Part shown: positions 1 through 45,185 of the stretch, piece after piece | Numbering within the stretch: the stretch's first letter is position 1 | Layout: each line of letters opens with the position of its first letter | Source of the DNA: Escherichia phage LL11 | Length of the DNA: 45,185 nt | Sequence record: NC_048064.1 | Reading direction: 5' to 3' (one strand) | Position numbers and translations under genes: made by a program | Notes under the pieces: model-generated | Told to the model about the DNA's origin: nothing | Databases searched by the model: none | The model's input: the letters and a program-made list of their open reading frames with translations, nothing else

Positions 1-75
1 TGTTAGACAACCTAGGTTTATCTTAGTAGTTGTGACATGTCTCACATAAATAATCTATCTTAGTGAAACTTAGTG

Positions 76-104
76 TTGACACAGGCAATCAACAGGTATA
101 CATT
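76..104 (+). promoter_or_regulatory. putative host sigma70-type early promoter (TTGACA-N17-TACATT)
   Basis: Exact TTGACA at 76-81, 17-nt spacer, TACATT at 99-104, in the left non-coding region upstream of the early ORFs; same architecture repeated at 991-1019. Confidence 0.5.
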
Positions 105-256
105 AGCAATCAGTCGGGAGCGACATTAAATACTCAGGGTGAATGATAGAGAGCGCCCTTAACTATCCGGCCTAGCTACTGAAGCCGTTAAACAATGTTA
201 GATAGTGGAAGATGGCGCAAGCATAACCTGCCACGATAAACCAAGGTTAGCGCAAT

Positions 257-272
257 GCTCTTTAACAATTTG
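257..272 (+). repeat. early-region conserved box GCTCTTTAACAATTTG (copy 1 of 3), possible RNA processing or leader element
   Basis: Near-identical 16-mer at 257-272, 1042-1057 and 1305-1320, each 50-110 nt upstream of an early ORF start and embedded in imperfect inverted repeats. Confidence 0.4.
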
Positions 273-327
273 CTTAGTGTAACCTATGTATGCCGTGGTT
301 AATTACTTATTGAATGAGGGGTTAACT

Positions 328-426
328 ATGAATTACGAAAAACTGTATAAAGCCTATTACTATAATGCATTAGTGAGAGGAGAAGAGCCTTTGTCTTTCG
401 CTGAGTTTATGGAGGCTATATCATGA
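328..426 (+). CDS. hypothetical small early protein (32 aa)
   Basis: ATG at 328 preceded by GAGGGG; translation MNYEKLYKAYYYNALVRGEEPLSFAEFMEAIS; below track size cutoff. Confidence 0.3.
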   Translation: MNYEKLYKAYYYNALVRGEEPLSFAEFMEAIS

Positions 427-617
427 TAAGACTTTATCGCAGTAAATATAGCGAGGCATATTATACTTTAGAAGGTAACACATTAACACGTATTACCTAT
501 GGGTTTCGCCAGATTAGGCACACCCATCCTAAGATAGACCACGCGGCTTGCTTGGCAATAGGCTTGGTCTTGGTAGGTAATAACTTTAAGGGGCACTACT
601 TCAATGATTCTAACTAA
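423..617 (+). CDS. hypothetical early protein (64 aa)
   Basis: ORF track; start overlaps stop of the previous small ORF (ATGA), typical compact phage packing. Confidence 0.45.
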   Translation: MIRLYRSKYSEAYYTLEGNTLTRITYGFRQIRHTHPKIDHAACLAIGLVLVGNNFKGHYFNDSN

Positions 618-780
618 CCGTGAACTGTCCGTTCTCTTCACTCTGTTGTGCTACATGATTCGTAACAACGAATTACTTACAGACGATGGGTTAGCCTTGT
701 ATCATCGATTCCTTAACGAAGGTTGGGCCGATACAGTTAACCAGAAACGTGACCTGATGAAGGAGCTAACCAATGTTTAA
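604..780 (+). CDS. hypothetical early protein (58 aa)
   Basis: ATG at 604, translation MILTNRELSVLFTLLCYMIRNNELL...; fills the gap between neighbouring ORFs and overlaps the next start. Confidence 0.3.
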   Translation: MILTNRELSVLFTLLCYMIRNNELLTDDGLALYHRFLNEGWADTVNQKRDLMKELTNV

Positions 781-982
781 ACATGAGATTTACACCGATT
801 GCAGTAAATCGGCTAAAGTTATCTGCGAGTTGTACAAGGCAGAATGTCAGACGTACAACCTCAATGATGGAACTGAGATGTTTTATCTTCAGTTTGAAAG
901 CAAGTTATCTCACAAACGAATAGTTAACATGCTGAATAAACACTCTTTGGAGTGGGAAGAAGTAAATAGCAATAAACTTTAA
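773..982 (+). CDS. hypothetical early protein (69 aa)
   Basis: ORF track; same strand and packing as neighbours. Confidence 0.45.
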   Translation: MFKHEIYTDCSKSAKVICELYKAECQTYNLNDGTEMFYLQFESKLSHKRIVNMLNKHSLEWEEVNSNKL

Positions 983-990
983 ATTAACTA

Positions 991-1019
991 TTGACAGCCA
1001 CGGCATACAAGGTTACATT
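991..1019 (+). promoter_or_regulatory. putative host sigma70-type early promoter (TTGACA-N17-TACATT)
   Basis: Exact TTGACA at 991-996, 17-nt spacer, TACATT at 1014-1019; second copy of the 76-104 architecture. Confidence 0.5.
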
Positions 1020-1041
1020 AAGCACATAGCCGAGAGGCAAC

Positions 1042-1057
1042 GCTCTTTAACAATCTG
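1042..1057 (+). repeat. early-region conserved box (copy 2 of 3)
   Basis: GCTCTTTAACAATCTG; precedes ORF 1098-1262. Confidence 0.4.
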
Positions 1058-1097
1058 GTTTGTGTCTTGATAGGCTTACTAACAAAGGTGAACTATC

Positions 1098-1262
1098 ATG
1101 ACTAACGCACAACGTAAACGCTATGCTGCATTACAAGAGAAACTTGCTGTTGCTTATGCCGCTTGGCAAGCTAACACAGACAAGAGCAAACACGATGAAC
1201 TTTATAGTAAAGTGGTTGCAATTAATGCTAAAATAGCTAAACTTGTGAATAGTATCTTATAA
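1098..1262 (+). CDS. hypothetical early protein (54 aa)
   Basis: ATG at 1098 preceded by AAAGGTG; translation MTNAQRKRYAALQEKLAVAYAAWQANTDKSKHDELYSKVVAINAKIAKLVNSIL. Confidence 0.4.
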   Translation: MTNAQRKRYAALQEKLAVAYAAWQANTDKSKHDELYSKVVAINAKIAKLVNSIL

Positions 1263-1304
1263 GATAGTTGCTGGCACTAGCCAGCCTATCAAGGCGCAAA
1301 CCAA

Positions 1305-1320
1305 GTTCTTTAACAATTTG
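1305..1320 (+). repeat. early-region conserved box (copy 3 of 3)
   Basis: GTTCTTTAACAATTTG; precedes the Ocr-like gene at 1414. Confidence 0.4.
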
Positions 1321-1413
1321 GATGGTAGCTTCTTAGTCTGGATAGGTTAAACCTAGGAGATTCTCTTGAGTCTCCTATAATGTAACCTAACTAACTAAAT
1401 GAGGATTAATAAC

Positions 1414-1767
1414 ATGGCTATGTCTAATATGACTTACTCTCAGGTTTACAACACCGCTCATGCTGCATTAGTTGAACGTATCTGGAATGATGATATTGAT
1501 TGTATCGATAACGCACATGATGCAATCCATGAGGTAGCGGACAGTGCTGTACCAATCTATTATGCTGACATCTTCTCAGTGATGGCGAGTGAAGGCATCG
1601 ACCACTTCTTCGAGGATTCTGGCTTAATGCCAGACACTAAGGATGTGACGGTCGTACTACAAGCCCGTATTTATGAACAACTCACCATTGATTTATGGGA
1701 ACGTGTTCAATATATGATTATTGCGTACACCAATTACGCTGAGGATTCAGAAGAAGAGGCAGAATAA
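1414..1767 (+). CDS. ocr: Ocr-like DNA-mimic anti-restriction protein (T7 gp0.3 family)
   Basis: Translation from ATG 1414 (GAGGA 8 nt upstream): MAMSNMTY...[52 protein letters not shown]... with acidic tail; long blocks match T7 Ocr as I remember it; the track start at 1399 is probably too far upstream. Confidence 0.85.
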
Positions 1768-1769
1768 GG

Positions 1770-1883
1770 ATGGAAAAGCAATATAACTTTATCTTTTCAG
1801 ACGGTGTAACCCTGAAGTGTTCCCTACGATTCGCACAAATTCGTGAGGAAGTACTAGGCACTACATACAAACTATTTAGCTGA
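1770..1883 (+). CDS. hypothetical small protein (37 aa)
   Basis: ATG 1770 just after the Ocr stop with AAGGA upstream; MEKQYNFIFSDGVTLKCSLRFAQIREEVLGTTYKLFS. Confidence 0.25.
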   Translation: MEKQYNFIFSDGVTLKCSLRFAQIREEVLGTTYKLFS

Positions 1884-1896
1884 CACTATAAGAGAA
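1874..1896 (+). promoter_or_regulatory. degenerate phage-RNAP promoter-like sequence (ATTTAGCTGACACTATAAGAGAA)
   Basis: Matches the SP6-type core at -17 to -2 but has A instead of G at the expected +1. Confidence 0.25.
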
Positions 1897-1959
1897 GGCT
1901 TAACAAGGCGTTGCTACGGTAGCGCCTGATTAAACTTTCACTTACTAGGAGTTAAGACT

Positions 1960-2187
1960 ATGGATTTAGATAGCATCATTATGGCATTTGCTCTTATTGG
2001 CTTAAGCTGGTGCTCCTATCACCTTTACCGTGAGTTCTTATTTGATAAAGCTAAACGCAAACTAAGAAAGGAAGGCGGTAATTACCTTTGTGTAAGAGGT
2101 GGGCTTGTAGAATACATTGCACCTAACGGCACGGAATGCTCCATTAGCAAAGATGCATTTATAGAGACGTGGCATTACATCAAGTAA
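1960..2187 (+). CDS. hypothetical early protein with hydrophobic N-terminus (75 aa)
   Basis: ORF track; N-terminal segment IIMAFALIGLSWCSY looks membrane-spanning; RBS GGAG upstream. Confidence 0.45.
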   Translation: MDLDSIIMAFALIGLSWCSYHLYREFLFDKAKRKLRKEGGNYLCVRGGLVEYIAPNGTECSISKDAFIETWHYIK

Positions 2188-2251
2188 CTAGCCTATAGCC
2201 TGCCTGTGTGGGCTATGTGATATTTACTTATCATTATATAAGGTGACTATT

Positions 2252-3178
2252 ATGACTACTGAAAACATCCTCCTCCTGTCTGTCCGTGAAGCTGCAACCG
2301 CTGAGATTAAGCAGCATTTGGATAATATCGGCACTTCTTACATCAAAGTAGGTGCTTGTCTGAATGAGTTACGCGGAGACTTCGAAGGTCAAAAAGAGTT
2401 CTTAGCCTATGTTGAAGCAGAGTTTGCCATCAAGAAGGCACAATGCTACAAGCTGATGAGTGTAGCCCGTGTCTTTGAAGGAGACGAACGCTTTAAAGGT
2501 GTGGCTATGCGTGTAATGCTGGCGCTTGTTCCTTTCGCTGATGAAAATATAATCATGGAGAAGGCCGCAGAACTCGCCGCAGATGGCAAGCTGGACACTA
2601 ATGCCGTAAATGCCTTGATTGACCCTAAGAAAGAGACGAAGGCTGAGACGATACAAACTAAGCCTAAGACAGTAAAACCGCAGGAGAACGCGACTGAGGC
2701 CGCAGAAACTATGCAAGGACATGCAACCTTTGAGGATTTCATCTTAGAGAAGGCGAAAGAGGAATTACAAAGTGTGCCGCCAGCAAGTGAGTCGGGTAAC
2801 GACGAATCCGCACCGTGGGAAGATGAAAGCAAGCCGGAAGACACAAAGGCAGCGCCGCTGGATAACACGGCTAATACTGAGAGTGCCGCTATTGCTGGTC
2901 TGCTGGCACAAATTAAAGCACTGACTGAGCAATTACAGGCAGCAAATGACCGCATCGCCTCCTTAAGTAGCGCACGCGAAAGCAAGAAGGCAGCCGCGCC
3001 TATGCTGCCGCAATTCAAATCTTCCTGCTTCTATGCTCGCTTAGGTTTAAGCGCTGAGGAGGCAACGAAGAAAACAGCAGTTAACAAGGCACGCCGCGAA
3101 CTGGTTAAGCTGGGATACGGTGAAGGCCATGAGGCATGGCCCTTAATCTCTGAGGCAGTAGAAGAGTTGACTAAGTAA
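2252..3178 (+). CDS. hypothetical early protein (about 308 aa) in the position of T7 gene 0.7, no kinase motifs seen
   Basis: Long ORF directly upstream of the RNAP gene; ATG 2252 with AAGGTGA RBS (track start 2243 is a GTG); helical N-terminal domain, acidic low-complexity linker, coiled-coil segment. Confidence 0.6.
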   Translation: MTTENILLLSVREAATAEIKQHLDNIGTSYIKVGACLNELRGDFEGQKEFLAYVEAEFAIKKAQCYKLMSVARVFEGDERFKGVAMRVMLALVPFADENIIMEKAAELAADGKLDTNAVNALIDPKKETKAETIQTKPKTVKPQENATEAAETMQGHATFEDFILEKAKEELQSVPPASESGNDESAPWEDESKPEDTKAAPLDNTANTESAAIAGLLAQIKALTEQLQAANDRIASLSSARESKKAAAPMLPQFKSSCFYARLGLSAEEATKKTAVNKARRELVKLGYGEGHEAWPLISEAVEELTK

Positions 3179-3241
3179 CCTTATCGGTGGCATCTTCTTA
3201 GGTGTCACCTATTAAGGTTTCTTTCACTAGGAGTAAACAAG

Positions 3242-5869
3242 ATGCAAGACCTACACGCTATTCAACTTCAACTTGAAGAAGAAATGTTTAACGGCGGTAT
3301 CCGTCGCTTTGAAGCGGACCAACAACGCCAGATTGCATCCGGTAATGAATCTGACACGGCATGGAATCGCCGCTTATTGTCCGAACTAATCGCACCTATG
3401 GCGGAAGGTATTCAGGCTTATAAAGAAGAGTACGAAGGAAAGCGCGGTCGTGCACCACGTGCATTGGCTTTCATTAACTGCGTAGAAAATGAAGTGGCAG
3501 CATATATCACGATGAAAATCGTTATGGATATGCTGAACACGGATGTAACCTTGCAGGCTATAGCCATGAATGTAGCTGACCGCATTGAGGACCAAGTACG
3601 TTTTAGCAAGCTGGAAGGTCACGCCGCCAAATACTTTGAGAAAGTTAAGAAGTCGCTTAAGGCAAGTAAGACTAAATCATATCGCCATGCGCACAACGTA
3701 GCGGTCGTGGCTGAGAAGTCAGTAGCGGACCGTGACGCTGATTTCTCTCGCTGGGAGGCGTGGCCTAAAGATACCTTGCTACAAATCGGTATGACCTTGC
3801 TAGAAATACTGGAAAATAGTGTATTCTTCAATGGTCAGCCTGTCTTTCTTCGCACCTTGCGCACTAATGGTGGCAAGCATGGCGTTTACTACTTACAGAC
3901 TAGCGAACACGTGGGTGAATGGATAACTGCATTTAAAGAGCACGTAGCTCAGCTGAGTCCAGCCTATGCGCCTTGCGTTATTCCTCCTCGTCCGTGGGTT
4001 TCTCCGTTTAATGGTGGCTTCCATACCGAGAAGGTGGCGAGTCGTATTCGTCTGGTTAAAGGAAACCGCGAGCACGTCCGCAAGTTGACCAAAAAGCAAA
4101 TGCCAGCGGTTTACAAGGCTGTTAACGCTTTGCAGGCGACTAAGTGGCAGGTTAATAAAGAGGTTTTGCAGGTAGTAGAGGACGTTATCCGTCTCGACCT
4201 TGGTTATGGTGTGCCTTCCTTTAAACCACTCATCGACCGTGAGAACAAGCCAGCTAATCCAGTGCCGTTAGAGTTCCAGCACCTGCGAGGCCGTGAACTT
4301 AAAGAGATGCTAACGCCGGAACAATGGCAAGCCTTCATCAACTGGAAAGGCGAATGTACCAAGCTGTATACCGCTGAAACTAAGCGCGGCAGCAAGTCGG
4401 CGGCAACCGTTCGCATGGTCGGGCAGGCCCGTAAATACAGCCAGTTTGACGCAATATACTTCGTGTATGCACTGGATAGCCGTTCGCGCGTTTATGCGCA
4501 ATCTAGCACGCTCTCGCCGCAATCAAACGACTTAGGCAAGGCATTGCTCCGTTTTACCGAAGGGCAGCGTCTTGATAGCGCTGAGGCGCTTAAGTGGTTT
4601 TTGGTGAACGGGGCGAATAACTGGGGCTGGGATAAGAAAACTTTTGACGTGCGTACCGCTAACGTGCTGGATGGCGAATTTCAAGACATGTGCCGCGACA
4701 TTGCAGCCGACCCGCTGACCTTCACTCAATGGGTAAATGCTGATTCCCCTTATGGCTTCCTTGCATGGTGCTTTGAATATGCGCGTTATCTGGATGCACT
4801 GGACGAAGGAACGCAAGACCAATTCATGACGCACCTACCCGTCCATCAAGATGGTAGTTGCTCTGGTATCCAGCACTATAGCGCGATGTTACGAGATGAA
4901 GTAGGTGCGAAAGCAGTAAACCTTAAGCCTTCTGACTCCCCTCAAGATATTTATGGCGCGGTTGCGCAGGTTGTTATCCAGAAGAATTACGCCTACATGA
5001 ATGCAGACGACGCAGTGACTTTCACATCCGGAAGCGTCACACTTACAGGTGCAGAACTGCGTAGCATGGCTAGTGCGTGGGATATGATAGGAATCACTCG
5101 CGGCCTGACCAAAAAGCCCGTAATGACACTACCTTATGGCAGCACACGTCTAACCTGCCGTGAGTCAGTGATTGATTATATCGTTGATTTAGAAGAAAAA
5201 GAGGCCCAACGGGCTATTGCGGAAGGGCGTACCGCCAATCCTGTACACCCTTTTGATAATGACCGTAAAGACAGCCTGACACCTAGCGCAGCTTATAACT
5301 ATATGACAGCTTTAATCTGGCCTTCTATTTCGGAAGTGGTTAAAGCTCCTATAGTGGCAATGAAAATGATTCGTCAGCTTGCCCGTTTCGCAGCTAAAAG
5401 GAATGAAGGCCTAGAGTATACCCTGCCTACTGGCTTCATCTTGCAACAAAAGATTATGGCGACAGATATGCTCCGCGTATCTACTTGCTTGATGGGAGAA
5501 ATCAAGATGAGTCTACAGATTGAAACGGACGTAGTGGATGAAACGGCTATGATGGGCGCTGCTGCTCCTAACTTTGTGCATGGTCATGATGCCAGTCACC
5601 TTATCTTAACGGTCTGCGACCTTGTTGATAAAGGGATTACATCTATCGCAGTAATTCATGATTCTTTTGGCACTCATGCAGGCCGTACAGCCGATCTACG
5701 CAACAGCTTAAGGGCAGAAATGGTGAAAATGTATCAAGGCCGTAATGCACTGCAAAGCCTGCTAGATGAGCACGAAGAACGCTGGTTAGTTGATACAGGA
5801 ATCCAAGTACCAGAGCAAGGGGAGTTTGACCTTAACGAAATCTTAGTTTCAGACTATTGCTTCGCATAA
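3242..5869 (+). CDS. single-subunit DNA-directed RNA polymerase (SP6/K1-5 type)
   Basis: 875 aa; N-terminus [32 protein letters not shown]... and motifs [17 protein letters not shown] and [10 protein letters not shown] match my memory of SP6 RNAP; AGGAG RBS; cognate promoters throughout the window. Confidence 0.97.
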
Positions 5870-5877
5870 TATTAATA

Positions 5878-5907
5878 GGCCATTCCTTCGGGAGTGGCCT
5901 TTCTTTT
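5878..5907 (+). terminator. rho-independent terminator after the RNAP gene
   Basis: GGCCATTCC-TTCG-GGAGTGGCC stem-loop (UUCG tetraloop) followed by TTTCTTTT. Confidence 0.7.
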
Positions 5908-5942
5908 ACCGACTACCTGTAACATTTCATTAACATAAACGT

Positions 5943-5958
5943 GTCTCACACGTGAGAC
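5943..5958 (+). repeat. hairpin palindrome GTCTCAC-NN-GTGAGAC (family copy 1)
   Basis: GTCTCACACGTGAGAC immediately upstream of promoter 5961. Confidence 0.7.
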
Positions 5959-5960
5959 TT

Positions 5961-5983
5961 ATTTACCGGACACTATAGGATAA
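5961..5983 (+). promoter_or_regulatory. phage RNAP promoter (ATTTACCGGACACTATAGGATAA)
   Basis: Match to the window consensus ATTTACTGGACACTATAGAAGAG; first promoter downstream of the RNAP gene. Confidence 0.7.
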
Positions 5984-6123
5984 CCGTCGGAGACGGAGAG
6001 AGAAGGGAAGATAAGGATATAAAGGAAGTAATAGGTATTAAAGGTTATATAGGTTTACCTAGGAATACCTATTACCTTCTTCCTTCCTCTTATTACTACT
6101 TAGAGGAAGGGCAGACCTAAGTT
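5984..6123 (+). other. structured AT/purine-rich region between tandem phage promoters; candidate primary replication origin
   Basis: Inverted repeat GGAAGTAATAGGTATT ... AATACCTATTACCTTCC, purine-rich arm GGAGAGAGAAGGGAAG facing pyrimidine-rich arm CTTCTTCCTTCCTCTT, small hairpin CCGTCGGAGACGG; flanked by promoters at 5961 and 6145. Confidence 0.35.
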
Positions 6124-6139
6124 GTCTCACATGTGAGAC
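6124..6139 (+). repeat. hairpin palindrome (family copy 2)
   Basis: GTCTCACATGTGAGAC, perfect 16-bp palindrome, just upstream of promoter 6145. Confidence 0.7.
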
Positions 6140-6144
6140 TTCGT

Positions 6145-6167
6145 ATTTACCGGACAGTATAGATAAG
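6145..6167 (+). promoter_or_regulatory. phage RNAP promoter variant (ATTTACCGGACAGTATAGATAAG)
   Basis: Consensus match except C to G at -5; upstream of the gp1.1-like ORF. Confidence 0.5.
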
Positions 6168-6192
6168 ACTAACTTACTTTGGAGATTTAACC

Positions 6193-6321
6193 ATGCGTAA
6201 CTTTGAGAAGATGACCCGTAAAGCTAACCGTTTTGACATGGAAGAAGGGCAGACGAAAGGCAAGAAGCTGAATAAACCTGTCCGTGACCGTGCATCTAAA
6301 CGCGCAGCGTGGGAGTGCTAA
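6193..6321 (+). CDS. gp1.1-like small basic protein (42 aa)
   Basis: MRNFEKMTRKANRFDMEEGQTKGKKLNKPVRDRASKRAAWEC resembles T7 gp1.1 as I remember it; GGAGA RBS. Confidence 0.65.
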   Translation: MRNFEKMTRKANRFDMEEGQTKGKKLNKPVRDRASKRAAWEC

Positions 6322-6324
6322 GTT

Positions 6325-6762
6325 ATGGAGATATGGATGCCAGTGCTAGGGCATGAATCCTACCACGTATCAAACCTAGGCCGTGTACGAGGAAAGAATG
6401 GTAAAATCCTTAAAGCAGGCTATGCAAGAGGTTACTTAAATGTTGTATTAGACAACAAGACGTACCCTGTTCATAGACTTGTGGCTTTATCTTTCGTAGA
6501 CGGTTACGCACCTGGGTTGGTTGTCAATCATATAGATGAATGTAAACATCATAATTTTGCATTTAATTTAGAATGGGTGACACAAGCTGCTAACGTAGAA
6601 CACAGTTTGGCAACAGACTTTGTAGTGCTCGACCCTGCTGGCGTAAAATATAAAGGGCGCAACGCCTCACGATTTGCACGAGAACACGGTTTATGCCCTC
6701 GCACTTTTCGTAAAATGTTGGCTGGTCAAATTTCTCACCATAAAGGTTGGACTAAAGTATGA
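6325..6762 (+). CDS. HNH homing endonuclease (paralog 1 of 3)
   Basis: 145 aa; N-terminal MEIWMPVLGHESYHVSNLGRVRG, HRLVA motif, NH...H..N HNH core, C-terminal HHKGW; paralogous to 10030-10509 and 44079-44540. Confidence 0.8.
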   Translation: MEIWMPVLGHESYHVSNLGRVRGKNGKILKAGYARGYLNVVLDNKTYPVHRLVALSFVDGYAPGLVVNHIDECKHHNFAFNLEWVTQAANVEHSLATDFVVLDPAGVKYKGRNASRFAREHGLCPRTFRKMLAGQISHHKGWTKV

Positions 6763-8747
6763 GCATTATTCAAAACGTTGGTTGTCCTGAGTGCATGAAG
6801 AACAACCACGATAAATCGCAGAACCACTTGATGATTTTCTCCGACGGGGCTGGTTACTGCAACCGTGCACACTTCCATGATAGTGGCAGACCATACTACC
6901 ATAAGCCCGAAGGTGGCATCGAGATAACCGAGTTGCCTATTACTGGCAATATCAAATACACACCTTCTCAATTCAAAGAGATGGAGAAGGAAGGGAAGAT
7001 AAGCGACCCTAAGCTACGCGCCATCGCTCTTGGTGGTATGCGTATGAAAGATCGTTGGGAGGTCATGAATGAGCAAGAAAGGGCAGACCAAGAAGCAGAG
7101 TGGAAACTTGATGTTGAATGGTTCCTCACGCTTAAGCGTAAGAACCTTGTTTCCAGACACATTCGCGGCGACATTTGCGCATTGTATGATGTACGTGTCG
7201 GACACGATGAAGAGGGTAGAGTCTCGCGGCATTACTATCCACGCTTCGAGAAAGGTGAGCTAGTAGGAGCTAAGTGTCGCACATTACCTAAAGACTTTAA
7301 GTTTGGTCATTTAGGTAAACTCTTTGGTATGCAAGATCTTTTCGGTATGAATACTTTGTCTCACGTGTTAGACAAGGGGAGACGAAAGGATTGCTTGCTT
7401 ATTGTGGGTGGGGAACTGGATGCGCTAGCAGCGCAGCAGATGCTCCTTGATTCTGCCAAGGGTACTAAGTGGGAAGGTCAACCTTACCATGTATGGTCTG
7501 TTAACAAAGGGGAGTCTTGCCTTGAAGAGATTGTGCAGAACCGTGAACACATCGCCCAATTCAAGAAGATTATTTGGGGCTTCGATGGGGATGAGGTAGG
7601 GCAGAAGCAGAACCAGCAAGCGGCTCGCCTGTTTCCTGGCAAATCCTATATCCTTGAGTACCCTTCTGGTTGCAAAGATGCCAACAAGGCATTGATGGCT
7701 GGCAAGGCTAAAGAGTTTGTTGATGCATGGTTTAATGCCAAGTCATCTGATGAAGTCTTTGGTAGCCAGATTAAATCTATCGCATCTCAAAGGGATAAGC
7801 TCAAGGCTGCACGTCCAGAGCAAGGACTATCATGGCCTTGGCCTAAGCTGAACAAGGTAACGCTAGGTATTCGTAAGAACCAGCTTATCATTATAGGTGC
7901 AGGCTCTGGTGTAGGTAAGACTGAGTTCCTTCGTGAAGTAGTTAAGCACCTCATTGAAGAACACGGTGAATCTGTAGGCATCATTTCTACAGAAGACCCG
8001 ATGGTCAAGGTGTCCCGTGCTTTTATCGGCAAGTGGATTGATAAGCGTATTGAGTTACCGCCAACCAACGACCCGAAAGAAGATGGATACCGTGAGGTGT
8101 TCGACTACACCGAGGAAGAAGCTAACGCCGCCATTGATTATGTAGCTGATACAGGTAAGCTGTTTGTGGCTGACCTAGAGGGTGACTATTCGATGGAAAA
8201 GGTAGAGCAAACTTGCCTAGAGTTTGAGGCTATGGGCATTTCTAATATCATCATTGATAACTTAACGGGGATTAAATTAGATGAGCGTGCTTTTGGTGGG
8301 AAGGTTGGTGCACTTGATGAATGCGTCAAGCGGATTGGTACTATCAAAGACAGACATGCAGTTACTATATTCCTTGTATCACACCTTACACGTCCTCCGG
8401 CAAACCGTACCCAACACGAAGAAGGTGGCGAGGTTATCCTTTCTGACTTCCGAGGCTCAGGAGCTATCGGATTCTGGGCATCTTACGCCTTGGGGATTGA
8501 GCGTAACACAAGAGCTGAAACGCTTGATGAAAGAACTACCACGTACATCTCATGTGTCAAAGACCGCGACCAAGGTATCTGGACTGGAACCAAGGTCATG
8601 CTTAAGGGTGACATTCAAACCGGACGTTTAATGGAACCACAAGCCCGTACTAAGTCATTTGATACAGGTGAAGCAAGGCAACAAGAAGTGCCTGATTTAC
8701 CGGACACTATAGAAGAGACTAACTTCGATGAAGAAAGTGAGTTTTGA
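6759..8747 (+). CDS. DNA primase/helicase (T7 gp4-like)
   Basis: 662 aa; N-terminal zinc motif CPEC...C..AH, Walker A GAGSGVGKTE, DnaB-like C-terminal half; acidic C-terminus ending ...EESEF. Confidence 0.9.
   Translation: MSIIQNVGCPECMKNNHDKSQNHLMIFSDGAGYCNRAHFHDSGRPYYHKPEGGIEITELPITGNIKYTPSQFKEMEKEGKISDPKLRAIALGGMRMKDRWEVMNEQERADQEAEWKLDVEWFLTLKRKNLVSRHIRGDICALYDVRVGHDEEGRVSRHYYPRFEKGELVGAKCRTLPKDFKFGHLGKLFGMQDLFGMNTLSHVLDKGRRKDCLLIVGGELDALAAQQMLLDSAKGTKWEGQPYHVWSVNKGESCLEEIVQNREHIAQFKKIIWGFDGDEVGQKQNQQAARLFPGKSYILEYPSGCKDANKALMAGKAKEFVDAWFNAKSSDEVFGSQIKSIASQRDKLKAARPEQGLSWPWPKLNKVTLGIRKNQLIIIGAGSGVGKTEFLREVVKHLIEEHGESVGIISTEDPMVKVSRAFIGKWIDKRIELPPTNDPKEDGYREVFDYTEEEANAAIDYVADTGKLFVADLEGDYSMEKVEQTCLEFEAMGISNIIIDNLTGIKLDERAFGGKVGALDECVKRIGTIKDRHAVTIFLVSHLTRPPANRTQHEEGGEVILSDFRGSGAIGFWASYALGIERNTRAETLDERTTTYISCVKDRDQGIWTGTKVMLKGDIQTGRLMEPQARTKSFDTGEARQQEVPDLPDTIEETNFDEESEF
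8695..8717 (+). promoter_or_regulatory. phage RNAP promoter inside the 3' end of the helicase gene
   Basis: ATTTACCGGACACTATAGAAGAG. Confidence 0.65.
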
Positions 8748-8767
8748 TTAGTGTATTTATCAGGGCT

Positions 8768-8785
8768 TGTCTCACATGTGAGACA
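8768..8785 (+). repeat. hairpin palindrome (family copy 3)
   Basis: TGTCTCACATGTGAGACA, 21 nt after the helicase stop. Confidence 0.7.
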
Positions 8786-8823
8786 GGCTCTTATTAAGTA
8801 CATTAAATAACTGGAGATTGATT

Positions 8824-9507
8824 ATGTATAAATTAGTATTGAATGTAGGTGATTATGTTCGTAACATCAATGTAACCTCACGTAGATATCGTTGCCGTGG
8901 TACTGTGACTAATGTAAGTGAAAACAGCTACTATGTAGAGTACAGTAATGGTATTAGACAGGCTTATCAAAAGGAATCAGCACATAACTACCTTGAGAAA
9001 ATTGGAGAGGTAAGCAATCAATGTAAGTGCGTACACGATGAGATTTGCGATAAGTGTGCCCGCCAGCTGCATAAAATGCTATTATATCCTCTTCGCTATG
9101 GTGCTGGTGTTCAAACATTAGCAGAGGCATATGGCAAAAGTAAGACCACACTCAAGAAAGAGCGCCGCAATGTAATCACTGGTAAGACTCAAAGTGAAAT
9201 TATTAAACTATGTGGCACTGCATTAGGTGTTACGCAGTTTAATACTCGTTCATTGGGTAAATCCACAGGGCAAGCTATGGTAAAGATTGGCGAAGCCATG
9301 ATGCAACCAAATGTACCTGTGCGAATCGTGGATATTGACCATGCAATCACAGAGCATGGTACACCACGCCGTGTAGCTAACAATCATTTTGCCGACACTA
9401 TAGAAGACATTATTCGTAAGCAAGGGTTGAAGGGTCTTCACATCTTAAATGATGAAGAGTTACTGTACCTCCCTATTGTTACTGAAGAAACCTACGTGAG
9501 TATCTAA
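8824..9507 (+). CDS. hypothetical protein with Cys cluster (about 228 aa)
   Basis: ATG 8824 with GGAGA RBS; CKCVHDEICDKC cluster; no family recognised by eye. Confidence 0.55.
   Translation: MYKLVLNVGDYVRNINVTSRRYRCRGTVTNVSENSYYVEYSNGIRQAYQKESAHNYLEKIGEVSNQCKCVHDEICDKCARQLHKMLLYPLRYGAGVQTLAEAYGKSKTTLKKERRNVITGKTQSEIIKLCGTALGVTQFNTRSLGKSTGQAMVKIGEAMMQPNVPVRIVDIDHAITEHGTPRRVANNHFADTIEDIIRKQGLKGLHILNDEELLYLPIVTEETYVSI
9386..9408 (+). promoter_or_regulatory. weak or variant phage RNAP promoter inside ORF 8824-9507
   Basis: ATTTTGCCGACACTATAGAAGAC; core -8 to +1 conserved, -13 to -9 divergent. Confidence 0.35.
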
Positions 9508-9517
9508 GGAGTTAATC

Positions 9518-9736
9518 ATGACTAAGGTATTAATTTATATGCGTGGACCTCATAAATGCTATGCAGTTGTAGCACCAAATGGTGTTAAGCCCTATAGTAC
9601 TTCAAAAGGATTGGCATTAATAGGTGCTAGTAGTAGTGCAAGTTTCCAAATGGAACTTTCTGGTCGTTGTACTGAATGGCAATTCCGTGAGGATTTTAAA
9701 GTCATTGGCAGCTTCATGGTGAAATATGCAGAATAA
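9518..9736 (+). CDS. hypothetical protein (72 aa)
   Basis: ORF track; AAGGAG RBS upstream. Confidence 0.45.
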   Translation: MTKVLIYMRGPHKCYAVVAPNGVKPYSTSKGLALIGASSSASFQMELSGRCTEWQFREDFKVIGSFMVKYAE

Positions 9737-9902
9737 ACATAGTCTTAAAATGTTCGATGGTCATGAAGACCTGCAAGCCAAGATTACTAACCAAGCCTTC
9801 CTGTTCGCACAGTTAACTATGGCTGAAGCAAAGAAGAATAGCCTGACGCGTGAACAGGTTATCAAGGAAAGTGAAGTGAAACGTAAGATTCGCAGTCGAT
9901 AA
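9726..9902 (+). CDS. hypothetical small protein (58 aa)
   Basis: ORF overlapping the previous stop; MQNKHSLKMFDGHEDLQAKITNQ...; start uncertain (internal ATG 9750 possible). Confidence 0.3.
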   Translation: MQNKHSLKMFDGHEDLQAKITNQAFLFAQLTMAEAKKNSLTREQVIKESEVKRKIRSR

Positions 9903-9911
9903 GTCAAGGGT

Positions 9912-9929
9912 TGTCTCACGTGTGAGACA
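9912..9929 (+). repeat. hairpin palindrome (family copy 4)
   Basis: TGTCTCACGTGTGAGACA with extended GGG/CCT flanks, directly after the stop at 9902. Confidence 0.7.
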
Positions 9930-9962
9930 GCCTTTCATCATATTGATTGGAGGATTAACTTT

Positions 9963-10070
9963 ATGAATAACTACGACTCTGATTGGGATTTCTACGATTC
10001 AATGCAATCTAAACCAGAAAGGAGGGAGGATGAGTTCGAAACAGATCAAATGTACGAGGATTTTTACTAA
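9963..10070 (+). CDS. hypothetical small acidic protein (35 aa)
   Basis: ATG 9963 with GGAGGA RBS; overlaps the start of the following HNH gene in another frame. Confidence 0.25.
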   Translation: MNNYDSDWDFYDSMQSKPERREDEFETDQMYEDFY

Positions 10071-10509
10071 CTACATCCTCTACTCTGATGGTCGAGTTCT
10101 TAACGAGAAAACCGGACAATATCTAAGAGGTTACTTAGATAAAGATGGGTATCATATTATGAATATTAAAGGGAAACACCTTAAAGTTCATCGATTAGTT
10201 GCTATCCATTTCATACCTAACCCTAATAATTTACCTGAAGTTAACCATAAAGATCATGACCGTCTAAACAATAATGATTGGAACCTAGAGTGGTGTACTC
10301 ATCAAGATAACAACAAGCATAGTTTGCATTTAGTAATAGCTTCTTGTGCTAAACGCTATGACTTTATATCACCACAAGGTGTCCATGTAGAAGTCTATAA
10401 CTTACGTGAGTTTTGTAGGAATAACAACCTACAGCAATCTCATATGGTTAAGGTGGCTAAAGGTAAAGTAAGACATCATAAAGGTTGGACTAATTATGTT
10501 AGATGTTGA
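10030..10509 (+). CDS. HNH homing endonuclease (paralog 2 of 3)
   Basis: 159 aa; strong RBS AGGAGGGAGG; HRLVA, HKDHDRLNNNDWNLEW HNH core, C-terminal HHKGW; abuts and overlaps the DNA polymerase start. Confidence 0.8.
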   Translation: MSSKQIKCTRIFTNYILYSDGRVLNEKTGQYLRGYLDKDGYHIMNIKGKHLKVHRLVAIHFIPNPNNLPEVNHKDHDRLNNNDWNLEWCTHQDNNKHSLHLVIASCAKRYDFISPQGVHVEVYNLREFCRNNNLQQSHMVKVAKGKVRHHKGWTNYVRC

Positions 10510-13042
10510 TTGGAAAGAATTTGGAAAGAATCGCATACTTGTCATGGATGCTGAAAGTAAAGGTTTGCTTGATGCCATACGCTATGGTCATCGTGAAGAT
10601 GTGCACATCATTTGCTGCATGGACTTGCTCACCACGGAGGAGTTCCTATTCTTCGACCCATATGAGATGCGTGACCCTGAGGCAAGGGAACGCCTGAAGG
10701 AGTGGGAAGGCCATCAAGACGGAACCTTGGTTGATGGTGTTAACTTCCTGAAGCATTGTGAAGCTATTGTGTCACAGAACTTCCTAGGATATGACGGTCT
10801 TCTCTTTGAGAAAGCATTCCCTGATATCTGGAAAGGCTTTAATTATACCGAGAAGCGCGGCAAGGGCAGACTCCGTGCCGACCTGTGCCCTATCCGTGTT
10901 GTCGACACGCTGGTGATGAGTCGCCTGTTAAACCCCGATAGACGCCTTCCTCCGCAAGCATATGCCAAAGGTATGGGTAACGTCACCCCTCACTCAATTG
11001 AGGCGCACGGCATCCGTATAGGTCGCTATAAACCGGAGAACGAGGACTGGTCTAAACTAACTGACCACATGGTTCACCGTGTACGTGAGGACGTGGCGAT
11101 TGGTCGTGACTTGTTCCTCTGGCTCTTTAACGGGGAATGGATGGAGCACAAACGCCGTGGCGTGAATAAACGCACGGGCCTAGGCATTGAGACAGCCTTC
11201 CACATGGAGTCCATTGTGGCGCTGGAGATGAGCCGTCAGGCCGAGCGCGGGTTCCGTCTGGACATCGACAAGGCTTTGGCCCGATGCGAAGAATTGGACG
11301 CTAAGATTGATGAGACAGTCGCAGCGTTCCGCCCTCACATGCCTATGCGTATCAAGTCTAAACCTTTTAAACCGGAAGAAAAGAATGAAGTATGCCAACG
11401 CGCAAATGAGTATGGAGCTAGCAACAATATACCTACTGTCCTTGACCCCTCACACTTTCTTCATGCCGAGAGACGAGGAGATCGCAAGACAGTATGGAGT
11501 GTCACTACTAAGTCTGGTGATTGGTCGGCTAGTGTCAAGAAAGACTTTCCTCACCTTAGAGGAAACCGTAATGACACGCCAAGTATCAAGTGGATTGGCG
11601 CTTACTCGCCTGTTACTTTCGAAGAGATTCCCTTGGGTAACAGGGATACAGTTAAGCAAGTGCTCTATGATTATGGATGGAAAGGTGTTGAATTTAACGA
11701 TACCGAGCAAGCGCATCTCGATGAGCACGGAGTGTTACCCAAACCTTGGAGTGGTAAGATAAATGAAAAGTCCCTTACTTTATGGCAAGAAAGAGCCGCA
11801 CGTGAAGGTAAAACAGTCCCTGATTGGTGCTTGGGTATCGCTGCATGGTACATACTCGTATCCCGTCGTGGTCAGATACTCAACCGTGGTGACGTTGAAG
11901 CCTTCAACGAGAAGGGAACGTGGCCCTCGCAGGCTGGTGTACGAAAGTGTCGCGGCCTTGTACCTGTAGCATTCAACAAGGAGCTAGGAATCAATGCGCA
12001 GCAATACTACGAGAGGTACGGATGTTGGCCTACGTCTGACAAAGATGACGGAGAGTGGCGTGTTCCAGCTGTTGCTATTAGCATTGGCACTTCTACGTTC
12101 CGTATGCGTCATCGTAACGTGGTCAATATTCCTGCCCGTGGCTTGTATCCTTTACGTGATTTATTCATAGCAGGGAAAGGCAAGCTAATCCTTGGTTGTG
12201 ACGGTGCAGGTCTTGAACTGCGTGTCCTGTCTCACTTCATGAATGACCCTGAGTACCAAGAGATTGTACTGCACGGTGATATTCATACGCATAACCAGAT
12301 GAAGGCTGGTCTTCCTAAGCGTGATATGGCGAAGACGTTTATATACGCCTTCCTCTATGGCTCTGGTATAGCCAACCTTGCAGCAGTATGTGGTGTTACT
12401 GAGGAAGAAATGAAGGAAGTTGTGGCAAGATTCGAGATTGAACTGCCGTCTCTTGCACGTCTTCGTGAGAATGTTATCGCACAAGGTAACAAGTTTGGCT
12501 ACCTGCAAGCACCTGATGGGCATTGGGGTCGCATCCGCATGTCTGGTGGTGAACTTAAAGAGCACACGATGCTTAACGTATTACTCCAGATGACTGGCTC
12601 TTTGTGTATGAAATATGCATTAGTCAAGGCATTTGCAGTAATGCGCAAGGAAGGTGTAGCCTTGGATGCTATGGGAAATCCTTGTGGTGTGGCTAACGTG
12701 CATGATGAAATCCAGATGGAAGTTCCTGAAGAGGAGGTCTTGTATCTTAACTACGACCTACCTTTCACCTTAGAGGGGTTCGAAACAGAGAAGGCTGCCG
12801 TGCAAGCAGTGTTCGATGCAGAGGAGAAACGTGTTCATGTGGATTCTGAAGGACGTATGTGGTCTGCTGCAAACCTCGTTAGTGTTGATGCTGATGCTGG
12901 TGTATTGCATTGCCAGCGCCGTTATCACCGTGCAGGTCATATCATTGCCGACGCCATGACTTGGGCAGGGCAGTATCTGAAGATGCGTTGCCCGATGGCA
13001 GGCGAATATAAGATTGGCGCAAGTTGGAAGGAAACACACTGA
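10496..13042 (+). CDS. DNA polymerase (family A, T7 gp5-like)
   Basis: 848 aa; motifs GLELRVLSHFM, GDIHTHNQ, KTFIYAFLYGSG, HDEIQMEV correspond to T7 DNAP pol motifs; N-terminal exonuclease region with acidic residues. Confidence 0.93.
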   Translation: MLDVDWKEFGKNRILVMDAESKGLLDAIRYGHREDVHIICCMDLLTTEEFLFFDPYEMRDPEARERLKEWEGHQDGTLVDGVNFLKHCEAIVSQNFLGYDGLLFEKAFPDIWKGFNYTEKRGKGRLRADLCPIRVVDTLVMSRLLNPDRRLPPQAYAKGMGNVTPHSIEAHGIRIGRYKPENEDWSKLTDHMVHRVREDVAIGRDLFLWLFNGEWMEHKRRGVNKRTGLGIETAFHMESIVALEMSRQAERGFRLDIDKALARCEELDAKIDETVAAFRPHMPMRIKSKPFKPEEKNEVCQRANEYGASNNIPTVLDPSHFLHAERRGDRKTVWSVTTKSGDWSASVKKDFPHLRGNRNDTPSIKWIGAYSPVTFEEIPLGNRDTVKQVLYDYGWKGVEFNDTEQAHLDEHGVLPKPWSGKINEKSLTLWQERAAREGKTVPDWCLGIAAWYILVSRRGQILNRGDVEAFNEKGTWPSQAGVRKCRGLVPVAFNKELGINAQQYYERYGCWPTSDKDDGEWRVPAVAISIGTSTFRMRHRNVVNIPARGLYPLRDLFIAGKGKLILGCDGAGLELRVLSHFMNDPEYQEIVLHGDIHTHNQMKAGLPKRDMAKTFIYAFLYGSGIANLAAVCGVTEEEMKEVVARFEIELPSLARLRENVIAQGNKFGYLQAPDGHWGRIRMSGGELKEHTMLNVLLQMTGSLCMKYALVKAFAVMRKEGVALDAMGNPCGVANVHDEIQMEVPEEEVLYLNYDLPFTLEGFETEKAAVQAVFDAEEKRVHVDSEGRMWSAANLVSVDADAGVLHCQRRYHRAGHIIADAMTWAGQYLKMRCPMAGEYKIGASWKETH

Positions 13043-13158
13043 TGGATAGGCTTGACATTGTTTACCTATTCTTCACTTTCTTTCTTGCACTCCTTATGCT
13101 TGCTTGTTATGGGAGTATGAGACTAGATATACCTGATGAAGAAGAGGGTTACGACTAA
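13042..13158 (+). CDS. hypothetical small hydrophobic peptide (38 aa)
   Basis: ATG overlapping the DNAP stop; MDRLDIVYLFFTFFLALLMLACYGSMRLDIPDEEEGYD. Confidence 0.2.
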   Translation: MDRLDIVYLFFTFFLALLMLACYGSMRLDIPDEEEGYD

Positions 13159-13256
13159 TGCAAACTGCTTTTATTATTCTTGGTATCATATTATTTATGG
13201 TAGTATTCTGGGCTTTCTCTGGCATTGACCCAGATTGTGATGGTAACTACGACTGA
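13158..13256 (+). CDS. hypothetical small hydrophobic peptide (32 aa)
   Basis: MQTAFIILGIILFMVVFWAFSGIDPDCDGNYD; its stop is followed directly by the conserved box at 13257. Confidence 0.2.
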   Translation: MQTAFIILGIILFMVVFWAFSGIDPDCDGNYD

Positions 13257-13297
13257 GTTATACTCAAGGTCACTTACGAGTGGCCTTTATGAATAAC
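13257..13297 (+). promoter_or_regulatory. conserved stop-adjacent element GTTATACTCAAGGT-hairpin-GCCTTTATGAAT (copy 1)
   Basis: Identical 14-nt 5' box and 12-nt 3' box as at 31217-31260, flanking a different hairpin (GGTCACT-TACG-AGTGGCC). Confidence 0.5.
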
Positions 13298-13324
13298 TTA
13301 TTCCTACTTATTTTGTCTAACATG

Positions 13325-13347
13325 ATTTACTGGACACTATAGAAGGA
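13325..13347 (+). promoter_or_regulatory. phage RNAP promoter
   Basis: ATTTACTGGACACTATAGAAGGA; leader hairpin CCTAGACAATCTAGG follows. Confidence 0.75.
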
Positions 13348-13411
13348 AAGCCTAGACAATCTAGGTTTATAAGGTAGTATAGGTAATTAAGTAAATATAG
13401 GAGAGATAAAT

Positions 13412-13789
13412 ATGTCTATGGTAACTACTCTGGTATTCGTAGCTCAATACTTTCGTGGTCTTGCTAATAAGTTCAAGTCCAAGGCTATCAAAGCTATTGA
13501 GGCTCGCATCGAAGCAGTACAGTCAGAGCAAGTTAAAGTTGAAGAACATCGTAGTTCTCAAATGATTGACTGTCATAACCGCCACTATGCATCTCGTGAT
13601 GAACTAAATGCACGTCAAGTCAAAGAGGTAGAAGATATGCTGGCACGTCACCAGCAAGAGCGTGACAGCCTGAAAGCTGAATTTGAAGAGAACAAGGCAT
13701 CCATCGCCCTTGTACATCAAGCCGCATCTGACAGCCTGAAGAAAGAGATTGTTATGCTGGAAATTGAGTTAGACAACCTGACCAAATAA
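13412..13789 (+). CDS. hypothetical coiled-coil protein (125 aa)
   Basis: ORF track; AGGAGAG RBS; hydrophobic N-terminus then charged helical sequence. Confidence 0.5.
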   Translation: MSMVTTLVFVAQYFRGLANKFKSKAIKAIEARIEAVQSEQVKVEEHRSSQMIDCHNRHYASRDELNARQVKEVEDMLARHQQERDSLKAEFEENKASIALVHQAASDSLKKEIVMLEIELDNLTK

Positions 13790-13810
13790 TTACGGGACAC
13801 TATAGAACAA
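13788..13810 (+). promoter_or_regulatory. phage RNAP promoter with conserved structured leader
   Basis: AATTACGGGACACTATAGAACAA, then a 22-nt hairpin and the 13-mer TGATTGTGTAGTG shared with the promoter at 18117. Confidence 0.7.
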
Positions 13811-13866
13811 TAGGTCGGCTTAGTTCGGCCTATGATTGTGTAGTGTAACAATAGGAGACTAAATAA

Positions 13867-14673
13867 ATGGCACGTGGTGATTTTGATTTTGGTGCTCAGG
13901 TTACTAAAGCTGAAGGTAAGGTTTTTAAGAACCCTGAAGTTGGTGATCATGAAGCAGTAATCTCTGGCATCATTCATGTGGGTTCCTTCCAAGATATCTT
14001 TAAGAAAGGTAATACCACTGAAGTTAAGAAGCCAGCAAACTTTGTTCTTGTTAAGATTGTACTGATGGGTGACGACGACAAGAACGAAGATGATTCTCGC
14101 ATGGAACAGTGGATGGCTGTGCCTCTGAAGTCTGGTGACAAGGCAACCTTGACTAAGTTCCTGAATGCAGTTGACCCTAAAGAGCTGCTTGGTGGTTTCG
14201 ATGACTTCATCGGTGAATGCCTGACTGCAACTATGGTTGGCTCTGGCGACAAGAATGATGATGGTACTTTCAAGTATGTTAACTGGAAAGGCTTTGGCGG
14301 TATGCCTGATAAGTTGAAGAAGCTTGTACTGGCTCAGGTAGAAGAGGAAGGTCTGTCTATGACAGGTCATATCACCTTCGACAAGCTGACCAAAGAAATC
14401 CTTGATGACATTCCTGCTAACTTGGTGCGTCAATACTTCCTTAATGAAACACCTCGTGGTAAGAACCTGTCTGTTGCTGGTTCTCACGTAGAAGCAATCA
14501 TTAAAGCTGCTCGTGAAGAAGACCCAGAGTGGAAGAAAGCCAAGAAGAAAGATGACGAGGATGCTACTCCAGCTAATCGTAAATCTCTGGATACTGGTGA
14601 GCCTGTTCCACAGGAAGTACCTGAAGCAGAAGATACTCCTGCACCGGAGATGGATGAGGACGCGGAATATTAA
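13867..14673 (+). CDS. putative ssDNA-binding protein (gp2.5-like) with acidic C-terminal tail; function uncertain
   Basis: 268 aa; own strong promoter and RBS; codon usage typical of highly expressed genes; C-terminus ...EAEDTPAPEMDEDAEY resembles acidic aromatic-terminated tails of T7 replication proteins; located between DNAP and exonuclease. Confidence 0.45.
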   Translation: MARGDFDFGAQVTKAEGKVFKNPEVGDHEAVISGIIHVGSFQDIFKKGNTTEVKKPANFVLVKIVLMGDDDKNEDDSRMEQWMAVPLKSGDKATLTKFLNAVDPKELLGGFDDFIGECLTATMVGSGDKNDDGTFKYVNWKGFGGMPDKLKKLVLAQVEEEGLSMTGHITFDKLTKEILDDIPANLVRQYFLNETPRGKNLSVAGSHVEAIIKAAREEDPEWKKAKKKDDEDATPANRKSLDTGEPVPQEVPEAEDTPAPEMDEDAEY

Positions 14674-14682
14674 GGAGAAAGG

Positions 14683-14901
14683 ATGAAAGTACAAATCGTA
14701 ACCCTGCACTGCAAGAAAGGTATCACAACGCTCGGAGGTGGCACTTTCCACTCTTTCTCCGAAGGGGAGATTTATGCTGACCTGCACTACATCTGGCGCG
14801 ACGGACAGCACGTGGTGAACTACAGCGACCCAGCTACGGGGAAACGCCACGGCGTATCGCTTCCGGCACATGACATTGCTCAGGTGAACACAGTTTTATA
14901 A
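14683..14901 (+). CDS. hypothetical protein (72 aa)
   Basis: ORF track; AGGAGAAAGG RBS. Confidence 0.5.
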   Translation: MKVQIVTLHCKKGITTLGGGTFHSFSEGEIYADLHYIWRDGQHVVNYSDPATGKRHGVSLPAHDIAQVNTVL

Positions 14902-14902
14902 A

Positions 14903-14918
14903 GTCTCACGTGTGAGAC
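14903..14918 (+). repeat. hairpin palindrome (family copy 5)
   Basis: GTCTCACGTGTGAGAC, 2 nt after the stop at 14901 and 16 nt before promoter 14934. Confidence 0.7.
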
Positions 14919-14933
14919 AAATCGGTGTCCGGT

Positions 14934-14956
14934 ATTTACTGGACACTATAGAAGAG
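14934..14956 (+). promoter_or_regulatory. phage RNAP promoter (exact window consensus)
   Basis: ATTTACTGGACACTATAGAAGAG. Confidence 0.8.
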
Positions 14957-15006
14957 AAGAATTTTAATCGGCGATAATGCCATAACCAACAAAAGGAGAA
15001 TTTAAT

Positions 15007-15378
15007 ATGTTCAAGATTGAAACTATCGTAAACCGTGTTGTTAAAGGTGCTGCTCTGGTATCCGTTGAGTCTTTCATTATCGTCGATGAAGCTGATCAAC
15101 TGGTAGCTGGTACTAAGGCTTACGATACCCGTGAAGAAGCTCAGGCTAAGATTGACAGCATGGGTAACTTCGCTGCTGGTCTGGAGTTCGCTCGTGCTTG
15201 CTTCCCTGAGCAGGCTGACAAAGCTCAGATTGGTAAGGCTAATATCGTAGCTGAATATCTGGATTGGGTTGCTGCTGGTAAACCAGTGAAAGAAGTTAAG
15301 GCTGCTGAAGAAGCTGAAGCTCCAGCAGAAGAAGTAGCTGCACCGGAAACTCCGGTAAGCGAAGAGGAAGAATTTTGA
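15007..15378 (+). CDS. hypothetical highly acidic protein (123 aa) ending ...EEEEF
   Basis: Monocistronic unit: consensus promoter at 14934, AAAGGAGA RBS, terminator at 15437; codon usage like highly expressed genes; acidic C-terminal tail ending in Phe. Confidence 0.6.
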   Translation: MFKIETIVNRVVKGAALVSVESFIIVDEADQLVAGTKAYDTREEAQAKIDSMGNFAAGLEFARACFPEQADKAQIGKANIVAEYLDWVAAGKPVKEVKAAEEAEAPAEEVAAPETPVSEEEEF

Positions 15379-15436
15379 TAATAGCAGGTGTTGCCTCTGT
15401 TAGTCCTGGTTGACTATCACGCTCACCTCATCTAAT

Positions 15437-15470
15437 GCCCTGTCTGCCTTAGTGTAGGCAGGGTCTTTTG
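15437..15470 (+). terminator. rho-independent terminator
   Basis: GC-rich stem-loop CCCTGTCTGCC...GGCAGGG followed by TCTTTTG. Confidence 0.65.
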
Positions 15471-15495
15471 CGTAATAGTTATTGGAGAATGAATT

Positions 15496-15786
15496 ATGCC
15501 GACTATTGAAGAACGTTTCCTGATTCACGTAAGCTTCTCGCCCATACATCTTGGTTATCTTATCACTATTCTATTAGGTGAAGAGATCTATCTGCATAAC
15601 TACTTAATACCAGAGTATGTATGCCGTCGAGATAAGATACACCCTGCTAATTGGGCGAGAGAGTGGTTGCGTGAACATGTGCTGAAGGAGTGGCCTACAT
15701 GCGACCAAACTTCGACTTCGGAGCTACAGTATCGGAAGACAATAATCTCATCCTGTGGCCAACTGAAGGTAATCGAATCGCTTTAA
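15496..15786 (+). CDS. hypothetical protein (96 aa), overlaps exonuclease start
   Basis: ATG 15496 with GGAGA RBS; C-terminal third overlaps the exonuclease gene in another frame, so the real extent is doubtful. Confidence 0.3.
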   Translation: MPTIEERFLIHVSFSPIHLGYLITILLGEEIYLHNYLIPEYVCRRDKIHPANWAREWLREHVLKEWPTCDQTSTSELQYRKTIISSCGQLKVIESL

Positions 15787-16727
15787 TAGACGCTGATATG
15801 TTACCTTACATCGTCGGGTATACAATCAGTGACATGACTTATGTACGAGCTACAACTCGTGTTAAGTCAGGACAAGTCCCATCAATCAAAGATACCTCTG
15901 AGTGTAAGCAAGCGTGTGACCGTGTGAACTCCTTGCTTAACTCTTGGGTGTATGCAGCAGAGTGTGATGCAGCTAAGTTATTCATGACGAAGTCAGAAGC
16001 TAACTTCCGTGTCCGCCTAGCATTCACCAAACCTTATAAAGGTCAACGTAAGACCGAGAAGCCTCCATTCTTCTATGAAATGCGAGAGCATCTCTTAGAG
16101 GTTCACGGTGCAGTCTTGGCAGATGGAGATGAGGCCGACGATCTCATGAGCATTGCACAATGGGATAGCCATCGCCGCTTCCAGCAAGATACAGGCAACG
16201 AGTTCCCTATCGGTAGTCCAGAGCATAAAGCATTCTCTGATACTTGCATCGTTTCCTTGGATAAGGATTTGATGATTGTACCCGGTTGGCATCTTCAGCC
16301 GGGAGGTGAGAAGAAATGGGTAGAACCTATGGGTTGGCTTGAGTTACGCCGCAAGGCTAATGGTCAAGTCAAAGACCTAAAAGGTGCTGGCCTCATGTTC
16401 CATTATGCACAGATGGTTATTGGTGATGATATTGATAACTATGCTGGCATACCTGGACGTGGTGCTAAATACGCCTATGATCTTCTCAAAGATTGTAAGA
16501 CAGAGAAAGAGTTGTACATGGCAGTGCTTGGTGCTTACAAGGCTAAGTTCGGACATGGACAAGTTAAGATTAAGAATTACCGAGGTGGTTATCGTATCGG
16601 CAAGGCTTTTGACCTGATGCTCGAATGTGGTCGCCTAGCTCACATGGCAAGATTCAAAGGTGATATATGGCGAGCCGATAAGAACCCAATCTTGTGGGGA
16701 GATGATGCGGAATGGTTAGCAAATTAA
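15699..16727 (+). CDS. 5'-3' exonuclease (T7 gp6-like, FEN family)
   Basis: ATG 15699 with AAGGAG 8 nt upstream (track start 15690 is a GTG); N-terminal acidic motif IALIDADMLPY, DGDEADD, GDDIDNYAGIPG. Confidence 0.75.
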   Translation: MRPNFDFGATVSEDNNLILWPTEGNRIALIDADMLPYIVGYTISDMTYVRATTRVKSGQVPSIKDTSECKQACDRVNSLLNSWVYAAECDAAKLFMTKSEANFRVRLAFTKPYKGQRKTEKPPFFYEMREHLLEVHGAVLADGDEADDLMSIAQWDSHRRFQQDTGNEFPIGSPEHKAFSDTCIVSLDKDLMIVPGWHLQPGGEKKWVEPMGWLELRRKANGQVKDLKGAGLMFHYAQMVIGDDIDNYAGIPGRGAKYAYDLLKDCKTEKELYMAVLGAYKAKFGHGQVKIKNYRGGYRIGKAFDLMLECGRLAHMARFKGDIWRADKNPILWGDDAEWLAN

Positions 16728-17122
16728 AATCATCGGAGGTAGCAGCTTATAAGAGGGAATTGCTAGAGAAGCAAGGATGGAAGTGCCCCCTATGTGGCGG
16801 CAGTCTCAAGGCTGTTACTCCTATAAACCGTGTACTTGACCATGACCATGAGACAGGATTCTGCCGTGCTGTTGTATGCAGAGGGTGCAATGGTGCAGAA
16901 GGAAAGATTAAGGGTGTTATCTCTGGTTATGGTAAGGCTGGTAACAACCGTTACTTCCAGCTTCAATGGTTAGAGCGACTATATGAATACTGGAAGTTAC
17001 ATAGTACGCCTCAGACAGATAAGTTATATCACAAACACCAAACGGAGGCAGAGAAGCGCGAGGCTAAGAACCGTAAGGCACGCCTTGCTTATGCAAGAAA
17101 GAAGGAGGTTAAAGTTGGGTAA
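16712..17122 (+). CDS. endonuclease VII-type Holliday junction resolvase (HNH/zinc)
   Basis: 136 aa; CPLCGG ... LDHDHETGFCRAVVCRGCNGAEGKIKG parallels the T4 endonuclease VII zinc-binding/HNH core as I remember it. Confidence 0.75.
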   Translation: MVSKLKSSEVAAYKRELLEKQGWKCPLCGGSLKAVTPINRVLDHDHETGFCRAVVCRGCNGAEGKIKGVISGYGKAGNNRYFQLQWLERLYEYWKLHSTPQTDKLYHKHQTEAEKREAKNRKARLAYARKKEVKVG

Positions 17123-18122
17123 GCTTCGCAGCTTGTACAAAGACTCCGAGGTACTTGATGCAATCGAGCAAGCTACCGACGAGAAAGGTAATGTTAATTA
17201 CAATGAGATGGCACGTGTATTATCGTGTCACCCTGTGGGTAAGAAGATTACCCGCCAGTTGGCTCGATACTGGCATGGTCAATTCAAGAAGACCAAGAAG
17301 AATGGTGATTATTACCAGACTCTTCTGCAAGAAGATAAGCGTATCAAAGAAGAGCGTAAGCTCAGGACTCCTGACCGCTACGAGGATTTGGCTATTGTGC
17401 CATTGCCTGACTCGCCTCATCGAAGTGTACTGGTGATCCCTGATACTCATGCACCTTATGAGCACCCAGATACCCTAGAGTTCCTTGCAGCCGTGGCAGC
17501 ACGTTACCGTCCAGACACAGTGGTACACCTAGGAGATGAGGCAGACAAACATGCCCTGTCATTCCATGATTCGGATCCAAATTTGGACAGTGCTGGCATG
17601 GAGTTAGAGAAAGCTCGTGTCTTCATGCACAAGTTGCACAAGATGTTTCCTGTGATGCGCCTGTGTCACTCTAATCACGGCTCTATGCACTTCCGTAAGG
17701 CAAGCGCCAAGGGTATTCCAGTGCAATATCTTCGTACCTACCGAGAAGTCTTCTTCCCGCAGGGAGGTGGCGACCAGTGGGATTGGCAGCATACGCATGT
17801 ACTTGAGTTGCCGAATGGCGAACAGGTGGCATTCAAGCATCAACCTGCTGGCTCGGTCCTAGCAGATGCAGCGCATGAGCGTATGAATCTTGTGTGTGGT
17901 CACTTGCATGGTAAGATGTCTGTGGAGTACGCACGTAATACACATGAACAGTATTGGGCTGTGCAGGGTGGCTGCTTAATTGATGAGTCATCCCGTGCAT
18001 TTGCCTATGGGCGTGAGTCTAAATACAAGCCAGCATTAGGTTGTGTGGTTATTCTGGAAGGTGTGCCTCATATTGTCCCGATGCAAACCAATAGCAACAA
18101 TCGCTGGATTGGTAAGATTTAG
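17115..18122 (+). CDS. metallophosphoesterase (calcineurin-like phosphatase)
   Basis: Motifs VIPDTHAPYEH, HLGDEAD, CHSNHG, CGHLHG; start taken as TTG 17115, 6 nt after AGGAGG (in-frame ATG at 17208 is the alternative); the track start 16983 overlaps the resolvase gene. Confidence 0.7.
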   Translation: MGKLRSLYKDSEVLDAIEQATDEKGNVNYNEMARVLSCHPVGKKITRQLARYWHGQFKKTKKNGDYYQTLLQEDKRIKEERKLRTPDRYEDLAIVPLPDSPHRSVLVIPDTHAPYEHPDTLEFLAAVAARYRPDTVVHLGDEADKHALSFHDSDPNLDSAGMELEKARVFMHKLHKMFPVMRLCHSNHGSMHFRKASAKGIPVQYLRTYREVFFPQGGGDQWDWQHTHVLELPNGEQVAFKHQPAGSVLADAAHERMNLVCGHLHGKMSVEYARNTHEQYWAVQGGCLIDESSRAFAYGRESKYKPALGCVVILEGVPHIVPMQTNSNNRWIGKI

Positions 18123-18139
18123 TTGACACTATAGAACAA
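18117..18139 (+). promoter_or_regulatory. phage RNAP promoter, SP6-like variant
   Basis: ATTTAGTTGACACTATAGAACAA overlapping the phosphoesterase stop; followed by hairpin AGGGCAGG-TACTAG-CTTGCCCT and the shared 13-mer TGATTGTGTAGTG. Confidence 0.7.
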
Positions 18140-18190
18140 AGGGCAGGTACTAGCTTGCCCTTGATTGTGTAGTGAATGGAGGAATTAATT

Positions 18191-18661
18191 ATGTCAAATA
18201 TTGATATTGGCGAATACGTCGTACGCCGTGCAGCTTACCGAGATGCCAACTGGAATAAACTGTGTGAAAGCTTAAACAAGAAACCAGATGAGGTATTCAA
18301 AGTATCCCGTGCAGAACCTAATTATAACTCTATCATGTTAGAAGGTGTGGAGAAGCGCGAATGGTATGCACCTTACTTCAAGGTTGTTGACTCATTGCAA
18401 GGTGAAGATCCTGACACGTTGGACAACAATATGGTTACTAAACCAAAACACTACGAGTTCTTTGATGGCGTAGAGGCAATCACTATCATTGCCCGCAGTA
18501 TGACTGAAAAGCAATTCGCTGGGTACTGCATGGGTAATGCCCTTAAGTATCGCCTGCGTGCGGGTAAGAAGTTCAATACTGAAGAAGACCTGAAGAAAGC
18601 AGATTACTACAAAGAGTTATTCCAGAAGCATCGTCACGAATGTATTGATGAGGATATTTGA
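18191..18661 (+). CDS. hypothetical protein with DUF3310-like C-terminal region
   Basis: ATG 18191 with GGAGGA RBS; C-terminal PKHYEFFDGVEAITIIARSMTEKQFAGYCMGNALKYRLRAGKK pattern recalls DUF3310 phage proteins (from memory). Confidence 0.5.
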   Translation: MSNIDIGEYVVRRAAYRDANWNKLCESLNKKPDEVFKVSRAEPNYNSIMLEGVEKREWYAPYFKVVDSLQGEDPDTLDNNMVTKPKHYEFFDGVEAITIIARSMTEKQFAGYCMGNALKYRLRAGKKFNTEEDLKKADYYKELFQKHRHECIDEDI

Positions 18662-18662
18662 T

Positions 18663-19610
18663 ATGAATATCTTTGAGTTCCTAGGTCTTCCAGAAGATCA
18701 CCGCAATCACCCATTCATGCTGGTGAAGCATCGCGGTGAAGTTCCTGAGAAGAAATTAACTTTTCCATGTTATGCACAGGTGAAACGAGATGGAATATTC
18801 AGTGCTGTTGTGGTGCGCAATGATGGTGCTGTTGCCATCTTTGGTCGTACTGGTAAGAAGCTCGCAAATGTTGAATCCTTGGAAAAGACATTTAGTGTAT
18901 TTCCTGTCGGGTTGTATCTTGGTGAGTTGCAATCTATGGCTGTTGATGTTTATCTTGAAGCTCTGTCAGGAGTGGTAAACCCTAATCGTACAGAGCCACT
19001 TGACTTCATAGGCCAGCAGATTAAAGACAACCTGTATATCGACTTCTTCGATATATTAACCATTAAGGCATTCCATGATGGATTCACTGATGTTTCTTAT
19101 CTCAAACGTTACGATGCTTTACATCGTCGCATCGGCGCTCATCTTAGCGGGTACAACGCTATCCTTCCTATTACTCCTTGCCATAATGAGCGAGAAGTTG
19201 AAGCGTTTGCGCAAGAGCAGATAGACGCAGGCCGAGAGGGTGCTGTATTCAAACTGGACTGCGATTATGAAGCAGGCCACAAAGGTTATCGTCAGACTAA
19301 AGAAGTCCGTAAGGTAACTTATGACCTTACTTGTATTGGCTTTGAAGAAGGTAAAGGTAAGTACAAAGGTAAGGTAGCTAACCTCATTTTCAAATGGAAA
19401 GGAGGCAAGACAATCAAAGCTATGCTCGGTAAAGGGTGGACTCATGCAGATGCAGAACAGATGTTCCACGATATTAAACATGGCGGACGATTGAATGTCA
19501 TTGGTAAAATCTTTGAAGTCAAAGGTCTTCAGGATTCAAGCAAGGGCAACATTCGTCTGCCCAAAGCGGGAGAATTAAGACATGACAAAGATGAACCAGA
19601 TTTCTTTTGA
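18663..19610 (+). CDS. ATP-dependent DNA ligase
   Basis: KxDG adenylation motif (AQVKRDGIF), further nucleotidyltransferase-like blocks; start ATG 18663 with GAGGA RBS (track start 18645 is a TTG). Confidence 0.8.
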   Translation: MNIFEFLGLPEDHRNHPFMLVKHRGEVPEKKLTFPCYAQVKRDGIFSAVVVRNDGAVAIFGRTGKKLANVESLEKTFSVFPVGLYLGELQSMAVDVYLEALSGVVNPNRTEPLDFIGQQIKDNLYIDFFDILTIKAFHDGFTDVSYLKRYDALHRRIGAHLSGYNAILPITPCHNEREVEAFAQEQIDAGREGAVFKLDCDYEAGHKGYRQTKEVRKVTYDLTCIGFEEGKGKYKGKVANLIFKWKGGKTIKAMLGKGWTHADAEQMFHDIKHGGRLNVIGKIFEVKGLQDSSKGNIRLPKAGELRHDKDEPDFF

Positions 19611-19797
19611 TTCCATGAAGGCAACTCGTGCCGTTGAGGTGGCTGAGGCTATCTTTGAAACTTTATCCTGTGGCATGGAAGTGCCATATACTTTACTTGC
19701 TGATGCAGAAGAGCTTGGTCTTTCTGTAGAAGCTATCCAAGAGAAGGTTGAAGAACTCTATGGTACAGACGAAGAAGAAACCGACGATTTCATTTGA
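19582..19797 (+). CDS. hypothetical acidic protein (71 aa)
   Basis: ORF track; GGGAGAA RBS; acidic C-terminus. Confidence 0.45.
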   Translation: MTKMNQISFDSMKATRAVEVAEAIFETLSCGMEVPYTLLADAEELGLSVEAIQEKVEELYGTDEEETDDFI

Positions 19798-19801
19798 AGG
19801 G

Positions 19802-19930
19802 ATGGAGATGCTTGAGATGATTCTCAAGCCTTCCTCTCCGAAAGTGACTAAGACTCACGAAGAGTTAATAGTAGATGAAGTGAAGCGTTACATTATGGAT
19901 TGTGTCAGAGCACAACTGGTGGTTCGATGA
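19802..19930 (+). CDS. hypothetical small protein (42 aa)
   Basis: ATG 19802 with AAGGGA RBS; stop overlaps the GNAT start (ATGA). Confidence 0.3.
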   Translation: MEMLEMILKPSSPKVTKTHEELIVDEVKRYIMDCVRAQLVVR

Positions 19931-20388
19931 TACGTCCAGCTTCCTTCCTAGATATTCCTGAGATTATTAATCTCGGGGACAAGTATGTAGAAGAAGAAGT
20001 CAAAGTGGTGGCACATCATTCTGCGTCGTGGAATGCGGAACAAAGTGCAGCTAACCTATGTGCCTCTCTAATCAGAGATGATTTATTCCTGTGGGTGGCT
20101 GTAGATGAAGGGCAGATTGTAGGCTTCCTGTGGGCTGGCTATCACGACCTAGCACCTTGGACGTCAGTGCGTGTTGCATCGGATATTCTCTTCTATGTTG
20201 TACCGGAGAAGCGAGGGACGCTACTTGGTATGCGACTAATCAAGGCCTATAAGCAATGGGCTTTCGAGAAGGAGTGTGCCGAAGTTAGATTATCTATCGC
20301 ATCTGGTATCAATGAAGAACGTGTTGGACGTATGTATAGGCGAATGGGCTTTGAGACGTTCGGCACTGTGTATAACTTAAAACTCTAA
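19927..20388 (+). CDS. GNAT-family N-acetyltransferase
   Basis: MIRPASFLDIPEI..., QIVGFLWAGY, RGTLLGMRLIKAYKQWAFEKECAEVRL resemble the acetyl-CoA binding core of GNAT enzymes. Confidence 0.7.
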   Translation: MIRPASFLDIPEIINLGDKYVEEEVKVVAHHSASWNAEQSAANLCASLIRDDLFLWVAVDEGQIVGFLWAGYHDLAPWTSVRVASDILFYVVPEKRGTLLGMRLIKAYKQWAFEKECAEVRLSIASGINEERVGRMYRRMGFETFGTVYNLKL

Positions 20389-20397
20389 GGAGATAAC

Positions 20398-20607
20398 ATG
20401 GGTGTCGTGAAGAAGGCATTTAAAGCAATTGGTCTTGCACCCGATACGCCGAAAATTGAGGCAGCGAAAGTGCCAGCACAACAATTAGAACGTCAGCCTG
20501 AGACGGAAGCAGAAGATGTGACGCTGGGTCAGGACGAGGACACCACAACCACTTCTCGTGGTAAGCGTGGGTTAGTTCGCCCTGTAGCATCAAGCTTAGG
20601 AGTATAA
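20398..20607 (+). CDS. small virion-associated-type protein (gp6.7-like), tentative
   Basis: 69 aa low-complexity protein just upstream of the portal gene; AAGGAGA RBS. Confidence 0.4.
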   Translation: MGVVKKAFKAIGLAPDTPKIEAAKVPAQQLERQPETEAEDVTLGQDEDTTTTSRGKRGLVRPVASSLGV

Positions 20608-20611
20608 TATA

Positions 20612-22159
20612 ATGCAAGACACCGACCTTGAGTATGGTGGTAAGCGGTCGAAGATACCTAAGCTTTGGGAGAAGCTATCTACTAAGCGTAACCCTTTCAT
20701 AGACAGGGCAAAGCACTATGCTAGGTTGACTTTGCCTTACCTCATGAATGAGGAGGGAGACAACAATACCTCTCAGAATGGGTGGCAAGGTGTAGGTGCT
20801 CAGGCCACTAACCACTTAGCTAACAAGTTAGCGCAAGTTCTCTTCCCGGCTCAACGCTCTTTCTTCCGAGTAGACTTGACAGCAAAAGGGGAGAAGATAT
20901 TAAACAACAGAGGTCTTAAGAAGACCAAATTAGCTACACTGTTTGCTCAAGTAGAGACTGCTGCTATGAAGCAATTAGAGCAGCGGCAGTTCCGCCCAGC
21001 GGTGGTGGAGTGCTTCAAGCATTTGATTGTTGCTGGCAACTGTATGTTGTACAAGCCAAGCAAGGGTGCAATCAGTGCTATACCTATGCACCACTATGTA
21101 GTTAATAGAGATGCCAATGGTGAACTGCTGGATATTATCTTACTGCAAGAGAAGGCTCTCAAGACATTCGACCCTGCAACTCGCATGGCTATTGAAGTAG
21201 GCATGAAGGGTAAGAAGTGCAAAGACAGTGATAATGTGAAACTCTACACACACGCCAAGTATGAGGGTGAAGGTTTTTGGGAATTAAAGCAATCAGCAGA
21301 TGATATTCCTATTGGTGAATCTAGCAGAATCAAGGCTGATAAACTCCCATTCATCCCTCTTACTTGGAAGAGGTCGTATGGGGAAGACTGGGGTCGCCCT
21401 CTTGCAGAGGATTATTCTGGGGATTTATTCGTAATCCAATTCCTGTCCGAAGCAGTTGCACGTGGCGCTGCTTTGATGTCCGACATTAAATACCTGATTC
21501 GTCCAGGTGCTCAGACAGATGTAGACCATTTTGTTAATTCGGGAACGGGTGAAGTAATCACTGGCGTGGAAGAGGACATCCATATTGTACAATTAGGGAA
21601 GTATGCAGATCTAACACCAATAAGTGCGGTGCTAGAAGTTTATACCCGCCGTATCGGCGTAGTCTTTATGATGGAGACTATGACGCGACGAGATGCAGAA
21701 CGTGTAACTGCTGTAGAGATACAGCGAGATGCTCTTGAGATTGAGCAGAACATGGGTGGCGTGTATTCCCTCTTTGCTACGACCATGCAGACTCCCGTGG
21801 CTATGTGGGGTTTGCTTGATGCAGGTGACTCTTTCACTAGTGACCTAGTAGACCCTGTTATCATCACAGGCATTGAAGCGTTAGGTCGCATGGCAGAGTT
21901 GGATAAGCTGGCTAACTTTGCTCAGTATATGGCATTACCTATGAGTTGGCCTGAGCCGGTACAGGCAGCAGTAAACTGGCCGGATTATATGGATTGGGTT
22001 CGTGGTCAGATCTCTGCTGAACTTCCATTCTTAAAGTCAGAAGAGCAGATGAAGCAAGAACAAGCACAGATGGCACAAGCACAGCAAGAGCAGATGCTTA
22101 ATGAAGGAGTAGCTAAAGCTGTGCCGGGTGTCATTCAACAAGAACTTAAGGAGGCGTAA
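20612..22159 (+). CDS. portal (head-to-tail connector) protein
   Basis: 515 aa; blocks such as GERVTAVEIQRD and GGVYS recall T7 gp8; followed by scaffold and capsid genes. Confidence 0.9.
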   Translation: MQDTDLEYGGKRSKIPKLWEKLSTKRNPFIDRAKHYARLTLPYLMNEEGDNNTSQNGWQGVGAQATNHLANKLAQVLFPAQRSFFRVDLTAKGEKILNNRGLKKTKLATLFAQVETAAMKQLEQRQFRPAVVECFKHLIVAGNCMLYKPSKGAISAIPMHHYVVNRDANGELLDIILLQEKALKTFDPATRMAIEVGMKGKKCKDSDNVKLYTHAKYEGEGFWELKQSADDIPIGESSRIKADKLPFIPLTWKRSYGEDWGRPLAEDYSGDLFVIQFLSEAVARGAALMSDIKYLIRPGAQTDVDHFVNSGTGEVITGVEEDIHIVQLGKYADLTPISAVLEVYTRRIGVVFMMETMTRRDAERVTAVEIQRDALEIEQNMGGVYSLFATTMQTPVAMWGLLDAGDSFTSDLVDPVIITGIEALGRMAELDKLANFAQYMALPMSWPEPVQAAVNWPDYMDWVRGQISAELPFLKSEEQMKQEQAQMAQAQQEQMLNEGVAKAVPGVIQQELKEA

Positions 22160-23067
22160 TGTCTTTTGAAATTATTAATGAACCTGTAAGTCAGTCTGAC
22201 GTTACTGAATCTAAGGAGGCTGCTGATGTTACTACTACCGACACTGATTCTACTGTTGATTCTTCTGGCAGCGATGTACAAGCTGACACAGGCAGTACAA
22301 ATGTACAAGACACCGGAGGAGCTGATATTGGAGAAGATGCAGGACAAGGAGAAGCATCTAGTGGATCGTATGATAAATCTGAGCCAGATGGTTCCTCGGA
22401 CGAAGATGTACGGTTCTTCTTCGGCGAGCAAGAAGTAGAGATTGAAATCCCTGAGGATGTATCCACTGCCTTGAAAGAGAAAGGCATTGATGCAATGCAG
22501 GTAGCCAAGGAGCTTTACGGTGAAGGTGGTAAGTTTGAGCTTAAGGAAGAGACAAAGCAGAAGCTGTATGACGCATTTGGAAAGTTCGCAGTAGACGCTT
22601 ATCTGAATGGACTAAAGGCATCTAACGAGGCATTCCTCATTAAATCTGAAGCCCAAGCTAAAGAAGCAGAAGCAGCAGATGCCCAACGCTTTACCGATAT
22701 TGCATCTGAGGTTGGCGGGGAGGAAGGCTGGTCACGCCTTGAGGGGTGGGCACTTGAAACCCTCTCTGACGAGGAGCTAACCGCGTTTAATGCTGTTATG
22801 GCCTCTGGCAACCAGTACCTGCAACAATATGCTGTTCGTGAACTGGAGGGTCGCCGTAAGCAGGCACAGGGGGACGATAAGCCATCCCTGATTGAGCCAT
22901 CAGCACCTGCTAAGGCTAATGAAGAGAATGGCCCACTGACGCGAGATCAGTACGTTCAAGCAATCGCAACTCTTAGCCAGAAGTACGGCAATGACCGTAA
23001 AGCTATGGCAGAAGCTCAGGCTAAACTGGACGCCCGTCGCCGTGCTGGCATGGCTCGCGGTATCTAA
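22159..23067 (+). CDS. capsid assembly scaffolding protein
   Basis: 302 aa acidic, helix-rich protein between portal and major capsid genes; start overlaps portal stop (TAATG). Confidence 0.8.
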   Translation: MSFEIINEPVSQSDVTESKEAADVTTTDTDSTVDSSGSDVQADTGSTNVQDTGGADIGEDAGQGEASSGSYDKSEPDGSSDEDVRFFFGEQEVEIEIPEDVSTALKEKGIDAMQVAKELYGEGGKFELKEETKQKLYDAFGKFAVDAYLNGLKASNEAFLIKSEAQAKEAEAADAQRFTDIASEVGGEEGWSRLEGWALETLSDEELTAFNAVMASGNQYLQQYAVRELEGRRKQAQGDDKPSLIEPSAPAKANEENGPLTRDQYVQAIATLSQKYGNDRKAMAEAQAKLDARRRAGMARGI

Positions 23068-23073
23068 TTCAGT

Positions 23074-23096
23074 ATTTACTGGACACTATAGAAGGG
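23074..23096 (+). promoter_or_regulatory. phage RNAP promoter for the major capsid gene
   Basis: ATTTACTGGACACTATAGAAGGG followed by leader hairpin GGGAGAAAAGTTCTCCC. Confidence 0.8.
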
Positions 23097-23146
23097 AGAA
23101 AAGTTCTCCCTAGTTATCAATTTGATTTATAAGGAGATTATAATAC

Positions 23147-24346
23147 ATGTCTACACCGAATACTCTGACTAACGTTGCTGTATCTGCGTCCGGTGAGGTT
23201 GACAGCCTTCTCATTGAGAAGTTTAATGGTAAGGTCAATGAGCAGTACCTGAAAGGTGAGAACATTCTGTCTTACTTTGATGTACAAACTGTTACTGGCA
23301 CTAACACAGTGAGCAACAAATATTTGGGCGAAACTGAGTTGCAGGTGCTAGCACCGGGTCAGTCTCCTAATGCCACCCCTACTCAGGCGGATAAAAACCA
23401 GTTGGTAATTGATACCACTGTCATTGCTCGTAACACTGTGGCCCACATCCACGATGTACAAGGTGACATCGATAGCCTGAAACCAAAACTGGCTATGAAC
23501 CAAGCCAAGCAACTGAAACGTCTGGAGGACCAGATGGCAATTCAGCAGATGCTGTTAGGCGGTATTGCTAACACCAAGGCCAAACGTAACAAGCCGCGTG
23601 TTAAAGGGCATGGATTCTCTATCAACGTTAACGTAACTGAGAGTGAAGCACTGGCTAACCCTCAGTATGTTATGGCTGCGGTAGAGTATGCTCTGGAGCA
23701 ACAGCTTGAGCAGGAAGTGGATATCTCTGATGTAGCGATTCTGATGCCGTGGAAATTCTTCAACTCTCTGCGTGACGCAGACCGCATTGTAGATAAGACT
23801 TACACTATTAGTCAGTCCGGTGCTACTATCAGTGGCTTTGTTCTGTCTTCCTACAACTGCCCTGTTATCCCGTCTAACCGATTCCCGACATTTGTACAGG
23901 GTGCTCCACATCACTTACTGTCTAACGAAGATAACGGTTATCGTTATGACCCTACCGCAAAGATGAACGGCGCTGTAGCTGTGCTGTTTACTGCTGATGC
24001 ATTGCTGGTAGGTCGCACCATTGAAGTAACAGGTGACATCTTCTATGAGAAGAAAGAGAAGACTTATTATATTGATACCTTCATGGCTGAAGGTGCAATC
24101 CCTGACCGCTGGGAGGCTGTGTCTGTAGTTACCACTAAACGCGACGAAACCTCTGGTGCTGCTCTTGGTAAAGGCGACGATCACGACACTGTACTGGCTC
24201 GTGCACAGCGTAAGGCTGTCTACGTCAAGACCGCAGGTGCTGCCGCATTATCCGCTGCTAGCCTGCAAGCAGAAGACTTAGTAGCCGCTGTACGTGCTGT
24301 AATGGCTAATGACGTCAAGCCGACTGCACTGAAACCTACTGAGTAA
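23147..24346 (+). CDS. major capsid protein
   Basis: 399 aa; dedicated promoter, strong RBS AAGGAGA, highly-expressed codon usage, terminator immediately downstream. Confidence 0.9.
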   Translation: MSTPNTLTNVAVSASGEVDSLLIEKFNGKVNEQYLKGENILSYFDVQTVTGTNTVSNKYLGETELQVLAPGQSPNATPTQADKNQLVIDTTVIARNTVAHIHDVQGDIDSLKPKLAMNQAKQLKRLEDQMAIQQMLLGGIANTKAKRNKPRVKGHGFSINVNVTESEALANPQYVMAAVEYALEQQLEQEVDISDVAILMPWKFFNSLRDADRIVDKTYTISQSGATISGFVLSSYNCPVIPSNRFPTFVQGAPHHLLSNEDNGYRYDPTAKMNGAVAVLFTADALLVGRTIEVTGDIFYEKKEKTYYIDTFMAEGAIPDRWEAVSVVTTKRDETSGAALGKGDDHDTVLARAQRKAVYVKTAGAAALSAASLQAEDLVAAVRAVMANDVKPTALKPTE

Positions 24347-24355
24347 TAACCTATG

Positions 24356-24390
24356 CCCTATCTACCTTGCGTAGGTAGGGTTCTTTTGTT
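24356..24390 (+). terminator. rho-independent terminator after the major capsid gene
   Basis: CCCTATCTACC-TTGCG-TAGGTAGGG stem-loop followed by TTCTTTTGTTT. Confidence 0.75.
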
Positions 24391-24401
24391 TAGGAGGATT
24401 C

Positions 24402-25142
24402 ATGCCTTTAATTCAAAATACAAGTGATGTAGGCCGTATCATGGCTGAGGCTTCCTTCAATATCATTGATAGCAAGCTGGAAGCAGTTAACCTGTGTATG
24501 CGAGCTATTGGTCGTGAGGGTGTGGATTCCCTTGACTCTGGCGACTTAGATGCTGAAGATGCTAATAAGATTATTGATATTGTATCCCAGCGGTTCCAGT
24601 ACAACAAGGGTGGTGGTTGGTGGTTTAACAGAGAACCTAATTGGCTACTTAAACCTGACACAAATGGTGAAGTAAACATGCCTAACAATTGTCTTGCTGT
24701 TCTCCAATGTTATGCTCTAGGTGAACGTAAAGTACCTATGACTATACGCGCAGGCAAGTTGTACTCTGTTTGGAATCACACTTTCGATATGTCAAAGTAT
24801 GTGAATCAGGATGGGCGTATTAGGTTGACTCTGGTGACATTACTGCCTTTCGAGCATCTACCTGCAAGTGTAATGCAGGCCATTGCCTATCAGGCTGCCG
24901 TAGAGTTTATTGTGTCTAAAGATGCAGATAAGACTAAACTACAAGCACACCAGCAGGTTGCAGCACAATTGATGATTGATGTTCAGTCAGAGCAGTCTTC
25001 TCAGAAGAGGCTTAATATGCTTGTACATAACCCCACTCAGCGCAACTTTGGCATCATGGCAGGTGGATCTCAGAATGTACCAGCGTTCTCCTATTCACCT
25101 TATGACACTTACCCTGTAAGGCCGTGGGAGGTTGATAGATAA
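24402..25142 (+). CDS. tail tubular protein A (gp11-like)
   Basis: 246 aa, first gene after the capsid terminator, followed by the large tail tube B gene. Confidence 0.8.
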   Translation: MPLIQNTSDVGRIMAEASFNIIDSKLEAVNLCMRAIGREGVDSLDSGDLDAEDANKIIDIVSQRFQYNKGGGWWFNREPNWLLKPDTNGEVNMPNNCLAVLQCYALGERKVPMTIRAGKLYSVWNHTFDMSKYVNQDGRIRLTLVTLLPFEHLPASVMQAIAYQAAVEFIVSKDADKTKLQAHQQVAAQLMIDVQSEQSSQKRLNMLVHNPTQRNFGIMAGGSQNVPAFSYSPYDTYPVRPWEVDR

Positions 25143-27547
25143 TGGAAGTACAAGGTTCTTTAGGTCGTCAGATTCAAGGTATTAGCCAACAACCAGCAGC
25201 AGTGCGGTTAGACGGTCAATGTACTGATATGGTTAATATGGTTCCAGATGTAGTCAACGGTACAAAATCCCGCATGGGTAGCACTCATATTGCAAAGCTA
25301 ATGGAAGCAGGCAGTGACAATATGGCAACACATCACTATAGAAGAGGGGATGGGGTAGAAGAGTATTTCTTTGTCATGAAGAAAGGTAGCGTGCCAGAAA
25401 TATTTGACAAAGAAGGGCGTAAATGCACTGTGATCTCTCAGGATGCACCTATGGCTTATCTTGCTGAGGTTGTGAATCCGAGAGAAGACGTGCAGTTCAT
25501 GACTATTGCTGATGTAACATTTATGCTTAACAGGCGTAAAGTAGTGAAAGCTCGTAGTGATAAGTCTCCAAGTGTGGGAAACAAGGCTATTGTGTTTTCT
25601 GCCTACGGGCAGTATGGCACTTCGTACACTATCTCTATTAACGGCGAGCAAGCGGCGACCTTCAAAACTCCAGATGGAAGTGACCCTAGTCATGTAGAAC
25701 AGATTCGCACTGAGTACCTAGCCACTAAGCTATATGAGAGTTTACAGACATGGAGTAAAGCGTCACAGTACACCTTGCAAAGAGAAGGCACTAGTATCTA
25801 CATTGAAACTAAAGATGGTAGTGATTTCACTATTACTACCACAGATGGGGCCAAAGGTAAGGACTTGGTTGCCATAAAGAACCGAGTGTCATCTACAGAC
25901 TTACTTCCATCAAGAGCACCAGAAGGGTACAAGGTGCAGGTGTGGCCTACAGGGAGTAAACCAGAATCTCGGTATTGGCTAGAGGCTGTACCTAAAGAAG
26001 GAGGTAACTTAGTTGCTTGGCAAGAAACTATTGCAGCAGATGTGTTACTTGGATTTGATAAAGATACTATGCCCTATGTTATAGAGCGTACAGGTATTGT
26101 AGGAGGTGTGGCACAGTTTAAGATACGACACGGTGATTGGGAAGATCGTAAGGTAGGTGACGACCTGACTAACCCTATGCCTTCTTTCATTGATGAAGAT
26201 GTACCACAGGCGATTGGTGGTATGTTCATGGTGCAGAACCGTCTTTGTGTTACAGCAGGCGAAGCCGTCATAGCAACTAGGACTTCTCACTTCTTTGACT
26301 TCTTCCGCTTCTCCGCAGTGTCTGAGGTGGCAACAGATCCTTTCGATATTTTCTCAGATGCAAGTGAGGTGTACCAGCTTAAACATGCAGTTACTTTAGA
26401 TGGAGCAACGGTATTATTCTCAGACACATCTCAGTTCATACTTCCGGGGGATAAAGTATTAGAGAAGTCTAATGTCATACTCAAGCCTGCTACAACTTTC
26501 GAAGTTGACAACAGGGTGCCACCTGTGGCAACGGGTGAGTCCGTGATGTTTGCTACAAGTGAGGGTGCTTACTCTGGTGTGCGTGAGTTTTATACCGATT
26601 CTTACAGCGACACTAAGAAGGCGCAGGCTGTTACTAGTCATGTTAACAAGTTGATAGAAGGTAATATCACTCATATGGTAGCGAGCACTAATATCAACAG
26701 ATTACTTGTAGTAACAGACAAAGACCCTAATATTGTCTATTGCTACGACTGGTTGTGGCAAGGGACAGATCGTGTACAGTCTGCATGGCATAAGTGGGTG
26801 TGGCCTAAAGATACTTTGATTCGCTCTATGTTCTATTCCTCAGAGATGTTATATCTCATTGTAGAACGAGGTAATACTGGTTTGTATCTAGAGGTTATGG
26901 ATATGGGTGATGCTCTTACTTATGGTTTAGTTGACAGAATTAGACTGGATAGGCAAGCAGAGTTGATCTTCACCTATGATGCTAATACAGACCAGTGGGT
27001 TTCTAATGAGTTGCCTTGGAAGCCTACTGACCCAGCCTTACTTGAGTGTGTGATAATTCAAGGGTGGCCTGCTTATATTGGTGGTTCTTTTCATTTTGAA
27101 TATGATGAAGCCAGTAATAAGCTAATTACAACTTTTGATTTATCAGAAGAAGGCACTAATGCTATAGCTGTCGTAGGGCAGTTGTATCAGCAGGAGTTTG
27201 AGCCAACACAGGTCGTTATTCGAGATAACCAAGATAGAGTGTCCTACATAGATGTGCCAGTGGTAGGCCTAGTTCACCTTAACTTGGATAAATACCCTGA
27301 CTTTGAAGTTCATATCAAGAACTTAAAGAGTGGCAAATTAAGAAAAGCTTTGGCATCTAACAGGAAAAGCGGGGCACTTAATAATGTTGTTGGTTATGTC
27401 AAGCCAGAAGAGGGGTCATTCAAATTTCCACTAAGATCCCTTAGTACAGATACTGTTTATCGTATCATTGTTAACTCCCCTCATACATTCCAACTCAGGG
27501 ATATTGAGTGGGAAGGTTCGTATAACCCAACTAAGAGGAGGGTATAA
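25142..27547 (+). CDS. tail tubular protein B (gp12-like)
   Basis: 801 aa, conserved position and size. Confidence 0.85.
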   Translation: MEVQGSLGRQIQGISQQPAAVRLDGQCTDMVNMVPDVVNGTKSRMGSTHIAKLMEAGSDNMATHHYRRGDGVEEYFFVMKKGSVPEIFDKEGRKCTVISQDAPMAYLAEVVNPREDVQFMTIADVTFMLNRRKVVKARSDKSPSVGNKAIVFSAYGQYGTSYTISINGEQAATFKTPDGSDPSHVEQIRTEYLATKLYESLQTWSKASQYTLQREGTSIYIETKDGSDFTITTTDGAKGKDLVAIKNRVSSTDLLPSRAPEGYKVQVWPTGSKPESRYWLEAVPKEGGNLVAWQETIAADVLLGFDKDTMPYVIERTGIVGGVAQFKIRHGDWEDRKVGDDLTNPMPSFIDEDVPQAIGGMFMVQNRLCVTAGEAVIATRTSHFFDFFRFSAVSEVATDPFDIFSDASEVYQLKHAVTLDGATVLFSDTSQFILPGDKVLEKSNVILKPATTFEVDNRVPPVATGESVMFATSEGAYSGVREFYTDSYSDTKKAQAVTSHVNKLIEGNITHMVASTNINRLLVVTDKDPNIVYCYDWLWQGTDRVQSAWHKWVWPKDTLIRSMFYSSEMLYLIVERGNTGLYLEVMDMGDALTYGLVDRIRLDRQAELIFTYDANTDQWVSNELPWKPTDPALLECVIIQGWPAYIGGSFHFEYDEASNKLITTFDLSEEGTNAIAVVGQLYQQEFEPTQVVIRDNQDRVSYIDVPVVGLVHLNLDKYPDFEVHIKNLKSGKLRKALASNRKSGALNNVVGYVKPEEGSFKFPLRSLSTDTVYRIIVNSPHTFQLRDIEWEGSYNPTKRRV

Positions 27548-28272
27548 TGGCAGTAATGGCAACAGTAGGATCAAGCCTAGCCAGTATGTTCTCCAGTAGT
27601 GCAGGTGCTGCGGCTGCTAGTAGTGCTGCTGGTAGTGCCGCCGCTGGAAGTGGTGGTGTGCTTGGCTCTGTCGGAAGTTTCTTAGGTGGAAGCTCTGCTG
27701 GCTTTTCTAATGCAGGTTTGTTGTCTGCTGGATTACAAGGCTTAAACTTACTAGGCGGCCTATTCGGTGGACGAGATGCCGCTAAGGCTATGCAGAAAGC
27801 ACAAGAAGAAGAGTGGAGACAAAGGCTAGAAGCCACACGTGAAGCCTATTCTTCTGTGGCAAATGCAGAACGGTCTGCTGCAAAGCAATATCATTCTGAC
27901 TTCCTTAATAATCAAATTTCACTGATGCAGCAACGAGCGCAAGTTGCAGTAATGGCAGGTGCTACTGGAACAGGTGGTAGCTCCATCACATCCATGCTCA
28001 ATGATTTGACGGCAGAAGGTGGTCGTAATCAGTCAACCATTATAGATAATTATGAGAATCAGCAAATCAACTTTGCCAACCAGTTGAAGTCTATTCAACG
28101 CAGTGGACAGATGCAGATGCGAACGTTTGACAAACCTTCAGCTTTGGGTACTTTGGTGAAAGGTATACCAAGCCTTGCATCTTCCTATGTCACCGGAAGT
28201 AAAGTAGGTATGGCGCTTGGCAAGGCTATCACTGAGTCTCGTACTTATTCATCAGGAACTAGAGGAGTTTAA
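27547..28272 (+). CDS. internal virion protein A (Gly/Ala/Ser-rich)
   Basis: 241 aa with low-complexity N-terminal region; position after the tail tube genes. Confidence 0.7.
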   Translation: MAVMATVGSSLASMFSSSAGAAAASSAAGSAAAGSGGVLGSVGSFLGGSSAGFSNAGLLSAGLQGLNLLGGLFGGRDAAKAMQKAQEEEWRQRLEATREAYSSVANAERSAAKQYHSDFLNNQISLMQQRAQVAVMAGATGTGGSSITSMLNDLTAEGGRNQSTIIDNYENQQINFANQLKSIQRSGQMQMRTFDKPSALGTLVKGIPSLASSYVTGSKVGMALGKAITESRTYSSGTRGV

Positions 28273-31215
28273 ATGGCAATTGAACGTCAAGCTGTACAAG
28301 GTTTAGAAAGAGTACAGTCAAGGGTCGCGCCAACACCTATGTCTTTCACACCACGACAAGTGAGTATCTCAGGGGGCGCTGATGCCTCCGGTAGTAGATT
28401 TTTGGAAGACTTAGTAAACGCCGCAAGTAGTGTGGCTGATGTCACTACTGCTATCCTTAATCAGCAAGTAGAAGACGATAAGGTTCGCCAGATGGATAGG
28501 GCTTTGTCTGGCATGATGCCTTCTGAGGATGCCACGGTAGGCGGTGCTCGTGCTCATATGCTGGTTAGTTTACAAAATGATGTAATCTCACAGACAACTG
28601 CGCTACAAGCAGAAGCACAGCGATTTCAAGGTAGTGACGAGGATTGGGAAAACTATGTAGTTCAATCTCGTAATGAGGTACAAAATAGGTTATGGCAAAG
28701 TTATCCAGAGCTTCGTGGTGACAAAGATTCTATGAGGCTTGTCACTAACGCGTTCATGGAGCAGCAACCTAGAATTACTGCAACTAGAGCAGAGGCTAAA
28801 CTTCGTCAAGAAGAAGAAGCACGAATGCAATCTATGCAGTCTCGTATTATCATGGCTACAAGGGACGTAGCGCCAGATGCCACTGGTGCAGCTCTTATCC
28901 AGCTACAAAAAGAAGCACTGGCGATGGGTCTTAGTAAACCTGAGTTTGATCAAATGGTTGCTAAGATTGCATCTGAAAGAGCGGCAGTAGGAGATGATAG
29001 TCTTATTCAGGGAACCAAGGCATTGGTGGATGATAAGGGTGTCTCTTTGTATGACCGTGTTGGTGCTTTGCAAACTGGAGAAATTCAAGCTAACAGAACT
29101 TGGGCTGCTCAGAATCAGGTTGCCCTCTTCGAGAAGAAAGATGCAGCTATAAAGGCATTCGATGCAGGGCAACTTACTCGCGAAGAGTTACTTCAGGTGA
29201 TGCAGAATCACAATGAATTGACTGGTGGCACTGCTTGGTCTGATAGCGAGATCAAGGCTATCTTCGATAGGCAAGCTAAGGTTAATGCAGAGAAAGCAAA
29301 GCTAGAAGATCTTATTGCACGAGGTGAATCTGGGTCACCTTTAGGCTTACAGGACATTAGTAAGGATGACAGAAAGACATATGCTGAAGCCTTAGTTAGT
29401 ACCTACACTAAGCTGGCAGAAGATGAAATTGCCCGTACTGGTGCAACGGGAGAACAGGCTGAAGCTATTCGCGGTAGGTATGAGCAGATGCGTTATCTTA
29501 AATTGGGTCAACAGCTTATTGAAGACCCGATCATTAAGGAAAGGTATTCGTCGCTTATGCAGCTATCCTCTGCCAACCTCAAGGATATGAATGTTGAACC
29601 TGAAGCACTGCAAACTATCATGCGAGCACGTGATTCTATTCCAGAGGATGCACGTCGTGCTGTTATGGGAGACAAAGAATATGCCTTTGTTGAGAACTAT
29701 GACTTAGCAACTCGCATGGGGTATAACACAGGTCAAGCTATTGAGTTTGCACAGAATGCCTCTCGCGGCGAGAAATTACAAGGTTCTGTGCTCAAAGAAC
29801 TTAATGATGATGTAGATGGAGTAGTTAGTGACATTGCAGGAGGCAGCTGGCTCACTTTTGGTGATAACATGAGTGAAATGGGACGTGACATTATGATGGA
29901 GGAGGCAAGTACAATTGCTAGAGCAATGAAGGTTGCAGGCCATAATAATGACACTATTAAGCGTCACCTTAAATCCTACCTTACAAGCCAGTATACACAA
30001 TTATCAGAAGGTTTCTTTACTCAAGGTGTTCTTGTAAAAGGAGACATTCGTACGTTAGGAGATACTATAGGAGTAAACCAAGGAGACGTCCCAATTACTC
30101 TCCGTCAGTACCTAGATAATAACAAACAAGCCCTGCTAGATGCATCAGGTGGGTTAGAGGAAGGCGACCTATATTTTGATGTAGATGCGAAGCGCGGCCT
30201 CTTTACTATACGTGCAGGCTCTGGTCGTGTGCCTGTTACACAGGCAATGCCTTTGTCTGAAATCAAAGGGCAATCCTTGCTTAAGCAACGGTATGATGCA
30301 GAGGTTAAAGCACGTGATGAAGGGCGTAAGAACTTTGAAGCACAACAAATGCGAATGTGGGGCGCAGGTGGCTACCAAGCACAACCACCTGCAAAGACTA
30401 CAGCCAAAACTGTAGGCTCACGTGGGATTGCTGACTTCTTAATGTCACCTGCCTTTGCATCAGGCGAGAATCTACCAGCAAACTTTGAGTTCGGATATAA
30501 GAGAAATAATATGGACTTCTACAATTATGTAGCCAAGATGGAGAATAATGCCAATGTAGGTTTTGACCGAGTAGCTGGTGTTTATACACCATACAAAGAT
30601 GCACATGGTCAGTCTGTAGGGTACGGTCACTTCCTTACTACTGAAGAGAAGAAGAACGGATACATTATGATTGGTACAGAGAAAGTGCCATTCACTCCGG
30701 GACAATCTCAATTAACACCAGAACGAGCCATGCGCCTTCTACAGCAAGACTTGAAGGGTCATGTGCCAAGTACTTCAGGATGGGCTGTTCCCTTCGAAGA
30801 GATGCACCCAGGTGTTCAGCGTGGCCTTATGGACTTGTCCTATAATTTAGGAAAAAGCGGGATCCAGAATGCTCCTAAGGCATACGCTGCATTTAAGGCT
30901 GGCAAGTTTACTGATGGCTTCATCGAGATGCTATCTACTGCATCTACTGAAGGCAAGCGCAGCACTGGATTGTTAGTTCGTAGGGCGGAAGCTTATAACC
31001 TTGCACAGAGTGGTGGTGCTATCCCTAAGATTAGTGAAGTGGAGACACGAGCAGATGGATCTATGTATGTGAAGTTTGCAGGACAGATGTCAGAGGCTTT
31101 CGTAAATAAATCAATCTACAATCAGATTGGTAAGGATGGGTGGATGCAAGTGTATCCTCCAAAGCAAGGTGCACTTGCACCTGACACTCAGATTGGTAGA
31201 ATCAAACTGAGCTAG
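28273..31215 (+). CDS. internal virion protein B with C-terminal lysozyme-like (muramidase) domain
   Basis: 980 aa; C-terminal region VGYGHFLTTEEKKNGY ... GLMDLSYNLG has the look of a GH24 lysozyme-type domain. Confidence 0.75.
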   Translation: MAIERQAVQGLERVQSRVAPTPMSFTPRQVSISGGADASGSRFLEDLVNAASSVADVTTAILNQQVEDDKVRQMDRALSGMMPSEDATVGGARAHMLVSLQNDVISQTTALQAEAQRFQGSDEDWENYVVQSRNEVQNRLWQSYPELRGDKDSMRLVTNAFMEQQPRITATRAEAKLRQEEEARMQSMQSRIIMATRDVAPDATGAALIQLQKEALAMGLSKPEFDQMVAKIASERAAVGDDSLIQGTKALVDDKGVSLYDRVGALQTGEIQANRTWAAQNQVALFEKKDAAIKAFDAGQLTREELLQVMQNHNELTGGTAWSDSEIKAIFDRQAKVNAEKAKLEDLIARGESGSPLGLQDISKDDRKTYAEALVSTYTKLAEDEIARTGATGEQAEAIRGRYEQMRYLKLGQQLIEDPIIKERYSSLMQLSSANLKDMNVEPEALQTIMRARDSIPEDARRAVMGDKEYAFVENYDLATRMGYNTGQAIEFAQNASRGEKLQGSVLKELNDDVDGVVSDIAGGSWLTFGDNMSEMGRDIMMEEASTIARAMKVAGHNNDTIKRHLKSYLTSQYTQLSEGFFTQGVLVKGDIRTLGDTIGVNQGDVPITLRQYLDNNKQALLDASGGLEEGDLYFDVDAKRGLFTIRAGSGRVPVTQAMPLSEIKGQSLLKQRYDAEVKARDEGRKNFEAQQMRMWGAGGYQAQPPAKTTAKTVGSRGIADFLMSPAFASGENLPANFEFGYKRNNMDFYNYVAKMENNANVGFDRVAGVYTPYKDAHGQSVGYGHFLTTEEKKNGYIMIGTEKVPFTPGQSQLTPERAMRLLQQDLKGHVPSTSGWAVPFEEMHPGVQRGLMDLSYNLGKSGIQNAPKAYAAFKAGKFTDGFIEMLSTASTEGKRSTGLLVRRAEAYNLAQSGGAIPKISEVETRADGSMYVKFAGQMSEAFVNKSIYNQIGKDGWMQVYPPKQGALAPDTQIGRIKLS

Positions 31216-31216
31216 T

Positions 31217-31260
31217 GTTATACTCAAGGTTTGTCTCACATGTGAGACATGCCTTTATGA
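31217..31260 (+). promoter_or_regulatory. conserved stop-adjacent element GTTATACTCAAGGT-hairpin-GCCTTTATGAAT (copy 2)
   Basis: Same flanking boxes as 13257-13297; here the hairpin is the palindrome TGTCTCACATGTGAGACA (31232-31249, family copy 6). Confidence 0.5.
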
Positions 31261-31282
31261 ATGACATTAATTAGGAGGTAAC

Positions 31283-34200
31283 ATGGTTGATAGTATTAAC
31301 CAAAATTGGGTGGCGGTGACTCAACGCAAGTTACCGCCTACCTTCTCTCAAGTTGCTGAAGCAGAGCGTAAGGCCGAAGTACAGAGAGCTAATGACAAAG
31401 TATTCCAAACAGCCATAGAGAGTGAGTGGGCTTTGTATGGTGGACAACGTGCCTATGAACGCCACACTACAGAGTTTGCTGAACAAGAAGGTTATGAAGT
31501 ACCTGAATCAACTAAGGATGAACTATCCAAGTTGTATGGGTATGAAATAGCGCAAGACATAGTCAAGAATGTGAAGTCTCCAGAAGAGTTGCAATTCCGT
31601 ATGTCTAATGCTGCTGCGGATAAAGACAGAGCAGACATCTTAGCACGTAATGGTTTCACAGGTTTCAGCGCACAGATTGCTGCTGGTATTCTTGACCCTG
31701 TAGGTTGGGCGGCTTCTCTAGTAGCTGCACCTGTAGCTGGTGCTGTCAAAGTAGGTCGTCTAGGTAGGATTATCAAGACGGCTGCCTTATCTGGTGCTGA
31801 AAATGCTGCATTAGAAGCTGTGCTTGCACAAGGTGATTACCAGCGAGGTGTCGATGATGTACTGGCTGCTGCCGGGTTTGGTATGATTATGGGCGGTACT
31901 ATTGGCGCTGCAACTAGGGAACGCATAGCCAGTGCTGGTTCTCGTACAGCGGCAGAGAGAGCAGAGGCTGTATTTGATGACTTGGACACCGTAGTAAAAG
32001 GTGCTGATGAGTTTGACTCGTCTGCTGCTCGTGCTGTACGTGAGGCCATGGAGTATGACGCGTATATGGCAGCACGTAATTATGAACCACTTCGTGCAAG
32101 AGAGGTGGATGCAGATATGGCAATTCTATCTCACACAGACAACTTGAAAGCCAATGCGTCGGTAAGGATGAGTGCTAGTGAGAAAGGACTACTGAAGAAA
32201 CAGATACGCCAACTGGAAGCAGAAGCAGCCACACTTAAGGGGAAGAAGATAGATGCTGTAGCAGAGGCTGCCGCCGCTAAGGGTGCACCTAAATCTGCTG
32301 CGGACAGATTGGATTTAGATGTTCAGAAGAAAGCACTGGCACGTAGATTCGATGAACCACTTGCTGATTTACAAGCGCGTCTTGATGAGTTGAATGCCAA
32401 GTTATCTCGTGCGAACAATGTAGGTAAGGCTAAGGAGGAGCTTAAGAGATTCTCATCGCTGTCCCGTGAAGATCAAATAAAGGAACTAGGTTTAGACGCA
32501 CCAATGCGTAAGGTGGAGATGACCCGTGCTGTACGAGATGCAGTAGCTGCAATCCGTGCCGAACGTAAGAAGACACCTACCGAGATACATGCTGAACAAG
32601 CTGCAGAAGAGGTAATCAAGCAAAAGGCAGATGACTCTATTGGTGCTAAACGTGTTGAAGGTTCAGAGATTGCAGGCGAGCAGTTTGACTTATCTAAAAA
32701 CATGGAAGAACTTATGGATGACTTGGCACGAGAAGCATATCAGTCAGAGGTGCGGCCTATTAATCTTAAGGGTCTAGGTTCAGTGTCTTCTGTGATTCTT
32801 AACTCAGAGAATCCTGTGTTCCGAGGTCTAGGTCTTCGTCTGCTTGAAAATGCTCAAGGTGGTGCATACCAAGGTAAGACAGCTGCTATCTTATCAGATG
32901 TGTATGGCAACCTTATTCGTCATGCAGAACGTAACAGGTACAATGATGGTTTCTCTCAATTCATCAAAGATAACAACCTACGTGCGGTAGATTATCTTAA
33001 CCCTGCAACGACACGGGATTTCAATAATCAGATTTATACAGCAATTGTTCGTGGCATACCAGAAGATACACCTCGTGGTGTTAAACTGGCAGCAGAAGGT
33101 ATCGCTGATAAACTCAAGAAAGCACTTGAGATTCGTAAGCAAGCAGGAGAGCATGGATTCGAAGATATACAATCTGCTAAGGATTACATCCCTGTTATCT
33201 ATGACGGTATCAAGGTTACTGAGGCAGTTAACAAATTGGGGAGTAGTGAGGCTGTTATTCACTTACTATCCAAAGGCTACCAGACAGGTAAGTACAAACT
33301 TGGCAAGAAAGCTGCGGATGCCCTAGCAAAAGTACAGTACATTCGTGCATCGGACTCCACCCTCTCTAGTCGTGTTGCATTCGATAGGGTGGTATCCCAG
33401 CAGCAGCAGGCTCAATTGATTGAGGATCTGAAGAAAGCAGGGGTACCAGACCATATCATTGATAATTTCATTGAAGGTACTGAATTAGCAGAAATGGCTG
33501 AATCGGTATCCAATCGAGCTAAAGCTAGTATGGGTATTAATACGCAAGCCGAATATGGCGGTTTGAAGGTGCAGGATTTGCTTAATACAAACGTAGGGGA
33601 GCTAGCGGAGAACTACGGCAAAGAGGCAGCGGGTGGTGCTGCATTGGCTGCTATGGGTTTCCCTACTCGCCAATCTGTGCTGAACGCAATAGATGCCGCA
33701 GAACGCGCAGGCCGCAATATGGCGGGGTCAAATGCTAAGGCAATCAAACAGCTTAGGTCTGAGGCAGAAATGCTCAGAGATGCCGTTAAGTTAATTTACG
33801 GCAACACTATTGACGCCGACCCTAACTCTGGAATTGTCAGGGGTACTCGACGTGTCCGTGAGATTACAGGGTTGTTACGATTAGGCCAAATGGGCTTCGC
33901 TCAGATACCTGAACTGGCACGTGCAATCTCTAAGATGGGACTAGGGACTGTGCTGAAGTCTGTACCTGCCACTAAGTTCTTACGTTCGAGAGCGGCTCGT
34001 AAAGGTGGCACTGCTCAGGGTGAGTTGCTTGAACCTGAACTGCGAGAAATGGAGGAACTCTTAGGTTATATCGGGGAAGATAACTGGCTCACAGGGTGGA
34101 ATGTCCGTCATGATGAGTTCGGAGAAACTGCGGATAACCTAGGTAAGCTGTCTGCTATTATTGATAACGGATTAGCTATGGGTAGTAGAATCAACACAAT

Positions 34201-35086
34201 ACTATCTGGTTTTAAAGCAGTACAAGGTGGCTCAGAGAAGATTATAGCTCGCTCTATCAATAAGCGACTAAAGCAACATTTGATGGGGGAGCGACAGTTA
34301 CCCAAAGCAGATCTTGAAGAAGTTGGCCTAAGTGAAGATGTCATGAAGAGACTTAAGCGTCACTTTGATGATAACCCAATGTACGCTGATTACAAAGGTG
34401 AAAAAGTTCGTATGATGAACTTTGATGCTATGGAGCCAGACCTGAGAGAGACAGTGGGTGTTGCTGTGCGAAGAATGTCAGGACGTCTTATTCAGCGTAA
34501 CTTCATAGGAGATGAAGGTATCTGGATGAATAAATGGTGGGGCAAGGCATTGACCCAGTTTAAGTCATTCTCTATTGTCTCTATTGAGAAACAGCTAATC
34601 CATGATTTACGAGGAGATAAGATTCAGGCTGCACAGATCCTTGCATGGTCTACCTTACTAGGCTATGTATCTTATGCACTACAGATGCAGATGCAAGCAA
34701 TTGGTAGGGAGGATAGAGACAAGTTCTTGAGGGATAAGTTCGAGACACAGAATATCGCTATGGGTGTCTTTAATAAACTCCCACAAGTTGCAGGCTTCGG
34801 TCTTGCTGGTGATGCTTTGGCAACATTTGGCCTAATGCCAGACTCTATGATGCAAGCGCCTGGACGTATGGGGTTCCGTCAGCAAGGGTTTGGTGATTTG
34901 GTAGCAGGTGCTGGTGTAATCAGTGATACAGTTAATTTGTCACAAGCACTAGTTAAGTATGCCAACGGAGATGATGATGTCTCTACTCGGCAGTTGGTGG
35001 ACAAGGTTCGTCGCCTTGTTCCTTTGGCAAATACTATTGGTGTAGGTCAGATGACTAAAGCCAGTGTAGACTTATTGGAGGATTGA
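31283..35086 (+). CDS. internal virion protein C (gp16-like, ejection protein)
   Basis: 1267 aa, largest gene, conserved position before the tail-fibre genes. Confidence 0.8.
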   Translation: MVDSINQNWVAVTQRKLPPTFSQVAEAERKAEVQRANDKVFQTAIESEWALYGGQRAYERHTTEFAEQEGYEVPESTKDELSKLYGYEIAQDIVKNVKSPEELQFRMSNAAADKDRADILARNGFTGFSAQIAAGILDPVGWAASLVAAPVAGAVKVGRLGRIIKTAALSGAENAALEAVLAQGDYQRGVDDVLAAAGFGMIMGGTIGAATRERIASAGSRTAAERAEAVFDDLDTVVKGADEFDSSAARAVREAMEYDAYMAARNYEPLRAREVDADMAILSHTDNLKANASVRMSASEKGLLKKQIRQLEAEAATLKGKKIDAVAEAAAAKGAPKSAADRLDLDVQKKALARRFDEPLADLQARLDELNAKLSRANNVGKAKEELKRFSSLSREDQIKELGLDAPMRKVEMTRAVRDAVAAIRAERKKTPTEIHAEQAAEEVIKQKADDSIGAKRVEGSEIAGEQFDLSKNMEELMDDLAREAYQSEVRPINLKGLGSVSSVILNSENPVFRGLGLRLLENAQGGAYQGKTAAILSDVYGNLIRHAERNRYNDGFSQFIKDNNLRAVDYLNPATTRDFNNQIYTAIVRGIPEDTPRGVKLAAEGIADKLKKALEIRKQAGEHGFEDIQSAKDYIPVIYDGIKVTEAVNKLGSSEAVIHLLSKGYQTGKYKLGKKAADALAKVQYIRASDSTLSSRVAFDRVVSQQQQAQLIEDLKKAGVPDHIIDNFIEGTELAEMAESVSNRAKASMGINTQAEYGGLKVQDLLNTNVGELAENYGKEAAGGAALAAMGFPTRQSVLNAIDAAERAGRNMAGSNAKAIKQLRSEAEMLRDAVKLIYGNTIDADPNSGIVRGTRRVREITGLLRLGQMGFAQIPELARAISKMGLGTVLKSVPATKFLRSRAARKGGTAQGELLEPELREMEELLGYIGEDNWLTGWNVRHDEFGETADNLGKLSAIIDNGLAMGSRINTILSGFKAVQGGSEKIIARSINKRLKQHLMGERQLPKADLEEVGLSEDVMKRLKRHFDDNPMYADYKGEKVRMMNFDAMEPDLRETVGVAVRRMSGRLIQRNFIGDEGIWMNKWWGKALTQFKSFSIVSIEKQLIHDLRGDKIQAAQILAWSTLLGYVSYALQMQMQAIGREDRDKFLRDKFETQNIAMGVFNKLPQVAGFGLAGDALATFGLMPDSMMQAPGRMGFRQQGFGDLVAGAGVISDTVNLSQALVKYANGDDDVSTRQLVDKVRRLVPLANTIGVGQMTKASVDLLED

Positions 35087-36045
35087 TGAGTTACACATTC
35101 ACTGAACATACAGCGAATGGCACTCAAACTACTTTCCCCTTCCGGTTCGCTGGGAGAGACAAGGGGTACTTGAGGGCTTCTGATATTTTAGTTGAAGTAA
35201 GAAATGATGGCGTGTGGAACACAGTAAGTGGTTGGACACTTACAGGTACTAACCAGATAACCTTTAATGTACCGCCAGCGGCAAATACAAAACTTCGTAT
35301 CAGGCGCGTTGTAGAGAAAGAAGAACCTTACGCCGAGTTTGACCGTGGTGTAACCTTGGATATGAAATCTCTCAATAACTCCTTTATACATCTTTTGGAA
35401 GTATCTCAGGAGCTACTGGATGGTTTCTATCCAGATGGTTACTTTGTAAAGCAAGAGGTATCTTGGGGTGGACATAAGATTACTGATTTGGCTGATGGCA
35501 CAAATCCGGGAGATGCAGTAAATAAAGGACAGCTTGATTCCATCGACAAGAAGCATACAGATTGGAACGCCAAACAGGACATTGAGATTGCTGGTCTTAA
35601 AGCTGGTATGACTTCTGGTATTGCGCACAGAACTGTTCCTTGGTACACGATAGCCCAAGGTGGTGAGATTTCCGTAAAGCCCCCTTATGAATTTCAAGAT
35701 GCACTAGTTTTCCTTAATGGGGTATTACAGCACCAAATTGTAGGCGCATACTCTATAAGCAACAACACTATCACTTTCGCAGAGCCGCTTGTGGCTGGTA
35801 CAGAGGTGTATGTGTTGGTAGGTAGTCGTGTTGCTACATCTGAACCTAATATTCAGTTAGAGTTGAATTTTGACTTAGTAGAAGGCCAACAAGTAGTAAA
35901 GATTGGCTCTGCATTTAAGTATATTGAGGTTTATCTTGATGGACTATTACAACCTAAACTTACTTATCGGGTAGATGGTGACACTGTTACTTTCTCAGAG
36001 GGAGTGCCAGAATGCCGGATGACTGCTAAGATTATCACAGAATAA
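35086..36045 (+). CDS. tail fibre / tailspike adaptor protein (gp17 N-terminal domain-like)
   Basis: 319 aa; ATG 35086 overlapping the gp16-like stop; N-terminal region typical of T7 gp17-like tail attachment domains; no enzymatic domain. Confidence 0.75.
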   Translation: MSYTFTEHTANGTQTTFPFRFAGRDKGYLRASDILVEVRNDGVWNTVSGWTLTGTNQITFNVPPAANTKLRIRRVVEKEEPYAEFDRGVTLDMKSLNNSFIHLLEVSQELLDGFYPDGYFVKQEVSWGGHKITDLADGTNPGDAVNKGQLDSIDKKHTDWNAKQDIEIAGLKAGMTSGIAHRTVPWYTIAQGGEISVKPPYEFQDALVFLNGVLQHQIVGAYSISNNTITFAEPLVAGTEVYVLVGSRVATSEPNIQLELNFDLVEGQQVVKIGSAFKYIEVYLDGLLQPKLTYRVDGDTVTFSEGVPECRMTAKIITE

Positions 36046-36054
36046 GGAGGTGGG

Positions 36055-36249
36055 ATGATTAACTCCGAACTGGTAGATAGTGGTGTGAAGCTTGCGCCAC
36101 CTGCACTCGTATCAGGTGGGTACTTCCTCGGTATCAGTTGGGATAATTGGGTGTTAATAGCAACATTCATTTATACCGTGTTGCAAATTGGGGACTGGTT
36201 TTATAATAAGTTCAAGATTTGGAGGGAGAAGCGTGAGCGTACACAATAA
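36055..36249 (+). CDS. holin (T7 gp17.5-like, class II)
   Basis: 64 aa; one transmembrane helix WVLIATFIYTVLQIG and a charged C-terminus; pattern parallels T7 gp17.5 from memory. Confidence 0.7.
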   Translation: MINSELVDSGVKLAPPALVSGGYFLGISWDNWVLIATFIYTVLQIGDWFYNKFKIWREKRERTQ

Positions 36250-36532
36250 ACATGCAGCTACAGAGGATGAGGTTGGCATTCTGCATGGTGCTATTACCAA
36301 AATCTTCAATAAGAAAGCACAGGCAATACTGGACACTATAGAAGAAGACCCTGATGCAGCATTACATTTAGTGTCTGGTAAGGATATTGGTGCGATGTGT
36401 AAGTGGGTTCTTGATAACGGCATTACCGCCACACCTGCTGCACAGCAGGAAGAGTCCAAGTTATCTAAGCGCCTCAAGGCTATCAGAGAGGCATCCAGTG
36501 GTAAGATAATTCAATTCACTAAGGAGGGTTGA
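36233..36532 (+). CDS. terminase small subunit (gp18-like)
   Basis: GTG 36233 preceded by GGAGGGAG; about 99 aa; immediately upstream of the large terminase gene; no ATG available near the 5' end. Confidence 0.6.
   Translation: MSVHNKHAATEDEVGILHGAITKIFNKKAQAILDTIEEDPDAALHLVSGKDIGAMCKWVLDNGITATPAAQQEESKLSKRLKAIREASSGKIIQFTKEG
36324..36346 (+). promoter_or_regulatory. phage RNAP promoter inside the small terminase gene
   Basis: CAATACTGGACACTATAGAAGAA; positions -13 to +6 match consensus. Confidence 0.5.
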
Positions 36533-38430
36533 TGGCTAAGGCAAGAGAATCACAAGCAGAGGCTCTTGCCAGATGGGAGATGCTACAGGAGTTACAGCAG
36601 ACCTTTCCGTACACATCGGAAGGTTTGCTTCTCTTTGCAGACACAGTTATTCATAACTTGATTGCAGGCAACCCTCATCTGATTCGTATGCAGGCTGATA
36701 TCTTGAAGTTCCTATTCTACGGACACAAGTACCGCCTCATCGAAGCGCCTCGTGGTATCGCTAAGACAACACTATCAGCAATCTATACGGTATTCCGTAT
36801 TATTCATGAACCGCATAAGCGTATCATGGTTGTGTCCCAAAACGCCAAGCGAGCAGAGGAAATCGCAGGTTGGGTAGTTAAAATCTTCCGTGGCTTAGAC
36901 TTTCTTGAGTTTATGCTGCCGGATATCTACGCTGGGGACCGTGCATCCGTTAAGGCGTTTGAGATTCATTACACCCTACGTGGTAGTGATAAGTCTCCTT
37001 CTGTATCCTGTTACTCAATCGAAGCAGGTATGCAGGGTGCTCGTGCTGATATTATTCTAGCGGATGACGTAGAGTCGATGCAGAATGCTCGTACGGCAGC
37101 GGGCCGTGCCTTGCTTGAGGAACTGACTAAGGAGTTTGAATCTATCAACCAGTTTGGGGATATCATTTACCTTGGTACACCTCAGAACGTAAACTCTATC
37201 TACAACAACCTACCTGCTCGTGGTTACTCTGTTCGTATCTGGACTGCGCGTTACCCTTCAGTAGAGCAAGAGCAATGTTATGGCGACTTCCTTGCACCTA
37301 TGATTGTTCAAGATATGAAGGACAACCCAGCACTTCGCTCAGGGTACGGGTTGGATGGTAATAGTGGTGCACCTTGTGCCCCTGAAATGTATGATGATGA
37401 AGTCCTGATTGAGAAGGAAATCTCTCAGGGTGCTGCTAAGTTCCAGCTTCAGTTCATGCTTAACACTCGCATGATGGATGCTGACAGATACCCATTACGC
37501 CTGAACAATCTAATCTTCACCTCGTTTGGTACAGAGGAAGTCCCTGTGATGCCTACGTGGAGTAATGATTCCATAAACATCATTGGTGATGCACCTAAGT
37601 ATGGTAACAAGCCTACGGATTTCATGTACAGACCTGTAGCTCGCCCATACGAATGGGGTGCTGTCTCCCGCAAGATTATGTATATCGACCCTGCGGGTGG
37701 TGGTAAGAACGGAGATGAGACGGGTGTAGCCATCGTATTCCTGCACGGCACATTCATTTATGTGTATAAGTGCTTTGGTGTACCTGGCGGATACCGAGAG
37801 TCGTCCCTGAATCGCATTGTGCAGGCCGCAAAGCAGGCTGGTGTTAAAGAGGTATTCATTGAGAAGAACTTTGGTCATGGCGCGTTTGAGGCGGTAATTA
37901 AGCCGTACTTTGAACGAGAGTGGCCTGTAACTCTGGAAGAGGATTACGCCACCGGACAGAAAGAGTTGCGTATCATTGAGACGCTGGAGCCGCTCATGGC
38001 AGCCCATAGGCTTATCTTCAATGCAGAGATGGTGAAGTCAGACTTTGAGTCGGTACAGCACTATCCGCTTGAACTACGCATGTCCTACAGTCTTTTCAAT
38101 CAAATGTCGAACATAACGATTGAGAAGAACAGCCTCCGGCACGATGACCGCCTAGACGCCCTGTATGGCGCTATACGGCAATTAACTTCTCAGATAGACT
38201 ATGACGAGGTTACTCGAATTAATCGCCTCAGAGCGCAGGAGATGCGTGATTATATACAGGCGATGAATACACCTAGGCTTCGTCGGGCCATGCTGTACGG
38301 TGATTATGGTGATGAGCGAAGAACAACTAACACCTCTCTAGCGATGCAGCAGAGGGTTTACGGGCAGGACTACCGAAATAAATCGGCAAGCAGAAATACA
38401 CTTTCTGCAAGGATTTCAAGGACTTATTAA
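36532..38430 (+). CDS. terminase large subunit (gp19-like)
   Basis: 632 aa; ATPase N-terminal domain with Walker A-like APRGIAKT and nuclease C-terminal domain; AAGGAGG RBS. Confidence 0.93.
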   Translation: MAKARESQAEALARWEMLQELQQTFPYTSEGLLLFADTVIHNLIAGNPHLIRMQADILKFLFYGHKYRLIEAPRGIAKTTLSAIYTVFRIIHEPHKRIMVVSQNAKRAEEIAGWVVKIFRGLDFLEFMLPDIYAGDRASVKAFEIHYTLRGSDKSPSVSCYSIEAGMQGARADIILADDVESMQNARTAAGRALLEELTKEFESINQFGDIIYLGTPQNVNSIYNNLPARGYSVRIWTARYPSVEQEQCYGDFLAPMIVQDMKDNPALRSGYGLDGNSGAPCAPEMYDDEVLIEKEISQGAAKFQLQFMLNTRMMDADRYPLRLNNLIFTSFGTEEVPVMPTWSNDSINIIGDAPKYGNKPTDFMYRPVARPYEWGAVSRKIMYIDPAGGGKNGDETGVAIVFLHGTFIYVYKCFGVPGGYRESSLNRIVQAAKQAGVKEVFIEKNFGHGAFEAVIKPYFEREWPVTLEEDYATGQKELRIIETLEPLMAAHRLIFNAEMVKSDFESVQHYPLELRMSYSLFNQMSNITIEKNSLRHDDRLDALYGAIRQLTSQIDYDEVTRINRLRAQEMRDYIQAMNTPRLRRAMLYGDYGDERRTTNTSLAMQQRVYGQDYRNKSASRNTLSARISRTY

Positions 38431-38451
38431 TTACTGGACACTATAGAAGGA
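38429..38451 (+). promoter_or_regulatory. phage RNAP promoter overlapping the terminase stop
   Basis: AATTACTGGACACTATAGAAGGA. Confidence 0.75.
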
Positions 38452-38523
38452 AGGCCCAGATAATAAGAGAAAATAATAGGTAATATATAGGTTAACCTAG
38501 GTTATATAGGTATGCCTTAGTAT

Positions 38524-38543
38524 GGGTGTACTCCTGTACACCC
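38524..38543 (+). other. perfect hairpin GGGTGTAC-TCCT-GTACACCC in late leader
   Basis: 8-bp perfect stem with 4-nt loop, downstream of an AT-rich stretch that shares AGGTTATATAGGT with the origin-like region at 6042-6054. Confidence 0.4.
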
Positions 38544-38587
38544 TATTCCTTACTTCCTTACTATATTTACATAATAGGAGAGAGACA

Positions 38588-38866
38588 ATGGCTAATGATT
38601 ATAGTAGTCAACCATTAACAGGTAAGTCTAAGAGAAAGCAGGTACAACCTGTAAGTGAAGAACTAATGCTTCCGGTAATCCCAAAAGAGGAAGCTAGTAA
38701 GAAAATCAATGTTATTAATGATGCCACCAAATCAGGTAAACAGAAAGGGGCCATGGTGTGCCTTGAAGTGGAAGGTGGTGTATTGAAGATTGCTATCGCG
38801 GTTGATGGCAAAGAAGATTCAGAGTGGAAGTTAGTAACAGTGGAAACCCCTGTTACCCCAGTTTAA
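38588..38866 (+). CDS. hypothetical late protein, paralog A (92 aa)
   Basis: ATG 38588 with AGGAGAGAG RBS; shares the block SGKQKGAMV-LE and a C-terminal ...VTP... with the next ORF. Confidence 0.55.
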   Translation: MANDYSSQPLTGKSKRKQVQPVSEELMLPVIPKEEASKKINVINDATKSGKQKGAMVCLEVEGGVLKIAIAVDGKEDSEWKLVTVETPVTPV

Positions 38867-38883
38867 GAGAAGGAGGAGATTAC

Positions 38884-39171
38884 ATGGCTAAATATGGTGA
38901 AGGTTCTGTTACTGGTCAGGCTTTTCGAGTAAAAGCAGTACAAACTATTGCAACGGCAATCCCGATGCCTGTTGTTAAAGAAGCAGACCTTAAGAGAAAA
39001 GATCACCCTATCAACATCAAACACCTGTCAGGTAAGCAGAAAGGTGCAATGGTTGCTCTTGAGAAAGATGACACAACCATGCATATTGCTGTTGCACGTG
39101 GCAGTGAACCCACAGACTCATGGGATGTAACTGGTATGGAAGAGGCCGCTGTTACTCCAGCAGGGGAATAA
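38884..39171 (+). CDS. hypothetical late protein, paralog B (95 aa)
   Basis: ATG 38884 with AAGGAGGAG RBS; tandem paralog of 38588-38866. Confidence 0.55.
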   Translation: MAKYGEGSVTGQAFRVKAVQTIATAIPMPVVKEADLKRKDHPINIKHLSGKQKGAMVALEKDDTTMHIAVARGSEPTDSWDVTGMEEAAVTPAGE

Positions 39172-39173
39172 TA

Positions 39174-39518
39174 ATGCTTAATAAATACTTCAAGCGTAAA
39201 GAGTTTGCTTGCCGTTGTGGGTGCGGTACATCTACTGTTGATGCTGAATTACTACAGGTAGTCACAGATGTGCGTGAGCACTTTGGTTCTCCTGTAGTTA
39301 TCACATCGGGACATCGCTGTATTAAGCACAATGCCAATGTAGGTGGAGCTAAGAACTCCATGCATCTTACTGGTAAGGCTGCTGACATTAAAGTGTCTGG
39401 CATATTACCTTCTGAAGTGCATAAGTATCTTACTAGCAAATACCAAGGCAAGTATGGTATCGGTAAGTATAACTCCTTCACTCACATCGATGTACGGGAT
39501 GGTTGTGCGCGATGGTAA
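39174..39518 (+). CDS. peptidase M15-type zinc peptidase (putative endolysin)
   Basis: 114 aa; SGHRC...N, GGAKNSMHLTGKAADI and HID blocks match the zinc ligands of M15/VanY-like cell-wall peptidases; N-terminal CxCGCG motif. Confidence 0.75.
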   Translation: MLNKYFKRKEFACRCGCGTSTVDAELLQVVTDVREHFGSPVVITSGHRCIKHNANVGGAKNSMHLTGKAADIKVSGILPSEVHKYLTSKYQGKYGIGKYNSFTHIDVRDGCARW

Positions 39519-39626
39519 GATGTGTTGAATGATGTGAGCGTATGGTTGCCCAAGCTGCCGAGGATGGCAACTATGATGACTGGAAGAACTACTCTGACTT
39601 GTTAGCTCAATGGAAAGGGAGATGCA

Positions 39627-39776
39627 ATGAAAAAGCTGTTTAAGTCTAAGAAGGTTGTAGGTGCACTGGTTGCACTTGTTATTGCTCTTGTTTCTGTAGG
39701 TCTTGGTGTAGACCTTGGCTCTGGCACGGAATCCTCTGTGACAGATGTGGTCTGCCAAGTGATCACCTGTGAATAA
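39627..39776 (+). CDS. small membrane protein (49 aa), possible lysis accessory
   Basis: MKKLFKSKKVVGALVALVIALVSVGLGV... with one transmembrane helix; between endolysin and spanins. Confidence 0.4.
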   Translation: MKKLFKSKKVVGALVALVIALVSVGLGVDLGSGTESSVTDVVCQVITCE

Positions 39777-39990
39777 GTTTCTAGAAGTTCTGGCAGGTCT
39801 TATTGGCCTGCTTGTCTCTGCTAAGAAGAAACAAGAAGAGAAGGAGGCACAAAGTGAAGCGAATCATGTTAGTGACAACCCTTCTGATTGGTTCGCTGAC
39901 CACTTCCGGGTGTCAGCAGGCGTTACCAGAGAAAGCAATGGTGAAACCTCTGAGGCCGACGCTGACGGAAGTTTACGAGGTAGACGATAA
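39769..39990 (+). CDS. putative i-spanin (Rz-like)
   Basis: N-terminal transmembrane helix FLEVLAGLIGLLV followed by a charged periplasmic region; contains the start of an overlapping lipoprotein ORF in the +1 frame. Confidence 0.5.
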   Translation: MNKFLEVLAGLIGLLVSAKKKQEEKEAQSEANHVSDNPSDWFADHFRVSAGVTRESNGETSEADADGSLRGRR

Positions 39991-40063
39991 GGTCTGCTTT
40001 AGTAATCCTGACGCTACAAAACTTGGTTTGTACATTCTCTCGCTAGAACGCGGATACAATTAA
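39854..40063 (+). CDS. putative o-spanin (Rz1-like lipoprotein), overlapping the i-spanin
   Basis: GTG 39854 6 nt after AGGAGG; signal-like KRIMLVTTLLIGSLTTSG followed by Cys (lipobox-like); extends beyond the i-spanin stop. Confidence 0.5.
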   Translation: MKRIMLVTTLLIGSLTTSGCQQALPEKAMVKPLRPTLTEVYEVDDKVCFSNPDATKLGLYILSLERGYN

Positions 40064-40092
40064 TACATAGCTTTATGTATCAGTGTCTTATG

Positions 40093-40115
40093 ATTTACTG
40101 GACACTATAGAAGAG
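40093..40115 (+). promoter_or_regulatory. phage RNAP promoter for the tailspike genes (exact consensus)
   Basis: ATTTACTGGACACTATAGAAGAG followed by leader hairpin GCGCCGTTC-TTTT-GAGCGGC. Confidence 0.8.
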
Positions 40116-40194
40116 GTAAGATAGCGCCGTTCTTTTGAGCGGCCTATTACTAGCCAATCTTCATAGGGAGGGTTGGAAAGTAATAGGAGATAGC

Positions 40195-42093
40195 ATGGCT
40201 AAATTAACCAAACCTAATACTGAAGGAATCTTGCATAAAGGACAATCTTTGTATGAGTACCTTGATGCGAGAGTTTTAACATCAAAGCCGTTTGGTGCTG
40301 TAGGTGACGCCACTACTGATGATACTGTGGTTATAGCTGATTCATTAAACTCTCAGAAAGCTGTCACAGTCTCAGACGGTGTATTCTCTAGCTCTGGTAT
40401 TAATAGTAATTACTGTAACTTAGACGGCAGGGGTAGTGGCGTGCTAAGTCACCGTTCAAGTACAGGTAACTACTTAGTATTTAACAATCTACGTGCAGGT
40501 CGCTTAAGTAATATTACGGTAGAAAGTAATAAGGCGACTGATACAACTCAGGGACAGCAGGTCTCCCTTGCTGGTGGAAGTGATGTTACTGTAAGTGACG
40601 TTAACTTCTCAAACGTTAAAGGTACTGGTTTCAGTTTAATCGCATACCCTAATGATGCGCCACCGGATGGACTTATGATTAAAGGCATTCGAGGTAGCTA
40701 TTCCGGCTATGCTACTAATAAGGCAGCCGGATGCGTACTTGCTGACTCCTCAGTTAACTCCCTCATAGATAACGTCATTGCTAAGAACTACCCTCAGTTC
40801 GGAGCAGTAGAGTTGAAAGGTACAGCCAGTTACAACATAGTCAGTAATGTTATAGGGGCAGATTGCCAGCATGTAACTTACAACGGCACTGTAGGGTCAA
40901 TAGCTCCCTCTAATAACCTTATCAATGGGGTAGTGGCTAATAATCCTAAGTATGCAGCGGTTGTTGCAGGCAAAGGTAGTACGAACTTAATCTCAGACGT
41001 GCTCGTAGATTACTCAACTTCTGATGCGAGGCAGGCTCATGGTGTTACCGTAGAAGGGTCTGATAACGTCATAAATAATGTGCTTATGTCAGGGTGTGAT
41101 GGTACTAACTCTTTAGGACAAGGGCAGACTGCTATAATTGCACGCTTTATAGGTACAGCTAATAACAACTATGCGTCTGTATTTCCTAGCTACAGTGCTA
41201 CAGGTGTTATTACTTTCGAATCCGGCTCTACCCGTAACTTCGTAGAGGTAAAGCACCCGGGCAGGAGAAACGACCTTCTCAGCTCTGCTAGTACTATTGA
41301 CGGTGCAGCTACTATTGACGGCACTAATAATAGTAACGTAGTGCACGCACCTGCATTAGGGCAGTACATAGGTAGTATGTCAGGTAGGTTCGAATGGCGG
41401 ATTAAGTCCATGTCACTGCCTTCAGGCGTTCTTACTTCTGCTGATAAGTACAGAATGCTTGGGGATGGTGCTGTGTCATTAGCTGTAGGTGGAGGCACTT
41501 CTTCTCAAGTTCGCCTATTTACTTCTGATGGTACTTCTCGGACAGTGTCCCTCACCAACGGTAACGTGCGTCTTTCTACCAGTAGCACAGGCTATTTGCA
41601 GTTAGGTGCTGATGCAATGACCCCAGATAGTACTGGTACATACGCCTTAGGTTCCGCCAGTCGAGCATGGTCTGGCGGTTTTACTCAAGCAGCATTCACT
41701 GTTACCTCAGATGCTCGGTGTAAAACAGAACCTCTTACTATCTCAGATGCCTTACTGGATGCTTGGTCTGAAGTTGACTTTGTGCAGTTTCAGTATTTGG
41801 ATCGTGTTGAGGAGAAGGGTGCAGACTCAGCTAGATGGCACTTCGGTATCATCGCCCAGCGAGCTAAGGAGGCCTTCGAACGTCACGGTATAGATGCACA
41901 TCGCTATGGCTTCTTGTGCTTCGACAGTTGGGATGATGTATACGAGGAAGATGCCAATGGCTCTCGTAAACTGATTACACCAGCAGGTTCCCGCTACGGT
42001 ATTCGTTACGAGGAAGCACTGATATTAGAGGCTGCGTTGATGCGGCGGACTGTTAAGCGTATGCAGGAAGCACTAGCTTCCATGCCTAAGTAA
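40195..42093 (+). CDS. tailspike 1: beta-helix depolymerase with C-terminal intramolecular chaperone (peptidase S74-type) domain
   Basis: 632 aa from ATG 40195 (AGGAGA RBS); Ser/Thr/Gly/Asn-rich repetitive beta-helix middle; C-terminus SDARCK ... ARWHFGIIAQRAKEAFERHGIDAHRYGFLCFDSWDD matches the autoproteolytic chaperone module of endosialidase/K5-lyase-type tailspikes. Confidence 0.85.
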   Translation: MAKLTKPNTEGILHKGQSLYEYLDARVLTSKPFGAVGDATTDDTVVIADSLNSQKAVTVSDGVFSSSGINSNYCNLDGRGSGVLSHRSSTGNYLVFNNLRAGRLSNITVESNKATDTTQGQQVSLAGGSDVTVSDVNFSNVKGTGFSLIAYPNDAPPDGLMIKGIRGSYSGYATNKAAGCVLADSSVNSLIDNVIAKNYPQFGAVELKGTASYNIVSNVIGADCQHVTYNGTVGSIAPSNNLINGVVANNPKYAAVVAGKGSTNLISDVLVDYSTSDARQAHGVTVEGSDNVINNVLMSGCDGTNSLGQGQTAIIARFIGTANNNYASVFPSYSATGVITFESGSTRNFVEVKHPGRRNDLLSSASTIDGAATIDGTNNSNVVHAPALGQYIGSMSGRFEWRIKSMSLPSGVLTSADKYRMLGDGAVSLAVGGGTSSQVRLFTSDGTSRTVSLTNGNVRLSTSSTGYLQLGADAMTPDSTGTYALGSASRAWSGGFTQAAFTVTSDARCKTEPLTISDALLDAWSEVDFVQFQYLDRVEEKGADSARWHFGIIAQRAKEAFERHGIDAHRYGFLCFDSWDDVYEEDANGSRKLITPAGSRYGIRYEEALILEAALMRRTVKRMQEALASMPK

Positions 42094-42100
42094 GCAACAG

Positions 42101-42132
42101 GCAGTGCGTAAGCACTGCTTTTCACGCAACTT
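42101..42132 (+). terminator. rho-independent terminator between the two tailspike genes
   Basis: GCAGTGC-GTAA-GCACTGC stem-loop followed by TTTTCACGCAACTTTTCTT. Confidence 0.7.
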
Positions 42133-42178
42133 TTCTTAAAGGTTATCATGGTGGTAGCCTTTCAGAAAAGGAGGTTAC

Positions 42179-43891
42179 ATGCTTCAAAGATTAAGTGCTT
42201 ACTTGGTGAAGTACAAGAGTAAACTAACAGGTACTATTGAGCGCCTGCTATCTGATAAACTATCGGATACAATAGATGTTGCGGATTTTGGAGTTAATCC
42301 CTCTTCTAATGACAACAGGCGAGCCCTTCAAGCTGCATTCAATGCGGTCAGATTGCTAGGCGGTGGTACTGTATCAGTCACTAAAGCTGGCGAATATAAA
42401 CTCAGTGGCACTGTTGAGATATTTGCTAATACACACTTCAAGGTTGCTAAAGGTGTAACATTTGTACGTGACTACGAAACAGGAGATACGCTATTCAGAT
42501 TATCACAAGGGCAAGCTAGTAATGTAACAGTCAGTGGAGGTGTCTATGAAGGCAATGGTCACACTAAAGGGGATACACCTTTTGTAGTATTTGCATCTAC
42601 TAGTAATAATGATTTGAAGTTTGAAGGCATAACAGTTAACAATGTAGTGGACTACCACGCCATAGATTTAGCAGATTGGAACAACGTAGTTATTCGTGAT
42701 TGTAAATTCCTAGGGTTTAAGAATACAGGCAGTCGTAACTTCTCAGAGGCTATACAGTTAGACCCAGGTCTTATTACAGTTGGTCACTATGTACAGTCAA
42801 GCGGTATGCTGGTGGAGAATTGCTATGCTGGTCCAAACCCAGAATCCGGGTTTGGGGGTTATGGTGCACTAATCGGAAATCACGCCTCAGCTTATGGTGT
42901 ACAGGACAACAATATCCGTATCTTGAATTGCACTACAGATGGTGCTCTCTTTGCAGGTGTACGTGTATTTAACTGGAAAAACTGGACAGTACGTGGTTGC
43001 ACCTTTAGAAACTCTAATGCAAGGGGTGTTCATGTTACACCTGTCTCCTCTCAAACTAAACCGCAAGGGACTCGACAAGGTAGTGTTGTAGATTGTACTT
43101 TTGATGGCGTAAGAACACCAGTGCTAATTGCTGCACCATCTTGGCCTTTTACCGATATTAGTGACATTTGGCATGACCATATTGAAATTTCTAATAATAC
43201 TATGATCCTCACAGAGGATGTATCCTATGGTGTAGATGCAAGGTGGTGTAAGAATTTAATTGTAAAAGGTAATACAGGCTCTGGTGGCTTAGGGTTAATC
43301 GGTTTACGCTTTGGGACAAAATACCACATCGAAGGTAATACTTGGGAAAACGGAAGAGGTAGTGGGATTTGGTTAGGTGAGTCTGATGCTACTACATTCA
43401 TTGGTACTGGTTTATCAGGAGAAGGTATACTTAGTCGTAATATCTTCTCTAAATTAGGGCAATATGGTATTCATGTAAACTGCAAGGCTAGCGGTCTAGT
43501 GGTTAAAGCTAATAATATGAAGGAAGTATCTACCGCTGAAGCAGGTAGACACTTCATTAGTATAGACACAGGAGCTAACAACATCCTAGTAGAAGGTAAT
43601 ATTGGAGTAGATGGAGAGAGCCTTAACAAGCCAAGCCTTGGTATTCGTGTTACTTCTTCTTGCTCCAATATTAAACTAATTGGCAATGATTGCTATGGTA
43701 CGCAAGCACCTCAGAATAACCAAGGGGTCGGTTCTAGTACGGTGATTGTCTATGGACTAAATGGCAATCCTACAACTTTAGGTGTAGGTGCACCTGTCGG
43801 TTCTTTGGCAACGGATATTAATGGGTCTGGTGGTAGTACATTGTACATTAAAGAATCTGGTACATCTGCTCAAGGTTGGGTTGCAAAGTAG
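42179..43891 (+). CDS. tailspike 2: second beta-helix (pectate-lyase-fold-like) receptor-binding protein
   Basis: 570 aa; AAAAGGAGG RBS; repetitive Gly/Asn/Val/Thr-rich sequence with Asn ladders typical of right-handed beta-helix depolymerases; no C-terminal chaperone module. Confidence 0.8.
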   Translation: MLQRLSAYLVKYKSKLTGTIERLLSDKLSDTIDVADFGVNPSSNDNRRALQAAFNAVRLLGGGTVSVTKAGEYKLSGTVEIFANTHFKVAKGVTFVRDYETGDTLFRLSQGQASNVTVSGGVYEGNGHTKGDTPFVVFASTSNNDLKFEGITVNNVVDYHAIDLADWNNVVIRDCKFLGFKNTGSRNFSEAIQLDPGLITVGHYVQSSGMLVENCYAGPNPESGFGGYGALIGNHASAYGVQDNNIRILNCTTDGALFAGVRVFNWKNWTVRGCTFRNSNARGVHVTPVSSQTKPQGTRQGSVVDCTFDGVRTPVLIAAPSWPFTDISDIWHDHIEISNNTMILTEDVSYGVDARWCKNLIVKGNTGSGGLGLIGLRFGTKYHIEGNTWENGRGSGIWLGESDATTFIGTGLSGEGILSRNIFSKLGQYGIHVNCKASGLVVKANNMKEVSTAEAGRHFISIDTGANNILVEGNIGVDGESLNKPSLGIRVTSSCSNIKLIGNDCYGTQAPQNNQGVGSSTVIVYGLNGNPTTLGVGAPVGSLATDINGSGGSTLYIKESGTSAQGWVAK

Positions 43892-43902
43892 TAGGAGGTT
43901 GA

Positions 43903-44052
43903 ATGCCCTTAATCAAATCAGTTAAGCAAAGTGCTGTACGTCAGAACACAGAGGAACTTATTCAATCAGGACGTGACCCTAAGCAAGCCTATGCGATTGC
44001 CAAGGATGTACAACGTCGTGCCATGAAGAAACCTTCTGCATCTTCTGCGTAA
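43903..44052 (+). CDS. hypothetical small basic protein (49 aa)
   Basis: ATG 43903 with AGGAGG RBS; MPLIKSVKQSAVRQNTEELIQSGRDPKQAYAIAKDVQRRAMKKPSASSA. Confidence 0.35.
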   Translation: MPLIKSVKQSAVRQNTEELIQSGRDPKQAYAIAKDVQRRAMKKPSASSA

Positions 44053-44078
44053 GCAGGTTAATATCTTAGGAGGTAATT

Positions 44079-44540
44079 GTGGAAATTTGGAGGCCTATTG
44101 CTGGTATACCAGATTACATGGTTTCCTCCTTTGGTCGTGTTAGATCTCATAAAAGAGGTAAGGTTACTATACTAAACCCTCCGCACGACAAAGGAGGTTA
44201 TCGTAATGTTGTGCTACGTGCTAATGGTGAAAAGATAAATCGCAAGGTACATAGGCTTGTGGCAGAGGCTTTCTTACCTAATCCTCGCGGTCTACCTCAA
44301 GTAAATCACAAGGATGAAGTAAGAGACAATAATCATGTAAGTAATCTGGAGTGGTGTGATTGTGCATACAACGTAGATTACTCTCAAGCAGCTACTTATA
44401 TTGTGATGTGCCCTAAAGGTAATATATTAGTAGTAAGGAATGTGGCTAAGTTTTGTAGGGAAAACGGATTAAGCAGTGGTTCTTTTACAGATATGCTTAA
44501 GGGAAGACGTAAGCAACATAAGGGTTATCGCTTAGTGTAA
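44079..44540 (+). CDS. HNH homing endonuclease (paralog 3 of 3)
   Basis: GTG 44079 5 nt after AGGAGG; MEIWRPIAGIPDYMVSSFGRVRS, HRLVAEAF, NHKD...NNH..NLEW, C-terminal QHKGY; last gene before the terminal region. Confidence 0.8.
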   Translation: MEIWRPIAGIPDYMVSSFGRVRSHKRGKVTILNPPHDKGGYRNVVLRANGEKINRKVHRLVAEAFLPNPRGLPQVNHKDEVRDNNHVSNLEWCDCAYNVDYSQAATYIVMCPKGNILVVRNVAKFCRENGLSSGSFTDMLKGRRKQHKGYRLV

Positions 44541-44598
44541 TACTTAGTGAGAGAGCCATACATGCCAAGTGGAAAATTTGATATGTATATGCGTCAAG

Positions 44599-44640
44599 TG
44601 TCTCGCCCTCGCCCTCGCCGGGTTGTCCCCATAGGGTGGC
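44599..44640 (+). other. candidate genome left terminus / start of terminal repeat (TCTCGCCCTCGCCCTCGCC...)
   Basis: T7-type genomes begin TCTC...; three tandem CCCTCG units followed by GTCCCCATAGGGTGG, reminiscent of the T7 left-end CCCCCATAGGGGG; the window appears to span the end-to-end junction. Confidence 0.35.
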
Positions 44641-44822
44641 CTGAGGGAATCCGTCTTCGACGGGCAGGGCTGATGTACTCCTTGGATAGTACAAGGGAGG
44701 CCGAGGGAGCGCCTAGGACGGCCTAGGGAATGGCTTAGTGGTGGACAAGGTGATTACCTTAGTGAAGCCTCTTAGTGCATTCCTGAGGCTATTCAGGGCC
44801 ATTCCTGAGTGTTTGACAGGGT

Positions 44823-44850
44823 GGGGGAGGGGGGGGGGGAGGGGCGTGGG
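44823..44850 (+). repeat. G-rich tract with an 11-nt poly-G run
   Basis: GGGGGAGGGGGGGGGGGAGGGGCGTGGG in the terminal non-coding region. Confidence 0.8.
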
Positions 44851-44904
44851 CTATCTGTTCGTTTCGTTCACTCCGCTTGCGCTCCGTTCACTCGCTCACG
44901 TGTA

Positions 44905-45031
44905 CCTTAGGTTATTCCTTGATGGATAGCTTAGGTTAGCCTTAGTGGACTACCTTAGTTAAAGCCTTAGTGCTTAGCTTAGTATCAGCTTAGTAGTGTA
45001 CCTTAGTCAGACTTAGTGTCTTCTCTTAGTG
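44905..45031 (+). repeat. array of about 11 CTTAGT-type heptamer repeats in the terminal non-coding region
   Basis: CCTTAGG, GCTTAGG, CCTTAGTG, CCTTAGTT, CCTTAGTG, GCTTAGC, TTAGTA, CTTAGTAG, CCTTAGTC, ACTTAGTG, TCTTAGTG at irregular 8-13 bp spacing; further copies at 44757, 44769, 45174 and at 21, 57, 68; analogous to the CCTAAAG repeats at the T7 left end. Confidence 0.7.
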
Positions 45032-45185
45032 ATTGCACATGCAAGCATGTAAGATGCCATTAGGTCGCGGTCGGTAGACCGCTAAGAAGAGGTAATAGTA
45101 ATAAGATGCAGTAGGAGGAACACCAGAAACCTAGCCAACCTAGCCTATCCTAGCTCTGTATCTATTACTTTTCCTTAGTCTCACA

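Follow-up and report, generated by a model that had tools for sequence, protein, structure and literature searches.

What are three HNH endonuclease genes doing at three separate sites of one coliphage genome, and how did they come to be there? We addressed this in Escherichia phage LL11 (NC_048064.1), the window being the whole 45,185-nucleotide stretch analysed. The genome is that of a Vectrevirus of the K1-5/K1E group (K1-5/SP6-like coliphages) in circularly permuted form, with one copy of the terminal repeat (~44603-44852) followed by left-end sequence that runs on at window position 1. The original prediction had placed the genes between the RNA polymerase region and primase, immediately upstream of and overlapping the DNA polymerase start, and at the right genome end; all three positions hold, with the correction that the window is a circular permutation carrying a single repeat copy. 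The ORFs were confirmed as intact on the + strand at 6325..6762 (HNH-1, 145 aa, ATG start), 10030..10509 (HNH-2, 159 aa, ATG start) and 44079..44540 (HNH-3, 153 aa, GTG start), each being identified as an I-HmuI-like HNH gene by Pfam, profile and PHROGs comparisons. Our literature searches found no dedicated study of homing endonuclease genes (HEGs) in Vectrevirus.

The three proteins are homologous to one another (35-42% identity; E-values of 2e-18 to 4e-31 in BLASTP and 1e-15 to 5e-27 in phmmer), and the same comparisons recovered no further homologue among the other ORFs of the window. A joint profile of the three covered residues 3-167 of the 174 residues of I-HmuI (PDB 1U3E; E 9e-34); this full-length match to a solved structure settles the assignment to the HNH family, and PHROGs places the proteins in phrog_59 (HNH endonuclease). 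In the 1U3E alignment, the columns of I-HmuI His75, Asn96 and the Asn of the NLEW motif are invariant in all three (we take His75 to be the catalytic general base and Asn96 to be metal-binding in 1U3E), and the position of I-HmuI Asp74 is Asn throughout; the HNH catalytic core (beta-beta-alpha-metal) with its His and Asn is present in each protein. Among the sequence blocks originally described as common to the trio, HRLVA, the core VNH(K/I)D...NLEW...N and the C-terminal HKGW/HKGY do recur in all three, whereas the N-terminal block MEIW.P..G...Y.VS..GRVR is confined to HNH-1 and HNH-3: HNH-2 begins with MSSKQIKCTRIFTNYILYSDGRV, and its N-terminus carries a 6-residue deletion and an 8-residue extension, yet it can still be aligned (YSDGRV). 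The Pfam HNH_3 model was matched by HNH-2 (25.1 bits) and HNH-3 (25.6 bits; cut-off 24.8), with HNH-1 just under at 20.9 bits; NUMOD4 was matched by HNH-1 (30.7 bits) and HNH-3 (52.2 bits), both above the cut-off of 23.4, with no Pfam match in HNH-2; and PF22083 (I-HmuI NUMOD-like, C-terminal; cut-off 27 bits) scored 23.8 with HNH-3 and 16.1 with HNH-2, with no match in HNH-1. Despite these missing Pfam matches, the NUMOD4 region of HNH-2 and the C-terminal region of HNH-1 align to I-HmuI, the three-protein profile extending up to residue 167 and including the HHKGYT motif. The family is accordingly I-HmuI-like, with a predicted architecture in which the HNH core is preceded by a NUMOD4-type DNA-binding domain at the N-terminus and followed by a NUMOD-like helix-turn-helix at the C-terminus. 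A candidate fourth paralogue, gp21 (16712-17122), was rejected as a member of the Endonuclease VII family that is unrelated by phmmer; its counterparts in relatives are annotated 'HNH endonuclease motif protein'.

Each gene lies in a precise intergenic slot that in most relatives is empty or otherwise filled, the occupants across the slots being nothing, gp8.5, gp12 alone, a 72-aa ORF or gp49. Each is an ORF in its own right, free of intron or intein, with complete flanking genes that are co-linear with those of the empty alleles. An Rfam search of the window recovered no RNA family, group I introns included, and on this ground, together with the intact host genes, intron-encoded HEGs were ruled out for this window. 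Among genomes that are ~90% identical, occupancy is patchy: HNH-1 is found in 0 of 97 related phage GenBank records and in one metagenomic contig, HNH-2 in 4 of 83 with diverged alleles in 6 more, and HNH-3 in 1 of 94. Such sporadic presence or absence at a fixed site among close genomes is a feature of free-standing HEGs. The reading of the ORFs as free-standing homing endonucleases is supported by Pfam, PHROGs, the I-HmuI profile match, the lack of an intron and the intact neighbouring genes; the variation between relatives anticipated in the original prediction is also borne out, as each of the sites is polymorphic within Vectrevirus and the genome comparison, which looked for fixation in every relative, did not find it.

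At site 1, whose junctions were set against K1-5 (empty) and against K1E and T147P1 (gp8.5 in the slot), HNH-1 sits exactly between the gp8 stop (TAAGTT) and the ATG of the primase/helicase gene, its own TGA overlapping the latter (ATGA). The conserved left flank, gp8 (6193..6321, + strand, 42 aa), is preceded by a putative phage-RNAP promoter (6145..6167, + strand; ATTTACCGGACAGTATAGATAAG) recognized by its similarity to the SP6/K1-5 consensus. Transcription of gp8, HNH-1 and the primase/helicase gene would start from this promoter, and no terminator-like site was found between it and HNH-1. The best protein match to HNH-1 in the 97 related records is 46%, and the sole close copy in an IMG/VR scan belongs to a metagenomic relative (UViG_3300045988_002160). 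The two copies differ by 11 synonymous and 0 nonsynonymous changes; the metagenomic one has a +1 frameshift in an A-run, which could reflect decay or a homopolymer sequencing error.

Downstream of HNH-1, the 5′ end of the primase/helicase gene forms a diverged patch (6759..6900, + strand; codons 1 to ~45, a Cys-rich zinc-finger region) that shares 62-82% identity with six Vectrevirus genomes, compared with 92-100% in the sequence downstream of it. The same patch shows ~91% nucleotide identity, with one amino acid difference, to Salmonella phage BP12B, whose own HNH gene (BP12B_09) lies in the same slot between gp8 and primase. In a survey of 231 records, identity to the 53-aa N-terminal primase allele reached 96% or more in BP12B and GRNsp03 alone, both Salmonella phages and both with an HNH gene in this slot, and did not exceed 81% in the 228 other records, SP6 and K1-5 among them; a pattern scan of IMG/VR for the allele recovered only UViG_3300045988_002160 and one 43,602-bp contig. 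The patches of LL11 and BP12B differ at 13 synonymous sites (dS ~0.8), and the linkage between HNH gene and primase allele is therefore old rather than the product of a recent transfer; the two HNH proteins in the slot, HNH-1 and BP12B_09, are only 41-44% identical. We predict that the patch marks the location of the HNH-1 target in empty alleles, the version in LL11 being a putative resistant variant. As a separate observation, the primase/helicase gene of ULINTec7 is split by an HNH ORF.

HNH-2 overlaps the start of the DNA polymerase gene by 14 nt at its 3′ end and is foreign in composition (GC 34.6% versus 45% for the window). At its 5′ end, it is overlapped in another frame by a gp12 homologue (9963..10070, + strand, 35 aa), the 3′ end of which is recoded within the HNH-2 cassette; the gp12 homologue also provides the Shine-Dalgarno sequence AAAGGAGG for HNH-2. 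The four records with at least 99% amino acid identity are those of T147P9 (two records), ULINTec7 and LI10P5, and the six with diverged same-site alleles are Sem1-4 and ULINTec4 (61-62%) and T205P4 (52%); VEc3 has nothing at this site and KMB47 has a different small ORF there, and the IMG/VR scan yielded no additional close copies. The first codons of the DNA polymerase gene (10496..10600, + strand; codons 1 to ~35, including the Exo I motif RILVMDAE) again form a diverged patch, 76-80% identical to four genomes lacking HNH-2 and 86-100% identical to two that carry it, with changes among the first 12 residues and many third-codon positions altered across Exo I. We predict that the HNH-2 target of empty alleles lies within this patch.

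At site 3, HNH-3 follows the second tailspike gene (42179-43891) and a gp48 homologue (43903..44052, + strand, 49 aa) that forms the conserved left flank, and it takes the place of the 42-aa gp49 gene seen there in K1-5, 6948 and EEc4. Its GTG start is preceded at 6 nt by AGGAGG, and the orthologue in phage vB_Ec-G9 (97% amino acid identity), the only related record to share it, starts with ATG. Sem1-4 carry a different, shorter HNH protein (124 aa) at the same site that lacks the C-terminal domain, and no additional close copies of HNH-3 were seen on the IMG/VR scan. HNH-3 ends 62 nt before the direct terminal repeat (44603..44852, single copy, no strand assigned), which is homologous to the 234-bp repeat of K1-5 and marks the concatemer junction, being context of HNH-3 and outside the element. 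The intervening spacer (44541..44602, + strand) is diverged and co-inherited with HNH-3, with ~64-67% identity to K1-5, LI10P5 and T147P1 and 96-97% to G9.

In all three cases the diverged patch begins exactly at the 3′ junction of the gene and tracks its presence, the pattern of a co-conversion tract or linked target-site variant that is a feature of free-standing HEGs. The patches fall at the ~2nd-19th percentile of 100-nt identity windows genome-wide and are no statistical outliers by themselves, because these genomes are mosaic throughout. We accordingly dropped flank divergence as proof in itself, and the case rests on the linkage of the patches with gene presence.

Taken together, these observations make it probable that the three ORFs are independently acquired, free-standing I-HmuI-like HEGs that spread by nicking or cleaving empty alleles with co-conversion of the flanks. 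Homology, intact catalytic residues, exact junctions, patchy distribution, linkage of flank alleles and purifying selection are what we observed; cleavage, the target positions and homing are what we infer. The phage RNA polymerase would transcribe each HEG along with its neighbouring genes, and in a mixed infection with a relative lacking the HEG, the enzyme would nick or cut a specific sequence in the empty allele. The predicted target of HNH-1 lies within the opening ~130 bp of the primase/helicase gene, that of HNH-2 within the opening ~100 bp of the DNA polymerase gene, and that of HNH-3 within the ~60 bp that precede the terminal repeat. Recombinational repair off the HEG-bearing genome would then transfer the HEG, along with a short stretch of flanking sequence, to the recipient; the diverged patches would be such co-converted tracts and would probably protect the carrier from its own enzyme. 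HNH-1 and HNH-2 run into the start codons of essential genes, an arrangement that would preserve translational coupling and hinder clean loss of the HEG.

Marker exclusion has been reported for some I-HmuI-like HNH proteins of Skunavirus (PMC12724721) and for T4 mobE (PMC2790892), and the genes could likewise be kept mainly as weapons in phage-phage competition that benefit the carrier, instead of being purely selfish passengers. The predicted targets, in competitors' essential replication genes and beside the packaging junction, would suit this role, and so would the purifying selection on the HNH proteins, which is strong for HNH-1 and HNH-2 (for the latter, omega is ~0.06-0.08 versus ULINTec7 and LI10P5, and 0.35 versus the 61% allele). 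Weapon and homing share one molecular mechanism, so sequence data do not separate them; a strong general advantage is made less likely by how rarely each gene occurs in the genus, and we regard this alternative as unlikely.

The same selection bears on whether the genes are inactive relics of former HEGs, retained since their overlaps with essential genes make deletion costly. This would accommodate the frameshift in the metagenomic copy of HNH-1, the loss of the C-terminal domain from the slot-3 HNH protein of Sem1-4, and the omega of 0.46 for HNH-3, a value obtained from 5 nonsynonymous and 3 synonymous differences to G9 and hence from too few changes to judge. However, none of the three ORFs in the window is truncated, each retains the residues aligned with the catalytic His and metal-binding Asn of I-HmuI, and HNH-1 and HNH-2 are strongly constrained, which makes decay a rather improbable account of the set.

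Homing by HNH-3 also admits a speculative extension of low probability: the enzyme might recognize the conserved ~60 bp before the repeat in relatives lacking the HEG and nick competitor concatemers at the packaging junction, and HEGs might carry segments of essential genes across genera. If so, homing of HNH-3 would at the same time sabotage the maturation of a rival's genome, and the primase zinc-finger allele common to Escherichia and Salmonella phages would represent an HEG-borne segment of an essential gene that crossed a genus boundary.

HNH proteins encoded beside the terminase genes of HK97-like cos phages work with terminase, and the original prediction had raised nicking by the terminal copy near the concatemer junction. 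The proximity of HNH-3 to the terminal-repeat boundary and the co-inheritance of the spacer would fit an accessory that nicks or cuts this junction with terminase; but terminase-associated HNH proteins are small and single-domain, HNH-3 has the architecture of the I-HmuI type of homing enzyme, and the terminase genes end ~5.6 kb upstream of it (large subunit, 36529-38430). The conserved presence beside terminase genes seen with HK97 gp74 is not shared by HNH-3, which is absent from nearly all relatives, and isolates with gp49 or a truncated, different HNH gene in its place are viable. We found no indication of a role in packaging or concatemer processing and rejected it as very unlikely, given how HNH-3 is distributed and how far it lies from the terminase genes.

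As to the origin of the HEGs, each is more similar to homologues in other phages (46-50%; for HNH-1 46% with Klebsiella phage RCIP0053, for HNH-2 47% with Klebsiella phage ZK1 and for HNH-3 50% with Erwinia phage Era103) than to the other two in its own genome, and they are therefore independent acquisitions and no recent duplicates. Duplication within the genome followed by dispersal, for which the common domain order and motifs and a 19/20-nt match between the 3′ ends of HNH-1 and HNH-2 could be cited, is scarcely credible given the pairwise identity of merely 35-42%, the absence of other nucleotide similarity between the genes, the clustering by insertion site in a neighbour-joining tree (the site-2 and site-3 genes each with other occupants of their own site), and the existence of relatives with one of the genes and without the others. 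The description of the three as paralogous thus stands in the loose sense of family membership and fails in the sense of close or recent paralogy.

The elements are of a known kind, ordinary selfish homing endonuclease genes, and they leave the current understanding of homing endonucleases unchanged. Their use lies mainly in the annotation of therapeutic K1-5/SP6-like coliphages and in interpreting their mosaicism: they mark recombination hotspots that adjoin the primase and polymerase genes and the end of the genome, and they provide three concrete and testable target-site predictions together with three candidate new site-specific nicking enzymes. In phage cocktails or engineering crosses, they could skew which markers are inherited.

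The nearest counterparts are UCR91882.1 of ULINTec7 (99% identical to HNH-2) and EcG9_044 of vB_Ec-G9 (the 97% match to HNH-3), each at the same site as its LL11 equivalent; HNH-1 has no close counterpart among 50,697 phage records, BP12B_09 being its diverged equivalent by slot and primase allele. Annotated HNH homing endonucleases of other SP6-like phages include that of phD2B, and to our knowledge none of the HNH proteins of ULINTec7, vB_Ec-G9, BP12B and phD2B has been biochemically characterized. I-HmuI of Bacillus phage SPO1 (PDB 1U3E) is 41% identical to HNH-1 and alike in domain order and catalytic His/Asn; the three LL11 proteins have a reduced linker from the HNH core to the C-terminal domain, which makes them 15-29 residues shorter. 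I-HmuI, I-HmuII, I-BasI and I-PfoP3I, the last from a T7-like phage, target phage DNA polymerase genes (PMC3428280); the genes of the I-HmuI group reside in group I introns of the polymerase gene, whereas the LL11 genes are free-standing and intergenic. In this they resemble mobA-E of T4-like phages (e.g., MobE), which are likewise free-standing, sporadic and located beside conserved essential genes; free-standing HNH HEGs of T4-like phages mobilize themselves and flanking DNA (PMC2790892, PMC2988022), and HEGs beside essential phage genes have been described as behaving in the way proposed here (PMC10448857). The T4-like genes belong to a different phage lineage, and the I-HmuI-like HNH genes of Skunavirus to siphoviruses of Gram-positive lactococci. 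The number and location of the Skunavirus genes vary between close genomes and their phylogeny follows insertion site (PMC12724721), just as the HNH proteins compared here cluster by the site they occupy.

Three plus-strand open reading frames of Escherichia phage LL11, which we call HNH-1, HNH-2 and HNH-3, are present where originally predicted (6325-6762, 10030-10509 and 44079-44540), and their products are homologous to one another (35-42% identity, E-values 1e-15 to 4e-31); a comparison across the whole window recovered no further ORF similar to them. All three are assigned to the HNH endonuclease family phrog_59 in PHROGs and match the Pfam HNH_3 domain (HNH-1 with a score slightly under the curated cut-off). 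NUMOD4 was additionally found by Pfam in HNH-1 and HNH-3, and a weak match to the I-HmuI NUMOD-like C-terminal domain in HNH-2 and HNH-3. A profile of the three proteins matches one solved structure, I-HmuI (1U3E, residues 3-167 of 174, E-value 9e-34); the sole large difference is that the linker following the HNH core is shorter. The alignment columns of I-HmuI His75 and Asn96, which we take to be the general base and a metal ligand, respectively, are invariant across the three. The N-terminal motif that the original prediction ascribed to all of them is seen in HNH-1 and HNH-3, but not in HNH-2. Since no Rfam family was detected in the window, none of these genes lies inside a recognisable group I intron.

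The window's first 25 kb matched 147 phage records in megablast searches, the closest being Vectrevirus Escherichia phages (K1-5, K1E and relatives; Autographiviridae, Molineuxvirinae; ~90-93% identical). Its gene order is that of K1-5, with genes for RNA polymerase (3242-5869), primase/helicase (6759-8747), family A DNA polymerase (10496-13042), Endonuclease VII (gp21; 16712-17122), the terminase large subunit (36529-38430) and two tailspikes (40135-42093 and 42179-43891). The conserved gp21, found in all relatives examined, is labelled 'HNH endonuclease motif protein' in some of their annotations; phmmer searches showed it to be unrelated to the three HNH proteins. The window counterpart of the 234-bp K1-5 direct terminal repeat lies at 44603-~44852, and the window's end is contiguous with its start in five relatives; accordingly, the window is an entire genome, circularly permuted and with a single copy of the repeat. 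A G-rich run close to the right edge of this repeat, GGGTGGGGGAGGGGGGGGGGGAGGGGCG (44822-44846), is ~15 nt longer than its counterpart in phages vB_Ec-G9 (hereinafter G9), 6948 and Sem1. Both tailspike genes (40135-43891), one with a Peptidase_S74 chaperone and the other with a beta-helix/NosD domain, are unlike the K1-5 genes for K5 lyase and K1 endosialidase, and 43300-43900 has no alignment to K1-5 or ULINTec7; hence, LL11 probably differs in capsule specificity.

The HNH genes occupy slots between gp8 and primase (site 1), gp12 and DNA polymerase (site 2), and gp48 and the terminal repeat (site 3). The term 'paralogous', used of them earlier, holds insofar as they are homologous family members; recent duplication is rejected because each has nearer homologues in other phages than within LL11 (for HNH-1, Klebsiella phage RCIP0053 at 46%; for HNH-2, Klebsiella phage ZK1 at 47%; for HNH-3, Erwinia phage Era103 and Klebsiella phage K1-ULIP33 at 48-50%), and because a neighbour-joining tree places site-2 occupants in one group and site-3 occupants in another. 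HNH-1 is equally close to SPO1 I-HmuI (41%) and HNH-3 (43%). The three are family members that were acquired separately.

Alignment with K1-5, K1E and T147P1 defined site 1 as an exact slot from the gp8 stop (TAAGTT) to the primase/helicase ATG, which is empty in K1-5, filled by a 72-aa gp8.5 in K1E and T147P1, and filled in the window by HNH-1, whose TGA overlaps the primase ATG. HNH-1 DNA is covered by none of 97 related records, and its top protein match among 50,697 phage records is 46%. The only other copy is on the IMG/VR contig UViG_3300045988_002160 (44.9 kb; ~91% identical to the window across a 5.4-kb aligned segment), at the same place; across 129 codons, the two copies differ by 11 synonymous and no nonsynonymous changes. 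The contig copy also has one additional A within an A-run (contig 3380-3440, ~window 6712, ~codon 130), and the resulting +1 frameshift removes the last 15 residues with the C-terminal HHKGW motif; this shift may be genuine decay or else a sequencing error in a homopolymer. At the gp8/primase slot HNH-1 is new for isolated Vectrevirus genomes, though it is the same kind of element.

Directly 3' of HNH-1, the Cys-rich zinc-finger region of the primase gene (its first ~140 nt) shows just 62-82% identity to six Vectrevirus genomes, returning to 92-100% past ~6900. This patch is ~91% identical, with one amino acid difference, to that of Salmonella phage BP12B (genus Zindervirus), in which the identical slot is likewise taken by an HNH gene whose stop overlaps the primase start as ATGA; the two HNH proteins share only 41-44% identity. 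After codon ~50, the window primase is Vectrevirus-like (dS 0.25 versus K1-5, 1.7 versus BP12B). In tblastn searches, primase residues 1-53 were at least 96% identical only in BP12B and GRNsp03, both with an HNH gene in the slot, whereas none of the other 228 records, among them the HNH-less SP6, K1-5 and Klebsiella SP6-like phages, exceeded 81%; a pattern scan of IMG/VR recovered this allele only in the above contig and one of 43,602 bp. The dS of ~0.8 between the window and BP12B patches shows that the linkage is old and has been maintained, and does not stem from a recent transfer between genera. A second mosaic patch within the primase/helicase gene (7150-7300; 72-80% to G9, LI10P5, EEc4 and the IMG/VR contig, 94-100% to K1-5, T147P1 and ULINTec7) has no adjoining homing endonuclease gene (HEG) in LL11.

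Site 2 is empty in VEc3, where the 14-nt overlap with the polymerase start is made by gp12 itself, and holds an unrelated 72-aa ORF in KMB47. HNH-2 is carried by the window, ULINTec7, LI10P5 and T147P9 (at least 99% amino acid identity), with diverged alleles in Sem1-4 and ULINTec4 (61-62%) and T205P4 (52%); every site-2 occupant keeps the 14-nt overlap with the polymerase ATG. The HNH-2 cassette recodes the gp12 3' end, thereby creating the Shine-Dalgarno sequence AAAGGAGG for HNH-2, whose codons 1-8 overlap gp12 in a different frame. HNH-2 has a GC content of 34.6% versus 45% for the window; its omega is 0.06-0.08 when compared with near-identical copies and rises to 0.35 for the 61% allele. 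Polymerase codons 1-~35, a stretch containing the Exo I motif, share 76-80% identity with four HNH-2-less genomes, versus 100%, then 86-88%, in two HNH-2 carriers, the differences comprising residue changes within codons 1-12 and many third-codon positions. The 3' ends of HNH-1 and HNH-2 share 19 of 20 nt (6736-6755 and 10474-10493; CAYCATAAAGGTTGGACTAA, encoding HHKGWT), the two genes having no other significant nucleotide similarity. This stretch ends 3 nt (primase) or 2 nt (polymerase) upstream of the start codons, with its AAAGG 11-12 nt upstream of them, and may also serve the essential gene downstream as a ribosome-binding region.

At site 3, K1-5, 6948 and EEc4 have a 42-aa gp49 downstream of gp48, in place of which the window and G9 carry HNH-3 (97% amino acid identity) and Sem1-4 a different, 124-aa HNH protein without the C-terminal domain. 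The 62-nt spacer between HNH-3 and the terminal repeat is ~64-67% identical to K1-5, LI10P5 and T147P1 and 96-97% to G9. No close HNH-3 copy was found in IMG/VR. The counterparts of HNH-2 in ULINTec7 and HNH-3 in G9 were already annotated as HNH (homing) endonucleases.

Other slots are also used: G9 has extra HEGs in the Endonuclease VII/phosphoesterase and RNA polymerase/gp8 gaps (G9 10260-10715 and 43707-44123), the ULINTec7 primase/helicase gene (ULINTec7 6722-9497) is split by an HNH ORF in an intron-like arrangement, and the terminase gene is split in K1E and phD2B (PMC4246154). At least six HEG sites, including the window's three, are thus documented in the genus among the sequences examined.

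SP6/K1-5-type promoters were found at 5965, 6149, 8699, 13332, 13795, 14941, 23081, 36331, 38436 and 40100, and a strong terminator-like hairpin (5877-5900) follows the RNA polymerase gene. The HNH genes share the orientation of their neighbours, with no terminator-like site between the promoters and HNH-1 or HNH-2, or on the plus strand around HNH-3; we infer that HNH-1 and HNH-2 are expressed with the middle genes and HNH-3 with the late genes. The 16-bp perfect palindrome GTCTCAC(RY)GTGAGAC occurs in seven plus-strand copies versus none expected (5943-5958, 6124-6139, 7358-7373, 8769-8784, 9913-9928, 14903-14918 and 31233-31248), with an eighth, of one mismatch, across the permutation point (..GTCTCACA|TGTTAGAC..). 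Of these copies, several lie directly upstream of promoters (5965, 6149 and 14941) and one ~100 nt upstream of HNH-2; the palindrome may form a hairpin that acts in RNA processing, termination or regulation.

Taken together, the intact I-HmuI-like architecture and exact slots, the patchy distribution, the alternative slot occupants, the linkage of flank alleles, the purifying selection and the foreign GC content constitute the signature of free-standing HEGs, supporting the original prediction of homing endonucleases. Their presence also varies between relatives as proposed, all three slots being empty or otherwise filled in some Vectrevirus genomes. Against the mosaic genome background the flank patches fall in the 2nd-19th percentile and are no extreme outliers; hence, the flank argument rests on linkage to gene presence, especially that of the primase N-terminal allele. 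Each enzyme likely nicks or cleaves the conserved empty allele, the predicted targets lying within the zinc-finger codons of primase, the Exo I codons of the polymerase and the stretch ahead of the terminal repeat, whereupon recombinational repair would copy the HEG and a short flank into the recipient. The three genes belong to an ordinary and well-understood kind of element, here with some site-specific detail. I-HmuI-type nicking enzymes are known in phage polymerase genes, and a T7-like phage has one of them (PMC3428280); T4 carries HNH genes that are free-standing (PMC2790892, PMC2988022); and HEGs cluster beside essential phage genes as well as at recombination boundaries (PMC10448857). 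In Skunavirus, the I-HmuI-like HNHs differ in how many there are and where they lie, and they group by insertion site (PMC12724721), a grouping also seen in the tree for the occupants of sites 2 and 3.

Follow-up and report, generated by a model that had tools for sequence, protein, structure and literature searches.

The window analysed here is the 45,185-nt sequence of Escherichia phage LL11 (NC_048064.1). Phages of the genus Vectrevirus and K1E matched it best, with 94-97% identity, and on sequence grounds the phage is a Vectrevirus, an SP6/K1E/K1-5-like podophage of the Molineuxvirinae. Two sites in this window were studied. Site 1 lies at the end of a 32-aa gp14-like ORF, whose TGA stop codon occupies 13254-13256. 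Site 2 lies between two internal virion protein genes: the upstream gene encodes 980 aa and stops with TAG at 31213-31215, and the downstream gene encodes 1267 aa and starts with ATG at 31283, preceded by the Shine-Dalgarno sequence AGGAGG at 31273-31278. An SP6-type phage promoter, TTTACTGGACACTATAGAAG, is found on the + strand at 13326-13345, 26 nt downstream of site 1. It matches exactly the window's own promoter consensus, which occurs in 13 copies, all on the + strand, with 0 expected by chance.

At both sites the same pair of boxes follows directly after the stop codon. The first box, GTTATACTCAAGGT, has two exact copies in the window, at 13257-13270 and 31217-31230, and the next-best occurrence has at least 2 mismatches. 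As the initial annotation had stated, it starts 0-2 nt past a stop codon, namely with no nucleotide between it and the TGA at site 1 and with one between it and the TAG at site 2. The second box, GCCTTTATGAAT, also has two exact copies, at 13283-13294 and 31251-31262. Its identity at the two loci had been described correctly, but the end assigned to the second locus, 31260, was 2 nt short because this copy runs to 31262. A single exact 14-mer repeat is unremarkable in 45 kb, where about 3.8 pairs are expected by chance; the ordered co-repeat of 14 and 12 nt has a chance expectation of about 7e-6 and is very unlikely. The sequences between the boxes do differ as had been reported, being AAGGUCACU-uacg-AGUGGCCUU at site 1 and AAGGU.UGUCUCA-caug-UGAGACA.GCCUU at site 2. 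The boxes had been seen as flanks of a variable hairpin, but they are themselves paired parts of one larger two-stem hairpin in the + strand RNA. They make up its lower stem (GUUAU with AUAAC or AUGAC, stop codon included), its asymmetric ACUC/UAUGA internal loop and, in its upper stem, the basal pairs AAGGU/GCCUU.

The complete composite hairpin of site 1, delimited by folding and by a covariance model, spans 13254-13300 of the + strand and is of the approximately 50-nt two-stem type. The lower stem of 8 bp pairs 13254-13261 (UGAGUUAU, with the TGA stop inside) with 13293-13300 (AUAACUUA). It is followed by the 4/5-nt internal loop, with ACUC at 13262-13265 facing UAUGA at 13288-13292, and by an upper stem of 9 bp between 13266-13274 and 13279-13287, closed by the terminal loop UACG at 13275-13278. 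Site 2, also on the + strand and defined by folding, covariance model and covariation, spans 31213-31269. Here a lower stem of 9 bp is formed by 31213-31221 (UAGUGUUAU, with the TAG stop inside) and 31261-31269 (AUGACAUUA), and the internal loop again has ACUC (31222-31225) opposite UAUGA (31256-31260). The upper stem has 13 positions, 31226-31238 and 31243-31255, with a U.U mismatch at 31231/31250, and the terminal loop is CAUG at 31239-31242. This upper stem is a member of a DNA palindrome family with 7 copies in the genome.

Both sites fold far better on the + strand than on the - strand, through G.U pairs. For site 1 the minimum free energy was -18.6 kcal/mol, and z was -4.1 for the + strand but -2.3 for the - strand; for site 2 the minimum free energy was -25.2 kcal/mol, and the two z values were -4.3 and -1.9. 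The conservation of the sites was followed in related phages, and the boxes are not absent from relatives: both sites are present in SP6 and K1-5. Site 2 was found in 8/8 protein-anchored relatives and site 1 in 10/11 testable relatives. One relative (L024) is without site 1 within 1.2 kb, so site 1 is dispensable. The core of site 1 is identical in SP6, K1-5, K1E and IMG/VR relatives, and a site so nearly invariant cannot itself supply evidence from covariation. The alignment that the initial annotation had proposed was informative for site 2. In 12 sequences from five genera, with Vectrevirus, Zindervirus, Acadevirus and Tuodvirus as the named ones, 97.2% of the cells were paired, versus about 40% when the partners were slid. 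Eight pairs were changed on both sides, which 0/500 shuffles matched. The covariation runs via G.U intermediates and includes the lower stem, and the internal loop is conserved.

These data bear on a possible role at the DNA level, in which the sites would be palindromic protein-binding sites or recombination joints of mosaic modules and the RNA fold would be incidental. The palindrome family to which the upper stem of site 2 belongs speaks for such a role, as does the observation that the 3' boundary of site 1 is precisely where homology among the relatives ends. However, the pairing needs G.U pairs, which are mismatches in DNA, the - strand folds poorly and the covariation passes through G.U intermediates. 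The conserved core halves, ACUC and UAUGA, are not reverse complements of each other, and the T3 homologs described below are annotated as RNA processing sites. We therefore regard a DNA-level role as extremely unlikely.

A function as termination or pause signal of the phage RNA polymerase, or as a host intrinsic terminator closing transcription units, would fit the location of both hairpins immediately after stop codons and that of site 1 just upstream of a promoter. T7-like polymerases do stop at some hairpins, and terminators of the intrinsic or phage RNA polymerase class I (T7 Tphi) likewise form a stable hairpin right after a stop codon. In contrast to Tphi-type terminators, the window sites have no U-tract, the sequence 3' of the stems being UAUGAAUAAC or UAUGAAUGAC, and they carry an AU-rich lower stem and an internal loop. 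A terminator would not need these two elements, yet they are conserved and covarying. A terminator scan of the window called neither site but did call other hairpins, for example at 5877-5900 and 15437-15464. T7 has a single phage RNA polymerase terminator, and the homologs of the window sites in T7 and T3 are processing sites rather than terminators. Termination, one of the functions considered initially, is thus very unlikely.

The kinship of the sites was investigated with a 71-nt query of site 1, which matched 895 phage records, T7 and T3 among them. The match in T3 is the feature annotated as 'RNase III recognition site R0.5'. The window sites were then aligned with 7 T3 sites that carry an annotation and with their counterpart regions in T7, and the consensus common to all was AGTGnTATACTCAAGGTCACTC..AAGAGTGGCCTTTATGATTnnCATT. 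The conserved core ..AGUGnUAnACUCAAGGUC...GGCCUUUAUGAUU.. is present in both window sites, with an identity to the T7/T3 sites of 0.68 for site 1 and 0.65 for site 2; both values fall within the site-to-site range of 0.53-0.74 among the T7/T3 sites. A first covariance model detected the R6.5 sites of both T7 and T3, which had been held out. An unbiased model, trained on 14 T7/T3 sites only and run on the whole window, found site 1 with 50.9 bits (E = 3e-9) and site 2 with 40.5 bits (E = 9e-7). It returned no other significant match in the 45 kb, all others having E >= 0.3. The dot-bracket shapes of the window sites are the same as those of the annotated T3 sites R0.3, R0.5, R4.7 and R18.5 and of the T7 R1.1 region.

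Both elements are very probably RNase III processing signals of the T7-group type, acting in polycistronic + strand transcripts. This assignment draws on the sequence and the fold, on strand specificity, covariation and conserved position, and on homology to the annotated T3 sites and their T7 counterparts. The homology to T7/T3 RNase III sites, the strand-specific folding and the covariation also bear out the earlier proposals of a functional RNA structure in which pairing is kept, and they favour its possible use as a host RNase processing signal. In vivo cleavage by RNase III, the precise bond at which it occurs and its consequences for stability and translation are inferred.

Each site would present about two helical turns of RNA, with the ACUC/UAUGA loop separating 8-9 bp of lower stem from 9-13 bp of upper stem, and the double-strand-specific RNase III of the host would bind this coaxial helix. 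Since the internal loop is present, only one strand would be cut. For the cleavage coordinates of T7 R1.1 and R0.5 we take the values 5887 and 1468 to be those of Dunn & Studier 1983; both land between CCUUUAU and G in the T7 sequence. By alignment to these sites, the single cut is predicted in the 3' side of the loop, between CCUUUAU and GA, which on the + strand would be at 13290/13291 in site 1 and, by the same alignment, at 31258/31259 in site 2. According to PMC1540722, internal loops or bulges can limit RNase III to one strand and to one phosphodiester, leaving a protective 3' hairpin, and the cut geometry is that of an 11-bp helix with a 2-nt 3' overhang. The upstream mRNA, which is the DNA polymerase/gp13.5/gp14 message at site 1 and that of the 980-aa internal virion protein at site 2, would then end in the stable upper hairpin and be shielded from 3'-to-5' exonucleases. 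The downstream cistron would be freed and would begin with a short, newly made 5' leader, which at site 2 would have 24 nt and include the AGGAGG. Because T7 can propagate in the absence of RNase III, the contribution to fitness may be minor.

The details of the upper stems differ between the two sites. The proximal AAGG/CCUU and the C.U position are identical to T7 R1.1 in both. In site 1 the distal pairs, A:U and C:G, are the ones also present in T3 R1.3 and T7 R18.5, whereas the distal region of site 2 (U.U, U:A, G:C) is non-canonical and departs from T7 R1.1 beyond AAGG/CCUU. The assignment of proximal and distal boxes follows Pertzev & Nicholson 2006 and is partly a reconstruction. In a minimal substrate, as described in PMC1540722, every distal-box substitution weakened binding; site 2 is therefore possibly weak or binding-only. 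This touches on the reading that the hairpins bind RNase III, or fold by themselves, and stay uncut, mainly regulating translation or stability. The lower stem and its extension could hide or expose the downstream ribosome-binding region, or the hairpins could block 3' exonucleases after downstream decay. At site 2 a distance of 4 nt separates the AGGAGG from the lower stem, and in the minimum free energy fold the pairing extends to 31271-31274. PMC1540722 also describes R1.1 variants that are binding-competent yet resistant to cleavage, and regulation by RNase III as an RNA-binding protein. Against this, both sites are most strongly conserved in the proximal box and the internal loop, the elements by which the scissile bond of T7 R1.1 is defined, and site 1 agrees with the annotated T3 R1.3 over its entire upper stem. 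We consider uncut hairpins quite improbable.

Two more + strand hairpins, detected by folding, have the same design with divergent sequence and are probably further RNase III sites. The candidate at 8748-8806 begins immediately behind the stop codon of the primase/helicase gene, and a promoter at 8696 lies about 30 nt upstream of it. It has a 12-bp lower stem, a 2/3-nt internal loop and a 13-bp upper stem with the palindrome UGUCUCACAUGUGAGACA, and folds with -31.3 kcal/mol (z = -7.0). The T7/T3-only model gave it 13.1 bits (E = 2); a model trained on the window element itself gave its positional homolog in SP6, at 8523-8588, 39.7 bits. The candidate at 9893-9949 overlaps the stop codon of the ORF 9726-9902 and lies upstream of the ORF at 9963. 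Its lower stem has 9 bp, its loop is AGUC/CAUCA and its 13-bp upper stem is AAGGGUUGUCUCA/UGAGACAGCCUUU; it folds with -29.7 kcal/mol (z = -6.2) and was the third-ranked window match of the T7/T3-only model (16.7 bits, E = 0.3).

Sites 1 and 2 are very probably new, unannotated members, in an SP6/K1E-like phage, of an ordinary and well-understood kind of element. Records of the SP6, K1-5 and K1E type list no RNA processing sites, and the literature searched contained no reports of RNase III sites or cleavage in SP6-like phages. Rfam gave zero matches at the gathering threshold over the whole window on both strands; from this, Rfam 15 presumably holds no family for phage RNase III sites. The main value of the sites is for annotation, where they would define mRNA boundaries in SP6-like phages, a group that serves in therapy and supplies RNA polymerases. 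With a consensus that spans two subfamilies, the sequence constraint on phage RNase III sites can also be compared over a broader set, and the current understanding of how such sites work is unchanged. The core ACUCAAGGU...GCCUUUAUGA with the AGUG-type lower stem is as tight between SP6-like and T7/T3-like phages as among the ten sites of T7, and this conservation exceeds what the published E. coli RNase III recognition determinants obviously require. There is a slim chance of a second constraint: a phage or host factor other than RNase III might recognise the internal loop, or the hairpin might be a small mobile module or recombination joint passed among podophages. The homology break at the edge of site 1 speaks for the latter idea.

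Compared with the known systems, the RNase III sites of the coliphages T7 and T3 (R0.3, R0.5, R1, R1.1, R1.3, R4.7, R18.5 and others) are, like those of the window, two-stem hairpins with a 4/5-nt asymmetric internal loop, and they have the core consensus ACUCAAGGUC...GGCCUUUAUGA in common with them. The closest individual sites are T3 R0.5, T3 R1.3, T7 R0.5 and T7 R18.5. The upper stem of T3 R1.3 is identical to that of site 1, and in T7 R0.5 the stop codon of the upstream gene lies inside the lower stem (GCUGAGUGAU; window counterpart ACUGAGUUAU). In T3 the distance from the upstream stop codon to the start of a site ranges from -6 to +19 nt, and the window sites likewise abut or overlap stop codons. 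The T7/T3 sites typically adjoin phage promoters, as does site 1 with the promoter at 13326; the T3 annotation shows this coupling of promoter and RNase III site, and it is common in T7 (PMC6938266). Both groups infect enterobacteria that possess RNase III.

T7 and T3 belong to a different subfamily, the Studiervirinae, and the window sites are not syntenic with any of theirs: T7 and T3 have no site after the DNA polymerase cluster or in the gap between the genes of the two large internal virion proteins. T7 has ten sites, whereas the window has two canonical and two or three divergent ones. Site 2 differs from the T7/T3 sites in its longer upper stem with the U.U mismatch, borrowed from the palindrome family. 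The T7/T3 sites are processing sites, whereas in the window cleavage is predicted. Other RNase III substrates of E. coli are the 16S and 23S precursor rRNA stems, the rnc and pnp leaders, the lambda N leader and sib, which, like the window sites, offer about two turns of double-stranded RNA to the same enzyme.

The 14-nt repeat GTTATACTCAAGGT (box 1) has mismatch-free copies in the window only at 13257 and 31217, and the 12-nt repeat GCCTTTATGAAT (box 2) is found only at 13283 and 31251. The box positions in the initial annotation were therefore correct, with exact matches confined to two sites. About 3.8 pairs of an exact 14-mer repeat are expected in 45 kb, so that this repeat alone is unremarkable; the ordered 14+12 co-repeat, with about 7e-6 expected by chance, is remarkable. 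The reported adjacency to stop codons was also confirmed. At site 1 the TGA of a 32-aa gp14-like ORF (13158-13256) directly abuts box 1 with 0 nt between, and at site 2 box 1 begins one base after the TAG of the gene for a 980-aa internal virion protein (28273-31215). When the two-box pattern was scanned with 2-3 mismatches allowed per box, hundreds of chance pairs appeared and position 9902 was also flagged; covariance models were used in place of this loose scan.

Folding of the + strand RNA showed that the boxes do not flank a hairpin, as had been described, but are paired parts of a larger one. At site 1 (13254..13300, +), the lower stem pairs 13254-13261 with 13293-13300 (UGAGUUAU/AUAACUUA) and is followed by an internal loop of ACUC opposite UAUGA and an upper stem AAGGUCACU/AGUGGCCUU with the loop UACG. 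At site 2 (31213..31269, +), 31213-31221 pairs with 31261-31269 (UAGUGUUAU/AUGACAUUA), the internal loop is the same, and the upper stem AAGGU.UGUCUCA/UGAGACA.GCCUU is longer than that of site 1 and has one U.U mismatch. In both cases the upstream gene's stop codon is built into the lower stem. Compared to shuffled sequences, the + strand folded with z = -4.1 at site 1 and -4.3 at site 2, whereas the - strand reached only -2.3 and -1.9, since several of the pairs are G.U.

A terminator or pause signal at these positions is not supported. Neither site has a U-run, the terminator scan calls neither of them although it calls other hairpins nearby, and a terminator would have no need of a conserved lower stem and internal loop. 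Of the two functions initially proposed, processing by a host RNase and termination of the phage RNA polymerase, only the first is retained. The window does contain a strong intrinsic-terminator-like hairpin at 5877-5900, AGGCCATTCC-TTCG-GGAGTGGCCT followed by TTCTTTT, which begins 8 nt past the phage RNA polymerase gene (3242..5869) and is probably the early terminator for the host RNA polymerase. A second terminator-like hairpin was observed at 15437-15464.

The phage belongs to Vectrevirus, a genus of SP6/K1E/K1-5-like podophages in the subfamily Molineuxvirinae. Phages EEc4, VEc3 and K1E share 94-97% identity with the flanking DNA, and Citrobacter phage CrRp3 is the closest relative for the site-2 region. 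Thirteen SP6-type promoters (TTTACYGGACACTATAGRAG) are present in the window, all on the + strand, one of them 26 nt downstream of site 1. Relatives were fetched via neighbouring-protein anchors, which makes the sampling unbiased as to the boxes. The expected presence of the boxes in related phages was found: site 2 lies at the same gene junction in 8/8 protein-anchored relatives and site 1 occurs in 10 of the 11 testable ones, a further locus (L025) being truncated. The exception, the SP6-like L024 (IMGVR_UViG_3300045988_001199) with a gp15 homolog of 79% identity, carries no site-1 element in the 1.2 kb upstream, and site 1 is therefore not universal in the group. Both sites are also found in SP6 (Zindervirus) and K1-5, and site 2 in addition in Proteus phage PM85 (Acadevirus) and Lelliottia phage phD2B (Tuodvirus).

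In a 12-sequence alignment of site 2, 97.2% of the cells were standard pairs, compared to about 40% when the 3' partners were slid by 1-3 columns. Both sides had changed in 8 of the 22 pairs, and none of 500 shuffles reached the observed values. The upper stem UCUCA/UGAGA is replaced by UCUAA/UUGGA or UCCAA/UUGGA, in the relative L009 an A:U pair of the box itself is turned into U:A (AUGG...CCUA), and in K1-5 the lower stem is mostly rewritten with the pairing kept (GUACCUA/UAGGCAC). The proposal of a functional RNA structure with preserved pairing is supported, the covariation coming from site 2; site 1 is essentially invariant and gives no covariation signal. A palindrome acting at the DNA level is contradicted by the strand asymmetry of folding, the G.U pairs and the covariation, and was rejected. 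SP6, K1-5, K1E and ten IMG/VR relatives have one and the same site-1 core, and the sequence just 3' of the lower stem of site 1 (13300-13325; in SP6 from 12268) occurs in three mutually unrelated forms, ..ACTTATTCCTA, ..ACTTAAAATGA and, in SP6, ..ACTTAACTGGAG. Since the homology ends exactly at the 3' edge of site 1, these sequences suggest a mosaic or recombination joint.

Phage RNase III sites have been known since the early work on T7. With 71 nt around site 1 as the query, blastn matched 895 phage records, SP6-like and beyond, including T7 and T7-likes of Yersinia, Klebsiella and Vibrio. The match in T3 falls on the depositor-annotated "RNase III recognition site R0.5", one of ten RNase III-type stem-loops annotated in that record. 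When the window elements were aligned with seven annotated T3 sites and their T7 counterparts, the consensus AGTGnTATACTCAAGGTCACTC..AAGAGTGGCCTTTATGATTnnCATT was common to all groups. A covariance model trained on 14 T7/T3 sites, with the window sites left out, gave 50.9 bits (E ~3e-9) for site 1 and 40.5 bits (E ~9e-7) for site 2; the next-ranked matches in the window had E = 0.3 and E = 2. An earlier model, which had the window sites among its training sequences, recovered the held-out R6.5 of T7 and T3, the T3 match overlapping the annotated feature, and also detected three SP6 sites. Scanning the whole window against Rfam gave zero matches, with no family fitting sites 1 and 2. The homology to T7/T3 sites, the fold and the model scores support a signal for a host RNase, from which we infer the cleavage itself.

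Two more composite hairpins of the same design, both folding very stably, are present. The first (8748-8806, z = -7.0) closely follows the stop codon of the primase/helicase gene, some 30 nt downstream of the promoter at 8696, and the second (9893-9949, z = -6.2) overlaps the stop codon of the ORF 9726..9902. Their loops and basal sequences are divergent. Because they fell short of significance with the T7/T3-only model (E = 2 and E = 0.3, respectively), we regard them as probable RNase III-type sites, relatives rather than proven members. The palindrome TGTCTCACRTGTGAGACA has seven copies in the window (5942-5959, 6123-6140, 7357-7374, 8768-8785, 9912-9929, 14902-14919 and 31232-31249), three of which are the apical stems of these two hairpins and of site 2. 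The copies at 5942-5959, 6123-6140 and 14902-14919 are stand-alone 7-bp hairpins, standing 2-15 nt ahead of the SP6-type promoters at 5962, 6146 and 14935. Their length is insufficient for RNase III, and two of the three were flagged as terminator-like; one further copy is degenerate and lies within the primase/helicase ORF. Candidate roles for the stand-alone copies are a 3'-end stabiliser, a weak terminator or an insulator before promoters. A hairpin of 19 almost uninterrupted base pairs, CUUUUCU.AAAGGUUAUCA-ugg-UGGUAGCCUUU.AGAAAAG (42130-42171, z = -4.35), sits between the two tail-spike/fibre ORFs (40135..42093 and 42179..43891) and is followed immediately 3' by a Shine-Dalgarno sequence. 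It matches both covariance models weakly (13.8 and 11.1 bits), is kept in SP6 (41698-41739) with a loop change only, and is a possible fifth RNase III-type site in degenerate form.

In T7, RNase cleaves at ten sites and the phage's own polymerase has a single terminator, the transcripts are mostly polycistronic, and promoters are commonly paired with RNase sites (PMC6938266). Internal loops limit RNase III to a single phosphodiester, and the 3' stem-loop of the singly cut product can guard against 3'-to-5' exonucleases (PMC1540722). In a minimal substrate derived from R1.1, 11 bp including the U.C position separate the cleavage site from the tetraloop, and cleavage leaves a 2-nt 3' overhang (PMC1540722). 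From this geometry the natural cut would fall at CCUUUAU|GA. The T7 coordinates 5887 (R1.1) and 1468 (R0.5), which we take to be the cleavage positions of Dunn & Studier 1983, both coincide with this motif in the T7 sequence. By alignment, RNase III is predicted to cut after 13290 at site 1 and after 31258 at site 2. The upper hairpin would then form the 3' end of the upstream mRNAs, and the downstream RNA of site 2 would start 24 nt before the ATG at 31283, carrying the Shine-Dalgarno sequence AGGAGG (31273-31278). Binding without cleavage, or translational control, is possible, especially at site 2. Here the counterpart of the distal box departs from the canonical form and contains a U.U mismatch and, since every distal-box substitution in the minimal substrate lowered binding (PMC1540722), site 2 may by analogy be a weaker or a binding-only site. 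As T7 grows without RNase III (PMC6938266), the contribution of such processing sites to fitness may be modest.

Sites 1 and 2 are unannotated members of a well-known family, the T7-type RNase III sites. No RNase III-site features are annotated in the GenBank records of SP6, K1-5 and K1E, and a full-text literature search of incomplete coverage, in which an earlier mention may have been missed, returned no account of them in SP6-like phages. The novelty may be limited to explicitly recognising that this group has canonical T7-type sites. In T7 and T3, unlike in the window, no RNase III site follows the DNA polymerase gene or separates genes 15 and 16. There is no synteny between the window sites and any T7/T3 site, yet their core identity of 0.65-0.68 equals the level within T7/T3; there is a small chance that this reflects an additional sequence constraint or module mobility. 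Over the 41 structured core columns, the mean identity to the T7/T3 sites is 0.68 for site 1 and 0.65 for site 2, and the T7/T3 sites compared with one another have individual averages of 0.53-0.74. The T3 and T7 sites fold in the same way, with a 4/5-nt loop between a lower and an upper stem. The upper stem of T3 R1.3 is identical to that of site 1, and the UGA-containing lower stem of site 1 mirrors that of T7 R0.5 (ACUGAGUUAU in site 1, GCUGAGUGAU in T7). By sequence and structure, sites 1 and 2 are indistinguishable from the RNase III sites of the T7 group.

Follow-up and report, generated by a model that had tools for sequence, protein, structure and literature searches.

Two intergenic elements in the genome of Escherichia phage LL11 (sequence record NC_048064.1; the whole stretch of 45,185 nucleotides that was analysed is referred to here as the window) are probably host RNase III processing sites of the T7 kind that overlap promoters in an SP6/K1-5-like phage. 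Each would be a composite cassette in which an SP6-type promoter is joined with a processing hairpin of the RNase III type. The components of the two sites, and a third element related to them, are as follows.

13788 to 13810, + strand: site 1 SP6-type promoter, -17 to +6 (AATTACGGGACACTATAG followed by AACAA), matching the consensus, with +1 at the G at 13805
13788 to 13805, + strand: site 1 promoter, -17 to +1 (AATTACGGGACACTATAG)
13798 to 13804, + strand: site 1 lower stem, 5' arm, CACTATA, the same bases as promoter positions -7 to -1; paired with 13839-13845 in the MFE and centroid folds and by covariation
13810 to 13833, + strand: site 1 upper hairpin, a stem of 9 bp (AUAGGUCGG / UCGGCCUAU) and a 6-nt loop, from fold and covariation
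13833 to 13845, + strand: site 1 13-mer TGATTGTGTAGTG; T13833 closes the upper stem, and in the fold UU at 13836-13837 pairs with AA at 13806-13807 and 13839-13845 supplies the lower stem with its 3' arm
13867, + strand: start codon downstream of site 1
18117 to 18139, + strand: site 2 SP6-type promoter, -17 to +6 (ATTTAGTTGACACTATAG followed by AACAA), matching the consensus, with +1 at the G at 18134
18117 to 18134, + strand: site 2 promoter, -17 to +1 (ATTTAGTTGACACTATAG)
18127 to 18133, + strand: site 2 lower stem, 5' arm, CACTATA, promoter positions -7 to -1; paired with 18168-18174
18139 to 18162, + strand: site 2 upper hairpin, a stem of 10 bp (AAGGGCAGGU / GCUUGCCCUU) and a 4-nt loop, from fold and covariation
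18162 to 18174, + strand: site 2 13-mer TGATTGTGTAGTG; UU at 18165-18166 pairs with AA at 18135-18136, and 18168-18174 supplies the lower stem with its 3' arm
18178 to 18182, + strand: site 2 Shine-Dalgarno sequence GGAGG, with the start codon at 18191
1884 to 1950, + strand: third, related element in the early region, with a variant promoter (GACACTATAAGAG) within a long interrupted hairpin

Both elements lie on the + strand between the stop codon of the upstream open reading frame, which falls inside the promoter (13787-13789 at site 1 and 18120-18122 at site 2), and the next ribosome-binding site. They have in common GACACTATAGAACAA, over which there are zero mismatches between the sites, a hairpin of 9 to 10 bp in matching register, and TGATTGTGTAGTG; the hairpin sequences differ at 5 of 9 stem pairs, 3 of them on both sides and 2 through a change from G-U to G-C. 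The original prediction had described the same fold with different hairpin sequences and an identical 13-mer at both sites, and the sequence is as described. The hairpin is present but spans 24 nt with 9 to 10 bp, not 22 nt, and it does not simply precede the 13-mer, the first T of which forms its last pair. The transcripts had been thought to start at TATAGAACAA; by the standard definition of SP6 promoters, transcription starts at the G of TATAG, and the leader therefore begins GAACAA. Both promoters fit the family consensus ATTTAnnnGACACTATAG at -17 to +1. SP6-type promoter core matches number 12 in the window, all on the + strand, with 1.85 expected by chance, and the SP6 genome has the same promoter pattern. 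The 13-mer (also referred to here as the box) occurs in the window as two exact copies, each at offset +29 relative to the transcription start, and a search of the whole window allowing up to 2 mismatches found no others. A lone, unrelated TGATTGTAAAT is present at 42697. A minus-strand promoter within the box (CACTACACA) was rejected upon sequence inspection, as the -8 to -12 specificity region has no match.

The 13-mer is complementary to the promoter, the last 7 nt pairing with positions -7 to -1 and the UU with +2/+3. Read-through RNA, transcribed across the promoter, folds into an interrupted hairpin of about 20 bp (7 + 2 + 9 to 10 bp, with 1x1 and 2x2 internal loops) at -23.5 kcal/mol for site 1 and -26.5 kcal/mol for site 2 (z of -5.83 and -6.95; 0 of 200 shuffles were as stable). 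Promoter-initiated RNA forms the upper stem only (-11.2 and -15.9; z of -1.95 and -3.17), with the hairpin starting at +6 after 5 unpaired 5' nucleotides, and the antisense-strand folds (-12.6 and -15.0) are about half as stable as those of the read-through RNA. The box, originally taken for an independent recognition sequence in a leader, thus serves as the 3' arm in a lower stem, the promoter core supplying the 5' arm, and the structure is complete only in RNA reading through the promoter. The box is invariant because the promoter is invariant, and it changes when the promoter changes. The hairpins have the form of T7-group RNase III sites, being imperfect, of about 20 bp, and with an internal loop between two stems; the length expected of an RNase III substrate is about two helical turns (~20 bp; PMC1540722). 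Taken by itself, the upper stem of 9 to 10 bp is at or just under the 11-bp minimum reported for a minimal RNase III substrate. No intrinsic terminator was called at either element in a scan of 13000-19000, and no terminator-like U-tract follows the hairpins, the tails of which are UAACAAUAGG and AAUGGAGG; a terminator reading was rejected on these two grounds. No Rfam match reached the gathering threshold anywhere in the window.

Support for this fold comes from covariation among 30 distinct copies from five Molineuxvirinae lineages, the retrieval of which largely needed the GAACAA/UGAUUG motifs, with some copies recovered via proteins instead. Across the 30 copies, standard pairs fill 97.4% of the pair cells, compared with 30 to 47% when partners are slid by 1 to 3 columns; 8 of the 18 pairs changed on both sides, and 0 of 500 shuffles reached the observed score. 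The pair between promoter position -7 and the last base of the box is always formed (CG in 25 copies, GU in 2, and GC, UA, and UG in 1 each), the G-C and G-U variants being found in Pectobacterium POP72-type phage and the U-A and U-G variants in IMG/VR contig 2706795819. The 3' arm of the lower stem is UGUAGUG here and UAUAGUG in most relatives, and in 14 of the 30 copies the 7-bp lower stem contains a single mismatch at its center, such mismatches occurring in T7 lower stems as well. G-U pairs are frequent in the stems (UG 14 times at columns 25-38 and GU 15 times at columns 27-36, both becoming A-C on the opposite strand) and, together with the strand asymmetry of the folds, indicate sense-strand RNA. 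Pairing is kept through at least five sequence families of the upper stem, apical insertions of 30 to 50 nt, and changes in promoter specificity. The idea of a conserved structure with changing sequence is well supported as a covarying RNA fold in these 30 copies. All 36 of 36 distinct ACTATAGAACAA contexts continue with TGATTGT, and the box has the promoter upstream in 37 of 39 cases. The box is not invariant in sequence, as had been supposed, but tracks the promoter. The GAACAA and UGAUUG bases of the internal loop are invariant across genera to a degree beyond what pairing requires, which could reflect a sequence-specific partner other than RNase III or homogenization by recombination between copies.

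The elements had been proposed to control an SSB-like gene and a DUF3310-like gene. The DUF3310 assignment of the gene at site 2 was confirmed (E 2.8e-25; the PHROGs family name is nucleotide kinase). The SSB-like label of the 268-aa protein at site 1 found no support: the protein has no Pfam match, belongs with phrog_862, a family of unknown function, and yielded no relative among solved structures. In relatives, the cassette is located upstream of a homolog of the open reading frame at 13412-13789 or of unrelated open reading frames of 46, 60, 191, and 211 aa. With such different genes downstream, the cassette is not dedicated to the two genes found here, and gene-specific control of an SSB-like gene was rejected on both counts. 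Of the post-transcriptional role originally envisaged, a processing role for the conserved, covarying structure is well supported, and the dedicated control element falls away.

With six T7 RNase III sites (R0.3, R0.5, R1, R1.1, R1.3, and R4.7) as its sole input, a covariance model detected canonical sites at 13249-13305 (50 bits, E 6e-10) and 31208-31273 (34 bits) of the window, along with weaker ones. The canonical sites are conserved in SP6, and their presence in the window indicates that the phage uses T7-style processing. With the same model, site 1 scored 4.3 bits and site 2 scored 11.5 bits (10.3 on the reverse strand of site 2), so a place for the two elements in the T7 sequence class of RNase III sites (AAGGUC...GGCCUUUAUGA) was rejected and they were taken as a distinct sequence class. 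The canonical sites of this genome resemble the elements in being intergenic, on the same strand, and composed of two stems separated by an internal loop, the upper stem having AGG...CCU at its base; unlike the elements, they carry CUCAAGGUC...GGCCUUUAUGA, score 34 to 50 bits, and have no promoter core fused to them. When a core model was derived from the variant copies alone, its best two matches in T7 were the upper stems of R1.1, in first place, and R0.3 (E 0.5 to 1.8). The three pairs at the internal loop are GC, AU, AU in 23 of 30 copies, as in the proximal box of R1.1, and AU, UA, AU in 7 of 30; a G/C pair at proximal-box position 2, which is inhibitory to RNase III (PMC1540722), was found in 0 of 30. 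The third element shares the core of the two sites, AACAA followed by a 9-bp stem and UGAUU. It scored 18.2 bits (E 0.044) with a covariance model (CM R1) and folds at -27.1 kcal/mol (z of -4.5), and its lowest 3' arm overlaps the Shine-Dalgarno sequence UAGGAG of the open reading frame at 1960. The GenBank/RefSeq records of K1-5, SP6, and T7 carry no annotated RNase III sites, and a search of literature other than the SP6/K1-5 genome papers returned nothing relevant on such sites in SP6-like phages.

The combination of a promoter and an RNase site is common in T7 (PMC6938266). In folds of the T7 sequence, phi1.1A and phi1.3 lie directly upstream of the R1.1 and R1.3 hairpins, the phi13 core (-7 to +8) makes up one arm of the R13 stem, phi6.5 lies in the apical loop of R6.5, and the lower arm of R4.7 overlaps phi4.7. 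R1.1 and R1.3 share with the elements described here a promoter directly upstream, an upper stem roughly 10 bp long and closed by G-C, A-U, and A-U, an internal loop, a lower stem of 7 to 9 bp with occasional mismatches, a 3' flank with UGAUUG, and a ribosome-binding site 15 to 30 nt downstream. Their lower stems consist of transcribed bases (+1 onward), so that promoter-initiated RNA holds the whole site, whereas the 5' arm of the lower stem here is promoter -7 to -1, which precedes the start; a further difference is in the internal loops, CA/GA with a G·G mismatch here and ACUC/UAUGA in T7. At phi13/R13 (R13 being reported at T7 coordinate 27281 by Dunn and Studier, 1983), the promoter core is likewise paired in read-through RNA, and the promoter-started transcript lacks one arm. 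There, the complement is upstream and the promoter is the 3' arm, whereas here the complement is downstream, the promoter is the 5' arm, and an extra upper hairpin is placed between the two arms. The T7 phi10 leader also has a promoter-proximal hairpin, but it starts at +1/+2 and has no downstream promoter complement, whereas the present hairpin begins at +6, and its conserved downstream box finds its partners in bases outside the transcript of the embedded promoter. The promoter-overlap elements are most likely a variant of the long-known T7-type RNase III sites.

RNA from upstream promoters would have to read through both sites, since the upstream stop codons lie inside the promoters and there is no terminator. 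In such RNA, CACUAUA (-7 to -1) is predicted to pair with the end of the 13-mer and AA at +2/+3 with UU, the upper stem forming between them. By analogy to T7, host RNase III would cut inside UGAUUG, at the 3' side of the internal loop, and the example of R1.1 would place the cut at site 1 at about 13833-13837. Cleavage would part the upstream message, on which a protective 3' hairpin would remain, from the downstream message. Promoter-initiated RNA (GAACAA...) would have only the upper hairpin near its 5' end and, because it lacks the 5' arm of the lower stem, would probably be cut poorly or not at all, giving the two kinds of RNA separate fates.

The upper hairpin is also present in promoter-initiated RNA, 5'-proximal hairpins occur at other promoters of the window (13333, 23082, and 40101), and the box lies 8 to 21 nt upstream of the ribosome-binding site, all of which would suit a role in the leader only, with the hairpin stabilizing the mRNA and a single-stranded 13-mer acting as a translational or stability control box. 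We consider this unlikely, although such a role could coexist with RNase III processing: it leaves unexplained both the covariation of the last box base with position -7, which is outside that transcript, and the complementarity of the box to the promoter core, and it does not account for the variety of downstream genes among relatives. Protective 5' stem-loops are reported to require very few unpaired 5' nucleotides, and this hairpin starts at +6. Somewhat less probable still is that a phage RNA-binding protein or nuclease, or another host RNase, reads the GAACAA/UGAUUG loop. The loop bases are invariant in all copies, including those retrieved through proteins, they are unlike the CUC/UAUGA of canonical RNase III sites in the same genome, and the T7-derived model scores are low; however, no factor emerged as a candidate, GAACAA is also what the promoter initially transcribes and may be constrained as such, much of the copy retrieval depended on these very motifs, and the general geometry, like the pairs of the proximal box, fits RNase III. 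Equally doubtful is a Molineuxvirinae-specific switch that senses transcript origin, in which a factor besides or instead of RNase III would read this loop. Read-through and promoter-born RNA would fold differently because the transcription start splits the structure; if this were true, the 3' arm must co-evolve with the promoter specificity of the polymerase, and the two RNAs would have different fates.

A role at the DNA level, as a cruciform, an operator, a modulator of promoter activity, or a promoter-primed replication origin, might be suggested by the inclusion of the promoter in an inverted repeat and by the location of the T7 primary origin at phi1.1A/phi1.1B. It is highly improbable given the many G-U pairs that become A-C on the other strand, the weaker antisense fold, and the compensation of the -7 pair via G-U twice and U-G once, which is sensible only in RNA; the interval from the box to the ribosome-binding site also lacks an AT-rich, origin-like tract. 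A DNA cruciform was rejected on the G-U content and strand asymmetry. It is just as hard to credit that a promoter-plus-leader cassette was merely duplicated or recombined, its similarity being inherited and without a function of its own. The same hairpin types do occur at different loci in different phages (the AGGGCAG type is at the site 1 position in Klebsiella phages and at the site 2 position here), suggesting exchange between copies, but pairing is upheld across stem families, apical insertions, and promoter-specificity changes, and this persistence despite sequence change argues for selection on structure and not inheritance alone.

If the assignment to RNase III is correct, phages of the SP6/K1-5 type process polycistronic RNA much as T7 does. 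The principle was set for T7 decades ago, and the elements open no new field and are most likely not a new control system. Therapy and engineering make use of phages of this type, and the SP6 promoter is itself a standard tool; a promoter cassette moved with or without its partner arm could alter mRNA processing and expression. Two classes of site would exist in these phages, one of canonical T7-type hairpins and another with the promoter as half of the lower stem. In this second class, promoter and RNA structure would share bases, and the RNA arm would follow promoter specificity across genera.

The two sites lie in 6 kb with 93-97% identity to K1-5, K1E, VEc3, and many other Vectrevirus phages (Autographiviridae, Molineuxvirinae). 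The SP6-type promoter core GACACTATAG occurs 12 times in the window, always on the + strand, compared with 1.85 copies expected by chance. Under the standard SP6 promoter definition, its final G is the transcription start; the transcripts of both sites begin with GAACAA and not, as the original prediction had it, with TATAGAACAA. Among the window promoters, GAACAA is the initially transcribed sequence at these two sites only, and most of the others have GAAG. The positions of both elements proved accurate on rechecking the sequence, and GACACTATAGAACAA is common to the two:

13788-13805, + strand: site 1 promoter, -17 to +1
13810-13833, + strand: site 1 hairpin
13833-13845, + strand: site 1 box (the 13-mer identical at both sites)
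13867, + strand: ATG downstream of site 1
18117-18134, + strand: site 2 promoter
18139-18162, + strand: site 2 hairpin
18162-18174, + strand: site 2 box
18178-18182, + strand: GGAGG
18191, + strand: ATG downstream of site 2

The hairpins share one register (+6 to +29); five of nine pairs differ, three of them through changes on both sides, bearing out the claim of one fold with two sequences. The DUF3310 assignment of the gene downstream of site 2 was confirmed (the PHROGs family name is nucleotide kinase), whereas the label "SSB-like" for the 268-aa protein found no support in Pfam, PHROGs, or PDB sequence searches. An automatic ORF call places the start of the DUF3310/nucleotide-kinase gene at ATG 18176, directly 3' of the box and without a ribosome-binding site; a start at ATG 18191, 8 nt downstream of GGAGG, is more plausible. 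At both sites the promoter contains the stop codon of the upstream gene (13787-13789 at site 1 and 18120-18122 at site 2), and a terminator scan found no terminator-like site at either element, so that upstream messages must traverse the whole element. The sole strong terminator-like site between the elements, an 11-bp GC-rich hairpin followed by CTTTTG (15437-15464, + strand), could limit read-through into site 2.

When folding begins at the promoter core instead of at +1, the 13-mer is the complement of the promoter at both sites. CACUAUA (-7 to -1) pairs with UGUAGUG to form a lower stem, AA (+2 and +3) pairs with UU, and the known hairpin stands on top as an upper stem. This extended hairpin is available to read-through RNA made from upstream promoters, and none of 200 shuffles was as stable as the read-through folds.

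Folding energies of the two elements
Read-through RNA, sense strand: site 1, -23.5 kcal/mol, z -5.83; site 2, -26.5 kcal/mol, z -6.95
Promoter-initiated RNA: site 1, -11.2 kcal/mol, z -1.95; site 2, -15.9 kcal/mol, z -3.17
Antisense strand: site 1, -12.6 kcal/mol; site 2, -15.0 kcal/mol

Related loci were gathered by way of the two downstream proteins, with a DNA pattern in which promoter positions -7/-8 and the last six box bases were unconstrained, and by BLAST against deposited phages, yielding 30 distinct short copies, which form the alignment, and several with 30- to 50-nt apical insertions. Across the 30 sequences, standard pairs fill 97.4% of pair cells, compared with 30-47% when partners are slid by 1 to 3 columns; 8 of 18 pairs show double-sided changes, and none of 500 shuffles reached the observed covariation score (a 21-sequence version was also run). 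The most informative pair joins promoter position -7 to the last box base. It is C-G in SP6, K1-5, and the Proteus PM93-type and Klebsiella phages; G-C, G-U, and G-U in the three copies of a Pectobacterium POP72-type genome, with promoter core GGACTATAG; and U-A and U-G in the two copies of IMG/VR contig 2706795819, with promoter core GCTACTATAG. It is unpaired in none of the 30 copies. Most relatives have TGATTGTATAGTG as the box, which complements CACTATA perfectly by Watson-Crick pairing; with the TGTAGTG of the window, one pair becomes G-U. Promoter and box are tightly coupled: TGATTGT follows all 36 distinct ACTATAGAACAA contexts. The invariance of GAACAA/TGATTGT is partly by construction because much of the retrieval required both; the copies retrieved by proteins and by BLAST show the same invariance. 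SP6, K1-5, and several IMG/VR relatives carry a structured 30- to 50-nt insertion in the apical loop while keeping the stem base, lower stem, and box (13022-13103 and 17445-17511 in the SP6 record, L042; about 6004 in L039; also in records L005, L013, L027, and L036).

A palindrome acting at the DNA level is contradicted by the folds: G-U pairs are abundant in the stems and the sense fold has about twice the stability of its antisense counterpart, which indicates that selection acts on a structure of sense-strand RNA rather than on a DNA cruciform. That a duplicated cassette was simply inherited is contradicted by compensation kept across stem families, insertions, and promoter types. A role limited to the promoter-initiated leader was also considered; such a role cannot account for the covariation with a base that RNA from the embedded promoter lacks. 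A terminator was rejected, the elements having no U-tract. The structure under selection is very probably the extended read-through hairpin.

In relatives, the genes downstream of the cassette include the 268-aa gene, the DUF3310 gene, and a homologue of ORF 13412-13789. The proposal of dedicated control of two genes does not hold, as the same cassette also precedes unrelated ORFs of 46, 60, 191, and 211 aa. One hairpin sequence type was found at different loci in different phages, which suggests exchange among the cassette copies. Rather than a device for controlling two particular genes, the element is a modular cassette of the DNA-metabolism region that combines promoter and hairpin.

For comparison, T7 was folded at its promoters and at positions that we take to be its RNase III sites, as attributed to Dunn and Studier 1983; the T7 RefSeq record annotates none. 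Classical two-stem hairpins formed at every one of these site positions, and promoters overlapped them in four arrangements: phi1.1A and phi1.3 lie directly 5' of the R1.1 and R1.3 hairpins, R6.5 holds phi6.5 in its apical loop, R4.7 reaches into phi4.7 with its 3' lower arm, and the phi13 core (-7 to +8) is the 3' arm of the R13 stem. One central lower-stem mismatch is present in 14 of the 30 copies, and in the alignment the lower stems of T7 sites also contain mismatches. A covariance model built from six T7 sites only scored the elements at 4.3 bits (site 1) and 11.5 bits (site 2, compared with 10.3 on its reverse strand), in the correct register; by sequence they do not belong to the T7 class. 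A core model built from the variant elements only had the R1.1 and R0.3 upper stems as its two best T7 matches and a further match on a canonical site in SP6 (E values, 0.5-1.8). The three pairs adjoining the internal loop are G-C, A-U, and A-U in 23/30 copies, as in R1.1, and G or C at the inhibitory second proximal-box position occurs in 0/30.

Ten RNase cleavage sites are counted in T7, where the pairing of such a site with a promoter is described as common (PMC6938266). RNase III substrates span about two helical turns, with at least 11 bp between cut and loop and with GC, AU/UA, AU, AU/UA as the proximal box; internal loops confine cleavage to a single strand and preserve a protective 3' hairpin (PMC1540722). 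In our reading, the elements are built like RNase III substrates and constitute a sequence class of their own, and their upper stem probably shares ancestry with those substrates.

The T7-only model also found canonical T7-type hairpins, carrying …ACUCAAGGUC…GGCCUUUAUGA…, elsewhere in the window:

13249-13305, + strand: canonical T7-type RNase III hairpin, 50 bits, E 6e-10
31208-31273, + strand: canonical T7-type RNase III hairpin, 34 bits, E 8e-6
9888-9953, 42124-42179, 8744-8809, 2177-2233, 1338-1393, and 3168-3227, + strand: weaker T7-type matches

All the matches in this list are on the + strand, as are almost all weaker matches of the model, and most lie between ORFs. The strong sites are kept in SP6 (L042 12219-12275, 30546-30608, and 41693-41747), a conservation indicating that this phage family uses T7-style RNase III processing.

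Other elements accompany promoters in the window. A third promoter-embedded long hairpin (1884-1950, early region; -27.1 kcal/mol, z -4.5) has the core AACAA-[stem]-UGAUU seen at sites 1 and 2, and its lowest 3' arm overlaps the Shine-Dalgarno UAGGAG of ORF 1960-2187, so that folding or cleavage could affect translation; the SP6 counterpart (L042 about 2114-2175) has the lower stem GAUUAA/UUAAUC and does not use the promoter core. Promoter-core complements also lie downstream of other promoters: ACACUA/UAGUGU at 8703 (8703-8756), GACACUA/UAGUGUC at 36332 (36332-36376), and CACTATAGAATAGAAGTATAGTG in SP6 (L042 39920-39945). Of the 12 window promoters, 5 have TGATT 34-42 nt 3' of their ACTATA. 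Chance may account for some of these occurrences. AT-rich tracts with repeated (A/T)TAGGT(A/T)A (18 occurrences in the window, compared with 6.6 expected) stand at about 5990-6060, 13365-13400, and 38460-38520, 3' of the promoters at 5969, 13333, and 38437, and are a possible origin or protein-binding array.

Host RNase III is, on balance, our favored candidate for an agent that would cut the elements, though another protein partner might, less probably, read the invariant internal loop. Under RNase III processing, the full helix would form in read-through RNA and be cut on the 3' side of the internal loop, somewhere within UGAUUG: at GAU^UG if aligned on the R1.1 proximal box, or at U^GAUUG if aligned on sequence. 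Cleavage would leave the upper hairpin at the end of the upstream message and a downstream message that begins 20-35 nt 5' of its start codon. RNA begun at the embedded promoter, without the lower 5' arm, would probably escape cleavage and carry the hairpin near its 5' end.

No description of RNase III in SP6-like phages was found in the literature searched. Promoter-overlapping RNase III sites are textbook T7 biology and already known. Possibly new are the geometry, in which the promoter core serves as the 5' arm with its complement downstream; the way in which this complement covaries with promoter specificity over five lineages; and the existence in SP6-like phages of a second class of site, not of the T7 type.

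Follow-up and report, generated by a model that had tools for sequence, protein, structure and literature searches.

A probable split, K1-5-like lysis gene set and a virion-borne GH24 domain in Escherichia phage LL11

The window analysed here, a stretch of 45,185 nucleotides from Escherichia phage LL11 (NC_048064.1), contains a lysis region (36000-40200) that shares 97.6% nucleotide identity over 4.2 kb, as well as its gene order, with coliphage K1-5, and the phage is by sequence a K1-5-like Vectrevirus (Autographiviridae, Molineuxvirinae). All open reading frames (ORFs) named in an initial annotation of this DNA were recovered at the same or closely similar coordinates on the + strand, on which all features described below are located. 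Gene content and order are those of K1-5 (NC_008152; EPKV1_gp41-gp48), K1E, and SP6 (genes 39-48). The set shared with K1-5 comprises a holin, the small (TerS) and large (TerL) terminase subunits, two small paralogues, an M15 endolysin, a 49-aa protein, and a lipoprotein, for which the K1-5 RefSeq record uses the names holin, terminases, endolysin, 'holin', and Rz-like spanin. The lysis gene set is not new: it is already covered by annotations or publications on K1-5, K1E, and SP6, and is found in the K1-5 RefSeq record and in literature cited since 2004.

The 5' part of the region starts with a tail-fibre-like adaptor gene (35083..36045; PF03906 Phage_T7_tail N-terminal domain, E 8.3e-12), which takes the position of T7 gene 17 and has a K1-5 homologue annotated as 'tail fiber protein'. 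It is followed by a gene for a 64-aa holin of the T7 gp17.5 family (36055..36249; PF10746, E 1.5e-27), which also matches phrog_920 'holin' (E 5.8e-28) and, by tblastn, T7 gp17.5 itself (E 4e-6). This protein has a single clear hydrophobic helix (approximately residues 31-49) and a basic C-terminal tail with 6 K/R among the 15 residues after the helix, and its gene is preceded by a strong Shine-Dalgarno sequence, AAGGAGG. The TerS gene (36233..36532; PF11123, E 3.3e-16, and the K1-5 annotation) starts with GTG and overlaps the final 17 nt of the holin gene, and the TerL gene (36529..38430; PF22530 T7 terminase RNaseH-like domain, E 1.7e-35) comes next. The domain match, the tblastn result, and the gene order bear out the originally proposed T7-like placement of the holin between adaptor and TerS; in T7 the homologous holin is encoded in the same place, between the tail-fibre gene and TerS.

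Directly 3' of the TerL stop codon lies a K1-5/SP6-type phage promoter-like site (38430..38449; ATTACTGGACACTATAGAAG), with 1 mismatch to a repeated 20-mer that has 10 matches in the window versus 0 in 100 shuffles. A perfect copy of the 20-mer (40094..40113) marks the end of the lysis cluster, ahead of the tailspike gene. Between the 38430 site and the endolysin gene, two paralogous small genes are encountered (38588-38866 and 38884-39171; phrog_2725, E 4.6e-38 and 5.4e-43), which have no Pfam or NCBIfam match, and for which no support was found here for the database label 'acetyl-CoA acetyltransferase'.

The endolysin gene (39174..39518) lies 3' of the terminase genes, as had been claimed, and encodes a 114-aa single-domain zinc peptidase of MEROPS family M15A (Peptidase_M15_3; PF08291, E 6.3e-34) that matches phrog_894 'endolysin' (E 3.5e-45); its ORF is open from 39120, and the start matching that of K1-5 is the ATG at 39174. 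The protein could be aligned to 1LBU at the zinc site, and its own zinc motif is intact, including SxHxxGxAxD at residues 62-71 (H64, D71) and FTHID at 102-106. No signal or SAR sequence was detected (the best 19-residue hydropathy is just 0.71, and the N-terminus is not hydrophobic), and the enzyme must therefore depend on the holin. The initial annotation had proposed a small M15/VanY-like zinc peptidase in place of a T7-type amidase; PF08291, the 1LBU alignment, and hydropathy agree with a soluble M15A peptidase, and a search of the window for a T7-type amidase (gp3.5) found none. The closest known enzymes are LysPM1 and, grouped with it, the M15A endolysins of phages ST79 and Spp001. LysPM1, the 116-aa Peptidase_M15_3 endolysin of the Proteus podophage Homer, lyses permeabilised cells and is inactivated by EDTA, its activity being partly restored by Zn2+ or Ca2+ (PMC13461873). 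LysPM1 and the endolysin described here both consist of a single domain of about 115 aa with 1LBU as closest solved structure, and their zinc triads (SxHxxGxAxD ... H), likened on the basis of motif and length, are H63/D70/H104 in LysPM1 and H64/D71/H104 here.

Downstream of the endolysin gene, alignment of homologues revealed a 33-aa remnant of a conserved small soluble ORF (39542..39643) with coding-like codon periodicity (0.69/0.45/0.97). Its homologues comprise 43 aa in K1-5 and AAPEc6 and, as annotated, about 45 aa in KMB14 (MVRCVEWCERMVA...); relative to K1-5 and AAPEc6, the ORF in the window is cut by a TGG to TGA change at 39530-39532. The small membrane protein that had been noticed after the endolysin is a 49-aa inner-membrane protein (39627..39776; phrog_4712), a candidate i-spanin with the same sequence as K1-5 gp44, which Kongari 2018 lists as 'SIS' for K1-5. 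Its N-terminus contains 5 Lys and is followed by a hydrophobic helix of 19 residues, for which the hydropathy over this length is 2.76 and the charges on the two flanks are 5+/0 and 0/2-; the acidic tail of 21 residues after the helix terminates in a C-x4-C that is conserved in the homologue alignment. A strong N-in helix, and with that a class II membrane protein, is predicted from these features. The GTG start of a 73-aa ORF (39769..39990; phrog_9219) overlaps the stop codon of the 49-aa gene (TGTGAATAA), and its 3' part is overlapped in the +1 frame by the gene for the 69-aa precursor of an outer-membrane lipoprotein (39854..40063; phrog_8971 'Rz-like spanin', E 4.3e-37). The likely start of the latter is the GTG at 39854 (AAGGAGG-N6-GTG). 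This predicted o-spanin has the lipobox TSG|C with Cys20 and a non-Asp residue, Gln, at +2, and a mature form of 50 aa with one additional conserved Cys; it is the sole credible lipoprotein ORF found on the + strand of the window, and its name in UniRef is 'O-spanin'. With their overlapping stop and start codons and internal Shine-Dalgarno sequence, the 49-aa, 73-aa, and lipoprotein genes form one tight unit, which is co-inherited across Vectrevirus, Zindervirus, Acadevirus, Gajwadongvirus, and one Pantoea phage, whatever the endolysin type. For example, the trio recurs with a different, lysozyme-type endolysin in PP99, ECBP5, JSF38, and Nufs112.

The Rz/Rz1-like overlapping pair of the initial annotation stood in part: the lipoprotein makes a good o-spanin candidate, and the 73-aa ORF with which its gene overlaps is real, while assignment of the latter as i-spanin was not established. 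As partner of the o-spanin we tentatively prefer, at slightly below an even chance, the 49-aa class II protein with its C-terminal C-x4-C, which would make an unusually short 'separated' spanin. The strong N-in helix and the conserved C-terminus with two Cys argue for this protein, which according to Kongari 2018 is the i-spanin of K1-5, K1E, and SP6, and the annotations of the SP6 and Premi records likewise name its homologue i-spanin. In phD2B and POP72, where another tiny lipoprotein takes the o-spanin place, the C-terminus of the 49-aa homologue is changed and both Cys are lost. Against this assignment, only about 21 residues of the protein would be periplasmic, 71 together with the lipoprotein, which lies close to the lower limit of the 62-300 residue range of combined periplasmic lengths of two-component spanins, and the curators flagged it 'too small?' (Kongari 2018). 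Moreover, RefSeq and PHROGs label the protein 'holin', and an intact homologue occurs in 3 Klebsiella phage isolates of a single lineage, from which the 73-aa gene and any lipoprotein ORF are absent.

That the 73-aa protein is instead the i-spanin, forming with the lipoprotein an overlapped Rz/Rz1-type spanin and leaving the 49-aa protein as a second holin, antiholin, or other endolysin-tied lysis factor, appears somewhat unlikely. Its ORF is a real gene, and the +1 overlap is typical of Rz/Rz1; beyond its hydrophobic segment the protein has about 55 hydrophilic and strongly charged residues, giving with the lipoprotein a more comfortable length of about 105 periplasmic residues. The AF2 model draws a single helix over residues 3-29 (followed by a helix at 38-45 and a disordered tail), and the hydropathy of 1.25 over 19 residues is near that of the T7 i-spanin gp18.5 (1.35). 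The UAB_Phi78 homologue was scored as an overlapped i-spanin in the same paper of Kongari 2018 that lists the K1-5/K1E/SP6 family as 'separated', the KBNP1315 paper takes the homologue as Rz, a label also used in the KBNP1315 and Nufs112 annotations, and the 49-aa gene persists without this o-spanin in HY-type Klebsiella phages, phD2B, and POP72. However, the uncharged run that would serve as anchor spans only 6-13 residues across homologues (12 here, 6 in PP99 and ECBP5), and with its KKK flank there are 4 K/R right after the run versus 1 before, which predicts a cytoplasmic body. Furthermore, Cys is absent, the C-terminal third, which contacts the o-spanin in known spanins, shows the lowest conservation and in several lineages is shortened by 12 residues, and there is no similarity to gp18.5 (hhalign probability 0.2%). 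Joint loss of the 73-aa and lipoprotein genes is uninformative because they overlap physically.

It is also unlikely that the partner question has some other answer, such as a trio acting jointly or a 73-aa lysis regulator facing the cytoplasm. In its specific form, with joint action of all three proteins or with the 73-aa protein as a membrane-associated, cytoplasm-facing regulator of holin or spanin, and thereby accessory to the periplasm-spanning bridge and not a subunit of it, this explanation is rather unlikely. The translational linkage and co-inheritance of the three genes across genera irrespective of endolysin type, as well as the predicted cytoplasmic body, are consistent with it, and the conservation of the motif P-x-[DE]-W-[FY]-x-x-H-F exceeds what the overlap alone would bring about, which keeps the overlapping signal peptide unusually constant. 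The explanation is, however, purely inferential and had no precedent in any library; phrog_9219 has no assigned function, and the 73-aa protein has no Pfam or NCBIfam match. Finally, a mere chance frame over the lipoprotein gene, to which the absence of the ORF from the K1-5 RefSeq annotation (the ORF itself is present in K1-5) and of an own Shine-Dalgarno sequence before its GTG would point, is effectively refuted and highly improbable, since the 5' third outside the lipoprotein gene displays coding periodicity in its own frame (codon-position entropy 0.58/0.22/0.93), the frame is open in all 25 distinct sequences from 8 lineages while just 1-30% of synonymous o-spanin recodings per lineage would be expected to keep it open, P38, W41, H45, and F46 are invariant across genera, and gene callers predict the ORF in many assemblies. 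Codon periodicity and the persistence of the open frame beyond expectation identify the 73-aa ORF as a true, conserved gene.

A second predicted wall hydrolase is encoded outside the lysis region. The lysozyme-like domain that had been proposed within internal virion protein B was recovered in a large, 980-aa internal virion protein (28273-31215) as a GH24 (T4-lysozyme-like) domain at residues 771-906 (30583..30990; PF00959, E 1.1e-7, score 32.6 bits versus a gathering cut-off of 22.3), with matches to phrog_31077 and phrog_7 'endolysin' (E 1.4e-9 and 2e-7). Among the matches listed in a fold search, nearly all were GH24 lysozymes or fusion constructs containing T4 lysozyme; the best had probabilities of 0.97-1.0, but E 5e-3 and TM of about 0.5, and the catalytic Glu was left unaligned where the model is of low confidence. 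The phage thus encodes two different wall hydrolases, GH24 in the virion for entry and M15 for exit, as originally proposed. The phiKMV gp36 protein, an internal virion protein whose lysozyme domain is C-terminal, is comparable to the 980-aa protein. SP6 gp36, too, is large and ejected and carries a lysozyme-like domain close to its C-terminus, a similarity reported in 2004 according to a citation in PMC4837284. In contrast to both gp36 proteins, the domain in the 980-aa protein is internal to the final 240 residues, with a beta-rich tail of about 70 residues after it.

Taken together, the lysis set is probably K1-5-like and split across two late transcription units, the holin being expressed with the packaging genes and the endolysin cluster from its own promoter-like site at 38430. 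At entry, the GH24 domain would be ejected with the DNA on the 980-aa protein and open the wall. Judged from its family, the holin would be made together with the packaging proteins, accumulate in the inner membrane, and at trigger time open holes big enough for a 13-kDa protein. The endolysin, expressed from the promoter after TerL, would escape via these holes and cut peptide links in the peptidoglycan, as expected from its family assignment; lytic activity is known from the probable Proteus-phage homologue. The mature 50-aa lipoprotein and its inner-membrane partner would then breach the outer membrane.

This logic of holin, soluble wall hydrolase, and lipoprotein-based outer-membrane step, with a virion-borne hydrolase at entry, is shared with T7. 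The components differ: T7 uses the gp3.5 amidase versus an M15A peptidase encoded after TerL here, and the spanin genes are not located between TerS and TerL and have no similarity to the embedded gp18.5/gp18.7 spanins of T7. At entry, the GH24 domain on the protein at the gp15 position would stand in for the transglycosylase domain of T7 gp16, the transglycosylase end being absent from the gp16-like protein here. The spanin classes of Kongari 2018 are exemplified by lambda Rz/Rz1 (embedded), P2 LysB/LysC (overlapped), and T4 PseT.3/PseT.2 (separated). Like catalogued spanins, the candidates combine a lipoprotein bearing a periplasmic Cys with one or more small inner-membrane proteins whose genes directly follow that of the endolysin; no coiled coil was predicted in the candidates. 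In the Gajwadongvirus-type phages KBNP1315, ECBP5, and PP99, the T7-type holin is also apart from the endolysin, which is followed by the same trio of 49-aa, approximately 69-aa, and lipoprotein genes. Whereas the M15 enzyme has no export signal, the endolysin of KBNP1315 is a Sec-exported (SAR) lysozyme that lyses cells without holin. Besides the nonsense codon in the small ORF after the endolysin, LL11 differs from K1-5 in its second tailspike, which comprises 570 aa versus 811 aa in K1-5, and in the presence of extra HNH endonuclease genes.

Across the whole of 36000-40200, the sequence shares 97.6% identity with Escherichia phage K1-5 (Vectrevirus, Molineuxvirinae, Autographiviridae), and 116 phage records match it. 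The K1-5 RefSeq record lists in the matching stretch a tail fiber protein, a holin, the small and large terminase, two 'acetyl-CoA acetyltransferase' genes, an endolysin, a 'holin', an Rz-like spanin, and a tail spike. On the basis of this identity and annotation, the gene set is a catalogued one, belonging to a well-known phage group. Documentation and RefSeq annotation for K1-5, K1E, and SP6 already cover the gene set, its split layout, the M15 endolysin, and the lysozyme domain of the virion protein; nothing is new in kind, and the useful residue is an annotation conflict over the small membrane proteins. As a discovery this is of little importance, and its practical value lies in annotation: phages of the K1-5 type serve in phage therapy and in studies of capsule depolymerases, and knowledge of which of their genes control lysis is therefore of use in engineering.

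Every ORF of the initial annotation was found on the + strand. The K1-5/SP6-type promoter 20-mer TTTACTGGACACTATAGAAG has 10 matches on the + strand with 0-3 mismatches (at 5962, 8696, 13326, 13789, 14935, 18118, 23075, 36325, 38430, and 40094), as compared to 0 in 100 shuffles, and these sites look like the promoter set of the phage RNA polymerase. The copy at 38430 (1 mismatch) begins on the last base of the stop codon of the large terminase gene (+ strand, end 38430), and the copy at 40094 is perfect and immediately precedes the tailspike gene. The endolysin cluster (38588-40063) therefore looks like a late transcription unit of its own, apart from the unit of the holin, and the 'split' layout proposed initially is a fair description of a cluster bounded by promoter-like sites with the holin in another unit. 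The copy at 36325 lies within the small terminase gene, just 3' of the holin gene. Approximately 75 nt 3' of the 38430 promoter, a perfect 8-bp GC-rich hairpin (GGGTGTAC TCCT GTACACCC, 38524-38543) without a T-run was encountered, which may serve in processing or stabilising the RNA and not as a terminator. No terminal repeats were found in the window.

The predicted holin (64 aa, 36055-36249, + strand) matches PF10746 (Phage_holin_2_2) over the whole model (95.5 bits, cut-off 25.4, E 1.5e-27) as well as phrog_920, and T7 gp17.5 finds its ORF directly by tblastn (E 4e-6). Its size, a hydrophobic helix at approximately residues 31-49, and a basic C-terminal tail with six K/R among the last 15 residues fit the T7 holin family of 60-70 aa membrane proteins. 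Upstream lies a gene with a T7 tail-fibre N-terminal domain and downstream the ORF overlaps the GTG start of the small terminase gene at 36233, which is the order of genes 17, 17.5, and 18 in T7. Thus, the domain, family, and gp17.5 matches together with the gene order bear out the prediction of a T7-type holin between the adaptor and small terminase genes. On the presumed opening of timed lesions in the inner membrane, the only data from a related system concern ORF46 of KBNP1315, which caused moderate growth inhibition.

The small M15 zinc peptidase that had been put forward as the endolysin is likewise a sound prediction. The 114-aa product, which starts at ATG 39174 on the + strand as in K1-5, matches PF08291 (Peptidase_M15_3) over its full length (116.8 bits, cut-off 23.2, E 6.3e-34) and contains the zinc motif SMHLTGKAAD at 62-71 (SxHxxGxAxD) and FTHID at 102-106, the former aligning to NSRHMYGHAAD of the zinc site of 1LBU, the D-Ala-D-Ala carboxypeptidase of Streptomyces albus. 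The protein has no signal peptide or SAR helix (best 19-residue hydropathy 0.71; N-terminal 30 residues 0.73), and because a hydrophobic N-terminus is lacking it should remain in the cytoplasm until released by the holin. The M15 assignment of SP6 gp46 has been published (PMC4837284), and LysPM1, a 116-aa Peptidase_M15_3 endolysin of the Proteus podophage Homer, is lytic and metal-dependent; peptidoglycan degradation among M15A endolysins is described only for LysPM1 and two others (PMC13461873). The accompanying claim that a T7-type amidase is absent agrees with the searches: tblastn of T7 gp3.5 against the six frames of the window gave nothing credible, no amidase domain turned up when 26 proteins or fragments from the window, among them 10 ORFs whose function is unknown or uncertain, were scanned with Pfam, and none is annotated in K1-5. 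The sole weak gp3.5 match, 26 residues at 17388-17465 on the minus strand (E 0.002), is antisense within a phosphoesterase gene and has no PHROG match, and was rejected.

A lysozyme-like domain had also been assigned to an internal virion protein (980 aa, 28273-31215), and profile and fold matches agree with this assignment. The protein matches phrog_4290 ('lysozyme domain-containing protein') with local matches to two endolysin PHROGs, and its C-terminal 241 residues match PF00959 (Phage_lysozyme; 32.6 bits, cut-off 22.3, E 1.1e-7), a domain that a scan of the entire 980-aa protein at E 0.01 had not listed; a PDB sequence search with the full protein gave no matches. An AlphaFold model of the 241-aa fragment (mean pLDDT 71) was searched against the PDB with Foldseek, and the matches listed are nearly all GH24 lysozymes or T4-lysozyme fusions (R21, FAHEc1, DLP12, T4L), with best probabilities of 0.97-1.0 but an E of only 5e-3 and a TM of 0.45-0.5. 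The modelled domain is thus predicted to have a T4-lysozyme-like fold. The Asp equivalent to D20 of T4L is present (YKD, residue 776); the region of the Glu (T4L E11) falls outside the aligned part, in the low-confidence N-terminus of the model, and the Glu was not placed, residue 757 being a candidate. Together with the M15 endolysin, this domain would bring the predicted hydrolases to two. The likeness of SP6 gp36 to lysozymes has been published previously (PMC4837284). The gp16-like internal virion protein (31283-35086) has 1267 aa, as compared to 1061 aa in K1-5, and its match to phrog_342 begins only at profile position 206, so that the N-terminal transglycosylase part found in T7 gp16 is absent. 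In some relatives the gp16-like protein is still annotated as 'peptidoglycan lytic exotransglycosylase'.

The initial annotation further proposed an overlapping Rz/Rz1 pair, of which the lipobox lipoprotein and a genuine overlapping gene were recovered, but the Rz role of the upstream 73-aa product is unproven and its C-terminus is not conserved. Besides the o-spanin candidate, the coding strand of the window has no credible lipoprotein ORF. The likely start of the candidate is GTG 39854 (39854-40063) behind AAGGAGG (at approximately 39841-39847), and it encodes a 69-aa precursor with the lipobox LTTSG|C (Cys20, Gln at +2; the same in 5 divergent homologues); the mature part has 50 aa, of which residue 29 is a conserved Cys (phrog_8971, E 4.3e-37). 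Its gene begins 85 nt into the 73-aa ORF (39769-39990), in the +1 frame and with an overlap of 137 nt, and the GTG start of the 73-aa ORF in turn overlaps the stop codon of the preceding gene for a 49-aa membrane protein (TGTGAATAA). A codon test of this GTG start did not discriminate: the terminal Cys codon of the 49-aa gene is TGT in 25 of 25 sequences, but its other Cys codon (TGC) is just as invariant. The 73-aa ORF is unannotated in the K1-5 RefSeq record and has a PHROGs entry, phrog_9219, for which no function is given.

On comparison of 25 distinct related sequences with 67-99% identity, the 73-aa ORF is a genuine gene. Upstream of the lipoprotein gene, entropy at codon positions 1, 2, and 3 amounts to 0.58, 0.22, and 0.93, which is a coding pattern, and in the overlap all three positions show reduced variation. 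When synonymous codons were shuffled in each lineage with the lipoprotein sequence fixed, the 73-aa frame stayed open in 1-5% of the shuffles in five lineages and in 9-30% in three, while the actual frame is open in 8 of 8. Moreover, residues P38, W41, H45, and F46 are the same in all the phages compared, from those of Escherichia to those of Pantoea, and the overlapping lipoprotein signal peptide is unusually constant. When large databases were searched with the o-spanin and with the 73-aa protein, all matches were close relatives on phage contigs of approximately 44 kb, and no name more informative than 'O-spanin' was among them.

Public records disagree about the two small proteins that precede the lipoprotein: the 49-aa protein is labelled i-spanin, holin, or hypothetical, and the 73-aa protein Rz, hypothetical, or not at all. 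Kongari et al. (2018), in their spanin census, class K1-5, K1E, and SP6 as 'separated' and give the 49-aa protein the i-spanin role, and the notes of the census on this pair read 'too small?' and name the place behind the endolysin as the only support; for their 49-aa homologues, the records of SP6 and of Proteus phage Premi have adopted the same assignment. The same census lists UAB_Phi78 as 'overlapped', with i-spanin coordinates that correspond to the 73-aa homologue, which is also designated Rz in the KBNP1315 paper and in the Nufs112 record. RefSeq and PHROGs name the 49-aa protein a holin.

That the 49-aa protein (39627-39776) is the partner of the lipoprotein, as a 'separated' pair, is the reading that we tentatively favour. 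The protein has five N-terminal Lys, a hydrophobic helix of 19 uncharged residues (hydropathy 2.76) with no Lys after it, and a 21-residue tail that ends in a conserved C-x4-C; the firmly predicted helix would place the N-terminus inside and the C-terminus outside. In addition, phages phD2B and POP72, which are without the K1-5-type lipoprotein, have a 49-aa homologue with a changed, Cys-free C-terminus. Against this reading stand the periplasmic part of only 21 residues, which gives a combined length of 71 with the lipoprotein, within but near the bottom of the reported range of 62-300, and three isolates of Klebsiella phages in which an intact, diverged 49-aa homologue occurs although the 73-aa gene and any lipoprotein ORF are absent. 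If the 49-aa protein and the lipoprotein do function together as a spanin, few known spanins would be as short, and the pair would be useful as a minimal model for membrane fusion.

Pairing of the lipoprotein with the 73-aa protein is less likely in our estimation. In its favour, the two genes overlap in the classic manner, the combined length would be more comfortable, and a charged helix is modelled behind the hydrophobic segment. Against it, the uncharged run comprises only 12 residues here and 6-13 in homologues, the KKK that directly follows it favours a C-in orientation, the protein has no Cys, and its last 25 residues vary most and are absent from the 61-aa forms. A conserved C-terminal region that would bind the o-spanin was thus not found among the homologues, and the low-confidence AF2 model (pLDDT 60), which consists of one helix, another short one, and a tail, shows this part as disordered. 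On the other hand, hydropathy is close to that of T7 gp18.5. There is no similarity to gp18.5 in sequence. Homology of the downstream genes to T7 gp18.5/18.7 was rejected, as tblastn gave nothing and hhalign of an 11-sequence alignment of the 73-aa protein against gp18.5 gave a probability of 0.2%; the lipobox codons in the other frame dictate the only aligned piece, HFRV versus RLRV. An arrangement of three parts, or a regulatory one, is slightly less likely still. The genes for the 49-aa protein, the 73-aa protein, and the lipoprotein are kept together in PP99, ECBP5, JSF38, and Nufs112, and therefore behave as one module; these phages have a lysozyme-type endolysin, of a kind for which Sec export has been demonstrated in their relative KBNP1315.

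Further, phrog_9219 can be read as a dual-coded gene with the conserved motif P-x-[DE]-W-[FY]-x-x-H-F over the o-spanin signal peptide, encoding the true i-spanin or an unrecognised lysis factor, a proposal that we consider possible but doubtful. If it is true, the 'separated spanin' annotation of K1-5, K1E, and SP6 would be wrong or incomplete, and outer-membrane disruption would involve a three-gene module.

The 'o-spanin' CDS of one curated SP6 record (AY288927.2, gene 48; 4126-4323 of the compared locus, record 39607-39804) is in the frame of the 73-aa homologue; the true SP6 lipoprotein ORF occupies locus 4139-4399, with the o-spanin tblastn match at record 39671-39877, and the gene 48 label appears to be on the wrong reading frame. 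Tuodvirus and Axomammavirus relatives have no K1-5-type o-spanin and no 73-aa gene. Genes for a 38-aa lipoprotein (mature part approximately 21 aa) are located directly upstream of the M15 endolysin in phD2B (locus 1385-1501), POP72 (1370-1486), and one further relative (L028, 2373-2489), with the Cys-free version of the 49-aa protein downstream; these two products are far too short to span the periplasm. In Klebsiella phage HY (L051/L052, 1963-2260), OY978837.1, and OP413828.1, the 49-aa gene is directly followed by the tailspike promoter. The three Klebsiella isolates lack the 73-aa gene and, over the entire coding strand, any gene for a lipoprotein, and appear to be natural variants without a recognisable o-spanin.

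Four small ORFs follow the endolysin. The product of the first is soluble with a C-x2-W-C motif, and comprises 43 aa in K1-5 and AAPEc6, where it reads MVRCVEWCERMVA..., and approximately 45 aa as annotated in KMB14. In the window (39512-39643), TGG has changed to TGA at 39530-39532 (codon 7), which leaves a 33-aa ORF from an internal ATG. A role as a lysis accessory is possible, since members of this family also adjoin the endolysin in ECBP5 and Nufs112, which is an unrelated one. Upstream of the endolysin, two paralogues of approximately 92-95 aa (38588-38866 and 38884-39171) share the motif SGKQKGAMV and belong to phrog_2725. Their 'acetyl-CoA acetyltransferase' label found no Pfam or NCBIfam support and looks like a propagated mis-annotation; NCBIfam gave nothing over any cut-off for nine window proteins. 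Klebsiella relatives carry a third, longer paralogue that is annotated as 'Hoc-like head decoration protein'.

Outside the lysis region, three ORFs for HNH/NUMOD4-type homing endonucleases (6325-6762, 10030-10509, and 44079-44540) may explain part of the extra length relative to K1-5 (45185 versus 44385 bp), because no endonuclease is named where they would correspond in the RefSeq record of K1-5. Finally, the first tailspike gene (40135-42093) encodes a C-terminal Peptidase_S74 chaperone domain, and the second (42179-43891) a 570-aa beta-helix protein in place of the 811-aa second tailspike of K1-5; host capsule specificity is probably different from that of K1-5.

Follow-up and report, generated by a model that had tools for sequence, protein, structure and literature searches.

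The small late proteins gpD of phage lambda and Dec of phage L act as trimers on the capsid surface, whereas T5 pb10 and T4 Hoc couple a capsid anchor to an outward Ig-like domain. In lambda gpD the N-terminal arm becomes ordered only on binding (PMC7602432, and textbook accounts). Pectobacterium phage PhiM1, a member of the Autographiviridae, carries two related decoration proteins, alpha-claw (gp44) and alpha-paw (gp43), which occupy different capsid sites, one bare and one with an extra arm (PMC11440229). Likewise, the T7-like Vibrio phage Peru-2 bears an abundant capsid decoration protein of ~12 kDa, P2_50, described as Ig-like in fold, with seven strands plus a C-terminal helix, and as forming pentamers on the pentons (bioRxiv 10.64898/2026.06.25.734500). 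Closest to the genes analyzed here are gp45, gp46 and gp47 of the SP6-group Klebsiella phage Kp7, members of a known but poorly characterized family; all three are reported from mass spectrometry of gel bands from purified virions, and are listed together with gp32 as minor capsid proteins (bioRxiv 10.1101/2024.05.19.594906).

Here, we examine a tandem gene pair, ORF A and ORF B, from Escherichia phage LL11 (NC_048064.1; the whole stretch of 45,185 nucleotides is called the window). By sequence and synteny the pair belongs to the Kp7 gp45/gp46 family, and we lean towards the reading that its products are bare anchors, each one subunit of a trimeric unit that decorates the capsid surface.

The first-pass annotation of this DNA had placed two small ORFs of roughly 93 aa at 38588-39171, coordinates that proved exact for ORFs of 92 and 95 aa. 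The pair and its surroundings comprise the following features:

36532-38430, plus strand: large terminase subunit gene, directly 5' of the pair (from the ORF list and the K1-5 annotation of the matching gene).

38430-38452, plus strand: phage RNA-polymerase promoter of the SP6/K1-5 type; ATTACTGGACACTATAGAAGG at 38430-38450 matches the repeated phage promoter.

38524-38543, plus strand: GC-rich hairpin GGGTGTAC-TCCT-GTACACCC, found in a terminator-like scan and present in the predicted leader fold; its T-run is weak.

38576-38580, plus strand: Shine-Dalgarno AGGAG of ORF A, 7 nt before the ATG, read from the sequence.

38588-38866, plus strand: ORF A, with ATG at 38588 and TAA at 38864-38866; 92 aa, 9.9 kDa, pI 6.3; a single putative anchor domain.

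38870-38876, plus strand: Shine-Dalgarno AAGGAGG of ORF B, 7 nt before the ATG, read from the sequence.

38884-39171, plus strand: ORF B, with ATG at 38884 and TAA at 39169-39171; 95 aa, 10.1 kDa, pI 6.3.

39174-39518, plus strand: M15 peptidase endolysin gene, directly 3' of ORF B (Pfam Peptidase_M15_3, E 6e-34; PHROG endolysin, E 3.5e-45).

The window is a Vectrevirus genome, and the 800 bases around the pair are 95-97% identical to other genomes of this group of K1-5-like coliphages (SP6 group). The counterparts of ORF A and ORF B in the K1-5 record are genes 41 and 42, which lie between the large terminase subunit gene and the endolysin gene and are followed further on by holin, spanin and two tailspike genes.

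The promoter core, the 12-mer ACACTATAGAAG at 38438-38449, occurs in eight exact copies in the window, all on the plus strand, and the flanks of this copy resemble those of the others, with a close match to the copy upstream of the major capsid gene. It drives both genes of the pair, with the lysis genes probably included; by analogy with the known SP6 promoter, transcription would start at the G at 38446. The strong late promoter and the strong ribosome-binding site for each gene that had been claimed at first reading are both there, as a consensus phage-polymerase promoter ahead of both ORFs and the two Shine-Dalgarno sequences listed above. The resulting 142-nt leader folds overall no better than shuffled sequence (z -0.15), and we rejected the idea of an unusually structured leader RNA on that ground. 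Within it, positions 38480-38543 hold a near-palindromic AT-rich stretch (GGTTAACCTAGGTTATATAGG) and then the GC-rich hairpin, and this hairpin region could be an RNase III-type RNA-processing or stabilizing element. At the other end of the pair, the endolysin ATG (39174) lies 2 nt past the ORF B stop, and its Shine-Dalgarno sequence (GGGG) is weak; this spacing and weak signal suggest that endolysin translation is coupled to ORF B. We also considered a frameshift fusing ORF A to ORF B and rejected it: frame B is open from 38806, yet no slippery site of the X XXY YYZ type occurs in the 3' end of ORF A.

ORF A and ORF B are 35% identical over 89 residues (BLASTP E 4e-14), and profiles of their ortholog sets align with a probability of 99.5% (hhalign E 1e-22), so that the paralogy noted at first reading, together with its SGKQKGAMV.LE block, is borne out. 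The two proteins have in common SGKQKGAMV(C/A)LE, a TG...R.K arm at the N terminus and VTP(V/A) at the C terminus, and both match phrog_2725 (E 8e-38 for ORF A and 5e-43 for ORF B). An alignment of 69 sequences drawn from both ortholog sets shows no variation at the N-terminal T-G, at a proline around residue 29, at S-G-K-Q within the SGKQKGAMV block, at two alanines or at a tryptophan around residue 80, and next to none at R15, K17, N44 and the C-terminal T-P. Each protein is closer to its Kp7 ortholog (ORF A to gp45, 45% identity, E 6e-23; ORF B to gp46, 47% identity, E 1e-18; BLASTP) than to its tandem neighbor, so the A/B split predates the divergence of Vectrevirus and Kp7, in keeping with the old tandem duplication, expressed late, that had been proposed. 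A six-frame profile scan found the domain in ORF A and ORF B only, with no third copy in the window.

Many database records name these proteins acetyl-CoA acetyltransferases (thiolases), and what speaks for this is the label itself, as found on SP6 gene 43 (AY288927), in the RefSeq K1-5 record and in the PHROG 2725 description. ORF A and ORF B match no Pfam family at E up to 1 and no NCBIfam model meaningfully, and PDB searches with them returned no thiolase. Thiolases are roughly 390 aa long and need cysteines for catalysis; the two proteins, at 92-95 aa, are a quarter of that size, and ORF B has no cysteine. Lacking a domain match and wrong in size and residues, the enzyme identity is refuted, and we give it virtually no credence. 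The label looks like a propagated annotation error, probably originating with SP6 gene 43 in AY288927. A plexin match to ORF A in the PDB search (E 0.08) was noise, and the record of phage VEc3 calls the ORF A ortholog a 'Sema domain-containing protein', a label that probably stems from such a chance plexin match. The initial description of genes at this position as uncharacterized is only partly right: the widely copied enzyme name is wrong, but one virion proteomics report on the orthologs exists.

The orthologs come from a phage whose particle is represented in the PDB. The major capsid protein of the window matches 7Y3T (E 6e-181) and its tailspike adapter matches 7Y22, which are the capsid and tail entries of Kp7 (ON148527). 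In the Kp7 genome (GenBank ON148527) three tandem genes fill the terminase-endolysin slot, encoding gp45 (88 aa), gp46 (88 aa) and gp47 (178 aa); the record names the first two 'minor capsid protein' and the third 'minor capsid protein with Ig-domain'. Within gp47, the N-terminal half represents a third paralog at greater distance (E 6e-7), and the C-terminal half is an Ig-like domain (Pfam Ig_3, E 3e-7) with hits to solved chains that bear the name 'Decoration protein' (5lxk, E 3e-16; 8zvi, E 6e-17), which we take to be T5 pb10. LL11 and Kp7 thus share the family, the slot between large terminase and endolysin genes, the subfamily Molineuxvirinae and near sizes (88 aa versus 92/95 aa). They differ in that Kp7 has the third paralog with its Ig-like C-terminal domain whereas the window has two bare copies, and the virion detection comes from Kp7, whose proteins are 45-47% identical to the LL11 pair. 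No PDB sequence homolog was found for ORF A, ORF B, the A1 profile or the three-repeat profile, 7Y3T and 7Y22 included, and the placement of the Kp7 proteins on the capsid therefore follows the depositors' naming and an unpublished structure.

To place the pair in its wider family, we built a profile from both paralogs and ran it on 1.84 billion representative proteins, which returned 226 relatives, and re-scanned the domain architecture of the best 150 of these (cluster representatives). The family proved widespread, with the domain occurring across T7-like phages. Single-domain proteins account for 90 of the best 150, and long proteins, mostly of 256-302 aa with two or three detected repeats, for another 42; a few of the 150 combine one or three domains with a C-terminal extension. 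All three repeats were detected in 25 of the 42 long proteins and four repeats in none. P0317 (794 aa, eight matched stretches), a repeated Ig-like bacterial protein, failed the domain re-scan and was treated as a false positive. Profiles of the repeat positions R1, R2 and R3 score 81-91 bits at their own position versus 45-59 bits elsewhere; as each repeat keeps its own conserved identity, the triplication is, judged by these profiles, old. ORF A and ORF B match R1, R2 and R3 about equally, which gives no basis for pairing either of them with a particular repeat.

The slot after the terminase gene is common to the window, K1-5, Kp7, Premi, phiEa100, K13PH07C1L and metagenomic contigs. Three-repeat genes, whose products of ~270 aa hold exactly three copies of the domain, likewise lie directly after the large terminase gene, in T7-like contigs where a phage RNA polymerase is encoded as well. 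Some contigs hold a pair of them, of which one is bare and the other is extended by a beta-rich C-terminal domain of ~120 aa. These metagenomic loci are at 10001-10876 in L006, 7857-8708 in L008, 8755-9594 and 10001-11170 in L023, and 540-1391 and 1404-2627 in L024; one scan of viral contigs found no three-repeat loci.

Extensions of other kinds occur as well. In P0275 and P0341, the latter being Rem54 of Ralstonia phage Reminis, the domain is joined to an Sf6 tail-needle knob (PF16532, E 2e-30 and 5e-43). Two proteins at the ORF B position are also extended, by 140 aa in Erwinia phage phiEa100 and by 350 aa in an SP6-like contig (L010). Part of the latter extension (protein at 471-1787) resembles tail-fiber and C1q-like sequence by eye, and the contig has near-identical lysis genes. 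An additional gene of 214 aa (1774-2418) follows the extended protein there; it has no family match, and its product is possibly a chaperone or partner. The picture that recurs is of a conserved N-terminal anchor, which may form assemblies of three and may bear a variable domain facing outward; a bare unit is frequently found beside a payload-bearing one.

AlphaFold2 folded one three-repeat member into a compact three-domain body (pLDDT 85, pTM 0.79), while the single domain from the window is predicted, at moderate confidence (pLDDT 70), to be a small beta domain whose conserved N-terminal arm is disordered. The Sf6 knob domain is trimeric in Sf6, and we counted the knob fusion, the three-repeat fusions with their pTM of 0.79 and the three Kp7 genes as indirect points for a trimer. 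Searches for a solved structure with a similar fold, decoration proteins included, found none. Pfam and the alignment show an anchor domain only in ORF A and ORF B, with no Ig-like domain, and the two proteins match neither Pfam PF03906 (Phage_T7_tail) nor a solved N-terminal domain of a fiber or tailspike. Against viral models, Foldseek gave weak resemblances that put the domain at the N-terminal end of proteins labeled tail fiber, pectate lyase and SGNH esterase.

These fusions and fold resemblances also bear on where in the particle the proteins sit. The knob fusions and the weak resemblances count against decoration to the extent that they point equally to tail-fiber-type anchors, and ORF A and ORF B could be tail or neck proteins, trimeric fiber-anchor stubs docking at the adaptor, nozzle or tailspike-adapter region and, for example, filling unused sites. 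The domain precedes not only the knob in P0275 and P0341 but a fiber-like C-terminal sequence in P0324, and the Foldseek placement at the start of fiber- and enzyme-named proteins fits the same idea. However, the Kp7 depositors named tail parts precisely and yet called gp45-47 capsid proteins, and the Kp7 tail entry 7Y22 models no homolog. Moreover, the tailspikes of this phage group are without the domain, of which the window has no other copy to offer. We regard a tail or neck position as the main rival reading, though an unlikely one.

Capsid decoration remains our preferred reading, and the most likely one given the orthologs detected in virions, the anchor-plus-payload architecture, the recurring three, the late expression signals, and the solubility of the proteins with no enzyme match. 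We infer the capsid rather than tail location, the trimeric state and the function from this combination. ORF A and ORF B would be paralogous late structural proteins of ~10 kDa on the outside of the particle, minor capsid (decoration) proteins each consisting of one copy of a small, mostly beta domain that acts as an anchor. Three anchor domains, supplied by three chains or by three repeats in one chain, would pack into one compact unit, with the conserved N-terminal arm (TG...R.K) and the SGKQKGA loop serving assembly and docking. In relatives the anchor would carry a distal domain, be it Ig-like, an Sf6-type knob or an uncharacterized extension. Because both LL11 proteins appear to be bare anchors, their likely roles would be to stabilize the capsid or to fill defined surface sites, possibly of two different kinds. 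The trimers would be A3 and B3 or mixed ones, and surface adhesion is an alternative to stabilization as their function. A unit built of three different domains does not map directly onto LL11, which has two genes and no third copy in the window.

The location of the pair, just ahead of the genes for endolysin, holin and spanin within one transcription unit, would also suit non-structural late proteins (lysis-timing regulators, tailspike assembly chaperones or anti-defense factors) that co-purify with particles. Regulation of the adjacent lysis genes was one of the functions guessed at first, alongside minor virion or decoration proteins. ORF A and ORF B encode ~10-kDa proteins, soluble and close to neutral (GRAVY -0.33 and -0.34), and a hydropathy scan in steps of 19-residue spans found no convincing membrane segment in either. 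The most hydrophobic span, in ORF A (1.64, around GAMVCLEVEGGVLKIAIAV), has charged residues inside and is predicted to form beta strands. These properties argue against a holin or antiholin role. In addition, the Reminis member lies apart from the lysis genes, beside a large gene of unknown function, and three-repeat homologs follow the terminase gene with no lysis gene among their Pfam-annotated neighbors. The reports of the Kp7 orthologs from gel bands of purified virions, and fusions to Ig-like and knob domains that are typical of exposed structural proteins, likewise speak against a non-structural role, which we consider quite improbable. The guess of a lysis regulator is therefore not sustained, while that of a minor virion or decoration protein gains from the recovery of Kp7 gp45-47 from purified virions and from relatives fused to Ig-like, Sf6-knob and uncharacterized C-terminal extensions.

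One observation on sequence evolution could fit a non-structural arms-race protein as well as an exposed structural one. Summed over seven close Vectrevirus genomes (the window and the six loci L001 and L018-L022), dN/dS is 0.06 for the C-terminal part of the terminase, 0.16 for the endolysin and 0.31 for ORF B, versus 1.06 for ORF A, a value that comes from very small counts (mean dS 0.026 over 92 codons). Given such counts, the ratio near 1 in ORF A is only a hint, be it of relaxed constraint, of diversifying selection on an exposed protein or of noise. Over longer distances both ORF A and ORF B are clearly conserved, with dN/dS roughly 0.2-0.3 and dS saturated.

Set beside the described decoration proteins, the LL11 pair resembles lambda gpD and phage L Dec in being small and late and, by our reading, trimeric, and its conserved N-terminal arm, predicted to be disordered in the free monomer, recalls that of gpD; there is similarity to neither protein in fold or sequence. 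T5 pb10 and T4 Hoc follow the same logic as Kp7 gp47, whose Ig part is absent from the LL11 pair. The PhiM1 proteins parallel the bare and payload-bearing units seen in relatives of the LL11 family, but they are helical dimers at two-fold axes, whereas the LL11 domain is predicted to be mostly beta and points to threes. Peru-2 P2_50, compared by its description, sets the precedent of a T7-like phage with a small protein that decorates its capsid, and homology to it is unlikely.

A bolder extension of the decoration reading is that these proteins belong to an undescribed modular surface-display system across T7-like (Autographiviridae) phages. Such a system would use a new small beta fold in threes, as three chains or as a single-chain pseudo-trimer, on which phages would mount interchangeable binding domains (Ig-like, Sf6 knob and others) at the particle surface; A and B would be two separate kinds of bare unit, each with its own sites, and diversifying selection would act on A. 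We offer this tentatively, as possible rather than probable.

While no current view of phage biology is overturned, two outcomes are useful, a corrected annotation and a family-wide pattern of three domains and of anchor plus payload. The correction affects many of the 182 phage records with the family, which carry the name 'acetyl-CoA acetyltransferase', and K1-5 genes 41 and 42, which have had no assignment since the sequencing of that genome, gain a testable structural role. The variation between three repeats, three genes and two genes is a natural experiment in the evolution of decoration units. K1-5-like phages are used in therapy and engineering, and a small, probably dispensable anchor that takes C-terminal payloads would be a ready-made display site.

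Downstream of the lysis genes, the window has two tailspike-sized ORFs, at 40135-42093 (652 aa) and 42179-43891 (570 aa), each behind its own intergenic region, with a promoter core at 40102. In K1-5 the second tailspike gene is much longer (at least 2436 nt, ~811 aa) than the second of these ORFs, and for this reason the second host specificity of LL11 probably differs from that of K1-5.

Follow-up and report, generated by a model that had tools for sequence, protein, structure and literature searches.

A two-slot tailspike cassette of Escherichia phage LL11 with a K5 capsule lyase and a candidate K2 capsule spike

The region at positions 40093-43891 of Escherichia phage LL11 (NC_048064.1; the window referred to below is the whole stretch of 45,185 nucleotides) is best explained as an exchangeable two-slot receptor-recognition cassette in a Vectrevirus (K1-5/SP6-like podophage) genome, with a probability of roughly three in four for the explanation as a whole. 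The anatomy of the region, the identity of the first gene (gene A), the fold and intactness of the second (gene B) and the boundaries of the cassette were observed directly. The target of gene B is a more tentative matter, and we slightly favour the group 2 K2 capsule of E. coli as what its product recognises and probably also degrades.

A dual-tailspike module is textbook phage biology and is not novel here; the lead is gene B. The pair of genes occurs at 96-98% nucleotide identity in no fewer than 16 deposited Vectrevirus genomes, 16 records matching the entire region at 97-98%, and phages with this pair include EEc4, EEc2, 6948/6949, EC120, LI10_P3-P5, vB_EcoP-101101UKE1, vKMB47, Sem1-4 and vB_Ec-G9. 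Given these deposits, and given that a K5 lyase together with a second depolymerase-like spike has been described in print for vKMB47 and the Sem phages (PMC11162368, PMC13005862), the architecture must be regarded as already known, although in most of the deposited Vectrevirus records the counterparts of genes A and B are labelled just as hypothetical proteins. The features on which the analysis rests are as follows.

35083-36045, + strand: adapter protein gene, K1-5 gp37-like, 320-aa open reading frame, predicted to carry both spikes on the tail (PHROG 2710, Pfam)
40093-40113, + strand: phage RNA polymerase promoter of SP6/K1-5 type, serving both spike genes (perfect consensus match)
40195-42093, + strand: gene A, K5 capsule (heparosan) lyase KflA / gp46, 632 aa (2x3h, K1-5 gp46, PHROG 14895 over the full length)
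40195-40215, + strand: codons for MAKLTKP, the heptapeptide predicted to dock spike 1 on the adapter (identical to K1-5 gp46)
41707-42090, + strand: Ser505 cleavage position and C-terminal intramolecular chaperone (Peptidase_S74) of gene A (Pfam PF13884, E = 1.6e-14)
42099-42120, + strand: 9-bp hairpin with GTAA loop, then TT CACG; possible weak terminator or 3' stabiliser (folding energy)
42179-43891, + strand: gene B, second tailspike, 570 aa, right-handed beta-helix without chaperone domain; candidate K2-capsule spike
42179-42211, + strand: codons for MLQRLSAYLVK, the putative slot-2 docking undecapeptide (7/11 identical to K1-5 gp47 MIQRLGSSLVK)
43903-44052, + strand: 49-aa open reading frame, K1-5 gp48 homologue, conserved right edge of the cassette (47/49 identical to K1-5 gp48; PHROG 2423)

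The first-pass annotation had described a dual tailspike module, and both genes, the promoter and the spacer were found at these coordinates. Its further statement that the two spikes are unrelated beta-helix proteins was borne out as well, gene A being the K5 lyase and gene B a beta-helix spike unrelated to it in sequence. The possibility that one of the two is a truncated remnant was checked; neither gene is truncated, and gene B aligns end to end with its homologues.

In the established virion model each adapter bears one spike of each kind. The adapter of the window matches with its residues 1-319 just the N-terminal 322 of the 781 positions of the PHROG 2710 tail fiber (E = 2.5e-144) and contains the Pfam Phage_T7_tail N-terminal domain (E = 8e-12), so that it has the K1-5/SP6-type pattern of a protein of about 300 aa with a T7 gp17-like N-terminal domain and without a receptor-binding domain. 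The adapter role of K1-5 gp37 and the docking role of MAKLTKP are both described in PMC6872550, where they are attributed to Leiman 2007. In LL11 the K5 lyase would dock on the adapter (35083-36045) through MAKLTKP, and the gene B spike through MLQRLSAYLVK on a second adapter site, which in K1-5 is the site of the endosialidase. Since the two slots are filled by different spikes, we propose a virion that has two spikes and would be able to attack two surface polysaccharides.

Judged by sequence, gene A is the K5 heparosan lyase KflA. The gene starts with ATG behind an AGGAG; a 652-aa open reading frame starting with TTG was set aside as an upstream extension, the ATG at 40195 being preferred and yielding MAKLTKP. 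The product is identical to K1-5 gp46 at 618 of 632 positions, and the length of 632 aa given earlier for K5 lyase is indeed that of K1-5 gp46. Against the KflA crystal structure of phage K5A (PDB 2x3h) residues 1-505, spanning the catalytic beta-helix and the triple-helix stalk of the solved enzyme, were aligned with 1049 bits and 491/505 identities, the 14 substitutions being conservative or of surface type; PDB 9vvr also matches. At positions 206, 208 and 229 gene A has E, K and Y, unchanged relative to 2x3h, and Glu206, Lys208 and Tyr229 are what we take to be the catalytic residues of KflA; the structure and the catalytic role of these positions were reportedly described by Thompson in 2010. 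The mature spike is predicted to degrade the K5 heparosan capsule by beta-elimination.

The conserved self-cleaving chaperone module that had been suggested for the end of the first spike was recovered as a Peptidase_S74 match to residues 505-565, at 54.4 bits against a cut-off of 22. The crystallised lyase chain in 2x3h ends exactly at Ser505, and the TSDARCKTE of gene A aligns both with TANGERKTE of the endoNF chaperone 3gw6 (which carries S911A) and with SDERHKTD, the start of the phi29 gp12 fragment 3gud. With S505 at the cleavage position and K510 five residues on, this pair presumably corresponds to Ser911/Lys916 of endoNF in the dyad numbering. The chaperone would aid trimerisation of gene A and then be cut off after Ser505.

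A dedicated promoter ahead of the spikes, as previously noted, is present as a perfect copy of the consensus at 40093-40113 (ATTTACTGGACACTATAGAAG). It is 1 of 5 perfect copies; the SP6/K1-5-type consensus gave 13 matches in the window, all on the + strand, as compared to 0.08 expected by chance. The promoter and the 5' UTR are kept in T147P9 ahead of an unrelated first spike. In the same consensus scan of the window neither gene B nor the gp48-like open reading frame nor the HNH gene had a promoter to itself, and therefore substantial read-through of the hairpin is obligatory. Transcription of genes A and B would thus start from a single phage-polymerase promoter, and gene B would depend on polymerase passing the conserved spacer hairpin.

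This spacer is 85 nt long (42094-42178), and the hairpin within it has a folding energy of -15.4 to -15.6 kcal/mol (z = -3.2 to -3.7 relative to shuffled sequences) and is identical in sequence in K1-5 and EEc4. Of the terminator claimed between the two genes the stable and conserved hairpin stood, whereas the UUUU behind it is a run of 4 T and falls short of the + strand scan rule for terminators (at least 5 T within 8 nt). It is an evenly balanced alternative that the hairpin is no terminator tuning the ratio of the two spikes, and mainly stabilises the lyase message at its 3' end or is simply part of a conserved 85-nt recombination joint for slot-2 swaps. The short T-run, left unflagged by the terminator scan of the + strand, points this way, as does the comparison with the hairpin after the capsid gene, which has 11 bp followed by TTCTTTTGTTT; so do the missing promoters 3' of the hairpin and a spacer that is nearly identical across phages with different slot-2 genes, identity breaking directly after it. 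Against this, T7-type polymerases can pause, or in part terminate, at stable GC-rich hairpins that U residues follow. The sigma-70-like hexamers within the spacer (42121-42149) were dismissed as they occurred at chance level (11 found versus 13.3 expected).

Gene B has a GGAGG 5 nt upstream of its start, and its body was recognised as a right-handed parallel beta-helix. It aligns over the full length with its homologues, including a conserved C-terminal GWVAK, and bodies 45-51% identical to its own stand behind anchors of the P22 head-binding and CBA120 TSP-N types; gene B may also share a family with spikes from phages that infect Gram-positive hosts (SPO1 gp18.3 and others). The closest solved fold, and the sole clear sequence relative, is Streptococcus pneumoniae PfbA (3zpp, 4mr0; about 22% identity), which shares HAID, SEAIQ-P and GNH motifs with gene B but is a cell-wall-anchored bacterial adhesin and not a phage spike. 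We know of no enzymatic activity of PfbA. The next-closest solved relatives are uronate epimerases and lyases.

That gene B is an adhesin-like, binding-only spike, the phage then carrying one enzyme and one lectin-like fibre, appears quite improbable, even though homology assigns no catalytic residues to it. In homologues from different phage types H160, D163, E190, Q193, D195 and H235 are strictly conserved, within the motifs DYHAID, SEAIQLDPG and GNHA, and such acidic and histidine positions are suggestive of an active site. Phage vKMB47 forms haloed plaques and was propagated on the K2 strain CFT073, the plating strain behind the halo report being unstated, and the Sem homologues of gene B were scored as depolymerases by PhageDPO (96-99%). 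We infer that the second spike is enzymatic.

The link to K2 comes from host range. Phages with the K5 lyase and gene B were isolated on LI10, which is typed O25:H4 K2, and vKMB47, with the same pair, scores 4 on CFT073, while vKMB14, with the K5 lyase and another spike, scores 0. The remaining data were taken from the interaction matrix of the Gaborieau et al. preprint, in which the K types of the panel strains are in-silico calls and from which 47 columns, among them those of the LI10 phages with the exact spike pair of the window, were left out. In the T147 phages gene B is present at 97%, following a first spike that is not a lyase. T147_P9 scores at least 1 on 9/10 in-silico K2 strains versus 28/391 other strains (Fisher p = 2e-9; p = 6e-9 without O6 strains), and the positive K2 strains span seven O-type classes (O1, O4, O6, O25, O75, O107 and O-negative). 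The Vectreviruses T205 and PDP21, in which the K5 lyase is combined with other second spikes, have a score of 0 for every one of the 10 K2 strains. The Kayfunavirus T147_P5, from the same host, scores 0 on six of the seven positive non-O6 K2 strains and 1 on ECOR-66; no Kayfunavirus record matching gene B was found in the searched collection, in which T147_P5 is assumed to be present.

Several observations argue against the K2 reading. Most scores on K2 strains are 1, the weakest, with scores of 2-4 just on ECOR-66, LI10, NILS65 and NILS74, and one K2 strain (NILS75) scores 0. The T147 phages have a first spike of their own, which confounds the attribution to gene B. The frameshift of gene B in the deposited vKMB47 sequence also counts against the reading, unless it is an assembly artefact. 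EC120, with the same pair as the window, was isolated on ECOR-4, a strain without ABC capsule and O-negative, and Sem4 on Klebsiella aerogenes. Finally, the closest solved relative is an adhesin and the next ones act on uronates, while the K2 capsule, a teichoic-acid-like galactosyl-glycerol-phosphate polymer, has no uronic acid.

It is conceivable, if unlikely, that gene B targets a non-K2 glycan and that the K2 signal is indirect, the candidates being O antigens such as O6 or O25b, a further group 2 capsule type such as the unnamed cluster '5', and some widely shared glycan. Among the strains on which the T147 phages score are also 15/21 of type O6 and two of O25:H4 ST131 typed '5'. P22-like prophage tailspikes, which as a class usually read O antigen, contain homologues of the gene B body, and such a prophage homologue occurs in 24/5426 complete E. 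coli genomes, among which several have O25b:H4-ST131 in their name; the growth of EC120 on a strain lacking ABC capsule also fits. The spread of the positive K2 strains over O types speaks against this, as do the many negative O25 strains (ECOR-15, ECOR-52, ECOR-54, NILS01, NILS12, NILS19, DIJ06 and LM33) and the fact that LI10 and CFT073 have K2 in common and differ in O type. The Kayfunavirus T147_P5, which yielded no gene B homologue, shows the O6 signal too, and the first spike that the T147 phages carry accounts for this signal better. O25 and O6 were set aside as targets on the strain pattern. The prophage homologue P0006 was discarded as a guide, since its 47% identity says little on specificity.

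In the literature searched, the second spike is mentioned descriptively and no named specificity was found for it, the K2/CFT073 phage paper PMC12488582 does not treat the gene B protein, and no K2 depolymerase gene was found. There is an even chance that gene B is the long-missing K2-specific coliphage spike and the first molecularly identified enzyme acting on the K2 polymer, in a family with PfbA and spikes of Gram-positive-bacteria phages and possibly with non-classical cleavage chemistry. The K2 capsule is common among E. coli from urine and blood, including uropathogens such as CFT073 and many ST131 strains. If the K2 reading is true, a phage with dual K5 and K2 specificity, or the isolated gene B protein, could be of use in capsule typing, in phage-therapy cocktails and as an anti-virulence enzyme.

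One of the closest known systems is the gp46/gp47 dual tailspike cassette of phage K1-5, reportedly described by Scholl in 2001. It shares with the window the promoter, the slot-1 K5 lyase (97.8% amino acid identity), the 85-nt spacer with its hairpin, the docking peptides, the upstream adapter gene (gp37 in K1-5) and the downstream gp48-like open reading frame. The two differ in slot 2, which holds an 811-aa K1 endosialidase in K1-5 and the 570-aa beta-helix spike in the window, and in an HNH endonuclease gene inserted 3' of the gp48-like open reading frame in the window. Up to the end of the spacer the DNA is 93-100% identical to that of K1-5; within gene B, past about codon 20 (about 60 nt), the identity drops to 33-67%, and from just 5' of the gp48-like open reading frame it returns to 87-100%. 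These sharp edges mark where a new slot-2 spike could be swapped in. With K1-5, AAPEc6, VEc3 and phage K5 the match is limited to the K5 lyase, the spacer and about the first 50 nt of gene B. Among phages with the same pair, the lyase gene of EEc4 has lost 1 nt, and the record of vKMB47 contains a 55-nt duplication that frameshifts gene B, which we read, without proof, as an assembly artefact, whereas both genes are intact in the window.

The dual tailspike module described in the first-pass annotation (40093-43891) is real and had been correctly read, with both spike genes in place behind a promoter that is a perfect motif copy. The features of this part of the window are the following:

35083-36045, + strand: adapter gene
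39171-39518, + strand: ORF resembling a zinc D-Ala-D-Ala carboxypeptidase/endolysin by sequence look (motifs SGHRC...H...D), upstream of the spike promoter
40093-40113, + strand: SP6/K1-5-type phage polymerase promoter, ATTTACTGGACACTATAGAAG
40195-42093, + strand: gene A, first spike (slot 1), 632 aa, ATG start at 40195
42099-42120: 9-bp hairpin in the 85-nt spacer between genes A and B, folding energy -15.4 kcal/mol, z about -3.5
42179-43891, + strand: gene B, second spike (slot 2), 570 aa
43903-44052, + strand: gp48-like ORF
44079-44540, + strand: HNH homing endonuclease ORF, 153 aa (NUMOD4, HNH_3 and I-HmuI NUMOD-like), GC 40%

Gene A encodes a K5 capsule lyase: it is identical to K1-5 gp46 at 618/632 residues and aligns with the K5 lyase structure 2x3h over residues 1-505 (14 substitutions) and with the T7-type K5 lyase fibre 9vvr over residues 31-632. 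The length of 632 aa given earlier for K5 lyase is correct, and so is the C-terminal chaperone module, predicted to be self-cleaving: Pfam Peptidase_S74 matches residues 505-565, and alignment places the segment TSDARCKTE at the cleavage region of the endosialidase chaperone 3gw6 and at the start of 3gud, a chaperone fragment of phi29 gp12. The K5 lyase crystal structure has Ser505 as its last residue, consistent with chaperone release at this point. In EEc4, the closest relative, one nucleotide of a CCC run is deleted in the lyase gene (around 4139, window about 41231). The reading frame is shifted and two CDS are annotated, the cause being either genuine slot-1 decay or an error in sequencing.

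The second spike, previously proposed to be a beta-helix protein, matches Pfam Beta_helix above the curated cut-off and gives a confident AlphaFold2 model (pLDDT 88) with disorder limited to roughly the first 20 residues. Truncation had been raised as a concern and gene B proved to be full length; it has no S74 domain. Its family profile matched PfbA (E = 1e-45). In homologues the body occurs at 45-51% identity behind P22 head-binding domain or CBA120 TSP N-domain anchors, which is the usual tailspike modularity; more distantly related are spikes from phages of Bacillus, Staphylococcus, Streptomyces and Arthrobacter. A P22-like prophage tailspike in E. coli GCA_017038635.1 (locus positions 4001-6079) joins a head-binding domain to a body that shares 47% identity with gene B. 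It is present in 24/5426 complete E. coli genomes, of which several bear the name O25b:H4-ST131.

The target of gene B was addressed with tables from the Gaborieau et al. preprint, in which K types are in-silico calls; the comparison on K2 strains covered the T147, T205 and PDP21 phages, the table used having no LI10 phage columns. In the T147 Vectreviruses the first spike is a different one, and gene B follows it at 97% identity. T147_P9 scored at least 1 on 9/10 K2-typed strains, the majority of these scores being of the weakest grade, versus 28/391 others (Fisher p = 2e-9), and the association held without the O6 strains (p = 6e-9), the K2-typed strains spanning O1, O4, O6, O25, O75, O107 and O-negative. 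The T205 and PDP21 Vectreviruses, with K5 lyase and other second spikes, scored 0 on 10/10 K2 strains. The other T147 positives were mostly O6 strains, plus rough laboratory strains; the O6 positives fit these phages' own first spike, and a host range including 15/21 O6 strains suggests that the slot-1 spike of T147P9 and T147P1 is O6-specific. The four LI10 phages that have the exact spike pair of LL11 were isolated on LI10, typed O25:H4, ST131 and K2 (Gaborieau et al. preprint). Growth of vKMB47 on CFT073 (K2) was given score 4 and that of vKMB14, with K5 lyase and another spike, score 0 (PMC11162368). As vKMB47 on CFT073 forms part of the argument, a 55-nt tandem duplication in gene B of its record (2704-2758, window about 42282), with a frameshift after 53 codons, is relevant. 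Since 55 nt is a common assembler k-mer overlap, this is probably an assembly artefact. A further caveat is that ECOR-4, isolation host of EC120, is without ABC capsule. Taken together, specificity of gene B for the K2 capsule is somewhat favoured (probability about 0.55).

In Supplementary Table 3 of Gaborieau et al., T147_P1 differs from its sister phages in scoring weakly (1-2) on about a dozen K1 strains that they spare, and the same subset of K5 strains received weak scores from all T147 phages, Kayfunavirus included; neither pattern is explained by spike content.

According to the summary of Leiman 2007 in PMC6872550, the adapter gp37 has two sites on which the spikes dock through their N-terminal peptides. 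Gene A starts with MAKLTKP and gene B with MLQRLSAYLVK, versus MIQRLGSSLVK in K1-5 gp47. Identity to K1-5 is 93-100% until the first gene B codons, next 33-67%, and returns to 87-100% at the gp48-like ORF; gene B has a GC content of 41.4% versus 45.1% for the window. T147P9 shares the promoter and 5' UTR, with identity lost where its unrelated first spike (MARLTRP) starts. From these breaks, each slot can be exchanged independently of the other.

The promoter motif occurs 13 times in the window, always on the + strand, versus 0.08 expected by chance, and the motif scan found no further copy between 40113 and the window end. Gene B and later ORFs thus rely for transcription on the 40093 promoter or on ones further upstream, so that the spacer hairpin, earlier read as a terminator, is at most a partial one. 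The hairpin itself is stable and identical in K1-5 and EEc4, but its T-run has a length of four and the terminator scan did not flag the + strand; after the hairpin 3' of the capsid gene comes TTCTTTTGTTT. The spacer hairpin could just as well stabilise the message or belong to a recombination joint.

The HNH ORF is an insertion separating the gp48-like ORF from the gp49-like one. In a set of 89 related phage records, vB_Ec-G9 is the only other carrier at this position, and the rest match just the flanks. The non-coding right genome end holds a G-rich tract (44820-44850, GGGTGGGGGAGGGGGGGGGGGAGGGGCGTGGG), followed in the direction of the terminus by repeats of the motif CTTAGT(N).

The 3.8-kb region matched 100 phage records in a nucleotide search, 16 of which cover it fully at 96-98% identity; these are all Vectrevirus (Autographiviridae, Molineuxvirinae) and include EEc4, 6948, EEc2, LI10P3, vKMB47, 101101UKE1, Sem1-4 and vB_Ec-G9. 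For K1-5, AAPEc6, VEc3, ULINTec7 and the original phage K5 fragment, the match is limited to the first 55-56% of the query, that is, gene A, the spacer and about the first 50 nt of gene B. Between the terminase gene and the spikes, gene content is unlike that of EEc4 and K1-5. vKMB47 is described with K5 lyase and a second spike that 101101UKE1 also carries (Markusková et al., PMC11162368), and the Sem phages with the same two predicted depolymerases (PMC13005862); neither paper assigns a substrate to the second spike. T147P9 and T147P1 differ in carrying another slot-1 spike (1023-2915, 630 aa) with the MARLTRP anchor, a weak beta-helix match and no S74 domain. Both the architecture of the region and its first enzyme are known, and the module occurs in many deposited genomes; its only fresh element is a testable hypothesis on the specificity of the second spike.
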